Notes under the pieces: generated by a model | What the model was told of the DNA's origin: nothing | Database searches by the model: none | Seen by the model: the letters and a program-made list of their open reading frames with translations, nothing else | Shown: one piece after another, positions 1 to 64,000 of the stretch | Position numbering within the stretch: the stretch's first letter is position 1 | Layout: each line of letters begins with the position of its first letter | Translations under genes and position numbers: made by a program | NCBI GenBank assembly: GCA_024704765.1 | Contig: JAKMXF010000299.1 | Location: 1,154,863 to 1,218,862, forward strand | DNA from: Oopsacas minuta | Lineage: Eukaryota > Animalia > Porifera | DNA length: 64,000 nucleotides | Direction of reading: 5' to 3'

Positions 1-1314
1 CGAACTTCTGTATTGTATCAGAGGCTTATGTGCCCCAAACCATAGATTTGCATAGTTTTGCAAATATACGTGATTTGAACGGTATTTGTCTTATGAAGTT
101 CACCATTTTTATGACTTGATCCAAGACTATTTTCAAATCAACTCCAATCGTCTTAGCAATCAGGGCCTCTCGATACAGAATACAATGAGAAGCGTCAACA
201 CTCGGATTCTCTTGTTTTACAAGTCACACAAATCATTTTAATGATCTGGCCATAGAGGGTGCACCATCAGTGCAAACCCCTACACATGTATCCCATGACA
301 GATTCCAAGAATCCAGATAAGAAGTTAAAGTTTCGAAAATGTCCTGTCCTTTTTGTTGTTTCTGGCAGTTCTTTACAACAAAAAATTTGTTCAATTGTTG
401 CCCATAGTCTATGAAACGAATGAAAGCTAGAAGCTGTGCTTTCCCACTGATATCTATAGATTCATACGCTTGAATTGCGAACTCACAACAGTCCAATTTA
501 TCGATGACATTTGCTTCAATATCATTTGACATGTCGTTAATTCTCCTACTGATAGTATTATCAGAAAGTGGAATCTTATTGGTGTCCTCATAATTACTTG
601 GCATGCAGGTAGAATTAGAGATTCAGCAATTGTGTGAGCCTTCATTTCTTTAGTAACTAGTTCTGCTACTAAATAACTAGCCTCTTAAGCTTTGTCACTA
701 ACTGAAATCTTGATGTTTATAACCTTTGTTCTTCCCTCGGACTCTTGAAATACTCCACATTCTTATGTGCAAGATCGATGTGTTGTGTATCAAAATGTCG
801 CTTTAGTTTTGTTGAAGACATGGAAGAATTTGAGAGCTTTTCTCCACAAACATTGCACTTAGGCAGAGGACATCTAATATCCCCAGTCCAACTAAAACCC
901 ATGGCTAGATAACTATCATAATACTCACGGACTTTGCCTGGTTTACTTTGAATTCCTGTTTCATTGATTCTACTTAAGTTTAGGCCTGTACTTATCTCTT
1001 CATCACTAGAATTAGATAATGGGGGTTTTTAGAAAGGATCCATCTGATTAAAAATCCAACTGAGTTATATTTGACGATAAGAGATGATGTTGGAGGTAAC
1101 AGGTAAGATTATAATGAAGTTAATCTGAATGATGTATGTCCATTATCTAAAAATAACTATTTATATTTTCAAGTTGAGGAAAATCAAAAAGTTAATTGAG
1201 AATACATATATCTAGTATTATATTGATAACAATTTCAAAAGAGATTAAAATAATGCACATTCATCGATATATGAAAGAACCCCCTCCTAAACATTATCCG
1301 GTTGGGAACCACTG
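1..1314 (-). mobile_element. Buster/ZBED8(SCAND3)-like hAT transposon, decayed, runs off the left edge of the window
   Basis: Minus-strand fragments: BED finger (PKCNVCGEKLSNSSMSSTKLKRHF, 717-902), KAHTIAESLILPAC, PLSDNTISRRINDMS and CVGVCTDGAPSM (233-604). Terminus gttgggaaccactg ends at 1314 (reverse complement CAGTGGTTCCCAAC), followed by gtcTAtat, matching the Buster NNNTANNN target pattern. Confidence 0.85.
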
Positions 1315-1677
1315 GTCTATATTATAATCTTGCATCAACTTCGCATGCCTAAAATTCAAATATTAATCATGAGTTGCTTCGCTTTCTCTCGCTGTGCGGC
1401 TTTCGAACACTGTTCGCATGTAACTCGGCACTTTGTACCTTGAATTTTGCAAAGTGAAGCAGTCCGATTAACATGAAAATTAGTATTCACACAAGGAAAG
1501 TAATTATATGCTTTTGAGTATGAAATCTAAATCAATTATTGAACTTATACTGTCAATATTCGTGACTCAACTAGCTAAATCTATTACATTGTTAATTTTA
1601 TTTGACGAATCATTTTAAAATCATTGAAAATCAAATAACTTTTTAGATATTAACAAGTCATTTAATAGTCAATATGG

Positions 1678-1860
1678 CCCACTGAAGGGTACCTGTCGTT
1701 CAAATTTCATACTTCGATCATGTACATTGGCTGAGCAGTGCCAATACTGTGAATTTTCTACAATCCTAAAACGGTGACAATTATCTCATAATTGTGATTT
1801 TTCGTCCAAGACTCGAACTTGACGGAGCCAGGCCAAAAATAGGCCAAAAATCACCTTGAG
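1678..1860. repeat. Interspersed repeat, second diverged copy at about 47425-47590
   Basis: gggtacctgtcgttcaaatttc...gctgagcagtgccaata matches gggtacctgtgattcaaatttc...gctgagcagtggctatt near 47426. Confidence 0.55.
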
Positions 1861-2003
1861 GATCTTACTCTTTTTTCAATTCATTGTGGACATACAAACA
1901 TATTCATACACATACTTTGATTAATCGCTTTTAAATACTATAGATAGATGCACTTGTTAACTTTGTTTGGATCATTATCTCTTTCTAGATTTTCCAATAT
2001 CAA

Positions 2004-4060
2004 ATGGGACTTATCAAAATGTATTCACGCTACACTCAAGGACCAATCCTAGGGTTGATTGCTAGTAGAAGTAGTCCGGTTTTGCTTGTTGAGCTCTATT
2101 TAAATTCGGACACTGTATCAGAAAAGGTTATATTTTGTATCGTGGCTGTGTTGGAGAATATTATCTTTTGGAACGTGAGATTGTCTACTATTCATATGAT
2201 ATTTTATGGTAAGAATTATAATGTGACATCCTTTTGTATTGATGATGCTGAAACATGTTTAGCTGTTGGTTATTCTAATGGAACAATTAAACTATGGAAT
2301 TTAACTTCTTGTAATTCTTTTATCTCTTTTCACGGGCATACGTCAGCAGTTAAGGTGTTAACATTTTCTCCTAATGGATTGCAATTGGCATCTGGTGGGC
2401 TTGATACAAATATTATTCTGTGGGATGTGGTAAATGAAAGCGGACTATTTAGACTGAGAGGCCACAAATCTATGATCACAACAATTGTATTTTTAACCGA
2501 TCATTTTCTTGTATCAACGAGCAAGGATTGTCTCATCAAAGTCTGGAATCTGATTTTTAAGTCTTGCTTTCATACGATCACTGAACATTCTAACGAAATT
2601 TTATCCAATGTCTTAATACAGAATGTTTTCATGATTACTAGTACCAAGGATGGTAGGCTACGTTTATTTCGAAAAATTCCCAATTTGGAACATATTGTTA
2701 GTAAAAAATTTGGAGTAAACGAATATGACCCATTTTCTTTTGTATTCCTAGGACTTATTGAAAGAAAATCAAATTGTCCCGTAATAAAGTTGTTTTATGT
2801 TCATTCATTATCCGTTGTTATTGCACAGAGCGAAAGATCTTTTGATTTTTTTCATTTTACATTGACGACAATTGAACTCCAGTTATGTCAATCATTTTCA
2901 ACTACCCTAAATAATCCTTCTGTTTGTTATGCTTCTGATATTGTCGTTCTTAAAAATACTCTTCGTTTTTCTCATAAAAACGTTTCTGCTTGTCATATAT
3001 ACATTGACATTTTGGGAAGAATCTTGTTTGCATTGAATCTTGGAGATAACCATATCGAAATTTGTAACCTTGAAGCTTCCTTCACCTTTTCTACTCTGTT
3101 TACAATGTCTCATTTCCATAATACTGATGTTCGTTGTTTGTCTTTCAGTTCAGATTCAGAACTACTTGCTGCTGGTTCTTCAGATGGTATTCGAATTTGG
3201 AGTTCCAGCACAGAGCAGTTGTTGACTTTTGTCTGTTTTGCTCAACCTCTTTCTTGTTGTTTTACCCCTGGGGATAGGTATGTCGTTTCTGGTACCAAAT
3301 TTGGAATGGTTCACATAATTGATATCAACCTGTCAACTTTGCTACAATCTATTCACTTCCATTCTGATTCTATCTGGTCTATTGTTTTGCAACCTGGTTT
3401 AGATGTAGTTGCTTCTTGTAGTTCGGATAGATCTTTGAAACTGTTGTCAATTAGTTACAATTCATCTGGTCCTAAATCTGAGAAGGTTTCACTGGAGGAA
3501 CAGTCTTCATACATATTGCCAGAAGAATCTCACTTGATGAAATACAGTCCTGATGGTAAATTTCTTGCCTTGTCCTTACTCGATAATACCATCAAGATCT
3601 TCTTAGTTAGAACAATGATATTATACCTAAATTTATATGGCCACAAGTTACCCGTTCTCGGTTTTGACATATCCCATGATGGAAGCGTACTTGTATCAGG
3701 TTCTGCTGACAAAACGATAAAAATCTGGGGTCTAGATTTTGGCAATTGTCTTCATTCTTTAATTGCTCATGATGATGCAATTATGGGTATTGCTTTCGTC
3801 CCAAACACTCATCTCATTTTTTCTTCAAGTAGAGATGGTCAAATCAAATTATTTGATATTGATGAAAGTGAAGAGATTTTCAAACTTTCTTGCCATCAAG
3901 CTTGTATATGGTGTATGGTTGTCAGTCACGATGGCAATACTTTAGCTACTAGTTCCAATGACATGAGTTTACGATTGTGGAGGAAAAACACCGAGCAAAT
4001 TCATTTCACTGAGGAAAAACAAGAAGAAGAAACTTTCGTAAATGATACTGCACTTGTTAG
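2004..4060 (+). CDS. WDR3: WD-repeat protein 3 (UTP12/DIP2, SSU processome), exon 1
   Basis: N-terminus MGLIKMYSRY resembles MGLTKQYLRY. Contains the hallmark LYGHKLPVLGFDISHDG...SGSADKTIKIWGLDFGNCLHSLIAHDD and many GH...WD repeats. The ORF runs into a consensus donor AG|GTAAGT at 4060/4061 (phase 2). Confidence 0.92.
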
Positions 4061-4917
4061 GTAAGTTCATTCAATATTTATAAACTCCTGATAGAATATT
4101 CATTAGTGTTTTCGCTTACTTGATCGAAAGTGAGCTTGTCAGTTCTTTTCCTCGGATTTATGGGTTAAATTTAATACAAGAACTGACGAGCCTTCTATCG
4201 TTTGGATGATTAACCATTTTACGCCTATATCGCAACATCTTCTGAAAAATATAGAATGTATATATCTAATTAACTTAGTACCACTATTACTTATTACATA
4301 TACTTATGAATATACATAAGTGTATCAATAAACGTGTGGTTGATGACACTAAAATAAAACGAATATTATTCAAACAAATATTCGAACGAATACTTTTGAA
4401 ACTAAGATTATTCAGTATATATATTTCAGTCCTAAATTCAACGTTGCCTATTTTTTGTATTTTTTCAAAGGTTTGGAGATACTTTCCCGCATAACCTTTA
4501 ATCATCACCAGTGATTCTATAGACAAGCGAGGAATTTGTCCACTTGTCCAAGTGTTCAATAATTCACACAACATATCCAGGAATTTACTGGCATAGATTT
4601 TTGGCATAGAAGTGTATTATTTGCCTGCCCCGGAGGTTTTCGAGTCTTGGAACAAAATTAATACATGTGACAGAAATATGACAGTATTGTCACTTTTTGG
4701 ATTTTCCACTGCTATGCCAATATACATGATACAATTTTAACTTTAAACCACAGGTATCCCTCATTATGCCAAATTATCTTACTTTTTGTTATCCATGAAT
4801 TTGGACTAATACAAACTCATCATGTGATTATGACTTCATCATAACTCTACAAAAATTTATATTTTTGCAAATTTCCAGAATTATTGACTTTCCTTAATAC
4901 ACAGATAATGGGGTGCC

Positions 4918-5137
4918 GAGATTACTAGCCAAAAGCCACGCAGGTGCTGAGTTTCACCACCTAAGCTCATTAAATGTATTTTGTATGGGACATAGTGTTT
5001 TTATTAGAGGCACGAATTGCTGAGTATAACCCGTCGTGTAGCGACCTAAAGCACTGAGAAATTTGTTTATTTCATACTTAAGCTCAACCAGAGGCACTAC
5101 GATCTAATGCATCGACCTAGCAAGCGAACCGCGCTGG
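4918..5137 (+). repeat. Dispersed repeat with Helitron-like 3' end, copy A (others at about 8205-8315 and 17225-17468)
   Basis: Copies share cccgtcg(t/c)gtagcgacc, gaggc(a/g)cta and gacctagcaag, and end in CTGG/CTAG followed by T. The Helitron assignment is inferred. Confidence 0.4.
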
Positions 5138-5961
5138 TTCTACATCAATACACTATTTTATCGTTTCTATTGTGTTAATAGTAGCTATAATGTACGAGTG
5201 TGAAGTTAGCTGAATTTTCGACCAGCAGTACTTCAACAATGAATTTGACTAACTTGGTCAGAATGTTAATATATTTGTACCATTCGAAAGAAGATATACG
5301 GAAGTTTCGAAAATGAATTTATATTTTATAAACTTTTATTTTTTCCAATAGAATTAGTCCATCTAACTTGCAGTAGTTCCTATATGAATTTTGTATACTT
5401 AAACAAATTATTTTTCCTGAAATCATTAGCATGGATTTCTGCTGTAGGGACGTTTATGTGTTAAAATATTGTCTTAGAATAGTCAAAACTTTTGGGATAT
5501 TTAGGCTTGAAATCTGGCCTGTTTGAGGCGAGTCTCTATTAGATTTGTACTAAGCCCAAATTTAATGAAACATTATAGTAACGCAATCAGTTTACTGGCA
5601 TCCATGGTCATTACTCTGACTCAAAACCTGCCAACTTTATCATGGCAAATTATAACTATGTTCTACAAAAGGATCTTTACATCATTTCGTGCATTAACTT
5701 TGAAATCGAAGATGCAATGTTTAACGTTCATCTAACAGGGTGCCATTTTCTCCAAAAAGTGCTTAGAAACCAAAGAAATTGAAAGATTTTGTTCTTTTTT
5801 AGTTTGGACATATGGTATTCGACATATCGGTAATACATTTACTTTGGCATAAAGATACTGTTTGTGCTATATGAAACGATTCTATTTTCTACTATATTTA
5901 TACCGTACACTACTTATTCCTAGTTTTAAACTTAGGTTGATGGTGAGCCTTATAAAGAAGG

Positions 5962-6630
5962 CTATGAAATAGCTTTGTTGCTTTAGGACGCTTCTTATTT
6001 CGTTTTCCTTCTCTCTTGGATTAGCGATGATTGCCGATTGGAGGGCGTAGAATATTAATACTTTCGTTTAACAAAGCAGTATTTAAATATACGGAATCAG
6101 CTGTATATTGTAACCTAGCTATACTCACTGCCTTAATTGCCTCTGGCAGTCCTTTAGTTCGTCGTAACATCGCTCCGACTTGAATACAATTTTGTGATAC
6201 CTCAAGTTAAATATACTTCATGATCTTATTCATGAAAACTATTGGAGATCCTGCCACAATTGACATCTGCCACCAAAGGGATCCCCCTTAAGTTTTTAGC
6301 CTAAAGAAGATTTCAAACAATTTTGAATTTATATATATCATAAACAACATATGATAACAAACTATTGTTCTTCTTTCTGCTATACTCATATAATCCTTCA
6401 ACCAATTTTCTCTGTGTGCCACAAGTTTGTGTTTCAATATTTTTGGCCAGGCAGTGTAGTGATTAAAGCTAGGTTAAAATATAAAAGTAAATTCAGCATA
6501 TTTAAGTTGCTGTTTTGTTAAACGAAAATATATATATTCTACGCTCTCCAATCGGTAGTCATCGTGGATCCAAGAGGCAAGAAAACGAAATACGGTGGGT
6601 TGAAAAGCAACAACTCTATTTTTATCAGAG
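5962..6630. repeat. Foldback/MITE-like element with about 140-bp diverged inverted arms
   Basis: tatttcgttttccttctctcttggattagcgatgattgccgattggagggcgtagaatat (about 5997-6056) is the inverse of atattctacgctctccaatcggtagtcatcgtggatccaagaggcaagaaaacgaaata (about 6534-6591). Boundaries are approximate. Confidence 0.7.
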
Positions 6631-7309
6631 TGCTGGATAAGTGTTGTTAAATTCTAATTGAAAAATGTAACCAAAATACATGCACCGTGTTTTGACTCAT
6701 AGCCATCCGTCGTTAGGAAATAGGATAATACGATATATACTGATATCGCAGGGCTACAAAATTGGTGAATGTCAAGTTACCTTTATACTTATGTCTTCTA
6801 GGGTAGTGGTCCGTCAGCAATTAGGGGTATATTACCCAATCTGGGGGTCTCCGGGGTAACGATACATATCCGGAATAATTTGTTTGTTCACAACTTTGTG
6901 CCTAGAAAATCATTCAAGCTAATTTAATTGATAGGATTAAAATATTTACAATATTAATTTAAGAGTGGCCATATATACAGACAGGTCGGTGAAAATTTAA
7001 ACTACAAGAAGCCTAATTACACCCACTGGGCATTTTTAGTAAACCAAAAATGACAATCATGAAGATTTGAATTTTGAGTTTATATATTATGTTTGAGTGG
7101 ATTAGTAGTGATATCTAGTGGTTGATAAGGATATTTTCTCGACACAATTAATATAATTGGGTTAATTCGGGATTTGAGAAAACTTTTAGCCCATTGATCG
7201 GCCGATGCACTGTCACTAACATCACGAAAATATATCTATACTATTAATTCGCAATTATTCTGTATCTATACTCCAACCTAGCTTAATTATTTCAATACCA
7301 CTAAATGTA

Positions 7310-8132
7310 CAGTAACATATCCTGACTATACGGCAAGTATTGGTAATTCATTCTATTATATACCTGAAAGAACTATATGGCTGTGTTGGTTAACATTATC
7401 CTGGCCTAATCCATGAAAATTAGTATAACTAGATATTTTCTAGCAACACTTAGTTCATTAAATAGATAATGAGTTAATTCCATATTCAATTCATAATTGC
7501 ACAAAACTCAAATGAGATGAAACAATTCTGATAGCATATTTCCATTCTACGGCTCTATGTTACCCCAGTGTGAACATTTCGAGAGTTTACAGCAAATATT
7601 ATTAACTTATCAGTAGTTTTTGCATATTTGTGCGCAAGTGGTAAATATCAAGTTTGAATACTCCACTTTGTGTGTGAATAAAAATGTTGCATTAATCGAC
7701 TTATTTCCAACTATACAAATATTTGTAAGTCAGTTTAGATAATCTCAAATGATTTTCATACTATATCCATTATGGTTCCAATATTCTATTTATGTGCCAC
7801 TTCTGCCACTTTTGGCATAAAAATTCAAGTGTTAACAAGTCAACAAGGTGTGCTCTAAATAATTTGAAATATACATAATGAGATAACACAGACCGGTAGA
7901 ATTCAATTAAGCTATCAGAATTGTTCCTTCTCATTTCAGTTTTGTGCAATTGGGAATTGAATATGTAATTAGCTCATTATCTATTTAATGAGCTAAGTGT
8001 TGCTAGAAAATATTAAGTGATACTAATTTTCAGGGATTTCATCAGGATGATCTTAACTAACACAGTCACATAGTTCAGGTATATTATCGTATGGGTATTC
8101 AAAATACGCGGTATAGTCAGGATATGTAACCG
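7310..8132. mobile_element. Non-autonomous foldback/MITE with about 230-260-bp TIRs, TA-flanked
   Basis: Left TA|cagtaacatatcctgactatac; right gtatagtcaggatatgtaaccg|TA. The long inverse match includes aatattttctagcaacacttag.tcattaaatagataatgag.taatt. Confidence 0.8.
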
Positions 8133-8204
8133 TACATATAATTGTGGCTACTATATGTATTTATATATGTTTGTATGTACAGAATTGATTGAAGAAACTG
8201 TAAG

Positions 8205-8315
8205 ATCCCCACGGCTGATTTTTGGCAAAAGCACCAAGAAATTTAGTTGTTTATTACTTAAGCTAACCTGAGGCACTAAACTGTCGCCAAGCGACCTAGC
8301 AAGCGAATCCGCTAG
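8205..8315 (+). repeat. Helitron-like 3' end repeat, copy B
   Basis: tacttaagctaacctgaggcacta...gcgacctagcaagcgaatccgCTAGt matches 5075-5137. Confidence 0.4.
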
Positions 8316-10248
8316 TATACCAAAATCGAGTCTATAGATGTCTTACTAAATTTTCGCTCATAATCTGATTTTACAGCATTATATATTCTGGGAGCCTTTG
8401 CTCAAAGATGAATCTTTCAGTATGGCTTCACCGCAGCAATAATACCATGTATCTACAAGCCACAATGCGTAATCACTTATCTGTAGTCATGTGTTGCGTT
8501 CTCAGTCTCTCATATATCTGGATCTTTCTACAAGAATTTCCATTTATAATTCAAACGCGGAAATGCTAGTATATATTGAATTATCTACAATATATAGTAG
8601 ATTTCAAGTCACTGATAAATTCGCAATTACTAATATACTAACCATGGACGTAGCTCCCCCTAATAATACGTTCTTTCTTTGGGGGCCTTGGAGATATCAC
8701 TCTTGTCATTCTATTTTTGGTATAGCTGTAGTATCAGGATTGTAATGTTTGGGTGATTAAACACCTATAGTTTTTGCTTTGTTTTTATGAATATATGGTA
8801 ACAAATGAAGTGGACAATATATATTCAATGCAAAGATGTACTTCCTGTAGAGAATATATTAGTAAGCATTTCTTTATCGTGTACTACATAGATGCCAAAA
8901 GGTTATCAGTCTAGGTCCAAATATTTTTACAAAAAGGATCAGTGGTCCACAACATATTATTTTCCCTGAATTAATCACTTCTATGAAACTGCAATATACT
9001 ACTAAATTTCCTTCTATGAATCTAATGCCAAAAAGCACATAAGATTCAATAATTATTTACTTGGAATAATAACTAATGTAATACAATCAGTGTGAACATG
9101 AAAGATTTTTTATCTATCATCAAAGCCAACTTGCATTGATGTAGTAGCCACCCTCAAAAGGTTTTCCAGATGTTCTTGATAGAGTCTGTTTCGGTACTTA
9201 TTTTGGCTATAATTGAGATTTGAAATTAGTGATTCACATATGTATGTGAATCCCAACATTGTCTACAGCCTTATACCTAAATCGAATAGTGCAGGGTATT
9301 TCTGATAAGTACATGACCTTGACCAGAACGTTAAAACATCGTTAATATCAGTTTGTTCAGCATGTAGATCACACATCTCAAACTGAATAGTACGAACATC
9401 CACTGTTGGAGCGAAAAATTTGAGTTGGTCTCTTCGCTCTCCTTGCAAATCGGTAGTAATGGATTTGATAACAACTCATTTAATTTATCAATGCAAAAAA
9501 CATAGTTCGAACCTGTTACTGGAATTATTTGACACCATAACAATAGAATCGTGGAATTTTCGATTATCATCTTGCCCTCCATTGCATAAAAACTCTTTGA
9601 GCGTTGTAAAGTGATTAATTTCAATAAGAATATCGCTGAAAATAACGTGATTTTCAAAGTACACGACTTTACGGATTGCAAGAGATCTATTACGGACGCG
9701 CCTTTCCTTGGAGTTTCAAATTCAATGAGTTCATTTGACCCAAAAAGTCAACTAAAAACGCTATGTTGGCTAATGTATATGGACAATGTAGAAAGTTTCT
9801 AAAATTTTGCCAGAACTGATTTCATCGAGAAAGTGCAAAATTTCGTGTCTAAGATCCCGCACACGTGCTAGGGAATTGCTACGGCTGAGCCATCTGGCAT
9901 CATTATGAGTCAATAGATCAGAATAATTTGAATAAAAGATTCCCATTGAATGAATCAAGTGGAGATCTTGATTTGAGGGAATCTATTCATAGCATAGTTT
10001 CATTCATCAGGTCTTTAAACTCATTATTTAGTTTAGCAGTAAGTATTGTCTGGCCCATTATGTAATGAAAATATATTATTTTAGAGTTAAATGACTTTAG
10101 TCTGCTTGTTAATCCTTCCGTACATCCTACCATGCTGGAGCTCCATCCATTACAATTGAGACAATCTTATCTAAAACTAGTTTATGATATTCAAGAAAAG
10201 TGACTAAGGCATTAAATATATCACTGCCTTTAGTGTGACCAGTTGAAC

Positions 10249-13200
10249 CAGGGCTGGACACAAAAGTTAGCTTTCTGGCCGCAGTGAATTTGAGCCGACG
10301 TGGAGGGCCACATAACTAGTGGATGTTTTCTAGTACCATGATAATACAAAAGTAATTTTGCTTTGTCAGTTTATTACAAAAACTAAGCCCATTCTACTCC
10401 CAAAATACACAGTTTTTTACATATTTAATTTGTCAAATTCAGTCATTACTCTTCATAATCCCCCGAAGTCCGTTTCAATGCTTGTGGTAGCAACCCGTAA
10501 ACTTGCTTCCAAATTATGATCACATAAGACACTTCTTTGCTTTGAATTATTAATTTTCATGCAAGAGAAGAGCTGTTCAACTATACAGTCTGTCCGATAA
10601 TTATTTAGAATTTTAAAAATTATATTTCCTGGCGAACTAGGACAGCGATATAACCAATCTTGGTAAATATATAATCTAGAATATTGTGAAATTAATATTG
10701 TATTTTACGTCGTCATTATCTATTACTAATTAACACCTCTTTGGCATTGATCTCCAATAATTTTCTAGAAAATTTCCATTGATATTTTCCCACAAGTCGG
10801 TCAACTCCTTCTTCAGCTGTGGAATATTTTTTGGACCTTTTTTAACAGCTTTTGATTGACCCAAGTAAACAAGTTTTCTATGGGGTTAATGTCTGGACTC
10901 TGACTAGGCCAATTAATCTTCTTATTGGGCATGTTATTCTCCATCCAAGCCTTGGTCATTTTTGCAGTATGCTTGAGATCATTGTCCTGAACTAAGAACA
11001 AATCATCTTGGTGGAATACATGATCTTGGGCAAGCAAATGAACCTCCAATATCTTTGCAAACAATTCTGCATTCAGCATATGTGTGAAGATACACAATGG
11101 AAACGTCCCCATAGAGGAGAAAGCTGCCCATATGTGAATTTTTTTGAGTATGTTTGACTGTGGGTTAAGTCCTCATCATGCCTCATTTGGTCCACATCCG
11201 AATTCTCCCTCCACACAACCAAATTGAGGCCTCATCAGCGAAAATAGCATGCTACCATTTGGTTATCAATGTTATTCCTTGCACATTGAATTCTATAGAG
11301 CCAATTCTTTTCTGATAACAGGGGAACAGGAGTCGGATAAGGCTTGGAATAATCAAGTTTTTTCAAGCAACGACCCATGGCATCTCTTCCTATTTAACTG
11401 AACGCTTAGCTGTTAAATTAGGAATTGAAATCGCAGGATTTATGTTAATGGTCCTAGCAACATATTCCTTTATTTTGGGCCCAAGTGTCCCAGGTCTACC
11501 TGCTTCACTCTTGTGAATAAGAAAAGTTTCAGTTTTTAGACGAGAAATCAAGTTGTAAACTGCTGCAACAGGCACACCCACGATAGAGCTGATTCTTTTG
11601 GAGAGTGTTTCATTCCTACTAAGAGTATTTGAATTTGTTTCCTCTTTGATTCTTGAGACATTTGGACCATAAATAGCTATTTAATGTATAAATAATGTCA
11701 ATGAAATAAAAATCTAAAATAATGATCCATTATCGTTAAGTCATGCTATATTATTTTCACCCAAAGATATTTTGTACATAGCCAATATTCAATTGTTGAA
11801 GTAAACCCCTCTACTAATAGATAGTAATAATAGTACTTCTATCCTTGAATAAATATACCAGGAATGACCAGGAATACAAATCATAGGCTTTTCTAAATAA
11901 TTATCGGACATACTGTATATGTGGACCCAAACAGAGCCATTTGTCTTAAGATGAATCTTCGCATTTCTGGAAATTTTCCTGGGAAAAATTTACAGTAAAA
12001 TGTCTGATAATCGACCTCCAGAAATTTCATTTATAGGTCCCAGGAGTGCTGAAGCTCGATCAATTCCATCTGAAGGGCAGGAGTTACTACCCTCTCAGGG
12101 CCAAAATGTACAGGTGTCCAGAACAGATCTAGTTCTAATTAATTTTCTTTAAATTCCACGAACCTCTCTTTGATTCGAGCCAGCAATAGTCCGATTTGTT
12201 CTCCGTAATAGGAACCATGATTTCCTAATCCTCGTTCAGTTAACTTCGTAAAGTTTGATGAATTTCCGTTCGAGAGCGTTTGAATCCATAACATAAGTTT
12301 GTTTTGCAATGCCTAAATCTTGCCGAACATTATATTAACTAAGTGTCCACGCTCTTGCAGTTCCTTATTTGAATTTTTGAATGACCTGTAATGTCCACTA
12401 AGAATGCAAAATTGCGCAACCAGTCTTGGTCTTCCAGTTGGGGCATAACTTTACCCTTCATCTGCATGAACTCTTTTATTTCTTGAAGCAATTCATATAC
12501 CCTTTCTAGCATTTTTCCCTTACTGAGCCAACGGTCTTCCGTATAGTAAATTACATCCTAGTGGTCTGTTTTTTATTCATCCAAGAACTGACGAAACCAA
12601 CGATGGTTAAGAGAACGTGACTTGATGAAATTTACGGTCTCTATTTTTGGTTGTATTACGTGACTGAATTTAAGAGATTTGACAAAAGGCTTTCTGGTTT
12701 ATGATGCAGTGAAATGTAGTGACATTATCCGGATTTAACAATCGTTTCTGAGCTATTCTTTAATCTTGTGAACAAGACCAAGACGTACGGCAATCATAGC
12801 TTGGGCCCCGTCAGTACTGATACCACACAATTTACTCCAATGTAAGTTGTATGTATTGAAAACCTTTTGAACTTTTCCAAATTTGTCTTCGCCTCGGGTT
12901 GTTCCTTTCATACTCTGTAATGCTAGTAACTCTTCCGTTTCAGTAAAATCTTCATTCACTCCTCTAATAACAATTCCGAGTTCCGCTGTGTCGGATATAT
13001 CAGTACATTCATCGCAAGCAATCTAAAAACTTCCATCTCTCCAATTCGTTGACGAAGCGTTTTAACCACGTCTTTGTTTATATTTTCAATTCGTCTAGTA
13101 ATAGTCCTCCTTGACAAAACACCCTTTCAAATTCTTGTAATTTATCTGGGCACATAATTTTAATGACTTCATCAATGCACTCCTTGATAAGTTCATAATC

Positions 13201-13985
13201 ACTAAAGGACTTAGAATCCCTTGCTATCTTATTGGCAACTGCATAGCTTGCATGCATTGGTTTTTCTCCCGCGTCATGGAATTTCAAAAATACGCTTTTG
13301 TTGTCTCTTAGCTCCTTCTTTAGTGCCTCAATTTTTTTCGTTTTCTCGTCAGCTGAAAGATTGGTTGCTAGACTTTGATGCATCGTTTCGCAATATCGCT
13401 TTAGGTTGAACTCTTTGACACTGCAACTCTATTGCTGCATAATAAGCACAATGATTTATCATTCACATGGACGAAAAAATTTTTCTGTCCATCTTTCCTG
13501 AAACTCTTGGTGTTCTTCAACTATTTTCGTTTCTTGCTCATCTTGGGTTTACACAAAGCTATTTGATTATCAGAGTTTTGGTATAATTACAATATAATCT
13601 GCAGTGTATTTGTAGCAACATGCAAAGAGGAGCCAATGTGTCTATTTAAACTTGACCTTACACCAGAATATGAGAAATCCGAAACCAACGACATTACTAA
13701 ACACTATTGTAATAATAAAAGAAACAAAATATATACTAGTGCACACGTCTATCGAATTTAGGTGTTGAATAATACTTCAAGTGTTATCGCAATTAAATAT
13801 ATACTTGAATTACAAAGCCAATATAGAGAGGTAGGGTTATATGCGGAAGAATAATATATATACTCATCTTAAATCAATGAAGGCTAAAAGTGTCAAAAAT
13901 TTCTTTGGGTGGCATTCACGCCCTTTTCAAACGACCCCGAGGGCCGCATAACTTTAGTGAGCGCGCCGCACTTTGCCCACATATG
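10249..13985 (-). mobile_element. SPIN/GTF2IRD2-like hAT transposon, decayed, containing a Tc1 insertion
   Basis: Fragments ASYAVANKIARDSKSFSDYELIKEC (13078-13383), ELLALQSMKGTTRGED...ISTDGAQAM (12753-12959) and QMELIELQ...FGSTY|VEQLFSCMK. Termini cagggctggacac and ctttgcccacatatg. Degenerate 8-bp TSD agttgaac (10241-10248) / agtcaaac (13986-13993). Confidence 0.8.
10586..11915 (-). mobile_element. Tc1-like (DD34E) element, full length, transposase decayed
   Basis: 25-bp TIRs cagtctgtccgataattatttagaa / ttctaaataattatcggacatactg (24/25 match) with TA TSDs. Motifs VQDNDLKH and WPSQSPDINPIENL, plus an N-terminal HTH with AGRP. Confidence 0.93.
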
Positions 13986-16900
13986 AGTCAAACCAACACA
14001 GTGAGTAATTCTTCCTGTGACTGATCCACAATATGAAACCTTGCCAAAACAGCTAACTGAGCAGTATATCTGATATCCGTAGTTTCATCAATTGCAAGTG
14101 AAAAAAAGAAATTTGAATAAGCTTAGTCTTCACATTATTAAAGAGAAATTCTGAAATTGCATCAACCCCCTTGTGCAGGTATTTTGTGAAAGGGGTAAAT
14201 GTCCAATAGCTTCACTAATTTCATATTTGTCTGGAATTGAACTTTAGTCACTTCCAACATGCAGTCTTTTACTACAGTGCTAAATATAATATTCTAACTG
14301 AGATTTCCCTAATATATCAACAACAACAGACGAAGCTTTAATAATTTTCTGCTTATGTGATGTAAAGTTAGCTAATATAGTTACTTGATTATGGTGAGAT
14401 TATTTCAAGCCATTAATTTTGTCCTTTCTCTGAACTGATCTAAGAGCAAAAGTTGAGTTAAATCATGTATATTTCGTTTCAAAATGCCTTTTTACATTAC
14501 TACTTTTTCTATGAGCCATAGTCTCAGAGCTTAATACACATTTTGGTTTTCCAGAAAAACCTATATAACACAAATACGAATAGATTTGTCCATTCCAAAT
14601 GGAATTCCTCGTTTTCACTGTCAATTTTCCTCTTCTTCACTAGCGGAAACATTATCAGAAAATGATTTGAGTTACTTCTAAGTTAAGTCTCTAATTAAAG
14701 AAATAGTATATAAGATACTGTTGGCAAAAATAACTTGAAGAGAGATAATACATAGAATATATTTGGTAGATAGTCAGAATTTTGAAGGGAGTTTGGATGA
14801 ATCCAATCCGAAGCTTGCGGTCCGGGCTTGATTGAAGAAAGGTCCCGACCCGGACCCACCAGTTGGGCATCACTGTCATAGAGAAATATACCTTGGTTAG
14901 GTAATTAATTTCCTGTTGATGAGTGTAATAGTATATATGTGTATTTAACGAATCAACAAAGTTGTTTAACCAGATATTCAAGTATGAGATCGGCGATGAT
15001 ATCATAGTGACAAGTTGTGAAATGGGATGAATATGTTAATGCTACCAAAGAGGTCCATTATGGTAGAATTATTTTACACTGATAATACATTATATTATTT
15101 ATCCTGGAATTTATGAAAGGTTTAACCATATATTCTATTATGATAATTGGCGATGAGGTCATAATGACAAAATGTGAAACTATTTATATTATATATTTAT
15201 CAAGAGTTTCCTTAGGTAGATTTACTATACACTGGTAATAGATTTAGTGCGCCTATCTTGATGGTTAGTACATGAATTTCTATCTTGATTGTGAGTATTT
15301 GAAAATTTTCCCTTATAGGGCCACTAAATGATTTGTGCTAAATATCTCTTAGGGAAATTTTAGGACCCCATACAATTTGCCTATAACGAGATATACTTCC
15401 AAGTAAAAGGTCAACCAAAAGCTTAGGCCCCTAAAATTTCCCAGAGTGCTGCTACATAGTTTCGGGATGGCTTGCGCTGTCAGTTTCACTTACTGTTTTC
15501 GAATATCACATCAACTCGAAACAAAAATATTGCCAACATTTTGAAATCCTCAAATTCTGTTTTCCATTATAATTTCAGCCTAATCAAACCTATACTTTGC
15601 GTGTTATCGACATTCAAAGTCTAATGGCAACTTTTATATTGTGGATATTTTTCTTCAAGGGCAAAAACTCAAATATTTGTGACGTAAAACCACGATGAAC
15701 TTTTCGCAGATTTGTACCAAACTCCACAGATTCAATTGTTTGTAGAGATTTTGCATTACAGCAACTTTTTGACAAATTTGTTGAGGTTGGTGAGATCACT
15801 AGATGAATTGACAATGAATTCCCCAATCTCTAATTTAGGAATGGTCTCATGAAATATCGCCAGACTTCTCGTTTGATTGTGTTCTACAGACCCTATTAGT
15901 TTAGGTCATCAAATATGGGTGGAATTTTGATTGTGTATTTTTCGATGCATCCTTCCCAGTGCGCGAATTATTTAGAGGCTTGGTGGCCTTAGCCACCAAC
16001 TTGCTGACGCTGGCGGCTTAGTTAAGCCACTAAATTTTTAGATTCTAAATTGATTATATACTGGTTTCTATACACGAGTAAGATTAATCGTCACCAAAAC
16101 TTTATTTGGTGGCTTAATTTTGCAACCAACAAATTTTGATTTTCTCATGCACTGCTTCCTGAATTTGCCCAATTTTCCATACTCTCCTTACCCCCACAAT
16201 TACTTAATGTTCGAAATGTGCATCGTTAATGCCCCTCTAGGATTTCTCCATATTCTGTAACAGTTGTATTTTTATTGATATCAGTGGGCTACAAGGTTAA
16301 ATCTTCCGTGCATAAACTAAGTTATCATGTACTCTAGTACAATTTCGTCCGAGATTGGTAACCCACCAATTTATGGCCATCCTCATGATTTTCTCCTAGA
16401 GAACCTCACTGGTTTAGAAATGTCTATTTTGAAATTTATTATAGTAATATAATATACTGTTCCCAACATCGACTTTATAGGTGTAAATACACTAACCAAA
16501 CATAGTCCTTGTCCACTCTACTTTTATCCTTGAAAATGGCGAATATTTGATTACGCACAAGATAATAATTAAGAAAGAACTATTCGACTATGTTAAGTAT
16601 AATTTGATATTTCCTAACCACACTTTGCTCACTAGATAGATAATGAGACAATTATATGTTCAATTCCTAATTGCCCAAAATTTACATTTGATGGAACAAT
16701 ACTCATCGCATTTTTGAATTCTATTGGTCTGTGTTCGCCCAGCGTGGATATTTCGAAATATTTAGAGCAAATATTGTCGACTTAACACATTTTCATATTA
16801 ATACCTCAATTGGCAGAAGTGACACAAATCAAATTTTGTTCGTCAGTTCGTAAGTCCAGAATTTATTGAAGAAACTGGAGGACCCCCAGGACAGATTTTG

Positions 16901-17224
16901 GGGCATACATGTGTATTTTGGTCCTCGCTCGTGCAAGTTCGAGGCTTGACAAAATTCAAATAATGACCTCATTGTCACCTTTTTAGAAATTCCAACAATC
17001 AAATTGTTAACCCTTGCTCAGCCAATGTTCATTTGGAAGTTATGTATATTGCCTGAGCAGAAATTTGAAACACAGGTACCACTAAATGTGACAAATGTCC
17101 TGACGCCATGATTCGGATCAAAAGTTAACTTATCTTGCGATTATTACGTTATCATGATTGTATAAACATCAAAGTTTTCAATTCTCTACTAATTTTGAAT
17201 TTATCAATACCTAGGCACAGTTCC

Positions 17225-17468
17225 AAGATTACTAGCCAAAGCGACATAGCATCTCCAGTGTCACTACAGAATGCCATTGAATGTAATTTGGATGTACAAT
17301 GGATAATATAATCTTAACATTTTGCTAGAATATAAACCCGAGTCATAAAAGTACTGACTTCATCCCGTCGCGTAGCGACCAAAAGAACCAATACATTTTT
17401 CTGTTTAATACTTAATCGTCTGAGGCGCTAAGTTGTCACGAGGTGACCTAGCAAGTATAGCGAACTAG
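17225..17468 (+). repeat. Helitron-like 3' end repeat, copy C
   Basis: aagattactagccaaa...cccgtcgcgtagcgacc...gaggcgcta...gacctagcaag...aaCTAGt matches copy A. Confidence 0.4.
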
Positions 17469-17519
17469 TAATTGATGATAAGATAATGCTGAGAGTACAG
17501 ATATTTGTGACAATATATC

Positions 17520-18655
17520 AATATATCCCATAAATATTGTAGACCGGGACCAGAATCAACGAACAGAAATATCACTATTTCCATTATGTACTGGACTTTT
17601 TTCTGATCCTAATGGTCATTCTTCGCTCTTCTACCCACATAGGCAAGAAGCAAGGATATTTGGTGTACCTCTTCGTTACCTGATTGAAGGAAGCAAACCA
17701 GTTTTAGATGGACACAGATGATTCACTTGTGCTGATCGTAGCTAATTGTTTGTTAAAACATATTTAACATTTTCATATTTCTCTTAATGTCCCAGAATGA
17801 GCAAGGGGTATAGAGCCTAACTTATTTTCATTGTTAGGTTCAACAACTTTAGATTTAATAAAGTCTTCATCTCTACTTTCATGAAGTTACTCCACATCAC
17901 CACTAATTTCGGGAGATGATCATATGAAAATTGATAACTATCAGTTATTACAGGTTCAATTGTTTTTCACTGGAATTTCATCACCATGTTGAACCGCCTT
18001 ATTACGCAAGTTATAGAGGGATACTTTATTCTTGATTTGTTCTCTTCATTAAATCAATTGTTCTAACCATTCCCAGATAGCAATCATTTATAAGATTTGT
18101 CGGTTCCCTCCATGCCATAGCTTTGCAAATGGCAATGACTTTAGTTTGTTACGTGACAGTTATCTTGATTTACGAAACATTTCTGACCAAAATATATATT
18201 GTTGATCACTCTTGGTCTCCTAATTGCATCACAAAATACGCATGGTATACATAACTTATATCTATCGCCCGTTTTGAGTTGGGATGTTAACTCTCCACCA
18301 AATATAGCATATACTATTAGAATCATTATAACATTTTGTTCTTCCTGAAGATGCCATAAAATATTTTCACTAAAACTATATTCATGTTAACGAGATTGAA
18401 AAATCAACAATGATCAGTATAAACCTATCTAAACTACCTCTTGGTGTATCGTAATGTGTTCATTAGTGAATGTAACAAATTATGTTATTACAACTTGAGA
18501 AGACTGGACCAAGATGAAATTTTCACACAATTACTAAGCTTCAATCAAAAGTTCTGGATGTTATGCTTACAAATGGATTATGTTTTGGCCTCAGCGGCTA
18601 TGATTCAGGTAGACAAGTCAATAGGATAGTTTGTATAAAATTATGTTGCCTAGTG
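17520..18655 (-). mobile_element. Highly decayed Chapaev3-type element (5' part)
   Basis: Minus-strand fragments: CYNDSNSICYI, YHAYFVMQLGDQ, REPTNLINDCY, LGSIPLAHS, IICVHLKLV and YTKYPCFL. Terminus CACTAGGCAACA ends at 18655 on the minus strand, with a TAA flank. Confidence 0.7.
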
Positions 18656-19441
18656 TAACAGCGATATAATCTTAGTTTAAACAGTTTACTTTCACTATCA
18701 AGCAGCTGGCAACATTTTGTACTTAGCCTTGATCTACGACATTACCTGTAGTTACAAGTTCATGCCGTATGTTGTACCTATAATTAATGACCCGGTAAGT
18801 AAGCTAACTCACCTAGATCAGGCTGTTCAACCGCGGAGACACTTTTCAACAATTCCAAAGTTGTCACGATTGTTATTTGATTAGACCCTGGCCTATTTGT
18901 TATCACCTCTTGTTAATTCATATTTGGTGATATTATATTGCGGTTTTTGATTGAGCTTCAATTTATGCAGTCCTTTATTTGTGTTGGCGTTAATTCCTTA
19001 GTTGTGATGCTACGATCGCAAAGGCCCTATTTCCATAGCAGCTATTATTAATGGAGTTTGAAGTTGTCAGGTTAAAGCGTGGCAGCCCAATGATTGTAGT
19101 CCAGTTGAAATTCCACTTGGTATTGAGGTATGATAGATTGGTATTTGATCACAGCACAGGTCTCGATTACCCTTATGATTATCCTGGGGAGAACTCAGGT
19201 AGTCGCAGAATGGGTATCGACCTCCCGTTTACTTTAGTTTTTCATGTAATTTTGTCAAAATTCATGATTTGTATGGCGTTGTAGTTTAAATATTTCACTG
19301 TCGCCTCGTAATTCTTGAGACCTTATTCGGCAGAATTTATTCTGTATATTATTTTGCCAGACCCAACCCTGAATTTCTTTTATTTCATTATCTTATATAC
19401 GTATTTATACTTATTTGATGATGAATTGTTTCTTCTTTTAG

Positions 19442-19627
19442 AACTTTGCACAAAAGTCGAACTAAAGATGCTATATTTGTAGATCCACCGGGTTGCTCTG
19501 AAATTTCTGAGTTAGTCGATAGATTTATCTCTATTGTAGATAATATTGTGCTTCTTCAAGGAAAGGAATATAATGTGTTAGAGTCTGCTGATTATCTCAG
19601 TCGAGCTGTTTCTTCAGACTACACTCG
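19442..19627 (+). CDS. WDR3: WDR3 exon 2 (predicted, 186 nt)
   Basis: Stop-free 62 codons (TLHKSRTKDAIFVDPP...SSDYT) between a polypyrimidine AG acceptor and a CG|GTAATT donor. Phase 2 at both ends joins exons 1 and 3 exactly. Sequence similarity to WDR3 is weak here. Confidence 0.65.
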
Positions 19628-20849
19628 GTAATTTCTTTTTCTAATTTTTTCATTGTATTCCCATACTATGAACCCTTAATTAATTGCAGTATCTTTAACT
19701 TATCTGTTTCGGGATGATCTTGAGCTACGAATTTATTATGAAATTTTGTACCTCAATTTATTTTGACACTAACCTATTTCTTTTCGTATGATTTATATCG
19801 GATTAGTGCTGTACTTAAATACTTTGTGCTTTCTGTTTTCGCATGATGGTTGCTTGACATTCTGTTTACCTCACCAGACCCTTAGAGGTGGATGACAACT
19901 TTCTGCTTTCATCATCTGGCAATACTGAGTAATGAATTTATCGAGTATATCCAGTTTATTGATATATTCTTTTAGATGAGTATTCTAGTAACATTTTGCT
20001 TATTGTACCTAAATTTAATATGAGTCTTATTGTGACAAAAAAATTCACAGAAATTTTCTAACTACAGTGCTAAATTCGAATCTCTCGTTGTTTGTATGTG
20101 CTAATGTGTCTTTTGGGATAAAATATACAACTCTGATATTTTCTGGAATATACAATTTGCCAGAATCTTCATTAATGGATGAACATTGAATTATTCTGGA
20201 CGGATGGCATGTTATTATCCGTCTTTGGTATACATTGCCTGCGTAACTTTCCTATTGAATATATATTATTTCGCATATTTTGATCTAGTCCGACTCTGGA
20301 CGCAGCAAAGTATCAATTATCAATTTTACATATACAGTGGAACCTGCTTAACTACCACCAGTATACTGGTCACCTGTACATAACTTCCACCTAAATATTG
20401 TCCAGTGCCACATATCTAGAGATTATGTATGATAGAACTTAAGTATGTATTAGTTAAATCTTGTACTAAGTATGCTTTCAAGCTCTGTTTAAACCATATT
20501 ATAGTGTTTTTAATACTAGGCAGTTGTATATAATGACATGGGCGAATAATTTATTTGAAATAATCGTTGGTATGATTGTAAGTGAATACATTCTTGTGTT
20601 GCTAGAGAATTGTGTTACTGTTTGTTGAGGGTATAATTCAATTACTATTAGTCATATGCCTCTAAACTTATACCAGTGGTTTCCTAATAGTCCATTTCCT
20701 GTTCAATAATTATATATTCATTTGCTTATTATTAATACAGAGAGGCTTTGACATTTACTCTATAGATGGCTATACAAATATGAGAAATTTCAAAATATCT
20801 CCAAAAATATAAAATTACTGCCTGTGCCGACAACTTAGTCTATTAATTA

Positions 20850-21610
20850 AATTTGTTCAAAGGTGGCAAAATTTATTGGAGGCACTATGAAAGGTTGGGT
20901 TTAATCCCAATATGCATAGTGCCTTCAATTAATAGTCCCGCATTTAATTAAAGAGAATTTAATAGACTAATCTGTCGGTATAGGTTGCAAATTTTTATTT
21001 TTTCCTCGCTCCGATCGGATTTCAAATCAATCAAACTGTATATTTAGAATATACAATACTTATCCAGTCCAAAAATGTTCAATTTGTTCGTAATAATTAT
21101 CAGTTGAATAAATAACATTAATAGAAAGGAATCCTGTAAGTGATTTCATGAGTTTCAAATCCAAGAGTGTCAAATTCGGAATCAGCGTAGAATTACCCCC
21201 TTTTGCTATTTAGAACAATCTTCTACGATTATTCAAAGTTATATAATCGGGCTAATCCATGTCTTTTACATTATCCATGGTTAATTTCAAAAAATATTAT
21301 TCCTAAATAAAATCGAAATAATTAATGCTACCGTTAAATTTGACATTCAATGAATCCATTTTATATACACCACTAGAAGTACCTATTGTTTAACGAATAA
21401 ATATTTAACATCTAAGAATACGAGATTAATTACTGATGACAGAGTGCCATAAAACGAATATTTTTCATTTACTTTCAGCATAAACACTATAACCAGTATA
21501 AAAATTCTAGAAGAGTACGAAGGTGTTGAATTTTTCACTTTCGAGAGGTGTGAAAATTTTGGTACCTTTCATAATTTTTCCGAGAGGCCAGGCAAAAGTT
21601 TGACCAGTGT
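20850..21610 (+). repeat. About 750-bp interspersed repeat, with a diverged inverted copy at about 29046-29780
   Basis: Colinear inverse matches: ctatgaaaggttgggtttaatcccaata, aaattcggaatcag, cattcaatgaatccattttatatacaccactagaagtacctattg and gtgtgaaaattttggtacc...gtttgaccagtgt. Confidence 0.7.
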
Positions 21611-24467
21611 GAAATTGTGCACTTGGTGTCCGATTGATTAGCAATGGGGGGAGACATACCCGACGAATAATTTCAATAGCTCCTCACACCAAAAATCACC
21701 TGAATTCTATCCAGTTTTGGCTGCAGCGCTTTCACGGAGAAAAAATAATGTAAAATATAGGCAGGGTTGGATTAAGGCGGGGGCTGATGGGGCTGCAGCC
21801 CCAGGCCCATTGTAAAAATAGGGCCACCTCGTTCGTGCCATAGGCCGTGTAGACATAGCCAAGAGTTAGTTTTGTTGACCCTAGAAGCACCCGGATTTCA
21901 TAAGAAGACTCTAAGTTGATCCATGGCGAATTCTCGTAGCAGGCTAAGTTCACTATTTTTTGAGAATGGCAATGATTTATGTAGATGTGTTTATGACTCA
22001 ACATTGTCATATTTACTTTGGTCGTTAATCAATATTCTATGTTATCATTGTGAAATTAAATTTTATCAGTGATCATTATTTTATGTTTTCTTATATTAAA
22101 TTATAGCTTCTAAGATTATCACAGAGCAATTTAATAATATTCGCTAAGCCAATAATACTTTGTATTTATAGCTTACTTTTTACTTCATTGCATTCTATGC
22201 AGCTTTCGATTATATTTGTGTTTGCCCAGGTTGAAGCATTCTTTACTATTTCATTTTTGGTATATCAATAAAAGAAAGATGCAAAATTATCGCAGTGGTT
22301 GGGACAAAGCAAAGGCTAAGTCTGAAGAAGAAAGAAAACTACAGAAATTTTAGAATGTACCAGAAAAATGACAGAGTTTTGCTCTACGAAAAACCCCGAT
22401 GAAAATGCAGTAGTAGCCACGATTGCTAATGTAACTGGAGATGGTAAACATTGCATTGAAATCGTGAATAATGAACCTCTTTACCTTGGATTAGCAGAAT
22501 CTCTATCTGTTCCATCTGATTGCAATATGCTTTGTGAAACTGAAAATTTGAACTTTAATTACCTTCAAGAAGAATCATTCTCTAGTGATGTAGGATAATG
22601 GAAAATGTCTGATGGTTTCGGGAGTATTTTTGTCAAAAGGGGTTTACTGGTTGTCAGCACATGGATAGCGACTTTAGTGCCTCCGAGAGGACATTTCCTA
22701 GTGAAGCCTTTACGCGGCGATGTACCAAGTCACTCTTTTATCGTGACCAGTTAAACGGTGAGAAATTTCAACGTAACTGGCTTTGCTATTCGGTAGAATC
22801 TGGGAAGTTGTATTGCGCAATCTGCATGCTATTTTCAACACCAAACGAAACTTCACAGTTGGCACAAATGGTTATTCAAATTGGAAGCATGCAGCCAGAG
22901 ATTTACTTCGCCATGAAGACAGTCAGTTGCATAAAATATCTATTGAAAAACTTATTTTGCGAAGAATGACTGGCGGACATATAGATGAAAGTCTAATTGA
23001 GCAATATGAGCCTGAAAAAAAGTATTGGCATCAAGTTCTCCAGAGAATTTTAAGTGTGATTAAGATGCTTTCTTCAAGAGGTCTTTCATTTCGTGGGAGT
23101 GATGAGATAGTAGGATCTGTGCATAATTATAATTATTTGGGTTGTCTCGAGTTATTAGCTGAGTATGATACATTCCTTGCAGAACACATTCAGAAACATG
23201 CAAACAAAGGACGAGGCCACATGTCATACTTATCATCAACAATATGCGATGACTTTATCCAAGTAATTGGACAACAGGTTCTTAGGCAGATTATATTAGA
23301 AATCAAAACTGCTAAGTACTATTCTATTAGTGTGGACTCCACACCGGACTTTTCGCACACTGACCAACTAACACTAATATTTCGCTATGTATTTCCAAGA
23401 GGCTTTGATTCGTGAAAAGAATAAGTTGGCTGAATTCATTCCATGTTGTGCACATTCCCTCAATCTTATCGGACAAAGTGCTGTAGAATGTTGTCCAGCT
23501 GCAGGTCCATTTTTCTATTTTGTACAAAAGTTGTATGCGTTTTTCTCTGCCTCTACACATAGATGGAATCTCCTTCTTGATGTCTTCAAGAAGTTTGGAA
23601 TACCAACTTTGAAAGACTTTCAGACACACGATGGTCTGCACACCATGATGCAGTGATGCCTTACTAAAGGTTATACAAATATTGAAGAAGTACTTGTACT
23701 AATGTGCGAAGATAAATCTGAGAAACTTGTGACACGTTTGGAGGCAAAGGGACTTGCTGCAATAATGAATCATTTGGAAACAGGAATAATGTTACAAATT
23801 TGGTCTACAATATTGATTAGGTTTGATAAAACTAGCAAATGTCTTCAAGATGCAAGTCTAGATTTGAATACAGCCAGAAAGTTGTTAGAATCATTGAAAG
23901 AATTTGTACATTCACTACGTTCTCAGTTTATGGAGTTTGAGCAAGAAATTTGACTATTGTGATACCAAAGATGCTGAACTTTCTCCATCAAATGAATTCA
24001 TGGTAACAAATTTCATTCCAATTATTGATAAACTAGTGGCAGCTTTGAATCAAAGACAGGCGGCATACTGTGTCATCAGAGACAGGTTTGGATTTTTATC
24101 AGAATTGAATTCTTTAGTCTCTGATCAGATGCGTGACAAAGCTAATCATTTAATTAATATATACTCAGACGACCTTGAGCCTGGATTTGTAGATGAAATA
24201 GTACAGTTTTCTGTTTTCTGGACCAGTTATATTTCTGCAGATCCTTCTAAGACTGAAGACACAAAGCAGATTAGAGAATTCCAAATGTTCAAGTTTTGAT
24301 TACTAGAAATGCGCTAGACACAACCTTTCCGAATATGTTAATCACACTACGAATATATTTATCTTTAATGGTCACTAACTGCAGCGGGGAAAGATCTTTT
24401 TCAACATTAAAAGGTCAAAGAACGAACTGCGGTCCACTATGGGTCAGAATCGTTTGAATGCACTTTA

Positions 24468-27400
24468 CACAGTGTGGCAATATGGGGAAATAGGCATATT
24501 TTAAAAAACATATTTCAATGCATTTTTCGAATTCTCCATAGTTCAATTAGTACGAAAATATCATTGGCAGCATTAGAAGCAGTTAGGAATCCTAACTACG
24601 CACAACTTTGTTATGTGTTTCTAATAATAGAAATATATATTTTCAAACCTCAAATTCCTATGCCCTAATGTATGTAATCATATTTGATGTAAATATTAAA
24701 TATAAGAGTGAAAAACATCTTCTGATAATAAATCTATATTGTAACAACAATTTAATCATTGATAGGTTAGTCTAGATATTCATTTGTACTTTTTTCCGGG
24801 TGTCTAGTTTGGCCCTCCCAAAGTTATAATTTGGAATTTTTTCTCATTGATTGAAGTGTAGCATCTCTTGTTTGACAAAATTTGACAAAACGTTATTAAT
24901 ATATAAGTAATGTTACTATATTTAGTCAACTATTTAATCACTTTCCAGGCTTGCCAAAAGCTGCCCAAAAATTTATCACGTCATTCATTATCCGGACCGG
25001 ACAAAAATCCGAAAAATATATTTTTCATACGTTTTAAATTTTTTCAGTAAAATTCTATATTTTGCTGGTTATTAGTTATTCCAATACTCTACAATCATAT
25101 ATCATAATGTTTCTATGTTAAAGTAGCCCTTTTGCGGATCATGTCTGTACTAATCACCAACAATGAGGCATATAGTTTGTATATTTCGAATGGAAGAAGT
25201 GTTACAGTCTCTGTTAGGAAACTTATTGAGAACAACCATTTATCCGAAGAAGAAACTGCTACTCTTCATTTAAAATTTAAATCACTTCTAACATCCAGAG
25301 AGGCTTACCGCAGGAAGGATCTTGAAACATGGGATAATATGATTTTCCACTCTACTCATCTAACAATATCCAATCCAAGAAAGAGAATATCGCTTGATCC
25401 TGAATTTTCTTTAGTCACTGATTCTGAAAATCGAAACTTTTCAGAACAGATTGTAACTGAATCCCGGAAGCATATTCTCGAATGTCACATGAAGACTTCC
25501 AGATCGAGACTTGGTGTTCTTTTAGAGCATGTGGACTTTTTAGCAGAGAGAGAAAAGATTGAGCCTAAACAACTACTCGCTCTAGCTTTAGAATTAGTCT
25601 CAAATAAATCCTATGACCGTGATACTTCAGACATGTGCAGAGAAATAATTGATAAGGGATCTTTTAGCGGTGTATTGAACAAAGTACAAATCTCTAAATG
25701 TGCTTATATATTGGACAGATTAGAAATTGGGGCGAGTAAATACACGAATCTGAAAAGAATTCTCAAAGGTGATGTTAAGCTTCCTTCCTATAAACTTGTC
25801 TCGCAATATCGTAGGGAAATAAGCCTAATAAATGAAATGGAAATAGTCAGAGACCCCGAAGCATTGTCAATTGGGACTTGCGTCTCTTATCATTCCATCC
25901 TTAGTCTGACCATTCAACGCTTGCTTTCAACATTAGACCCAGTTCCTGATTCACACTACCCACTCAAAATTAAGATATCTGATGGATTGGATGGCTCCGG
26001 TTGTCATCAAACCTATAACCAACAAAGCAACAATTCTGCATTAAGCACAAAAACTTTCATTTTGTTCGGATTCAAAGTAATATCAATTACAGACACACTT
26101 GGAAATGACGTGTTCTATAACAGCTCACCCAACTCTCCGTTCTGCTTTAGGCCAGTAGCACTGATAGCTCTGAAAGAAGATTATTCTAGTGTAAAGCTTA
26201 TCATGAATACAATAGTCAATCCTCAAACAGACCATATCATACAGGATGGGTTATCTCTTATTGGAGGCCATGCACAGGTCGAGATAGTCCGTTCCCTTTT
26301 TGATACCAAGATGGCAGGATTGCTGGATGGAGCTGGTGGGGCTTCTTGTCATCTGTGTACTGCAACGGATAGCCAAATTAAAAGTTTAGAATGGGCCCAT
26401 TCTGGTTTCCCTATTAACAGACTAATTAGCGACGCTCGGCAACTTTTTGAAGAGGTTGATGAAGAAGATTACTTGAAACTCCCATCAAATCAACGTGTTG
26501 GTATTACGCATCAACCAACTTCTAACATCGATATTATAGCTGCATCTCCTTTGCATGCTTACCTTTGTGTATTCAGGTGGTTCATGCTGTTGATATACCA
26601 TCTTGATGCAGGACACAAGGTATGGGCGCCATCAAACTCGAAAGTAAATTTTTCCATGAAACGGGTTCGAGCTATACTCCAGGAAAGATGTAATTTCAGT
26701 GTCGATATCCCTTCAAGCCAGGGCGGCACTTCAACCACTGGTAACATTGCGCGAGACTGCTTTTTAAATAAGAGAGACTTTTTGACGTGGGCCACTTCTT
26801 CCATTAATCCTTCAGATAAAATATCATTAGAGAAGATCCAGACAAATCTATCTGTTTTGTTAAGACTCCTCAACAGTGGTGACTTGATTAACTGTGACAA
26901 AATGCAAGAATTGTGCAAAGAAACGTACGAATTTATTCTAATTGAGTACCCATGGGCAAGCATCACTCCATCTTTGCACAAGTTACTTGCCCATTCGTTT
27001 CAGTTAATAGGTGCTTATAATAATGGTAAGGGATTACAGAATCTCTCTGAGGAATGTTTAGAATCCTGCAATAAATTTGTAAGGCGGTATCGGGAGAATC
27101 TTGCAAGAAAAACTTCTTTCACTGATAATGTTAGAGATATTTTAGTCAGGTTGTTATGTTGTAGTGACCCCATCTTAGTACAGAATCGTTTGATGCACGC
27201 AAAGAAGAAAAGAGACGTTGCAAATAGCCTCCAAGAGATATTATATAATAGTATACTATCAGATGATTTATGATAATAAGTATATCCAATAGTCATACAT
27301 AATTAAGGGTCTTTAAATTGTACGTTATCAAATAGCAGAATAGAGACCATGACATGCATGTATTATCAACTTTCATAATATCCTCACTAATGAACCACAA

Positions 27401-27579
27401 GTGTTAAAAATTAGAAAATGTCAGTAATTACGTCATAACTAGGTTTATAGTCGTGCTACTAAATAATCATTGGTATTTTTGAAATCTACAGTGTCGATTT
27501 AGTATATGTAAGTATAATTGTGGCGATAATACAGATTCATTTACCTATTTCCCCATTATGGCCATTTTGCCACACTGTG
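24468..27579 (+). mobile_element. Complete RAG1-like (Transib/RAGL clade) transposon, 3112 bp, RAG2-less, with RSS-like asymmetric TIRs
   Basis: Left end CACAGTGtggcaatatGGGGAAATAGG (24468-24494); right end reverse complement CACAGTGtggcaaaatggccataatGGGGAAATAGG (27544-27579). Perfect 5-bp TSD CTTTA (24463-24467, 27580-27584). It interrupts a hAT reading frame that rejoins when the element is removed. Confidence 0.95.
25141..27273 (+). CDS. RAG1-like/Transib DDE transposase, intact, 710 aa from first ATG
   Basis: GLDGSG (D600-like, 25990), NSPFCFRPVAL (cf. NSELCCKPLCL), SLFDTKM (D708-like, 26302), CHLC zinc ligands, SPLHAYL, GGTSTTGNIAR (cf. MNGNFAR), SLHKLLAH (H937/H942-like), LSEECLESCNKFVRRYRE (E962-like, 27061). 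NBD-like segment RKHIL...RL...VDFLAERE. No stops or frameshifts. Confidence 0.93.
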   Translation: MSVLITNNEAYSLYISNGRSVTVSVRKLIENNHLSEEETATLHLKFKSLLTSREAYRRKDLETWDNMIFHSTHLTISNPRKRISLDPEFSLVTDSENRNFSEQIVTESRKHILECHMKTSRSRLGVLLEHVDFLAEREKIEPKQLLALALELVSNKSYDRDTSDMCREIIDKGSFSGVLNKVQISKCAYILDRLEIGASKYTNLKRILKGDVKLPSYKLVSQYRREISLINEMEIVRDPEALSIGTCVSYHSILSLTIQRLLSTLDPVPDSHYPLKIKISDGLDGSGCHQTYNQQSNNSALSTKTFILFGFKVISITDTLGNDVFYNSSPNSPFCFRPVALIALKEDYSSVKLIMNTIVNPQTDHIIQDGLSLIGGHAQVEIVRSLFDTKMAGLLDGAGGASCHLCTATDSQIKSLEWAHSGFPINRLISDARQLFEEVDEEDYLKLPSNQRVGITHQPTSNIDIIAASPLHAYLCVFRWFMLLIYHLDAGHKVWAPSNSKVNFSMKRVRAILQERCNFSVDIPSSQGGTSTTGNIARDCFLNKRDFLTWATSSINPSDKISLEKIQTNLSVLLRLLNSGDLINCDKMQELCKETYEFILIEYPWASITPSLHKLLAHSFQLIGAYNNGKGLQNLSEECLESCNKFVRRYRENLARKTSFTDNVRDILVRLLCCSDPILVQNRLMHAKKKRDVANSLQEILYNSILSDDL

Positions 27580-27761
27580 CTTTATCTTCTGTGATAGAAA
27601 ATCAACTTTTGGAAGAAATCGATGTGCAGTCTACGATTAGAGATTTCTCAAGTCGAAAAGCACGTCAAGTAACACGATGAAATATTGAAAATATTTTAGC
27701 TACCAAATACATTAAGGGTGTTTTGTTATATATTGAATTGTAAGGTAGGGGTAGGCGGCCT

Positions 27762-27801
27762 AATAATTTTGATGGGCCTACCTAGGCCCATCAAAATTAT
27801 T
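27762..27801. repeat. Perfect 19-bp palindromic hairpin (2-nt loop) in the hAT subterminal region
   Basis: aataattttgatgggccta-cc-taggcccatcaaaattatt. Confidence 0.9.
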
Positions 27802-29045
27802 CAGCTCCAGGCCAAATAGGCTGCTAATCCGGTCCTGAATATAGGCAACCATTTCAATACTGGGGCCACTATACTAGAGTATAGTCCGCACGGTAAACAG
27901 CAAATGAACTATATGATTTGTGAATAAGATGTTGACTATTACCGTTCTATTGGTATTAGAGCCTTAAAACTCATAATTCTTTAGTTATAGCCTCAACAAA
28001 CTTTGCTACACAGTATTGTGTTCACATTCCATTCATATCAACGATTTTTTCAAATTATATATTCACCTTTGTCTTTTATACAACTGTCTAGCATTAAATT
28101 TACTGAAAACATGGCGTAAATAGAACTTGAAAACCAGGACTTTTTCTCTCTCTAGAAATAGATTTTTCGATACCGCATAATGAGATATCATACTTTAGGC
28201 AATTTAAATGTGTACTTTGATACCATATTCTTATGTGCCACTAGTACATACACAAGCTCTATCTTACCTATTCTCCAGATATGTGGGGATAATACATTTT
28301 CAGTCGGCCTACTCGTTTTCAAGCCTCCTCAGGGACATATTTAGCGGCATATTAAATAGGCAATGGCATGCTGAGTACAGGTTACTCTTCGCCGAACTGA
28401 TTTGATTTTGGTGGTTATTTGATAGTGTACAAGTTTTATCCTGTATACCTGCGGACAAATACTCAAAAATATTCATTTTCATTTGCTATGAAACCTGAGA
28501 TTAATGTTCATAACGACCCGCTTTGTGTGATATTGTCCTACTGATAAAGACAGGGACAGCGCTAGCCCGCCGCTGTTGAGGCCTAATTCTTTCTTTATTG
28601 AGCTGACATTGCTTGCTTTTATTGGTTAATAATTATCTTAACAAATTACTAAATTTCTTAGTTTTACCTAGGTTATGAGTCAATGGGAGCACTCATCAGT
28701 AACAATACTCACTCTCTGACCGCACTTATCTTGCTCGGTAAATAACGCTAGTTGTTTATACGATACACTAGCCGGTCATAGACATTTCCAAACCACTAAT
28801 TTTCCGATTATTATTGGTACATACAATAATTCTGTGTGCAAATTCACGTAGTATGGAGATTAGTATCTGTAAAGGGCATTCCTTGGTAAGAAATAGCTCT
28901 TTTCTTAGAAAATATGATGCCACCTATTTCAAATATCAACTATTTTCGTATCACCTCTACTTACTTGATAGTTTGAATATATATTATATTCGTCGGCTGT
29001 ATTTATCCCATTTTCTAATCAATCCGAAACCGAATCCCACTATTT

Positions 29046-29780
29046 AACACTGGTCAAACTTTTTCTGGCCTCTAGCAATAATTAAGAAAAAGGTACCAAA
29101 AATTTCACACCTTTGAGAATAGAAAAGTTCTACACCTCTTTGATTTCTAGTTATTTTATTTTTGTTAGAGTGTTTTGCAAAGGGTAAATGAAAAATTTCA
29201 TTTTATTGCACTGTGTCATCTGTAATTAGCCTATTTTGATCTCTAGATTTATTGTTACACAATAGGTACTTCTAGTGTGTATATAATATGGATACATTGA
29301 ATATCTAGTTTAAGAATAGTTATTTATGTACTATATATTTATTAATGAAATCTTTTTTTAATAATCAATTGATGATTACTAGATATATTTCGATTGTTAC
29401 ACCCTTCAAATAATCTTAGAAGATTGGTCTAGACGGATAAATGAGGGTGATTTAATTCCCTGAATCCGAATTTCAACATTTGAACTTTGCTAGCTAAAGT
29501 TTCCTACAATATTTTCCTTTATTTTTATAAAATTTAGACTACCGATAATTATTGTAAACAATTTGGACCTTATATTGTCTCGGTAAGCATTATAACTCTT
29601 ACTTTTTATGGGGCGAGGAGAGTATATATATTTACAATCTATCCCGAAAGCTTAGTCTATTCATGACACTTGTTTAAAAAATGTGGCACTATTCTCGTAG
29701 AAGCTACCTATGCGTATTGAGATTAAACCTAACCTTTCATAATGCTTCCATTTAATAGTGCCACCATTTTCAACAAATTT
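29046..29780 (-). repeat. Inverted copy of the 20850-21610 repeat
   Basis: aacactggtcaaac, aataggtacttctagtgtgtatataatatggatacattgaat and ctgaatccgaattt are reverse complements of segments in 20850-21610. Confidence 0.7.
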
Positions 29781-31680
29781 ACTTTTTAGATTAAACTGTC
29801 CCTACAGATTTTTGTACTTTATTTATCTTGAATGTAAGGTCATTTTTCCAGGTTAATGAAAGTTCACCTTTCGGATGAGGGTATGTGGTTTTTGTATTAC
29901 AAATGTTGTACTATTTTATAGCTCATATGTGAATATATTGACAAATATGACTTGCTAATTGCAACAACATCATCTGCGATTCTCCTATCTTCAGTCAGTG
30001 TTGCAACATTGACAATGACATCTTTACTATCTCACTGGTTACCGACAATAATTCTTTTGTAAAACTATGACATCTAATAACCGCTTATTCCATAAGGCTT
30101 TTCTCGACGTCATAGGGGATTTATCTCCCTAATTGTGGGCAAAAGGTAGCGGTTCAAGGGAATTATGGGTACTTTTCCGTAGCAAATTGGACCATGTACA
30201 TCTTATAAATTGTTACATATACAACGTCAACCTTTTTTCTGACAAATTTATTGAGTCCTTTCAGAATATCGTGGAAACCAGTAAATTGTTTTCTGACTAA
30301 TTAGACCGCGAGCGCTTCTTGCTCATTCAAATATGGATCGCAGTTCACCTTCCACTTCAAATTCAGTATTGAACTTTGCTCCAGATACCACTCCTTTAAT
30401 GCTCTGGCATTCACCTATTTGGTTCATTTGTATTCAATTTACAGCAAACATGAAATTTCCAGTCACTGGTTAACGAGGCCTTATTCTCGAGGTTACCTTT
30501 ATTACCAAATTACTATTTCATGACTGGTCTTTTTACGATTCGATGTGAATTTTCATAATTGGGTGTTGTCTAGGGAAGTGGTTCCCAACCTTTTTACTCT
30601 GGTGACTCGTGATACTTAGAATTGAGGGCATTCGACTCCTTGTTTTAAAAAATTGCGATCACTTCATGAATAATTATATGATGAAATCTAATTATATGAG
30701 CACAACAATTTTGTAAAGAAATTATGTTTAAACTACCGTTGAACAAGTTGAAGCCCAGTACATACTTGCCAACCAGCCTGTAATCTCGCACTGTTACCAG
30801 ACCTCGAGGGATTTACTCAAATTATTGAAGGATTTCACTTAAATCTGGTCTATTTTGTTTTAAGATCTTTTAAATAATAATTACTATTATTGAATCTGAT
30901 CCTAAAAATATTAATTATCATTATGGAATCTGTCACTATACTTTAATGTAGTGCAAAGAGTTAAATTTTATCGAGTTTTTGGTCCCTACTCACCTGAATA
31001 TTCTCAGCGCTATGTGCCTCCAATTCATAGTATAGTTATAATTTTAAGATTTATTATCCATGGCCCGCGCCATTTGAGTGACTAAATGACAAATCAAATA
31101 TGGTAAATATCCAATTTGGATACCCTCTGTGTAGTTTTAAACAGGAGTACTTTGCCTCTGGAGGCTACTATCTATTTACCTCGCTGATATATTTAAGAAC
31201 ATTCTAGCATGTGAATTAATTCAATTTCACATTTCTTAGGAATTAGTATATCTAGTCAAGAGACAAAAAATCAATAAGTTTATACAAAAACAATTTTAAT
31301 CATTTACAGAGGAAATTTGTACTTGGTTGAGAATTTTCTTCGGGCTGCAATTTATTCTAAAAATAATCACATTCATATTTCGATATTTACACGAGTAATG
31401 TAGCAAACTATCTATAAGTTTTGGTCTAAAATAATATTTTGGAGAGAAATGCACATTCAAGCAGCCCACCAGGTACTACTCTGAAAATTACCCTAATTTA
31501 TACGTGACCTTCTAGACAGTTGGCAGTTATACACAGATGTGTTAATTTTACTTAATGTCCGTTCTAAATAGAGGTGGCTATTGAGACAAGTGGCTAGCAT
31601 TCGATAGACTTCGATTAAACGGATTAATTTAACACTATTTGAATGATTCTGTTTTGACCAATTGATCGTATTAAACAGGT

Positions 31681-32105
31681 CAGAGTTGCAAATGGGGAAC
31701 ATGAAGTGACTTATGACCCATGTGACCCATCCTGACCAATGATGTATTTGATTATTATAAGAAAAATATAATTTGTGTCTTTTGTTTACCACAATCATGA
31801 ATCCAAGTTGTTCATATATCCTTCTAGCACTATCGGACAGCTTTGATAGTCTCTGGCAACCTTGCATTACGTTGAGATATTATAATATGCCGAGCATTGA
31901 AGTCACTGAAGCTTTATTGATGAATGCATTTGCTATTAGTACCTAAAGAAATATGTGTATATTACTCACACTTTATGATATCCCAAACTTTCAGTATAAT
32001 GACCATGATTATCCACAGGCCACTCTAAAGTAATACCTCGTACGCATGTATTGTATATGTAATGATGAATAATACATGATGGTTCATGACCCATTTGCAG
32101 CCCTG
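31681..32105. mobile_element. hAT-type MITE (425 bp)
   Basis: TIRs cagagttgcaaatggg / cccatttgcagccctg; subterminal tgaccc repeats; degenerate 8-bp TSD aaacaggt / aactaggt. Confidence 0.6.
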
Positions 32106-35100
32106 AACTAGGTTGGCCCGATTAATCTGTCTCTTTATTAGGCGGAGTCTACTGCATTAGTTATTACAGTGAATGTAGTTATTGATTGCCATCAAAGGGA
32201 CTTGTCAAGGTTGACCTTATGAGAAGTACACGCTATATATAGTGCCTGTTGCATAAAGCTAGTAGCCATAATATAGAGTTAATGGCCGTTAAAGACATGT
32301 TTAGTGCCTCATAGGACCAAAGATTGTGGCTGCTTGCTGCAATACACTATCATGAGAACTTTATAATGGGAAATCGGAGGAGTTTTTTTACATGACCGTA
32401 ATGTGCGGATGATCATTATAAATAGGTGGTAGTCAAGCGTTAAGCAGGTATGACAATACCCAATTTCGGCTCTTTCTAAACAAAATTCATTGCCCATCAG
32501 TTTTCAGTCTGATATGGATTCTATCATTGAATATTTGCTGTTGATAAAACAGGAAATATTTAATGATAGTACAAAAGTGAGAACTAGCATTAAATATTTT
32601 GCTGTTTTTTCTATTTTCTTCCCTGAGAGTTTCGTACTACACCTATGGGAGATGCGACTCCCACGGCTCGCCCTGCCCAATTCCTTGCTTTCATTTCCTG
32701 TACATTGAAGTGCAATCCCTGCTTCATTATAGCCATTAAAATCTATTTAGATTAATTCTAATAAATTCAGAATAAATATTTTAGGTATATTTTGAGTGGT
32801 GGATCCGCGGGAGGGGGTTGGGATATATCTCCCCCACCAGGACAAATATGTATGATCTCTAATGATAATAGTATTGAAATATTATGTCAATATGCTAGAA
32901 TAGTAATTGGGCTTGTCTTCCTAACCAAGTCCTATATGCAAAGGGTTTTCTGAGCGACTTCGGAGGCTTACAGTTGTCAATTTATCCCTCCCTCTAACAA
33001 ATCCTTTACCTAACACTGAGAGAGGATTATTGTTGTACTGTTTCAGTTTAGCTTGATTCTTTTGAAAGCGAATGCAATTCGCCACTTAAAATAATCATCT
33101 TTAACGTCCCAGGCAAAAAATACCTTTCCCAAGTTGGATATTTGTAGCGGGCACATTGATGCTAAAATATACTAGTGGATTTCTCTTAGAAGGCTAGGGA
33201 TATCATCGATTTTGCTAATGAGAACTTGCTTTTCACCAGAAAACTTCACCTTGTCCTTGTATCAAGGTATTTAGATACTTTCGTGCCCTTTCCCTTTAGT
33301 CTCACACACCCCTTTTCGGCATCTATTGTACCCAAGTGGAACGGAATATGATAAATATTTTCGTATACTAATAATTAGTTAAGATGAAGTGTTCTAAGTT
33401 GTTTTATATAAGTATTAATTCCTACATATATTTGAATTACATTGCGACTTGGATGATACTTATCTCGAGTTTATTTTTATAGATCAGATCGGAAATAACT
33501 CAATTTCAGATCTTCACTGCAACATTTCCGCATCGCTTTGATGTTGCATGATCTAACTGAAACTATATATGTAAAAGTGTGCTCATGACTTGAATAGTAG
33601 AATGATCAAGCATTCGGGGATTCAAATTTGCTGAGAGTCTATTTCTGTCGTGAAACATGGATATTTGTCAGAAATTGACTCCCTGGGCCAAATCTACAGC
33701 CGGTCTATATAACGCGTGCTTACTAAGAAATTAACATTGAAACATATATGCAGAATACATATCAAATTCCTCAAGCACTATATGTCTTCTAGAGAAATTA
33801 TAAGAATTTTCAAAATCTACTGAGAATTCCCATAAACCAGACTTGAAGGAGTGAAATTGATGTTATTATCGGAATCAATAGATATGATGGACCCTTGTCG
33901 AATTTATTCTTCTGTAAAATATTTACCGTTCAACAGTGTACCCTAAAGATGCTCTCAATTAATTACAAATTATTTTATATCTTTTGTGTTTTCGATGTGA
34001 GATATATTGATTTCAGGAGTATGGATTTCTAAAGTGTTATTCATTAATCTTTAGAAATTTTTTGATTGTCAAATTTTCTTAGAATACAGGTTATCGAAGA
34101 AACAAATTCTTGTTAAATGGTTGTATTATTGTGAATTCCAAGGTTTTTGTTCTGTATATAATTACCTTGCACCCTTTCATTGCTATTAGAAATTATCTTC
34201 CAGCCCAGGTGTCATCTTTTCCATACTATCATATTCTTCTGATCCAGTGGGTCTCAAAGTGTGCCGTAGAGTGCCCTAGGAGGCGTTGGAAGCATACTTG
34301 CGGGCGGCGATACCTTAAGGTGGCTCCACTGGGATTTTTACGAAATATCCAGAATGGTCGAACCATAAGTTATAACAGAATATTTTTAGATGAATATCCA
34401 ATAGTCATTGTTAATCAACAACAATTAATGTAAACGAAGTGCCCATAGTATACGATGATTATATCAACTGCTAAGAATTGAATATGGCTTAAAAGAATAT
34501 GTTCTAGAAGAATGTTCAGTCTGAATCTGGATGTTTGAAGATTGCAATCAAGAAAATGCTTTCTGGAACCATGCACTACTTCTTCAGAGAAATTTCGAGT
34601 TGCTGAAATAGAATCTTTATGAAAGGTTCTATTCCAGGATTGAGTGAAATTTTCTCATTTCTCGGATTAGAAGTTGGTAGAGGAAGAGTATATGAATGGA
34701 AGGTCGACTTCTCCCACGTCTCAAGATCACTCTTCTTCAGGTAATACTCTCTTGATGAGCTAAGGAACTTAAACTTATATAGAATATCATCATGTTCTCC
34801 ATGTGAAATATTTTTATCATTTTTTAGGAAACTGAACAGTTGCTTTAGGATTTTGCCCTTGAAATTTAGACAATATATGCTTCATTGTTGTCCCCAAAGA
34901 GGCCATTACTTCACTAGGAGCTATTATTAGATTTAAATGATTGAAAATATTTTCATGTATCATCTAAATTTACATGAGGACAACAAGAATAAATAGTATT
35001 TACTTGAATTTCAAGATATTCTAAAAACATATTTCCGATTTTCGTCCGATCCAAGCATTGATGTACTCACAAATATATTTGTGCGCCCGGTAGCGTCTGA

Positions 35101-35589
35101 AAATGGGTGCAAAATTTCAAAAATGTGAGCACTACGTATAAGCTCTTTACAATAAATTATCTTCCTCTTTTGTCACCTGAAAGATGCAGAACTCCAAACA
35201 GTAAATTAGAACTAAAATATTTCCCTCCAGGCCATCAAAACTAGACAGCCAAACAAATATTTTGGAAAAAATAATGATTATAAATGTTGTATAAACTGAT
35301 CTAATATAAGAAATAATCAAATTGATGATTAACTACAAACATAATACAGTATATATTGGGAACAAAATCGTTGCTAAGGTAGTAGGTATTTACAAATGCT
35401 GTTAGCTATTTTAAATATTCTGAATTATGCTTACTTTTGCTCGCCGTATTTAAATCCATATAGGTCATACATGCAGTAATCAATATTGTCCTACTAACTC
35501 AACGATAGAGATTCACAATAACGTAGTTAAATTCGTAATTGAATTTTGCCCCTTACGTCATACACTATGTATTTCATACGTGAAATGCA

Positions 35590-36225
35590 CCGTTACTGAA
35601 CTTTTTGATATTCACTGCGTATTTCAATGTGAACATTTGGTCGCTAAACATTTTGGCGTCCCCTTGCATGACTCATTAACTATATTCATTACTGTTGTAA
35701 ACAAGATTAAATCCACGGCGCCCAATGACAAGATATTCATCAACTTTGTCATGAAAATGAAACTGAATTCGAACGTCTTCTTTTCCATACCAAAGTTAGA
35801 AGGCTCCTCAGGCAAATTGTCTCTGTCGATTCTTGTTTTTTTAGGTACTATTGTTGAATTTTTGGAGGTATCGAACCCGCAACTAATTAACGATGTTCTA
35901 ACATTAAATCTTTTTTTCTTATCGTTATAAAGCAAGTTTTACACTAATGGGTAATGAGCAATTTTGGCCAGCATTCTTCAAACGTAGTCAATACGCACAC
36001 AACATTATGGGACAGGGGGCCAACTTGCTAACTTTGGCTTTCGCTACATCATATTTAGTGAAAGAAGGATCCAGTGCTATAGTTCTATCGGTAACCAAAT
36101 AAAGACATTGACTTAACATGTCACAAAGTGGATATTTAAGATTGCTGCTCACAAATATGAAACCATAAGTGAAAAGTCTCATCAAGAAGCAACATACACA
36201 AGTGCACTCTAATCTTCGCACTAAG
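35590..36225 (+). pseudogene. Buster/ZBED5-like hAT transposase remnant, internally deleted
   Basis: IHCVFQCEHLVAK...LHDSL...VVNKIKS, then dimerization-domain-like FATSYLVKEGSSA...GYLRLLLT. Confidence 0.65.
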
Positions 36226-37732
36226 TATTCTAAATCTACTTGATACTAGTGACAAAATATTAGAATTTCATTGGTTGGGCGGAGGGAGGCGATGAAAGGT
36301 AGAATAATCTGAAGACCAATTATCTAAACATTGCTAAGTGTCCCATTTATATAATTTTTGATTCCATAAACATTAGACAATTTGATCATAAATTATCAAA
36401 CTTTTACAATAGTTACAAATGTGCCACTATGCGACCCGGGCCTAAATTCTTGTACGAGCTGTGGCGCTTGCAAAACAGGTAGAATACCCTGGCATCTACA
36501 TTAATTTGGTTAGTAAAGTATTCTCAAAAACTATATGGCATAGAAAATATTTGTGTTTAGATTGTCACCGTTAATAACGGGAGATCAGAAGTTTTGCTAC
36601 AAGCTTGCGGTCCGCATAGATCATGTAGGTCAAGTTTGATTTTCCGGTCACGTTTGCTCATGCCACTTTGTCAGATTGTATGAGCCAGTCTTCTCCTTTT
36701 TCCACAAGTACCAAATTATTAGTCATTTTCCTTCTTTGCGAAAATCCATTGGTTAAAATGTAGCCTATACAAATGAAACTTTATACTAAAGGATATGCTA
36801 GTAGAGTAAAGATTATATTGTATAGTAGTTGGGCAATCAAGTTAGGCTTGTAATCTGCTTTTAGGCTTAGAGCTGTATTACTAGAATATGAATTCGATAC
36901 ATTAGTCTCATTTCTTATTGAAGGGGGCGCTGCATTAGGTCGAATTTCATATGTATGCATTAGGTTGAATTAAAATTTTGCGATATATCGAATTTATTTT
37001 AGCTATATTGTCGATAGATCGATATAGAAGATGGATTTATAGAAACGAGGACATGATAGGACATTTTATTGTATTAATTATAAACCCGTACCATTGGGAA
37101 GGGATTAGGGAGTTTGTTCACTACCTTATTGGTCTGGAAGTTTTCATTTGCACTTTGTTTAGCTACCTAGGGGCGGGGATGTGGAATCCATGTTAATTTT
37201 GAGTTTGGATTGAGCTTTCTAGGATTAATTATTCGATAACTTTGCACAATGTAGGATCTAGTCAAATATGGCCATATTTGGACTCCCTTGTTTGTGTATG
37301 ATCACTTAGGTCATTTTGGTGAATTGCTTATGGAAAAGTTATTTAGAATATGCGAAATCAATGGTTACCATGTTCAATGTGAGAAATGTCTAAATACTAA
37401 CTTCCAAAGTATTAAATACACACAAATGAATTATAATTCTTTTGAGTATACTCTTGACTGTTACCTAACTACTGCTTATGTAAGTTTAAGAGCCATAACA
37501 CTCATAGTTTTTTAATTATAGCTTGAACACAAGTAATACTATTTACTTATCTAACATAGGAATGTGTTCACATACCATTCGTGCCAACTATTGGTTTCAA
37601 ACTTTACTAGCTTCTGTCATTATATACAGTCTGTTACTTCTATGTCTAGAATTTTGTTTTTTGCTGAGGAATAATTGAAATACCTGATATCTAGAAAATA
37701 ATCACTTTATTCTGTGAATAAATAATTGATAA

Positions 37733-38705
37733 TCAATATTTAATGGGATATCCATTGTTATCAATAGCCATTTGGCACCTTCATGTCATGGATTCTTTGT
37801 AAGGTCGCAAAAAAGTTGGATCGATTCGATTCCATAAGCCTTCTAACTTTTCTTTTAGTTCTGGAATGCTGCTGGGGCCTAGTTTAATCAGCTCCTGCTT
37901 TACCCATCCAAATAAATTTTCGATAGGGTTGAGGTCTGGACTTAGTGAAGGTCAAGGAATTTGTTTGGGGACATTCTGTGAGAGCCAAACCTTGACCTTC
38001 CGTGAGGTGTGTTTAGGATCATTATCCATGACCAATCCCCAATTATTTTCATGAAATACATTTGCCTGAGCTATCAAATTACCCTCCATTATCTGTAAGA
38101 ACAATTCACTATCAATATTCTGTGTAAAATGTACAGTGGAAATGTGCCCATGGATGAAAAAGCAGCCCACGCGTGAATCTTGTGGACATGTTTGGTTGTT
38201 GGAACGAATCTTTTTTTGTTGGATTTTGCCACATCCTTATTCTCCCTCTCGATAACCAGATCGACATCTCGTCAAGGAATACAGTGTTCACCCATTCCTT
38301 TTTAGGACACTTGTGCTTCTTGGCCCATCTTATGCGGTATAAACGGTTCTTTTCGCTAAGCATGGGGGTTTTAGTTGGATAGGGTTTGGTGTAAGACTGG
38401 TCTTTCAACATGTGTTGTACCGTCTGGTAAGATGTCATATAAGGAGCCCGACTTGCTAGTGTTCGAAGGGAAAATAGGGCTTACATCTCACCTGTTGTAT
38501 GACCAAGTGCTTGATAGCGGATCGTAAGGTATTGGGCCTTCTTGCTCCCTTTTTGTGAGAGATCTCTCCACCAGCATGCAACTGGGCGTTTACATTGTAG
38601 ACCTTCACCCAAAGAGATTCCAACATTTTTGGAAATTTGTTTGGGACTAAGCTGTTTTGATTGTAATAAGATATTTATCATTTCTCTCTTCACAATTTGA
38701 GTCAT
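37733..38705 (-). pseudogene. Tc1-like transposase pseudogene, related to the 10586-11915 element; TIRs not resolved
   Basis: HTH MTQIVKREMINILLQ..., WVNTVFLDEMS, LVMDNDPKHTSRKVKVWL and PSLSPDLNPIENLFG, with frameshifts and stops. Confidence 0.85.
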
Positions 38706-39292
38706 TATCTGCTCTAATATTCAAGTGACTGTAAAAATACAATCATGTTATGAATTTAAGGTGAAAATTACATTAATGACGTCAAACATTTTTGTATACG
38801 ACTCCTAAAACACCAAAATGAAAGTCGTTTAAGCAAATATCGTTAGACATAGGTAAAAATAGTTAAAACTTTATAATGCATCAATCGGAAGCATGATATT
38901 TGAATATACTTCAGAATTATGTGGGTTACAATAACGATTCACAATTCCAAATAATTATGTAATAGACTGTAAACTGTCCATCGTTAAATACACTGCTAAC
39001 ATCGTTACTGTTTGTATAGCAGCATCCTTCGATCTAAAAATGGTTTTTGCTAAACTGCATGTTGAGAGATAATATTTTGGATAATTGAATTGCAGATCTT
39101 GTTATTCCTATAGGTTACTAATACATACTTAAACTCTATTATACATATTTCTCGAGATATAACTTATAATAACATTCTACTCGTCCTTCTTTATTTCAGC
39201 CCTTTAAAGTGAGATATACGGCCGTTTTTCGTAGCCATTGCGGGCTCTATTGTGTTCAAATTTTCATGTTCTAATTTCTTTTTTCTTTTTAG

Positions 39293-39599
39293 CTATGTTT
39301 CTGAGATATTGTCTATATTACAGAATCCCCGCATCGAAGAAATTCTTATCCTCCAACCTTTCACTACTATTATACACTTTGTTGTATGTTTATATACATG
39401 GCTCGAGAATTTGTTGTTGACTGAACTGATTGCTCGAATTCTTTCTTATATTTTTAATTCGCATCATATTTCAATCTATTCCAACAATGACTATTTTTCT
39501 GATATAGATGTATTATATTCTGGTATACTTTCACGAATGTTTAAAATTAGAGACCTTATTGGTTTTAATTCATTTGCGGTTTTGACTTTTCTTGACTGA
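39293..39599 (+). CDS. WDR3: WDR3 exon 3 (Utp12 C-terminal domain), terminal coding exon
   Basis: YVSEILSILQNPRIEEILILQPF...TELIARIL...IRDLIGFN aligns by eye with WDR3 YVLEIF...LEESLLVLPF...VELICRCL...VRDVIGFN. Strong acceptor, phase 2, stop TGA at 39597-39599. Confidence 0.85.
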
Positions 39600-40814
39600 G
39601 AGTTTGAGCACTATATTAAATATGATAGCAAACAATCGCTTCTCATATCTATATCCCTTACACATTATACTTTTGTACTTATTTGCCAGATTCAATTGTT
39701 TCTATAAATTTATTTATTCCTCTTCTAGTCATATAGATCTCTCGAACTCGTATCTTATATAATGATTCTTGAAGTTATTACTATCACGGCAATTAATTTT
39801 CATAGTTTAATACAGATCCCACCATTATAATCATGTGTCATGCTGTACTGACATTATATATAATTTTGGTCCAGCATGGGCATTGATAATTATAATTACT
39901 CACATATTTCGTACACATTTTATTCTTTCTTTTGATTGTTATCGAAGTTTTATACTTTTTAACCCACTGTCAGTCTAAGCCCATAAAAAATCCCCTGTCA
40001 CCTTCAACCAATATTAAATTCTCAATCCATGAAAATAAGTTTATGCTTAACCATAACATTCTCTACTAGTGTAGAGAATATCAGTCATTTTATTTTTTGT
40101 ACCATGTGTTACGCTTACTAAAATATTCATTTCTTTCCTGCTATAGTACTTTTTTCTTATCTATTGCTGGTTATTGATTAATGATTGGCTCAGACTGGGA
40201 ATAATCTTATAGCTAGGGTGTTAGACGATACTCAAGCTATAAGATTTGAATCCCGACCGTGATCCATGACTGAAAGTATCATCGGTGTTCCTGTTCCGAT
40301 CCTGAAATCTAAAAGGATCTACGATCCAATCACGACTCAGTTGTTTAAAGTAGCATTTAACAAACTTTATGCATCTCGGAAAATCCTGGCCTCTAATAAT
40401 TTATTATATACATATAGGCTATCAATTCTTGTCAATTGACATATACTTTTCAAAGGAAATACTGGGGAAATCGAATATGCTGAGTCCCAATATGACATTA
40501 TAAACAACATTTCATAAATATTTGGTCACTTTATGGACATAAAGAAAGAATATTTATAGATTATGTCAGTATAATGTTGCTATGGTTAAGATTATGAGTT
40601 TATGTACTCGAGAGCGTAGGCCCGAGGGTGGACACGAAGTGTTCGCAACCGCGTAGCGCGCTCGTATGTCTTATGTTGTGAAACCATTATTTCCTCAACC
40701 ATGCTGACTCATCTTGGGATTTTGACGTGACCATGATCATACAATATTACAATATGTGAACTTTTCCTGATCCTTTCAAAGTTTTGACTATTTCTCATAC
40801 AAATGTCTTGATTA

Positions 40815-43038
40815 CACTGTCCAACAAATTTTCATCAGTTTTGCTTCTGGAATACACGGTAGTGTTTCTTATGTATTCAAGTACCCTGATTCCAAATATC
40901 CAATCAGTTTTTCTCTATCAGGCAGAGATTTTGTAAAATTCGGAAATTTCCAAAATCACATTTCCATAGGTCTCTATAGAATTTGTAATTGTATATGTAT
41001 TAATACCTTCCGTATATATTGTCTAACAATTCAAATGTTCTTAAAATTTATAGAATATTATCTGCTCTTTCAAGAGGAGATTATCTGATTGTATTTGTAT
41101 TTCTTTCTTTTCAGTAATGTCTCGTCGATGTTCAAACCCAACCGATTCTTTCTGGTATATTTTTGGAGAATTTACTACAAAATTTAAGCTGAGAGACATG
41201 TCTCCCCTTGTACACAAGGGATGTGAGCAATATTTCGGTTGCAACATTTGTGATTAAGATAAGCCTTGGGTACCTCATTTTTGTTGCTCAAAATGTGCAA
41301 TAGGACTTAGTAAATGGCTAATTGGCTCACGTAATTCAATGCAATTTGCTATTCCCATGATATGGAGGGAACCAAGAGATCATTATATTGATTGTTATTT
41401 CTGTTTAACTGATATAATAGGAATTACTTCTAAGACCAAAAAGAATATATGTTACCCCAAACTTCAATCTGCGATTCGTCCTGTTTAGCATTTTACAGAA
41501 TTCGAAGTACCTAAGCTTAAGAAAGTTTCCTTTGATGACGATACTGTTGAATGTGTTATGTTAGTCAAGATGATGAGGAATTTATACCTCTGCCTATGCC
41601 ACCTGATAAACCAGACTTCCCCACATCATTAATCAAAGTGAGCTGAATGATTTGGTTCGAGACTTGAATTTGACAAAAAGATCAAAGTGAATTGCTTGGG
41701 TTAAGATTGAAAGGTTGGAACTTATTGGATGAGGAGGCTAAAGTTTCATTTTTCAGGACCCGTCAAAGTGATTTCTCTGTACATTTTGAAATGCAGGGCC
41801 CTCTTTGGTATTGTAACAATGTGGATCGTGTGTTGGAGTTTTTAGGTGTTCAACACGAACCATCAGAGTGGCGTCTCTTCATTGATTCTTCTAAGTACAG
41901 CCTCAAGGCATTCGTACTTCATAAAGGTAATGTATTACCATCCATACCGATAGGTCATTCGGTACACATGAAGGAGTCTCATGAGAATATGGATATCTTA
42001 TTGTAACTGATCAGATATGACTATTACAATTGGCACATCTGTGGTGATCTGAAGGTAATTGAACTTTTGTTGGGTATGCAACCTGGATACACGAGATATT
42101 GTTGCTTCCTCTATGAGTGGGATAGTAGAGCAAGGCAATCCCACTATATAGTTAAGGAGTGGCCTCTACAATATCAATTAACTGCTGGTGTAAAGAGTGT
42201 AAGCTGTCAGTCCTTAGTATATCTAGAGAAAATTCTGTTACCACCTCTACACATAAAACTGGGTTTGATGAAAAACTTTGTAAAGGCGATAGTAGAATAC
42301 AATAAAGAAGGAGAAGATTTCAAATACCTCAAGGACAAATTTCCTAAGGTCAATGATGCTAAAATCAAGGAAGAGGGTATTTATAGGTCCCCAAATTAGA
42401 GAACAATTCAAGGATCTAAACTTCGAAGCATGTCTAAATTCTGTCGAGAAAGCACCATGGAATTCTTTCAAATCTTTAAATGAGAACTTTTTAGGAACTA
42501 AGAAATCACCAATTTATGAAGAACTTGTTGTGACACTACTTGATGCATTCAGAAAAATGGGTTGTAACATGTCTCTAAAAATACAGTTTCTTCACTCACA
42601 TTTTGCAATTTTTTCCAGAAAATCTAGGTGCTGTGAGTGATGAACTTGGTGAAAGATTTCACCAAGATATGAGCACAATGGAAAGTTCTCTCCAAACATG
42701 ATGGCTGATTATTGTTGGTCACTAAAAAGAGGTATTCCTGATGCCACATACAAAAGAAAATCATATTCCAAGCATTTCTAAATTAGTATAATAAATGCTA
42801 CACCAATTGACAATTTTCAGTGTAATTTAATGATAAGTGTGCATTTGATTAGCCAAACTAAAGAGATATATTTATAGGAATACACTGGGGCAATGGTAAA
42901 ACAAAATATTGAATTTTTCAAAATCCTTACCTGATAGAGAAAAACTGATTGGATATTTGGAATCAGGGTACTTGAATACATAAGAAACACTACCGTGTAT
43001 TCCAGAAGCAAAAAATGCTGAAAATTTGTTGGACAGTG
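40815..43038 (+). mobile_element. Chapaev3-type DNA transposon, full length (2224 bp), transposase decayed (about 41117-42781)
   Basis: About 125-bp near-perfect TIRs starting CACTGTCCAACAAATTT. N-terminal MSRRCSNPTDSF, WREPRDHYIDCYFC, WRLFIDSSKYSLKA, ICGDLKVI, GYTRYCCF, LPPLHIKLGLMKNFVKA and VSDELGERFHQD. Flanks tta / ata (imperfect 3-bp TSD). Confidence 0.88.
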
Positions 43039-43556
43039 ATATCAACTGAACTGCATGAGTTACTTTGATCAAATAGCGCTGGTTTTTATGGATCAAATTA
43101 CCGACTAATTTGAGTTTATTGAATTGGAAATATATTCATCTATATTGGATTTATTCATGCAAATATTACTAATGTTTACCTAATCTGCCTTAGTAGAGTT
43201 TGCTAACGAAGAAATGAGTTTCTCTATGTTTGAGTTTTGTTGGATTTCGTACCTTCTTATGAAGGATTTCAATTCGTATCCTGAATTAGGATCTCGAATA
43301 TGTTCCTACGAGTGTGCCAGAAGCTTGCATAGGCAGGCTTTCATCTATAGTGCCACCCGCGCCAATAGGCGCGTTTTTCCAAAAATTATGTAATAATGTA
43401 ATGGGTTATGTAACAATTATAGAGGTCAATTGAATTAAATTTAAGTTTATATGAAGAATTCAGTTGACTAAGGTAATTGTGCTAGAAGAGAAAATGAATA
43501 ACGATAAATATACAATATTAGGTTAACAGTTTATTATTAAATCACAATACACGGTA

Positions 43557-45695
43557 CAGTCTACTCCGGTTAATCGTGTGACCGGTTAATCGGGTCAGCC
43601 GTTTAATTGGGTCACTTCTTCTTGCAATGAAATCATGCCCATAGAGCTAATACAAGATATTTTCGGTTATCGGGTAAAATTTGGTGAATCGGGTCAAATA
43701 TTCGTTTAATTGGGTCATTTTTCATGATCACCTGGTTACATTACTTTATATCAACCATGTTTGAGCTCACTTTTAATGCAGTTTCTTGTATAGCCTTGGG
43801 AATAATATCAAACTACGGTACTTAAAAGCTAGTACGTAGAATGGTGATAAGATTGAACAAGATTTAGCAACTATGTATCCATTTCCTAATTCGAATACGA
43901 TCATATTCTTGGGGTGGTTCGTTGTTTGAAACGTTACTGCTTTTTTACTTACACGTACGTATCTTATTTTATAACTAGCTAGAAAATGGCGTCAAGAAAA
44001 GAGCTATCTCTGTCAGATAAAAAATTCCTTGAAAAATAATATTACTCCAACCTAACACAAGTCATCGAGTATTGTCTGACATGTTTGATGTATCGAGATC
44101 CACGATCGGAGACTTCTTAATCAAGAACAGGATTTGCGAGAGTTACTTTTACAAAAGGAGAGGATGAAGCAAGGAAAACGCCAGAGCTCAGGAAAGGATC
44201 CAGAAGTAGAGGAAGCTTTAAACTAATGGTTTAAATCCGTTCTAGACAAAGGAGTGAGAATTAGCGGTGTGATACGTACTCAGGTCCAAAGCTGAGGAGT
44301 TTGCAGTGAGATTGGGAAATCCAGGTTTTGTAGCAACTGAAGCCTGGCTATCTAGATGGAAAGCAAGATAAGGGCCAAGCGAATACATGGTGAAAATGCA
44401 GTTCCGATTTCGAAGCAGCTGAATTTTGGGTATCAACGGTACTACCTCAACTTTTGCAAGAGTATACTCCTGAGAACATTTACAACGCCGAAGAAACTGG
44501 TTTGTTTTATCGAGGAACACCGGATGGTTTCTTGTGTTATACATACGAGCAGATTAGTGGTTCCAAAATGGCTATAGAACGTATCACAATACTTTGTGCG
44601 GCAACATGTCCGGTAAAGACAAACTGAAACTTCTAATGATCAGTAAGAGCAAGAATCCAAGATGTTTCAAAAACATTGACATAGACACCCTACCAATCAC
44701 TTACTTCTCTAACCAAAATGCCGGATGATTAGGATCATATTCCAAGAATGGGATTCAGTACTCAGGGAAAATTGCCGTCAGATTTTACTGCTCTTGGACA
44801 ATTGTCCTGCCCATCCTCGTATTAGCACGTTTACAAACATTCGACTAGAATTTCTACGAGCAAATACAACGTCGCTAATCCAGCCACTAGACCAAGGCGT
44901 TATCAAGAACTTGAAATATTTCCACAGACAGGAAGTGGTTCAGATTACTATTGCTGGTATTGATGACAGTATAGTCAGCTCATCAGCCTCAACAATTGAC
45001 ATAAGCTCGAGAATCTCGCTCCTGGATGCAATCTACTTCGTTGCCAGGAGCTGGCGGAAGGTGAAACCTGAGACAATAAGCAACTGCTTTAGAAAATGTG
45101 GCTTTAGGACACAAACCTCTTCTAGTGGAGAATCTGGAGAAGAACCAATTTTTGATGGGAGAAGAACTAGCCTTAACAGGAGTCTTGAACGGTGAGCATT
45201 ACTTGAATATCGACACCGATATACCCTGCTTTGAAGAAACCCAAAACTTTGATGAGGAAATTATAAACGAAATTGTTAGCAGGAGGATATGTTTAGACGA
45301 CTATTCAGAAGATGATGACGTTGATGATGAGTTTTCAACCGATTATTGCACATCAAGTTGCCCGACAGTGCATTCAAATCGTGCAACGGTACTTCTAGAG
45401 CAGGGGGTCTCTGAAGTACAAAATGCAGCGCTGGATATATGTGCAGAGAAGGTTTTCAATAGAGTGTAATCAAGCAAGAAGCAGACTACACTTGATGTGT
45501 TCTTCCCGAACTAATTTACATATCGATACTAGTTGTACTAGATTAGACCATAGTACTACCACTGTAGGGATGCCTTTGCCATAATTTTATATATTTACCC
45601 ATCTATATATTGTACATTTTGGTTAATTGGGTTCTCCGCTTAATTGGGTCAAAATGCTCTGGAACCAAAGTGACCCGAATAAGCAGAGTCGACTG
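43557..45695 (+). mobile_element. Tigger/pogo element, full length, decayed CENP-B-type HTH plus DDE_1 transposase
   Basis: TA|cagtctactccggttaatcgtgtgac ... gtgacccgaataagcagagtcgactg|TA. Motifs GKDPEVEEAL, NAEETGLFY, ILLLLDNCPAH, ANTTSLIQPLDQGVIKNLK and ETISNCFRKCGF. Confidence 0.92.
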
Positions 45696-47829
45696 TATTT
45701 GTATAGTGAAAGGTTGTAGGTGACACCTCTGGAATGTAGTATTAACCGTATTATAAGTATGGATATATCGTATGCTTAAAATTTAAATTTGATGCTTCGA
45801 AAATTCAAATAGTCTAGGGGCGTAAGTGCAATCGAGAACTCATTTAGCCGGGCTTCATAATATGCTGGAAGAAATCCTGTGTGCAAGGTAGGAGTGATGC
45901 TCGCCTAAGGCAAATAATCTACCACTAAAATATATGTTTCTTAGACTTTTTTTCCTAAAATGTAAGAACACAACCCTGTCATTGTACTATTTTCTGAACA
46001 ATCTTCATAGAATCTTTGATATCTGTAGTAGTTGTGGGCCATTTCAATTTTCCAATATGTAGATGGTATACTAGAAGATCCATTTAGAAGTACATGTATG
46101 AGAGTTTAGTGGAAAAGCAGCGATGATATTAACCTTAGAAATAGGTTGATTGGTTATATAGTAGTGCTCATTAAATGCAAGTGCAAAGAATCCCTCAATA
46201 TCTTAAATTTCTCCTAATAACTTAATCGCATCAGTAATTGTTCTGTTTAAGGGAAGCCGTTTTCAACTAAATCCATATCTTTCAGGACTGGCTTTCCCTG
46301 CATCGGCTCATATTGCAGCCATCTTCCCATTGGATATGGTTCCAATAACTCCTATCCTAACAATACCATCCTCTAAAGATATTTCATTTTCCAATATTTC
46401 GTGGGATTAATTTATTCTTCCATAATCACCAAATACTTTTTCGCATTCTTTTGGAGCACAAAGAAATACTAGTTGTTGTGAGGAATGCGAATTTGTGTAT
46501 TAGAACTATTCAGTTTTATTATGTAGAAATAGAGAGAGTATAGTCCTTTGCATTAATATTATTGTGAATTTGATTGTGATGTTATGGCAGCCGCTACCTC
46601 AAACCATCGGCTATCCGGAATTTGAGTGGGAATAATTTAGCATTAAGTGGATTCACTGTTGTAAGGATCCTTTCAGGAGTTTGTTGGCCTTGAAGGTAGT
46701 AAGGGGTTTGTACACCAATCGGTGATAAAGATTAGGATATTGCAGTATCATATCTCTTGATATTAAGACATTCCATATATCTACACCTCTCTGAGAGGGA
46801 ACCTTTATGTTCCCTAACAATAATGTTTAGCGAAGTTTGGTAATTTCCTTCCTCCCATTTCATGCATATCAAGTAGTAATAGCGGCTTGTCAACATAAAT
46901 CCAATTTTTTCCACTATACATCACTACTGGTAATCTCCTTTCTTAGCTTGATAATTTTGTAATTATCACTCTCGTTACCTTGCTATACCAACGCTGGTAT
47001 TTCTAGAAAAGTAGAACACTCCATGATTGCAGTTTCCCTAATCTGTTCTAGGATAGAATTCATTGTTGTAATTGAAGAGAATATTTGTCCTTTTTACTTT
47101 CGATTCTATTGGAACAGCATATGGATTTGATTCGCATGGAATTTTGTGATTCCACCATTTCGAATTCAATGAATCAACACTTTCTTTGGACATTTTAATG
47201 TTGGGTTTGATCTTATTCAATGTATAATGTCAAATCATTCTGAATCAAAATTTATGCTAAATCACTACGTGTGTTCATAGGACTTAGGCCATTGTTCTTG
47301 TGTAGATTTTTAGTTATATATTGTTTACTATCAAATACTTAAATGTGATTTATTTGTGACGTAATAATCGCATAGTGTCTTAGCCTTTGCTCAAAACAAT
47401 GACTTCGGGCATTTGGTAGATTGATGGGTACCTGTGATTCAAATTTCCACCATCAAATATGTATATTTGCTGAGCAGTGGCTATTTTTGTGATTTTTTGG
47501 AAATCCAAAATATGACAACGATGCGATCACTTCGTCATTGGTGTGGAATTTTCTCGGTACCTGAGTTTGTCCGAACCTGGACCAAATACCCCAGTATACC
47601 AAAGATCAGCCCTGGAGACAGGCTAGGATTGAGGTTGCCGCTGGTCCGTTTCATACTTTCTACGAGGTGTCCATATTACTGAGCCTGGCAAACCATGCTA
47701 TTAGTTCAAGCCTGTATTGGGACCAGCAGATGGCCAAACCAACCGTACTGGGGTGCTACGCCTATGATATACTAATAGGTAAAATATTGTATAATGTGAA
47801 AGTTCCTAATCTCAATTTTTAGAGTCATT

Positions 47830-50264
47830 TACAAGTCATGCTTACGGCATTTCAGAAGAGAAAAATCAAGAATATGTGACTACAAATGAATATCCAGAAG
47901 AAATGTATATTTATACGCTAATCAGAGTGAGGCTGTTCAAGCGCGTCTGAGTCATACAAGATCGTAACTGAGTTATTATGAGTTGAAGTTTAGAGAACGA
48001 TCTTCACCAGTACATTTTGAGATTATGCGGCACAAGTAAGTGTGCAACGTCATCTAGACTTGTCTCCATCTATCCTTTTCCTGGAAACCTTAGAGAGCAG
48101 GTACATCAAGCGATCTCTCAGCAAATTTCTTCTTGAGAAAGCGGAGAAATGCAAGAGCTCATCCGACATCATGTTTCCAAGATCTGTAGGGTATTTACAA
48201 CTAAGACTCCCTGCGCTTGAGACTACTTGATCTGCTGTTAGGATTTTGCGGTTCCTTAAAAACCAAACCTTGCAACAATGCATGTGTGTGCCTCCAGCCG
48301 CTTCACTAATTGAGCATTAACATTATCTATTATCATTAAGATTGTGCTCGTACGGAGTTTGTTGGATGGAGTCTGTGGCAATTCAGGAACTGAGCATGGC
48401 TCATCGTACAGTGATTTCTCTGGCGGACCCGCTAACCGCTTGACAGTAATGATCACATTCGCTGATTTTCTTCCCCTCAGCCTCAAATTCTTCAAGTCTT
48501 GTCCGCAGCTTGCCTATAAATTCTCTTAAGGACTCGTAGATTGCAACGTGGTATTGAGATCCGGGTAGCTTGATTGCAATACCTGACTGCTGGTGTGAAA
48601 ACGATTCAGTATTTGGTGCCACGCAACAGCAAGTATACCGGTTTCGAGATTCCTCATTTAGGATGAGAGTACAGGCTTCTTGTCGAGTGTCTGCTTTCTT
48701 TTCCAAGCCTTTAACGATTGCCTCTAATGCCTTGTTTATTTCACGCTTTTTTAAGCCTTCGTAGCATCTTACGTACCGACCAGCGGTATCTGACATTCGT
48801 TTGACCATTGGTAGGTCTTTGTCCACAAGTTGCTCTTTTAGAAGTTTCCAACGATAGGTCGAAATTCCGAAAAAATGAGTACAGTGGAAGCCATTTAATC
48901 GGGACAGCTCGGGAGTCAATGTTTTGTCCCGTTAACCGATTATAATATACTTAAGTATTCTAAACTAGTTTCCATGGTCTCAAATCATATCCAGAAATAC
49001 CTTATTACACTACTACAAAATCTTGATTATAAGAGAGTGAGCAGAGTTAATACTATTAGTTTGTAAATTGCAATTGTATCGGTGTTGTATTGTATGTTTG
49101 TAGAATATTAAAATTCCTAGTTCTATAACAAACCATGTTACAATCATTCTGAATAAATATACAATCGTTTATTTGGGATGAAATCCCAATGAAGTGAATA
49201 TAAGGGTAATATTCAGTTAATCGGGTTAAAAAATCCCGATTAACCTATTCGATGTCCCTATTATCTGGTGATTTTTCTAGGTAATAATCTGTTCCCAAAT
49301 CATTGTCCCTTTTAAGCGGATATCCCGATTATCCGAGTCACGATTAAGCAACTCCCACTGTATAACCACCGAAAAATCGAAGAATGCAACAGCCAGCTGC
49401 AGACCGACAAACCAGGTCGAGTCAACATGCAGCGTATGGTACATAATCAGCTAGCTAGCTTTGTTGTCGAATGATGGCTTGTATGCCCTGATATTTCCAA
49501 CTCCTGATGCTCGCATTATCGTGCGACTAGCCGCAGTAGTCAGTATATCAATGTCATTCGCTGCCAAGAAACTGAACCAGTTTTCCGACAGCTCCTATCC
49601 ACTAGGACCCTTCTTCTTCCTGAAGGTTAGGAATCTTTCAACAGGACCCGTTTGCAGAAGGTATCGAAGATTATATGTGAATTGATCAACATGAGAAATA
49701 TCTCGTCAACTTGACTTCCGAAAAAATTTGATCAAGTAATTATTTTCCCATTAACTGGATGAATTCGTCGCATATTGTCTTAAACATATAGGAAGTGTGA
49801 CCCAGTCCTTTACTCTGATTCATGTCCTGTTGTAGAAATGGATCGAATTTTCCCAACAGGTCCAATATACCGAAGTAATTCCCATTTCGTGGTGAACCGA
49901 TGACCTCCTCTGAGTGTCAAAATTCTAAAGCGCGCCTTAATAACAAACGAATGGTTTCTGCCACCCGCTTTAGCACAGCATGCCAATAGTCTGGATCTGC
50001 ATTGGCTTGTCTAACACGTTCTGCATCACCATTATACTCTGTGTGCTTCATTTTTAGGAATTTCTCCATAGCCACCCGGTGCACCGAACTTCTCTCCTGT
50101 CGTGCAATCTATTTACATACGTTTTCCAGTCCTTACATCACACTTTACCAAACACTGAGACATCTGCCATAGGTTTGCAGGCAAAACAGTGCACTGCGTT
50201 CTCCGATGGTGAGTAGCAGAGCCAGGCCCAAAATGTTGCTGTTTTGTAAGCTGATGAGTGTATG
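47830..50264 (-). mobile_element. ZMYM1-like hAT remnant interrupted by a pogo MITE; RAG1-like element 2 inserted at its 5' side
   Basis: Minus strand: WAWLCYSPSENAVHCFAC, FFGISTYRWKLLKEQL...VKRMSDT, TILMIIDNVNAQLVKRL...ARFGF, KYPTDL...DELLHF and MTQTRLNSLTLIS...ILDFSLLKCRK. Confidence 0.8.
48882..49360. mobile_element. pogo/Tigger-type MITE (479 bp)
   Basis: TA|cagtggaagccatttaatcgggac ... gtcacgattaagcaactcccactg|TA; interrupts the hAT reading frame. Confidence 0.75.
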
Positions 50265-53200
50265 CACAGTGGGCTACTAGGGTACATTAGGCCCAAATTC
50301 TTACCTTCAATTTATACCATTTTGAATTATGAATTAGATTCTAGATATATTCAACAGGCGATATGTAAAGTATCAGATGAAACAGTTAAGTATTTCTATT
50401 TTTGTGGTCAATCAAATGTAGGACTTCATTGCTGTCTTCTATGTTTATGCATACATTATATAAATGACTGAAGCTATTTGAGTAATCTGTTGAATTTATG
50501 ATACATACTATTGTTTATTTACATGCTTTCCAAGCAAAGGGAGTGCGTTGAATTTGAATCTATCGTTGAATTTCTTCAGGAGCAAAAGAGTAATCAGATA
50601 TTACGTATACAATACTGTGAAGATTTTGTAGAAATTTCTCTCAGCCATAAGCCATCCTGTTGGCAGCAAAATTTGTTTCCACTAGTTTCCACCCTGAATT
50701 TTTGTATGTATTCTTGTCAAGTAATATAACCATTATATTAAAAGTACAAATACCGCTTCATTGCGCAATATATTAAATATTGTCAAATTCCATTCTCACA
50801 TCTAAGTTGCTATGGTACAATGTAATGTAATTACATGGTAATTTTACACCAATATAACGTAATAATTATTTATATATACTGCACATTTCGAGATAGCATA
50901 CAAGTTCATTAATTTGATAACCTATTAAACCTCTAATTATCAATTTAAAGATGGCTGAAGCAATAATAGTATCTGAAAGCCCGAAAACACGTCTTGACTT
51001 GGCTATCATATTGAAGGTTCACGACTATGATATCAATCAAGCAGCAGATGAAGTGGTGGGTATACTAAATCTCGAGGAAGACAAGAGACATTCTGTATAC
51101 TCTCTAATGTCTAAAGTGCCATATAATTTCAGAAAGAGTAAGAAATCTAATGAGAGCTTAGATGGTGAGTGTGGAGTGCAAGTATTACATGGATCCCTGT
51201 TAAACCTAAGAGTACCCAATCATCCCTTTCTGTTTCAGGCTGTAATATAGAAAGCGGTGCTATATTGGTTCCAAATGTAGAGAGGAGAAAATCAATTGAT
51301 GACATTCAAGTTTGTTCAAAGAAGATAAGGCTTGTTCAGACTGGGACACTTACTTCCATCCGTCAGTTAGCACAACTTAAAATATTTCAGTTATTCACTA
51401 CGTTGTTCTCCTCTTGTATATCGTAGCTGTAGAACATATTGGTTTTAAAGGAATCGCAAATATCGCTTGGAAAATCTATAACGAAGAATCGATACCAACC
51501 CTCAGTAAATAGTTTTTACCAGAAAAATCAACATTCTTAGCGTATCAACTTAAGCTGGGGAAAGGAAAATGGAGAGATCTTAAATATTATCTCAAATCAG
51601 AAGGCCTCGTTTTGGCAACTTGGGAAAAAATTAGTGAAATTAGAAAATCAATTGTTTCAACATTCGACTGGTATCCAAATGTTTCCAATCCTATAGGGGT
51701 CTATATGTCTTACTCATCACATGTAATTTCTCTCTTTGACCGGTTGTTAAAAGAGTGTGTGCTAAATTTTCTTGCACCACACTTCTATCCATTAACACTC
51801 AAAATCAAGCATGGACTGGATGGTTCTGGATCTCATTCCTCTCCTGGGTTATTATCAGACTTGAATATAGACCGATCAAATTATATTGTCTTCATGATTT
51901 CACCCCTTCAGGTAATAGATGGATTCGGGAATGTTCTGTGGGAAATAGGCATCCTAACTCCTGTTTTTCCAACCAACCAGTAGCACTTATTTGCCAAAAG
52001 GAGACCATTGACACTGTGATAGAATTGAGCAAGTTACTAAACCCTGAAATTGTTTCATTAAATGAGAATGGTTTTGGTCACCTAAATGGTCATGTTAAAG
52101 TAGAAGTCAAGGCTTCAATGTTTGACGGAAAAACCTTAGCAACAATGACAGGTAAAGGAGGAGTGCCATGTATTGCCTGCAAAGCAACCCGAAGTGATAT
52201 CAATAACATTACGAAGTTGTTTGCTGGTTTCCTTTAGATTGTTCGATAGATGATATCAAAGAGACAGCCCGTCAGTTAACCTCTGATAGAAAAGAGCTGA
52301 TGAGCTACAATACAAAGCAACGGTGTGGGATTACACACGAACTTGCAAGTGGCATTGATGTACTTCCTGCAGCACCTTTACATTCTTACCTAAGGATTTT
52401 AGATTGGTTTGTGAACTTTATCTACCGAATTGCAGCAGGAAGGTCCAAGTGGACTGAAGATCAAATGGTGCGAGATTATCGAGGTTTAGTATGCAAGCGT
52501 ATCCATGAGCTTACGAACTTATTATTCGACCAACCAGGGGGAAGTGGGAACACAAGCACTGGTAACATGGCAAGAACATTTTTTTTCATATAAAAAACCC
52601 TGTTTTAGGATCGCTTTATCGTTTGTACCAATGTTCATAGAGATGCTCCGAAAAAGATTCACAGGAATCTATCTGCATTGCTCAGAGTTGCTAATAGTAA
52701 TGAAATTCTCGATGTAGATAGATTTCGTGTGTTAAGTCAAGAAACCTACATACTAATCTTACAAACCTTTCCCTGGGTATCTATTAGCAATACACTCCAC
52801 AAATTCTTGGCTCATGCCCATCAGTTTATTGAGAGAAATGACAGGATAGGATTGTGTAGTCATTCTGAAGAAGGGTTAGAACAAGGACATAAGTTGATCT
52901 GAGAGTTCTCAACACATTTTGAGCAGGAAATCAGAATTTCTAAGTGGGTTAAGTGATGTTGCAATGAGGCTGTACATCTATGGTTGTCCAATTCTGAATG
53001 AAAAATTCAGAAGGATCATCATTTGTTCCACCTGTGGTCAAGTAGGCCATCAAAAGAATTGTCTAAAAAACACGCCAAGTGAAAATGTTACAAATAATAT
53101 TGATAATGAAGATTCTCTCCTTCAAAATTCCATAGATGAACTCTTCTTGCATTTAACATTAATTCATCAATAAGATATTCGTATGTTAGTTATTCTTCAG

Positions 53201-53460
53201 TTACCATAGCCATAATATATTCATATTCTATTTCTTTTAATAAATCTCAGTTTAGTGTATATCTAGATTTCTGTATTACTGTATATGGTAATTAAGATTA
53301 CGTCATATATTGAAAACCTGATGTGATACAACAAATTGAAATCAACAAAAGGCTGCAATAGTCGACTTACTATACAGTAATAATGTATTTATTAGCCTAT
53401 TTCTAAAATTTGAACGCGTAAGACCCTAATACTAGTAATTCGCAATAATAGCCCACTGTA
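50265..53460 (+). mobile_element. Second RAG1-like (Transib/RAGL clade) transposon, 3196 bp, decayed
   Basis: Left end CACAGTGGGCTA...ATTAGG (50265-50291); right end reverse complement (T)ACAGTGGGCTA...ATTAGG (53425-53460). Terminal base altered; the left flank GTATG is not duplicated on the right. Confidence 0.85.
50951..53173 (+). pseudogene. RAG1-like transposase pseudogene (several frameshifts and stops) with C-terminal Cx2Cx3GHx3C knuckle
   Basis: KIKHGLDGSGSH, NSCFSNQPVALI, ASMFDGK...CIAC, AAPLHSYL, GGSGNTSTGNMAR, FPWVSISNTLHKFLAH, HSEEGLEQGHK and CSTCGQVGHQKNC. Confidence 0.9.
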
Positions 53461-56134
53461 CTGAAATAGTATATTATGATACACGATCGACGGGTTCTCT
53501 CATTGGAGAAATATGAAAATTTGTGGAATTTTTGACTGCATATCTGCACCAACATGGACCTAATATCACCATATCGCAAGAAAATTGACTATTATTTTTA
53601 GTAATCGGAAGCTGTTTCTGAGATGAAATATAGAAAATTTTTACAATCCAACTATGTTTTCTGCTGTTCGGATCACCGGTGTGTCGGATATTCGAGTTAC
53701 GCCAATCCGGAGTCTACTTTATTTTTATCAGAATAGATGATATGTTTTCTTGGTAATATGTAAGAAATAAAACGAAATTGAGGGAGCAGAGAGGTCGATC
53801 CAGAAAAACACTGTTTAAAGGAAAGTATAATTTAAAAGGTCGATATGTATCGAAATACACTCAGCTCGAGAGCGGCGTCGAACGAGGGGCCACTCGATTG
53901 GTGAAAATATAATTTGAGAAGTGAATGTTGTTACATTCCTAAACATAAACACATTTCCTACGTGCTATGGGAAATTCCCAAGTTTGATCAAGCGACTCAT
54001 CAAACTCCTGGAAATTTGGCCCTAAGTACGTATCTGGTAGGTAACAGATGATTCGATGAGGTTTGATATGGATAGTAGTTTATAAGCTGTTTACAAAATA
54101 TCTCTCGAGGTATTCGGGTGTACAGTATGGTGATGAACATTTTCAATATCCTTGATAAACAGCAAAATATTCCAAATTTCTGACATCATAAGTCACTATT
54201 GTTCTGAATATTTACAGAAGTAAGGACATATTAGCAGATTGCACTACACTAATAATCCGACAAATTGGTAGATGGTGGTGAAAGGGCTTGTTAACTTTTC
54301 TTGGAATTCCTCCAATAGGAGTATTATACTTCAATGTGGAACAATAAGACACGAAGGTATTTGTGGATGGGATATCATTATATACAAGATTCACAACACA
54401 GTAAGCTCAGTCTTGCGGACAAAGATTAGCTGGAGGACTACCTGATTAAAGAACTATATTTATGTTATATATAATGTATATACTTTAAAGGTTTATAGAG
54501 AGTTAGATAACCGTTGGATAACTCAAATATACTTTACCAGAGTATTTTGCGCTACCCATTTTCTGGAGAGCGCTCTCGCTCCTTGCTCCCCCTGAAAAAG
54601 GAACTGCGCTCCCACCTAAGCTCCTTACTCAGGAAAGGAGTGCACTCAGGCTCCCACTCAGGAAAAAATGGAGTCACTCTCTCACGCTCCTTTTCATTCT
54701 TTCAGATGTACATTAGATTTGCATTTTAAGTAATCAGGATTGAATATTTAACCATTATATAACCGAGAAATTACGAAATGTGCAACGTCCAACCTCTTTA
54801 ATCAATTAGGATTATGCATAAGTTCCTCAGCATCTCCTTTTTTGTCAAGAATATGGAATTTATGCAAAAAAGAATAACGATTAATTTGTAAATTGTTTGC
54901 AATTGTTATGAGTACGCTCCTTTGATGATTTTTACTTTACTAATCACCCAGACTATATATTTCGGTCATCTTTACGGAGTTGCTAATCGGACCTTTTAAT
55001 GTCCCTGAACAAATTATTTTGGACTCATCGAGAACAATCTTCCTCTTATAAATTAGATCATCGAAATATCATAAACCTCTCCCGAAGATATGTTCAGGTA
55101 GTTTGACTAATCATGCATTACCACATAATATGTACTTTCATCCGTCCTCAATTTTCGCTCACACGCTACGCTCCCTCAAATCAATGTTACCATGTAAACT
55201 CGCACATAGTAATATAGACACTGTTTAAGATGGTGCATTCAGGGGCGAGTTCAGCCTTCGTTTTTTGGGGGGGCTTTAGCCCCAGGCCTTGACATATAGG
55301 TCAGCGACGAAAACTGATTTTAAGATATGAGTTAACAATTGTTAACGATTATGTTACTCAAGCCTGCAACCAGTCGCTGAAGAGGATTCTTATCTAAGTA
55401 TGATTATAATTATGTAGTCTATCTATCGGACTCCGAAAATAAGGTTAGAATCATAAATGAGATTGAATCTCAACAAAATACCTATATATTGTTGTATTAC
55501 TTGTCACAAAATGTGCAAGATGATGCCAGCTATTTAAACAATCGCCTTAGCTGCAATCTGGTCTTCTAGTTTAGGTACAATTACACTAATGTACCTCTTT
55601 TTGGTGGTAACACATAGAAATAAATTATAATAAAATGCCGCCCGCCAGCATGTATAGATATGCATCGTCATATTTCGTTCATTATTGTCTAAGTGAACTA
55701 ATTATAATTATTTAATAAATATCTTAAATCGTTAATAAATTGAACAATATGATTGTGTTTACTTTATAGTTCAAGAACATTGAACAGTTAAGTGCTTTGA
55801 ATACAAAATTGCATAATATGCACATTACGTATGCATTTTGTGAGAATAATTTGCAAGATGGAAGAATCAACTGCCATAAGCATGAATAACTTCAATATCG
55901 AATATATACACTCCTATGGTCATTTCTCATGTATTTATTAGCAATATTTTAGTATAATGTCTAATACAATTTCTCCATAGGATTTGGCATAGTAAGGAAA
56001 TCTTTGTAACTTAGTCGGTTTTTATCCGATTTTGGTGTACTTGGTACATTAGTGTAATTGTACCCTAGTGTGTTTATTGGATACTATTTAGATATTTCCT
56101 TTCTTATATTTAGTTTTATCAATTATATTTATCA

Positions 56135-59100
56135 ATGGCTAATCTAAATTTTGATTATGAATATCATATGAGAGATACTAAGTTTTTGCGAAATGTATGT
56201 ATTTTAGCACACGTGGATCATGGAAAAACTACTTTTTCTGATTCACTCATCGCCAGTAATGGAATAATTTCTTCGCGGGACGTTGGCAAGGTACACTACC
56301 TTGATTTCCGTGAAGATGAGCAAGCAAAGCAAATTACTATGAAGAGTAGTTGCATAACATTATTATACTCGTCTCCTGATTTTCAGGATGAAGGCAAATG
56401 TTTTCTTATTAACTTAATTGATTCACCTGGCCATGTGGATTTTTCAGCGGAAGTTAAAACTGCGGTGGAGATCTCAGATGGTGCATTTCTTATTATTGAT
56501 GTAGTAGAGGGAATTTGTGCTCAAACCAGATCTGTAATGAAGCAAATATATCTGGAACAACTTTGTGCTTGCCTAGTAATCAATAAAATTGACAAGCTAA
56601 TTGTGAAATTGAAGTTAACTCCATTAGAGGCTTATTATCATATTTATCATTTAGTCGAACAAATCAATGCCTTGATGGCAGGTTTTATCACCTTTCATGA
56701 ATTTGAATCAGGAAAGGGTGACAAATCAGATGATTGCCATAAATTCTTTTTTTCTCCTATTAAAGGTAATGTAATTTTTGCATCTTCACTTGACGGTTGG
56801 GGCTTTAGCTTGGAATACTTCGCCCAATTCTTCGCTGACAAACTGGGCTATAGCAAAAAGATATTGGCTAAAACACTTTGGGGAGATTTTTACATTAGTA
56901 ACAAAGTTAAGCGTGTACTCCCTAATGCACAAGCTAAAGGTAAATGGCCACTCTTCGCCACTCTGATACTAGATACGATATGGTCTATCTATCAAATTGC
57001 CTTTCTTGAAAAAGATATATCTCGAGTTGATATTCTTGTTAGAAAACTAGGGCTTGTAGTACATTCAAGGGACCGAAAAACCTCAAATTTTAATAAGCGT
57101 TTACTGCAATCAATATTGACACAATGGTTACCGCTTTCAAAGGTAGCTCTAAACTTGGCCGTTTATCAAATGCCGGGGCCTCAAAATTTGTGTACCAAGA
57201 GGATTGAACGTTTATTAACTAATTTTCATTATCCAAGTTTTTCTAGCCTACCTATTGAAGTCCAATCACTAAAAGCTCATTTGCTAGCTTGTAGTCCGGA
57301 TAGTGATGTTCCTCAAATTGCTTACATCTCAAAAATGATGTATTTTTCATCTGGAAATACTTCTCCCTTGAATTTTACATCTAAAGATACATTCATTAAT
57401 AAGAGTGATGCTTTAATTACGAAAATAAATATTGGATCTGCTAAACCTGCTCATCACAGCACCAAAGATTATCTTGTTGATGTTCTTTCGGTCTCAAATC
57501 ATCTCATTGCAATTACTCGAGTTTTTAGTGGTACATTGTACAAGGGGCAGTATCTATATGTACTTCATCCTCATTACGATCCAGGAGACATAATCCTTGA
57601 TTCAAGTTCATATATAATACAGGATGAAATTAATAATGCTAAAGAGCTTCCTCCAAATGTTTCCACATTTCAAATTTTAAAGTTGTATATTTTGCTTGGT
57701 GGAGAACTAATTGAGGTCGAGTCTGTTCCTGCTGGGAATGTTTGCGGTGTTTCTGGTTTAGATAACATATTATTGAGGAATGGCACATTATCAAATACAT
57801 TATATTGTATTCCATTTACTCCAATATTTTATAATACTACCCCAATTTTGAAGGTTGCCTTAGAACCTGTAAGAATAACAGACCTTGATGCCCTGATAAA
57901 TGGCATAAATTTACTTGCTCAAGCTGATCCATGTGTTCAAACAGCAATAGAAGATTCTGGTGAACATGTAATTTATTGCGCCGGCGAAGTACATTTGCAG
58001 AAATGTATTGAAGATTTATCCAAGTATTTCGCCATTGGGATTGATTTTGATGTATCTGCACCTATTATTCCTTATCGAGAAACTATTGTCTCAAATATGG
58101 TTAATTATATTGAACCTATGGCCAAACTATCCAAAATGAAAAATTTAACAATCAATATTTCAGATAACATTTATAGTAACTGCACTCCTAACAAGCAATT
58201 TGAAATTGCACTGAGAGTATGCCCAATACCTTCTGCTATTGTTAGATTTTTGGATGCAAATACGAGATTATTGAAATTAATTAATTCTCTAAATACTCAA
58301 CGAGAAAATGCTCCATTTCACATGAATAATAATATTTATCAAGAATTGACAAATTTTAAATCTACATTGAATGAAATCTTCTTTTCTTCAGGTAATGAAT
58401 GGATCAATGCAGCAGATAAAATCTTGAGTTTTGGACCTAAGATGATTGGTCCGAATATTTTGTTGACCAATGTACCAGAAGATTCTAAAATTTCTATTTG
58501 GCCAAGTATCCGTGGCAATTATGAACACATACCTCTGTCTTTTGATTCAAGCATTATCCAAGGTTTTCAACTCGCAACATTACAAGGCCCACTTTGTCAT
58601 GAACCTCTTGTTGGTGTTTGCGTCATCATTGAAAGCTACAAATTCATTGGAAATAATAATTCAAGTTTTATGTCTCGTGAGGAAATTCTCCCTAAATCAG
58701 AATTAAATATTCCTCACCCTAGTAAATCAATCTATGGCCCTTTTTCTGGACAAATCATATCCACTGTGATTAAAACATGCAAGCAAGCGCTAGCTTCTCA
58801 ACCTGTTAGGTTAATGCTTGCAATGTTTTCTTGCTCTATTCAATGTTCTAATGATGTTCTCGGGAGTGTTATGGCAGTTATTAACCGTAGAGGCGGAAAA
58901 TGCTTTGATCAGAGTGTTCAAGTTGGCACGAATTTATTCTCAATTGAAACGTATATTCCTGTTGCCGAAAGTTTAGGTTTCTCAGATGAAATACGTAAAA
59001 AGACAAGTGGATTAGCTATTCCACAATTAGTATTTAGTCATTGGGAAGTATTGAATGACGACCCATTCTGGATTCCTACTACAGAGGAAGAATTACTTCA

Positions 59101-59230
59101 TTTTGGAGAAAAAGCCGATTCTGAGAATATCGCCAAAAAATATGTAGATAGCATTCGAAGAAGGAAAGGCCTGTTAGTAAAAACTAACATAGTTGAATCG
59201 GCTGAAAAGCAAAGGACAGTTAAAAAGTAG
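56135..59230 (+). CDS. EFL1: Elongation factor-like GTPase 1 (RIA1/EFTUD1), 60S maturation factor, intronless, 1031 aa
   Basis: G1 AHVDHGKTT, ITMKSSCI (EFL1-type), G3 DSPGHVDF, G4 NKID. C-terminal FWIPTTEEELLHFGEKADSENIAKKYVDSIRRRKGL...VESAEKQRT is typical of EFL1 rather than eEF2. Confidence 0.93.
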   Translation: MANLNFDYEYHMRDTKFLRNVCILAHVDHGKTTFSDSLIASNGIISSRDVGKVHYLDFREDEQAKQITMKSSCITLLYSSPDFQDEGKCFLINLIDSPGHVDFSAEVKTAVEISDGAFLIIDVVEGICAQTRSVMKQIYLEQLCACLVINKIDKLIVKLKLTPLEAYYHIYHLVEQINALMAGFITFHEFESGKGDKSDDCHKFFFSPIKGNVIFASSLDGWGFSLEYFAQFFADKLGYSKKILAKTLWGDFYISNKVKRVLPNAQAKGKWPLFATLILDTIWSIYQIAFLEKDISRVDILVRKLGLVVHSRDRKTSNFNKRLLQSILTQWLPLSKVALNLAVYQMPGPQNLCTKRIERLLTNFHYPSFSSLPIEVQSLKAHLLACSPDSDVPQIAYISKMMYFSSGNTSPLNFTSKDTFINKSDALITKINIGSAKPAHHSTKDYLVDVLSVSNHLIAITRVFSGTLYKGQYLYVLHPHYDPGDIILDSSSYIIQDEINNAKELPPNVSTFQILKLYILLGGELIEVESVPAGNVCGVSGLDNILLRNGTLSNTLYCIPFTPIFYNTTPILKVALEPVRITDLDALINGINLLAQADPCVQTAIEDSGEHVIYCAGEVHLQKCIEDLSKYFAIGIDFDVSAPIIPYRETIVSNMVNYIEPMAKLSKMKNLTINISDNIYSNCTPNKQFEIALRVCPIPSAIVRFLDANTRLLKLINSLNTQRENAPFHMNNNIYQELTNFKSTLNEIFFSSGNEWINAADKILSFGPKMIGPNILLTNVPEDSKISIWPSIRGNYEHIPLSFDSSIIQGFQLATLQGPLCHEPLVGVCVIIESYKFIGNNNSSFMSREEILPKSELNIPHPSKSIYGPFSGQIISTVIKTCKQALASQPVRLMLAMFSCSIQCSNDVLGSVMAVINRRGGKCFDQSVQVGTNLFSIETYIPVAESLGFSDEIRKKTSGLAIPQLVFSHWEVLNDDPFWIPTTEEELLHFGEKADSENIAKKYVDSIRRRKGLLVKTNIVESAEKQRTVKK

Positions 59231-61582
59231 ATCTATAAAGCTTATTAGGAAATTATATACTCGGTGAAACCGATTCCTTTCCTGCAGATTTCATAAATCT
59301 CCTCAATATATTCTACAAGGTACCAGTGTACACATCTTAAAAAGTCTCTTTCTGCACTGTGGAAATTTTTCTTCAGTTTTTTTGTTATGTATTTCACTGG
59401 TGCGATTTGAGTGAATTCTATAATTTATGGTTGCAGTTTTTTTGGCTGAAACGAATTTTCAAATCGTAACTATCGAATGTTTAACACGCTACTCGAGTCG
59501 CTGCCAAGCATTTTTACTTTTCTGGATAAAATGCTTAGGTTCCAGTTATTTTAGTGGCCTATTTGAGTTGTATAGCGTGTTTACCATAAGCCTTTTAGAG
59601 ATGGGGCACAAGTAAATATATGCAGCTTGTTTGATTTAAATCATTATTCAAATCTCCTTACAAATTCAAAAAAACTATTCATTTCGTGATTTTATTGGAA
59701 CAAATAACTATTTATTATGTTTTGTCAGTTGTTAGTGTCAGATATAGGATTGTAGGTCTTCCATTGAATTATAATATTTCATACTTGGCGCTATTAGATC
59801 GGCTGCTTGGGAGAGAATTTTGCAACATTTAGTTTTGTTCATTCCAAAGTGAGGAATAAGCCTGGAACGAATATAACAGGAAAACATCTATTTTTTATAA
59901 GCTGCTAAATACTCATTAATGGGTAAACCCTTCATTTTAGAGTGACGAATATTAAGGCTGTATTAACTTCAGGACGAGATTGGCTAATTCCGTGTTATTT
60001 TATTTATTCTCTTTTATCAAAATGTGGGTAACACATCGTTAATTAACAACAGAGTAAAACAATAAGGTTTAAATATTTTAATATAGATGGTAAATTGTAT
60101 TAATAAAAACTCATATATTTTTGAGTTTCCAACCCTGCTTATAAGTGGCAGGCTGACAGCTTATCTCGTAGTTCCTTTTGGGGACATAACTTAATGGTGA
60201 TGGACTGCTTACTAGTGCTTAGAGATGTTCATATCTGACTCATATTTCTAATATTTTGTGAACTTATAAAATTGTGAGGCTCCAAAATTTCCAAGGGTGC
60301 CACTACTCACATTGCATATTTCCTGGTTATTTGCTTATTCCAAGAATGTGTATACAATAGATACCATATATAACAAGCCAGGTAGCGTTCCATAGGGTGT
60401 GGCTTGGGGTACGGTTGAGCGTCCCGCCCTAGGCGACTCTTATAGAGTCTGAAGTACTCTCTTAAAGGCCTGAATATATTCAATGGTATTTATCAGCAGC
60501 GTAGAAATTGGAGGAGCCGCTCGCCATAGTGAATTTTGATATGTATCATAAAAATATTTTTATCGATGTTTGCATATCTATCATATATGGTGATTTTGAA
60601 TTATTGGGGTAGTTATTCTCAGGATCATAGGGTCCTGAAAGTACAATCCCAAGATCCTAGTATCCTAACATTATTTCTGGGACCCTAGAGTCCTAGTCTA
60701 AATATTTGCTCCAGGACTATATACTTGCTTATGGATATTTAACTTAATATTTCTACTATTAAACAGAATTTGTTTTCTCTATAATCCAATCAAGCACTAT
60801 ACCAGTTATACAGATAATGTACTGAAATGCTCTTATCCTGCGGTAATGTAAATGAAAGAAACTAATCAAAATATAAATACACTAATCTGATAAAATAAGT
60901 TTCAAAAATACTCTAAATATCGGGTCCTAGATATAATTTTCCTGTATATCGGTCATATATGATGATATTTTCAATTTTTGAATAACTTTAATTTAATCAA
61001 TGTTGGCTAGGAATGTGAAATTGAAATTGAAAGTTTAGTCATTTTCAATTAATATCCAAAATGAAATTGGTGTTTTTCTATTTATAGTAAAACCCCAGCC
61101 ATCCTTGGGTTTTAATTATTGATCCGGTGATAATGGAGCCCACTAACTTGTCATTTTAGTACAGTAGAATTCGGATAAGATATGCCTAGGGTTGACAGAT
61201 TTGGAATTGATGAAAACCGGACACATCGATTTGCATATTATAATGCAGTACAAACTCCATTAATGCAAAGCCTGATCTTTAATGCGGAAATTTATCATCT
61301 ATGGTGAATGCTGTATTTATATTCGGCCATACTAGACACGACCAGAAGTAGAAATGCTAGAGCAAAGGCTCAAAATAGTAGGTATAGGTGTATAAAGTTA
61401 AATGGGTGGTGATTACTTTGTCAGACATTTTTCGTTGAGTTGAATAGTAAATTGTCTAGTATTGAACTGGAAGAAATTAGTTATATTTAAAAGATTAAAC
61501 AGTAGACTCCGCTTAATAAACATCGGGGCCCAAGGCATTCTGACTCGATTAACTGGGGGTAATTTTACACTGCGTATTACTA

Positions 61583-62912
61583 CGGGCGTTCAATAAGTAA
61601 TCGTTATTCCAAATTTTGTAAGTCGGAATATTTCGACCCAGATCAAACTGAATTTTCCAACAACAATCCATCTATTGTGAGTTCAATAATGCTAAGCATT
61701 TTTGATTCTGATGTCTCGTTCTAATATTGTACCTATTTACATTTCGACAGTTTATTATAGTAACATTTTAATGGCTTCAAAGAGTACAGATTTCAAAATT
61801 GAGCAGAGAGCATATGTGAAGATCAGAACACTGCTGAAAGTTTCACCTACAGATGTCCACAAAGATTTTGAGTAAGTTTATAAGGATACAGCACTTCTAT
61901 ATTCCACTGTTGTTGATTGGGCTAGACGCTTTCGTGAAGGTAGAGTGCCCATTGAAGATGGGGCAAGAATAGGGAGACCAGTTTCCAGCGCCAGTGACAA
62001 AATATCATTGAGGTATTCCTGTTACTTGAAGAAGACCCTCATATCACGCTTGTGGAGATAGCTGATGCAGTTGGGATCTCAACGGGAACTGCTCAAGCTA
62101 TTGTACATGATAATATGAAATTCCGAAAGATCTGTGCTCGATTGGTGCCGCATTTACTAACTCAGGCCCAGAAAGCAAAGAGGATCCAATGCGCTACTAA
62201 ATTGCTCTCTGAGTTTGATCGAGCTGATTCGAAGGTTATTTGAGATAGTAACATGTGATGAAACTTGGGGTCGTTATTCTGAGCCTTTATCAAAAGAAGC
62301 AAACAAGGTATGGGTGGCAAAAGGACAGGACCCACCAATGATCCCTCGACATGACTATCGGGACCCGAAGGTTATGTACTGTATATTTTTTTTCTAATGG
62401 TCCAGTTTGCCAGATTTGTGTCCCCAAATATCAAACAATAACAGGCTCCTTCTACACCAAACCAATGAGTGTCTAACAGAGGTTGAATAATTATACCAAA
62501 ATCGACGGCCAAGGACTGGAACTCGTGGATTGCGAATATTGCATGATAACGCCCGACCGCACAAGACAAAGCTGGTTAGATAAAAGTTGGAAGCTATGAA
62601 GATTATGGAGCTGGGTCACCTCCCTACTCGCCAGATCTAGCTCCCTGTGACTTTTGGTTGTTTCCAAAGCTAAAGAAACATCTATTAGGCAGGAAATTCG
62701 AGAGTCGAGCTCAGATAAGATCGGCAATTTTCCAGTATATGAAAGGTGTACCAACCGAAGACCACAAAAAAGTACTTTTCGATTGGATAAAAAGGCTGAA
62801 ATTGGTTTTACAGCACGAAGGGGAATACTTTGAGAAACTCCATCACTGATACACAATTATGCTAGAAAGATTTAGAATTACAATGTGATAACGACTACTT
62901 ATTGAACGCCCG
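61583..62912 (+). mobile_element. mariner (DD34D) element, full length, decayed
   Basis: TA|cgggcgttcaataagta ... tacttattgaacgcccg|TA. Motifs WARRFREGR, ARLVPHLLT, IVTCDETW, HDNARPH and YSPDLAPCDFWLFPKLK. Confidence 0.93.
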
Positions 62913-63057
62913 TAGTAGTATGCAGTGGTGTACCGTGACAAATTTGAGTGAGGAGGGGGGGGGGTAGTGGCTAAACCCGGCTAAGGACAGTATTTACTAT
63001 AAATTATAACACATGACCAAAGCCTACTAGACTATATATGAGGCCTGACTATATATA

Positions 63058-63773
63058 TGTTGCAGTGTAAATGCGAGTTTGGTATGATTGCAATCACACC
63101 AACTACCTGGTGTACTTGCAGTCGCACTGGTGTATCCGCAATCAGACCAACCTATTGGTGTAAGTGCGAGCTGTGAATAGAATCAATATAAGTATATTGC
63201 GTATTCATTGTTTTCCGTAGCTCATTTTATAGAATGAAAGTCACTATAGATGATATCATTGACATGGCTAGTTTGATGTTTATCAAACACAGTTTACGCA
63301 AGTATAGATGATTATTTCCCAATTTCTAATTTTGATACCTGGATGACATTTTGATATATCCAAGTATAAATACTCAATTCTCCGAATAATCTTTTGGGAA
63401 ATAATTATATTTTGAAGCTTTAAAGATGTTTAACCCAGGGACTCAATCTAGAAATAATCATTCTGAACTTCAATCTAATCACTTTAGAATTTTTGTAATT
63501 CCATTATGATAGTAATATGCGTAGGATGATTGTTAGTATATTGTTAGTACCTTAGCCTAATTATCCCAATTTAGGATTACTCATATTCCATATAGCAGAG
63601 ATCTGTAATAAAATATACCCAATATTAATTCTATTCGCAGCTCGCACTTACACCAATAGGTTGGTGTGATTGCGAGTACACCAGTGCGATTGCAAGTACA
63701 CTAGGTAGTTGGTGTGATTGCGGGTACACTCGTGTGATTGCAATCACACCAAACTCGCATTTACACTGCAACA
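63058..63773. mobile_element. MITE with TGT...ACA termini, about 140-160-bp TIRs with internal repeats (Ginger-like)
   Basis: tata|TGTTGCAGTGTAAATGCGAGTTTGG ... CCAAACTCGCATTTACACTGCAACA|tata. The arms carry repeated gtgtac..gcaatcacacc units; the right arm has one extra unit. Confidence 0.7.
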
Positions 63774-64000
63774 TATATATATATATGTACCGAACTGTCC
63801 GTATCCTGGTACAACCACTGTGTTATATCGATTTTTTAACACGGTATTTATATATTATATCATCATACCTTTATTTTTCTCAGTACTTGTAAATATAGTA
63901 TAAAATAACATACAGTCAAGTTTGTCTATAACGGTCACTGAAGGGACTGGCCAAAAGTGCCGTACGGGTGGCGGAATAGAGAGGTTGACCGTTATATACT

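Follow-up and report, generated by a model that had tools for sequence, protein, structure and literature searches.

In some Transib families, the 5′ end resembles an RSS12 and the 3′ end an RSS23 (Kapitonov and Jurka 2005, PMC1131882), namely, in Transib5 of Drosophila and in Transib2_AG and TransibN1-3_AG of Anopheles (PMC1131882). Bipartite, asymmetric terminal inverted repeats (TIRs) were later described for Subgroup I Transibs and for AanRAGL (Tao et al. 2022, PMC9435367). The ends of AanRAGL are built from a 13-bp element, a spacer of 4 or 13 bp, and a 10-bp element, with a 9-bp difference between the two ends, and an equivalent of the RAG1 nonamer-binding domain (NBD) and a CCGHC-type tail (CTT1) were described for Transibs (PMC9435367). 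The ends of HzTransib show little or no similarity to the nonamer (PMC4840297). Asymmetric ends together with an NBD have been inferred to be the ancestral state (Martin et al. 2023, 10.1101/2023.08.20.553239), and current models place both features already in Transib-like ancestors. How the 12/23 rule arose is an unsettled part of the passage from transposon to V(D)J recombinase, and tests of the end-pair preference of any RAG2-less enzyme were not found in the accessible literature.

The window analyzed here, a stretch of 64,000 nucleotides from the glass sponge Oopsacas minuta, contains two cut-and-paste DNA transposons of the Transib superfamily. Element 1 (24468 to 27579, + strand) is a full-length Transib-type transposon of 3112 bp with one intact ORF, the termini and target site duplication (TSD) of which were read directly. 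The 5-bp TSD, CTTTA, had not been recorded in the original prediction; its left copy (24463 to 24467) is a perfect match to the right one (27580 to 27584). Paralogous empty sites hold a single copy of the target sequence, and public contigs give an empty-site joint from 24466 to 27594. The identical locus of Element 1 in assembly GCA_024704765.1 is L012; four other copies of the family are 99.8 to 99.9% identical, each with its own TSD. Over all five copies, identity is 99.8 to 100% and the perfect 5-bp TSD differs at each. This family is very young and, with precisely these ends, was mobile very recently. Perfect 5-bp TSDs were also found at six further loci (L001, L002, L005, L007, L009, and L010), and none was found at L004, L006, or Element 2. 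The latter (50265 to 53460, + strand, 3196 bp) represents another lineage; it is an old and decayed Transib copy, with flanks (GTATG and CTGAA) that show no duplication and an ORF interrupted by at least four frame changes.

The transposase (25141 to 27273, + strand, 710 amino acids plus stop, intron-less) is the only long sense ORF of Element 1, which has no RAG2-like gene; the two other ORFs of at least 80 amino acids are antisense and lie within or overlap it. The convergent RAG1L/RAG2L gene pair of RAGL elements was not found, and neither Element 1 nor Element 2 has a second gene. Searched against the PDB with phmmer as a single sequence, the Element 1 protein matched HzTransib with an E value of 1.2e-26. 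Profile matches were obtained with HzTransib (1.4e-45), BbRAG1L (1.7e-16), and RAG1 (5e-14), placing the transposase closer to HzTransib than to BbRAG1L, and Foldseek returned fold matches with 6pqx (1.6e-18) and RAG1 (8e-18). HzTransib of Helicoverpa zea (PDB 6pqn and related entries) is the best match of the sponge catalytic core in both sequence and fold. In the alignment with RAG1, the catalytic residues D281, D388, and E641 fall on D600, D708, and E962; they are invariant or nearly so. A Pfam scan of the Element 1 protein gave no match, and the precomputed match to PF26100 (RAG1_RNase_H) was not recovered. The sequence, profile, and fold matches, together with the absence of a RAG2-like gene, bear out the original prediction of RAG2-less, RAG1-like transposons and identify them as Transibs.

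Remnants of the Element 2 transposase, assembled from the ORF list and tblastn pieces, extend from 50951 to 53173 (+ strand) in frames 2/3/2/1/2. The two transposases had been said to share only scattered motifs, which amounts to approximately 30 to 36% identity over the aligned pieces. The Element 2 remnants end in a CCGHC-type zinc-knuckle tail (CSTCGQVGHQKNC) that gave a weak zf-CCHC match (E value of 0.0085, below the Pfam cutoff). This tail is also present in P0002, P0003, P0004, and P0011, and Element 1 and the remaining lineages lack it. Of the traits of Subgroup I Transibs, the sponge set displays asymmetric TIRs and, in 5 of 10 lineages, the CCGHC tail.

At the 5′ end of Element 1, the heptamer CACAGTG (24468 to 24474, + strand; mean pairwise identity across families of 0.97) is followed by a 14-nt spacer and AATAGG (24489 to 24494). 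Reading inward from the right terminus, the 3′ heptamer CACAGTG (27573 to 27579, − strand), read from the sequence, is followed by a 23-nt spacer and AATAGG (27544 to 27549). The 5′ end of Element 2 (50265 to 50291, + strand) has CACAGTG (50265 to 50271), 14 nt, and ATTAGG (50286 to 50291), and its 3′ end (53425 to 53460, − strand) has TACAGTG (53454 to 53460), 23 nt, and ATTAGG (53425 to 53430). For both elements, these sequences and coordinates are as originally predicted, and so is the placement of AWTAGG at 14 nt on the ORF-upstream end and at 23 nt on the downstream end. Within the window, the exact pattern CACAGTG-N14-AWTAGG has two matches (0.00 expected) and ACAGTG-N23-AWTAGG has two (0.01 expected), all four of which are the element ends. 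The AWTAGG box is indeed conserved, but the true conserved unit is approximately 11 nt long and GGGGAAATAGG-like, located at positions 17 to 27 on the left and 26 to 36 on the right. In Element 1, this distal box, GGGGAAATAGG, occupies 24484 to 24494 (+ strand), AATAGG being its last 6 nt, and 27544 to 27554 (− strand). A possible third left end, without the distal box, is found at 35563 to 35569 (− strand).

The same layout was observed in the sponge relatives, which fall into approximately 10 families with transposases about 35 to 46% identical in amino acid sequence. The short end lies upstream of the ORF in 11 of 11 complete elements, with the 14/23 arrangement in 9 and 13/23 in the other 2. 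The 13/23 variants (L007, L010, and the copy L011) indicate a tolerance of at least ±1. Nearly all elements have CACAGTG at each terminus, and L003, the 5′ part of which is rearranged, has only the 23-type end. The long spacer is 23 nt in every element and the short one 14 (or 13) nt when counted to AWTAGG; measured up to the complete 11-nt box, the spacers are 9/18. In a single-gap scan of 10 elements, the right end was best fitted with an insertion of 9 nt in 9 of them, and the offset per family is 9 nt, once or twice 10. What stays constant is the difference in length between the ends, 9 nt; over all elements this difference is 9 to 10 bp, compared with 11 in 12/23 signals. The short and long offsets are fixed in the divergent relatives, as the original prediction required, all 11 complete elements being asymmetric with the same polarity and none having symmetric ends.

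The identity of the left box (0.61, with background at ∼0.31) and of the right box (0.72) contrasts with the 0.29 to 0.32 of the left spacer and internal DNA, and the neighboring noncoding DNA of the same elements is randomized. Between heptamer and box, 5 to 6 nt are common to both ends of an element. The box is GGGGAAATAGG-like and G-rich, not an A/T-rich nonamer of the ACAAAAACC kind; an A-rich, CAAAAT-like stretch follows it at the 5′ end only. The spacers had been described as mostly different, which does not hold for the right end: cross-family alignment revealed a 3′-end-specific motif at positions 11 to 19, CAAAATGGC in Element 1 (27561 to 27569, − strand) and CRAAAWGGC-like in most families.

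The region of the transposase that could contact the distal box was compared with known structures using a region-only profile (amino acids ∼100 to 182; 25438 to 25686, + strand). The best match in the PDB was the RAG1 NBD crystal structure 3GNA (E value of 4.7e-05), and the top 16 matches were all RAG1, aligned at residues ∼393 to 445. HzTransib aligns only from profile position 177, and nothing in its solved chain aligned to the NBD-like region of the sponge proteins. The basic positions aligned to R393, R402, K405, and R407 of RAG1 are kept; the GRPR/K motif of RAG1 is not conserved, and (T/S)RK(P/H) is found instead. As judged from these profile alignments, an N-terminal domain of the transposase is a homologue of the RAG1 NBD, and it could read the distal box. 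The predicted structure of this region has a pLDDT below 50 and so does not confirm the fold or the dimer. The N-terminal helical domain (amino acids 1 to 76) is confidently folded (pLDDT of 90), with no match in the PDB (best E value of 2.4).

The sponge elements share with the 12/23-like insect Transibs a RAG2-less RAG1-core transposase, CAC heptamer termini, a 5-bp TSD, and the short end upstream and long end downstream. They differ in their host, in having a heptamer that is exactly CACAGTG, and in the distal element, which is an A-rich nonamer (AAAAAAATC) at 12/23 in the insect elements and the G-rich GGGGAAATAGG box at 14/23, with a 9-nt difference, in the sponge. The distal element of AanRAGL starts at ∼18/27 compared with 17/26 in the sponge, with the same 9-bp difference, but its sequence is unrelated, and AanRAGL has a RAG2-like gene. 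PflRAGL-A of Ptychodera flava has a heptamer, a conserved adjacent region, a distal element, and an NBD, with a 10-bp asymmetry (10.1101/2023.08.20.553239). Its CCGHC tail is like that of some sponge lineages, whereas its RAG2L, its GRPR/K-containing NBD, and its AT-rich nonamer-like element set it apart. The consensus heptamer of the vertebrate 12/23 RSSs, CACAGTG, is identical to that of the sponge elements, the NBD, DDE core, and zinc sites are homologous, and the RSS nonamers, at 20 to 28 and 31 to 39, lie at nearly the same distances as the sponge distal element. Unlike the vertebrate system, the sponge elements have no RAG2, no GRPR/K, a box that is not A/T-rich, a difference of 9 rather than 11 nt, and a conserved sequence in the long spacer.

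The asymmetry is neither an unprecedented nor an independent version of the 12/23 rule, 12-like/23-like Transib ends having been published in 2005 (PMC1131882) and the 9-bp asymmetry with an NBD in 2022 (PMC9435367). That such a state is ancestral had likewise been proposed before (10.1101/2023.08.20.553239). What is new is the sponge host, the G-rich distal box (GGGGAAATAGG), and the conserved motif within the long spacer. NBD-bearing, asymmetric-ended Transibs are thereby extended to Porifera, a phylum not mentioned in the key surveys checked, including the text of Tao et al. 2022 (PMC9435367). While the principle of asymmetry is already published, the sponge elements are a new and good case in which to test it: Element 1 is a clean object for such tests, with a single intron-less ORF of 710 amino acids, exactly defined ends, and young copies 99.8 to 100% identical, and the ∼10 divergent relatives reveal which end positions are constrained.

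On balance, we consider it somewhat probable that these are asymmetric-ended Transibs in which an NBD-like domain acts on the distal boxes, the offset is under selection, and pairing of a 5′ with a 3′ end is favored with no RAG2. Each end comprises the heptamer CACAGTG, the 5 to 6 nt common to both ends, and the 11-nt GGGGAAATAGG-like box, the first nucleotide of which is position 17 at the 5′ end and position 26 at the 3′ end. By analogy with RAG1, the NBD-like domain would bind both boxes as a dimer, and the synaptic complex may accommodate a short end together with a long one. The offset would then be maintained by selection, and one 5′ end paired with one 3′ end would be favored without any RAG2. 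From the sequences, we infer a putative short/long pairing rule in the sponge Transibs. That an NBD-bearing Transib transposase alone, with neither RAG2 nor GRPR, enforces such pairing via a G-rich box is a tentative and rather doubtful proposition. If true, the ancestral RAG1-like transposase would already have had a 12/23-type rule, retained in sponges, and the recently active Element 1, with its 710-amino-acid protein, would be the first system able to show such a rule biochemically. Several observations run against this model: the contact motif for an A/T-rich nonamer, GRPR/K, is not kept and the box is G-rich; the NBD-like region has a low pLDDT; the N-terminal helical domain (amino acids 1 to 70) is a second candidate reader; and the 13/23 variants point to some latitude in the spacing.

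The long spacer has its own conserved motif, and spacing alone may therefore not be what is selected. The asymmetry could reflect the identity of the ends and not a rule of spacing, the 9 additional nt at the 3′ end being a binding or bending site (CAAAATGGC-like) read by the N-terminal helical domain, the zinc-knuckle tail, or a host factor. The ends would then differ in function, as they do in other transposons whose ends are not equivalent, whether or not the NBD-like domain reads the distal box. We regard this reading as possible but on the unlikely side. It is favored by the identity of the right spacer, which is above background (0.49 at positions 13 to 26 versus 0.29 for the left spacer), and by the divergence of the ends past the box, with a CAAAAT-like sequence at positions 29 to 35 on the left and YATTT at 37 to 41 on the right. 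The block at positions 55 to 105, for which conservation in register is confined to the 3′ end, and the confidently folded N-terminal domain, to which no function is assigned, fit it as well. P-element ends, which differ in the spacer that separates the terminal repeat from the transposase site and cannot be exchanged for one another, offer a precedent. Against this, the long spacer of Element 2 has no GGC motif and yet keeps its 23 nt, and length is kept more strictly than sequence; moreover, a distinct identity of the ends is compatible with the NBD model.

It is improbable that the asymmetry is an inherited relic, that is, a single ancestral 9-nt insertion in the 3′ end, tolerated through a flexibly linked DNA-binding domain with neither a pairing preference nor selection on length. 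A single ancestral event is enough, given that the elements are all homologous, and 13/23 variants do exist. However, at 35 to 46% protein identity unconstrained DNA is at background (0.29 to 0.32), yet the offset is 9 (once or twice 10) everywhere, although neutral indels should have spread the lengths. A pelagophyte alga has a RAGL element for which the same 9-bp geometry was reported (PMC9435367).

That the ends are misplaced or the AWTAGG boxes are accidental matches in AT-rich DNA has a negligible probability and was rejected: when two mismatches are tolerated, the window shows no clear enrichment of the patterns (4 matches versus 2.4 expected and 6 versus 2.6), but the exact ones occur only at the four element ends, the TSDs of ten independent insertions and one empty site fix the termini, and the layout was found again in every relative examined. 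Slippage at an ATGG repeat, doubted as the origin of the 9 nt in the original prediction, was likewise rejected because the same offset occurs in families lacking that repeat.

Word-indexed searches retrieved relatives only in O. minuta and in ENA assemblies, and an exhaustive profile search gave 4551 representatives, many of them covering the NBD region. A distant locus from a TARA metagenome (L016/L017) had no definable ends, and a scan of JGI metagenomes with the transposase profile gave no relatives. RNAalifold found no consensus RNA structure for the conserved block in the 3′ subterminal region; a short inverted repeat seen by eye uses two registers across families, and covariation is therefore not claimed. 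The conserved ATAATACATTT block is a candidate polyadenylation signal.

The ends of element 1 (24468-27579), a complete element, differ in the distance between heptamer and distal motif. The left end reads CACAGTG, TGGCAATATGGGGA (14 nt) and AATAGG, and the right end, read inward, CACAGTG, TGGCAAAATGGCCATAATGGGGA (23 nt) and AATAGG, a layout referred to here as 14/23. The element is bordered by a perfect 5-bp target duplication, CTTTA, at 24463-24467 and 27580-27584. Element 2 (50265-53460) has CACAGTG, 14 nt and ATTAGG on the left and TACAGTG, 23 nt and ATTAGG on the right; target duplication is absent, and its reading frame is split into at least five pieces. The original prediction had read all four ends exactly. 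Within the window, the exact end patterns are confined to these four ends, against expectations of 0.00 and 0.01 from dinucleotide-preserving shuffles; the patterns become uninformative once two mismatches are permitted.

The whole window matches, without differences, a segment of contig JAKMXF010000299.1 (GCA_024704765.1). The element 1 ORF (25141-27273) encodes 710 aa, a protein that GenBank lists as hypothetical and assigns to the hexactinellid sponge Oopsacas minuta. This protein is matched by the Helicoverpa zea Transib transposase (HzTransib) with E values of 1.2e-26 as a single sequence and 1.4e-45 as a family profile, and more weakly by amphioxus RAG1L (1.7e-16) and vertebrate RAG1 (~5e-14). 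The top structural matches of its AlphaFold model (mean pLDDT 68) are HzTransib (1.6e-18) and RAG1 (8e-18). Moreover, D281, D388 and E641 align to the RAG1 catalytic triad and are invariant, or nearly so, family-wide. Element 1 holds no trace of a RAG2-like gene and no space for one. Elements 1 and 2 are therefore Transib-superfamily DNA transposons, which bears out their description as RAG1-like transposons lacking RAG2.

Paralogue loci with 35-46% protein identity, from O. minuta and four ENA assemblies, were compared with both elements, their ends being placed by terminal inverted repeat and target duplication. The 14/23 layout is found in elements 1 and 2 and in L001, L002, L004, L005, L006, L008 and L009, and a 13/23 layout in L007 and L010, while L003 retains the 23-type end alone. 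Perfect 5-bp duplications surround L001, L002, L005, L007, L009 and L010. When single insertions of 0-15 nt were scanned, the best right-end insertion was 9 nt in 9 of 10 elements. Symmetric ends or random offsets, the outcome that would contradict the proposed asymmetry, were looked for in the relatives and not seen: the ORF-upstream end is the short one in every element compared. The layout of the relatives and the 9-nt scan thus uphold the asymmetry.

The ends were dissected using mean pairwise identity between families, for which ~0.3 is the level of unconstrained DNA of the same composition. Values were 0.97 (left) and 0.84 (right) for the heptamer, 0.61 and 0.72 for the distal box (left 18-27, right 27-36), and 0.29 and 0.49 for the spacer (left 13-17, right 13-26). 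The conserved distal element spans ~11 nt and is GGGGAAATAGG-like, at positions 17-27 on the left and 26-36 on the right. In most families positions 11-19 of the right "spacer" hold a motif like CAAAATGGC, so that the extra 9 nt of this end are not free sequence. Past the box the ends diverge, being CAAAAT-like at left 29-35 and YATTT at right 37-41. Inner DNA at left 41-120 gives 0.31-0.32, its right counterpart not being comparable owing to a subterminal block found at the 3' end only, at positions 55-105, in a register conserved across divergent families. This block lies at 27475-27525 in element 1, at 53360-53405 in element 2 and 55-105 from the right termini of L001-L009, and its mean pairwise identity is 0.52 versus ~0.31 at equivalent left-end positions. 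On the sense strand it consists of two TCGAT-like repeats followed by CCNATAT and ATAATACATTT. Possible explanations of the block are a polyadenylation signal and a protein site in the subterminal DNA; RNAalifold found no consensus structure in it.

The sponge proteins extend ~175 residues further at the N terminus than the solved HzTransib chain. A profile of residues ~100-182 alone has as its best PDB match the crystal of the RAG1 nonamer-binding domain (NBD), 3GNA (E 4.7e-05), and all of its best 16 PDB matches are RAG1, aligned at residues 393-445. Basic character is kept at the positions aligned to RAG1 R393, R402, K405 and R407, and the GRP of the GRPR/K motif is not conserved; the region belongs to the low-confidence part of the AlphaFold model. 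By analogy with RAG1, this NBD-like domain would bind the distal box, and the offset may reflect an asymmetric synapse. Residues 1-70 (25141-25350) form a separate, family-conserved helical domain (predicted pLDDT 90), with no significant PDB match (best Foldseek E 2.4), that is a second candidate DNA-binding module. A C-terminal CCGHC zinc knuckle is present in some lineages, including element 2, and absent from element 1.

The element 1 family has been mobile recently. The 90%-identity cluster of its protein has 33 members in the O. minuta genome, and four more full-length copies, at unrelated sites, are 99.8-99.9% identical across 3112 bp and have their own perfect 5-bp duplications (AAGTA, GGCCG, CATTA and ATTAG). 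The short left and long right ends are kept in all copies, one of which is 13/23 through loss of one G of the G-run. Contigs from public runs at the element 1 locus include an element-free form, in which 24466 is joined to 27594 with a single target pentamer; these are other copies of the host repeat that received element 1. This repeat is DUF4371/hAT-like (flanks 23800-24467 and 27580-27915), and with the insertion removed its reading frame ends in MGQNRLNALYLL and a stop. Summed contig depth on the hAT-like flanks is ~30-40x that of single-copy DNA at 28063-28200. In runs X5 and X6 (organisms B and C), contigs matching 23800-28200 are mostly 90-99% like the element 1 coding region and hAT-like flank, and in them the 5' untranslated part of element 1 (24682-24975) is scarcely represented or missing. 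The family itself, or one closely related to it, is therefore not restricted to one species.

In several Transib families the 5' terminus is RSS12-like and the 3' terminus RSS23-like, the same polarity as in the sponge elements, and the 12/23 rule was concluded to be derivable from Transib structure (Kapitonov and Jurka 2005, PMC1131882). Tao et al. (2022, PMC9435367) described a "bipartite conserved structure" of the ends, asymmetric in all Subgroup I Transibs, as well as an NBD equivalent in Transibs. Their algal RAGL element, with 13-bp and 10-bp elements 4/13 bp apart, has a 9-bp difference and a distal element starting at ~18/27, essentially the sponge geometry. Martin et al. (2023, 10.1101/2023.08.20.553239) argued for an ancestor with asymmetric ends, a CCGHC tail and an NBD, citing Transibs for each. 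The sponge elements thus belong to an already described kind of Transib. No mention of sponge Transibs was found in these three reports, in the supplements searched or in a wider literature search. The asymmetric layout is confirmed here and extended to relatives. Its interpretation as a possible independent or ancestral version of the 12/23 rule is reasonable but was mostly anticipated in the three reports. At the centre of that interpretation stands a putative enforced short/long pairing rule; the literature searched yielded no experiment on which pairs of ends are preferred by a Transib that has an NBD and lacks RAG2, and HzTransib, as studied there, differs in having no NBD-like domain and no nonamer-like element at its ends. 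What makes the elements valuable is that they offer a well-defined test system, recently active and found in an early-branching animal.

A distant NBD-covering relative, protein P0081 (794 aa), is embedded in the same sequence context in a TARA metagenome assembly and in a second metagenome assembly (L016/L017). No CAC-heptamer ends or target duplication are recognisable at this locus; the copy may have become fixed or been domesticated. The window also contains two fragments of Transib transposases, at 34496-34827 and 45982-46722 (both minus strand), covering aa 28-131 and aa 241-514 with 27-59% identity to paralogues; together with elements 1 and 2, they bring the Transib-derived sequences in the 64-kb window to four. 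The stretch at 35534-35569 (minus strand), ~740 bp upstream of the 34.5-kb fragment, reads CATAGTG, TATGACGTAA, GGGG and CAAAATTC. This may be a left end whose box lacks its AAATAGG part through deletion, or the resemblance may be due to chance.
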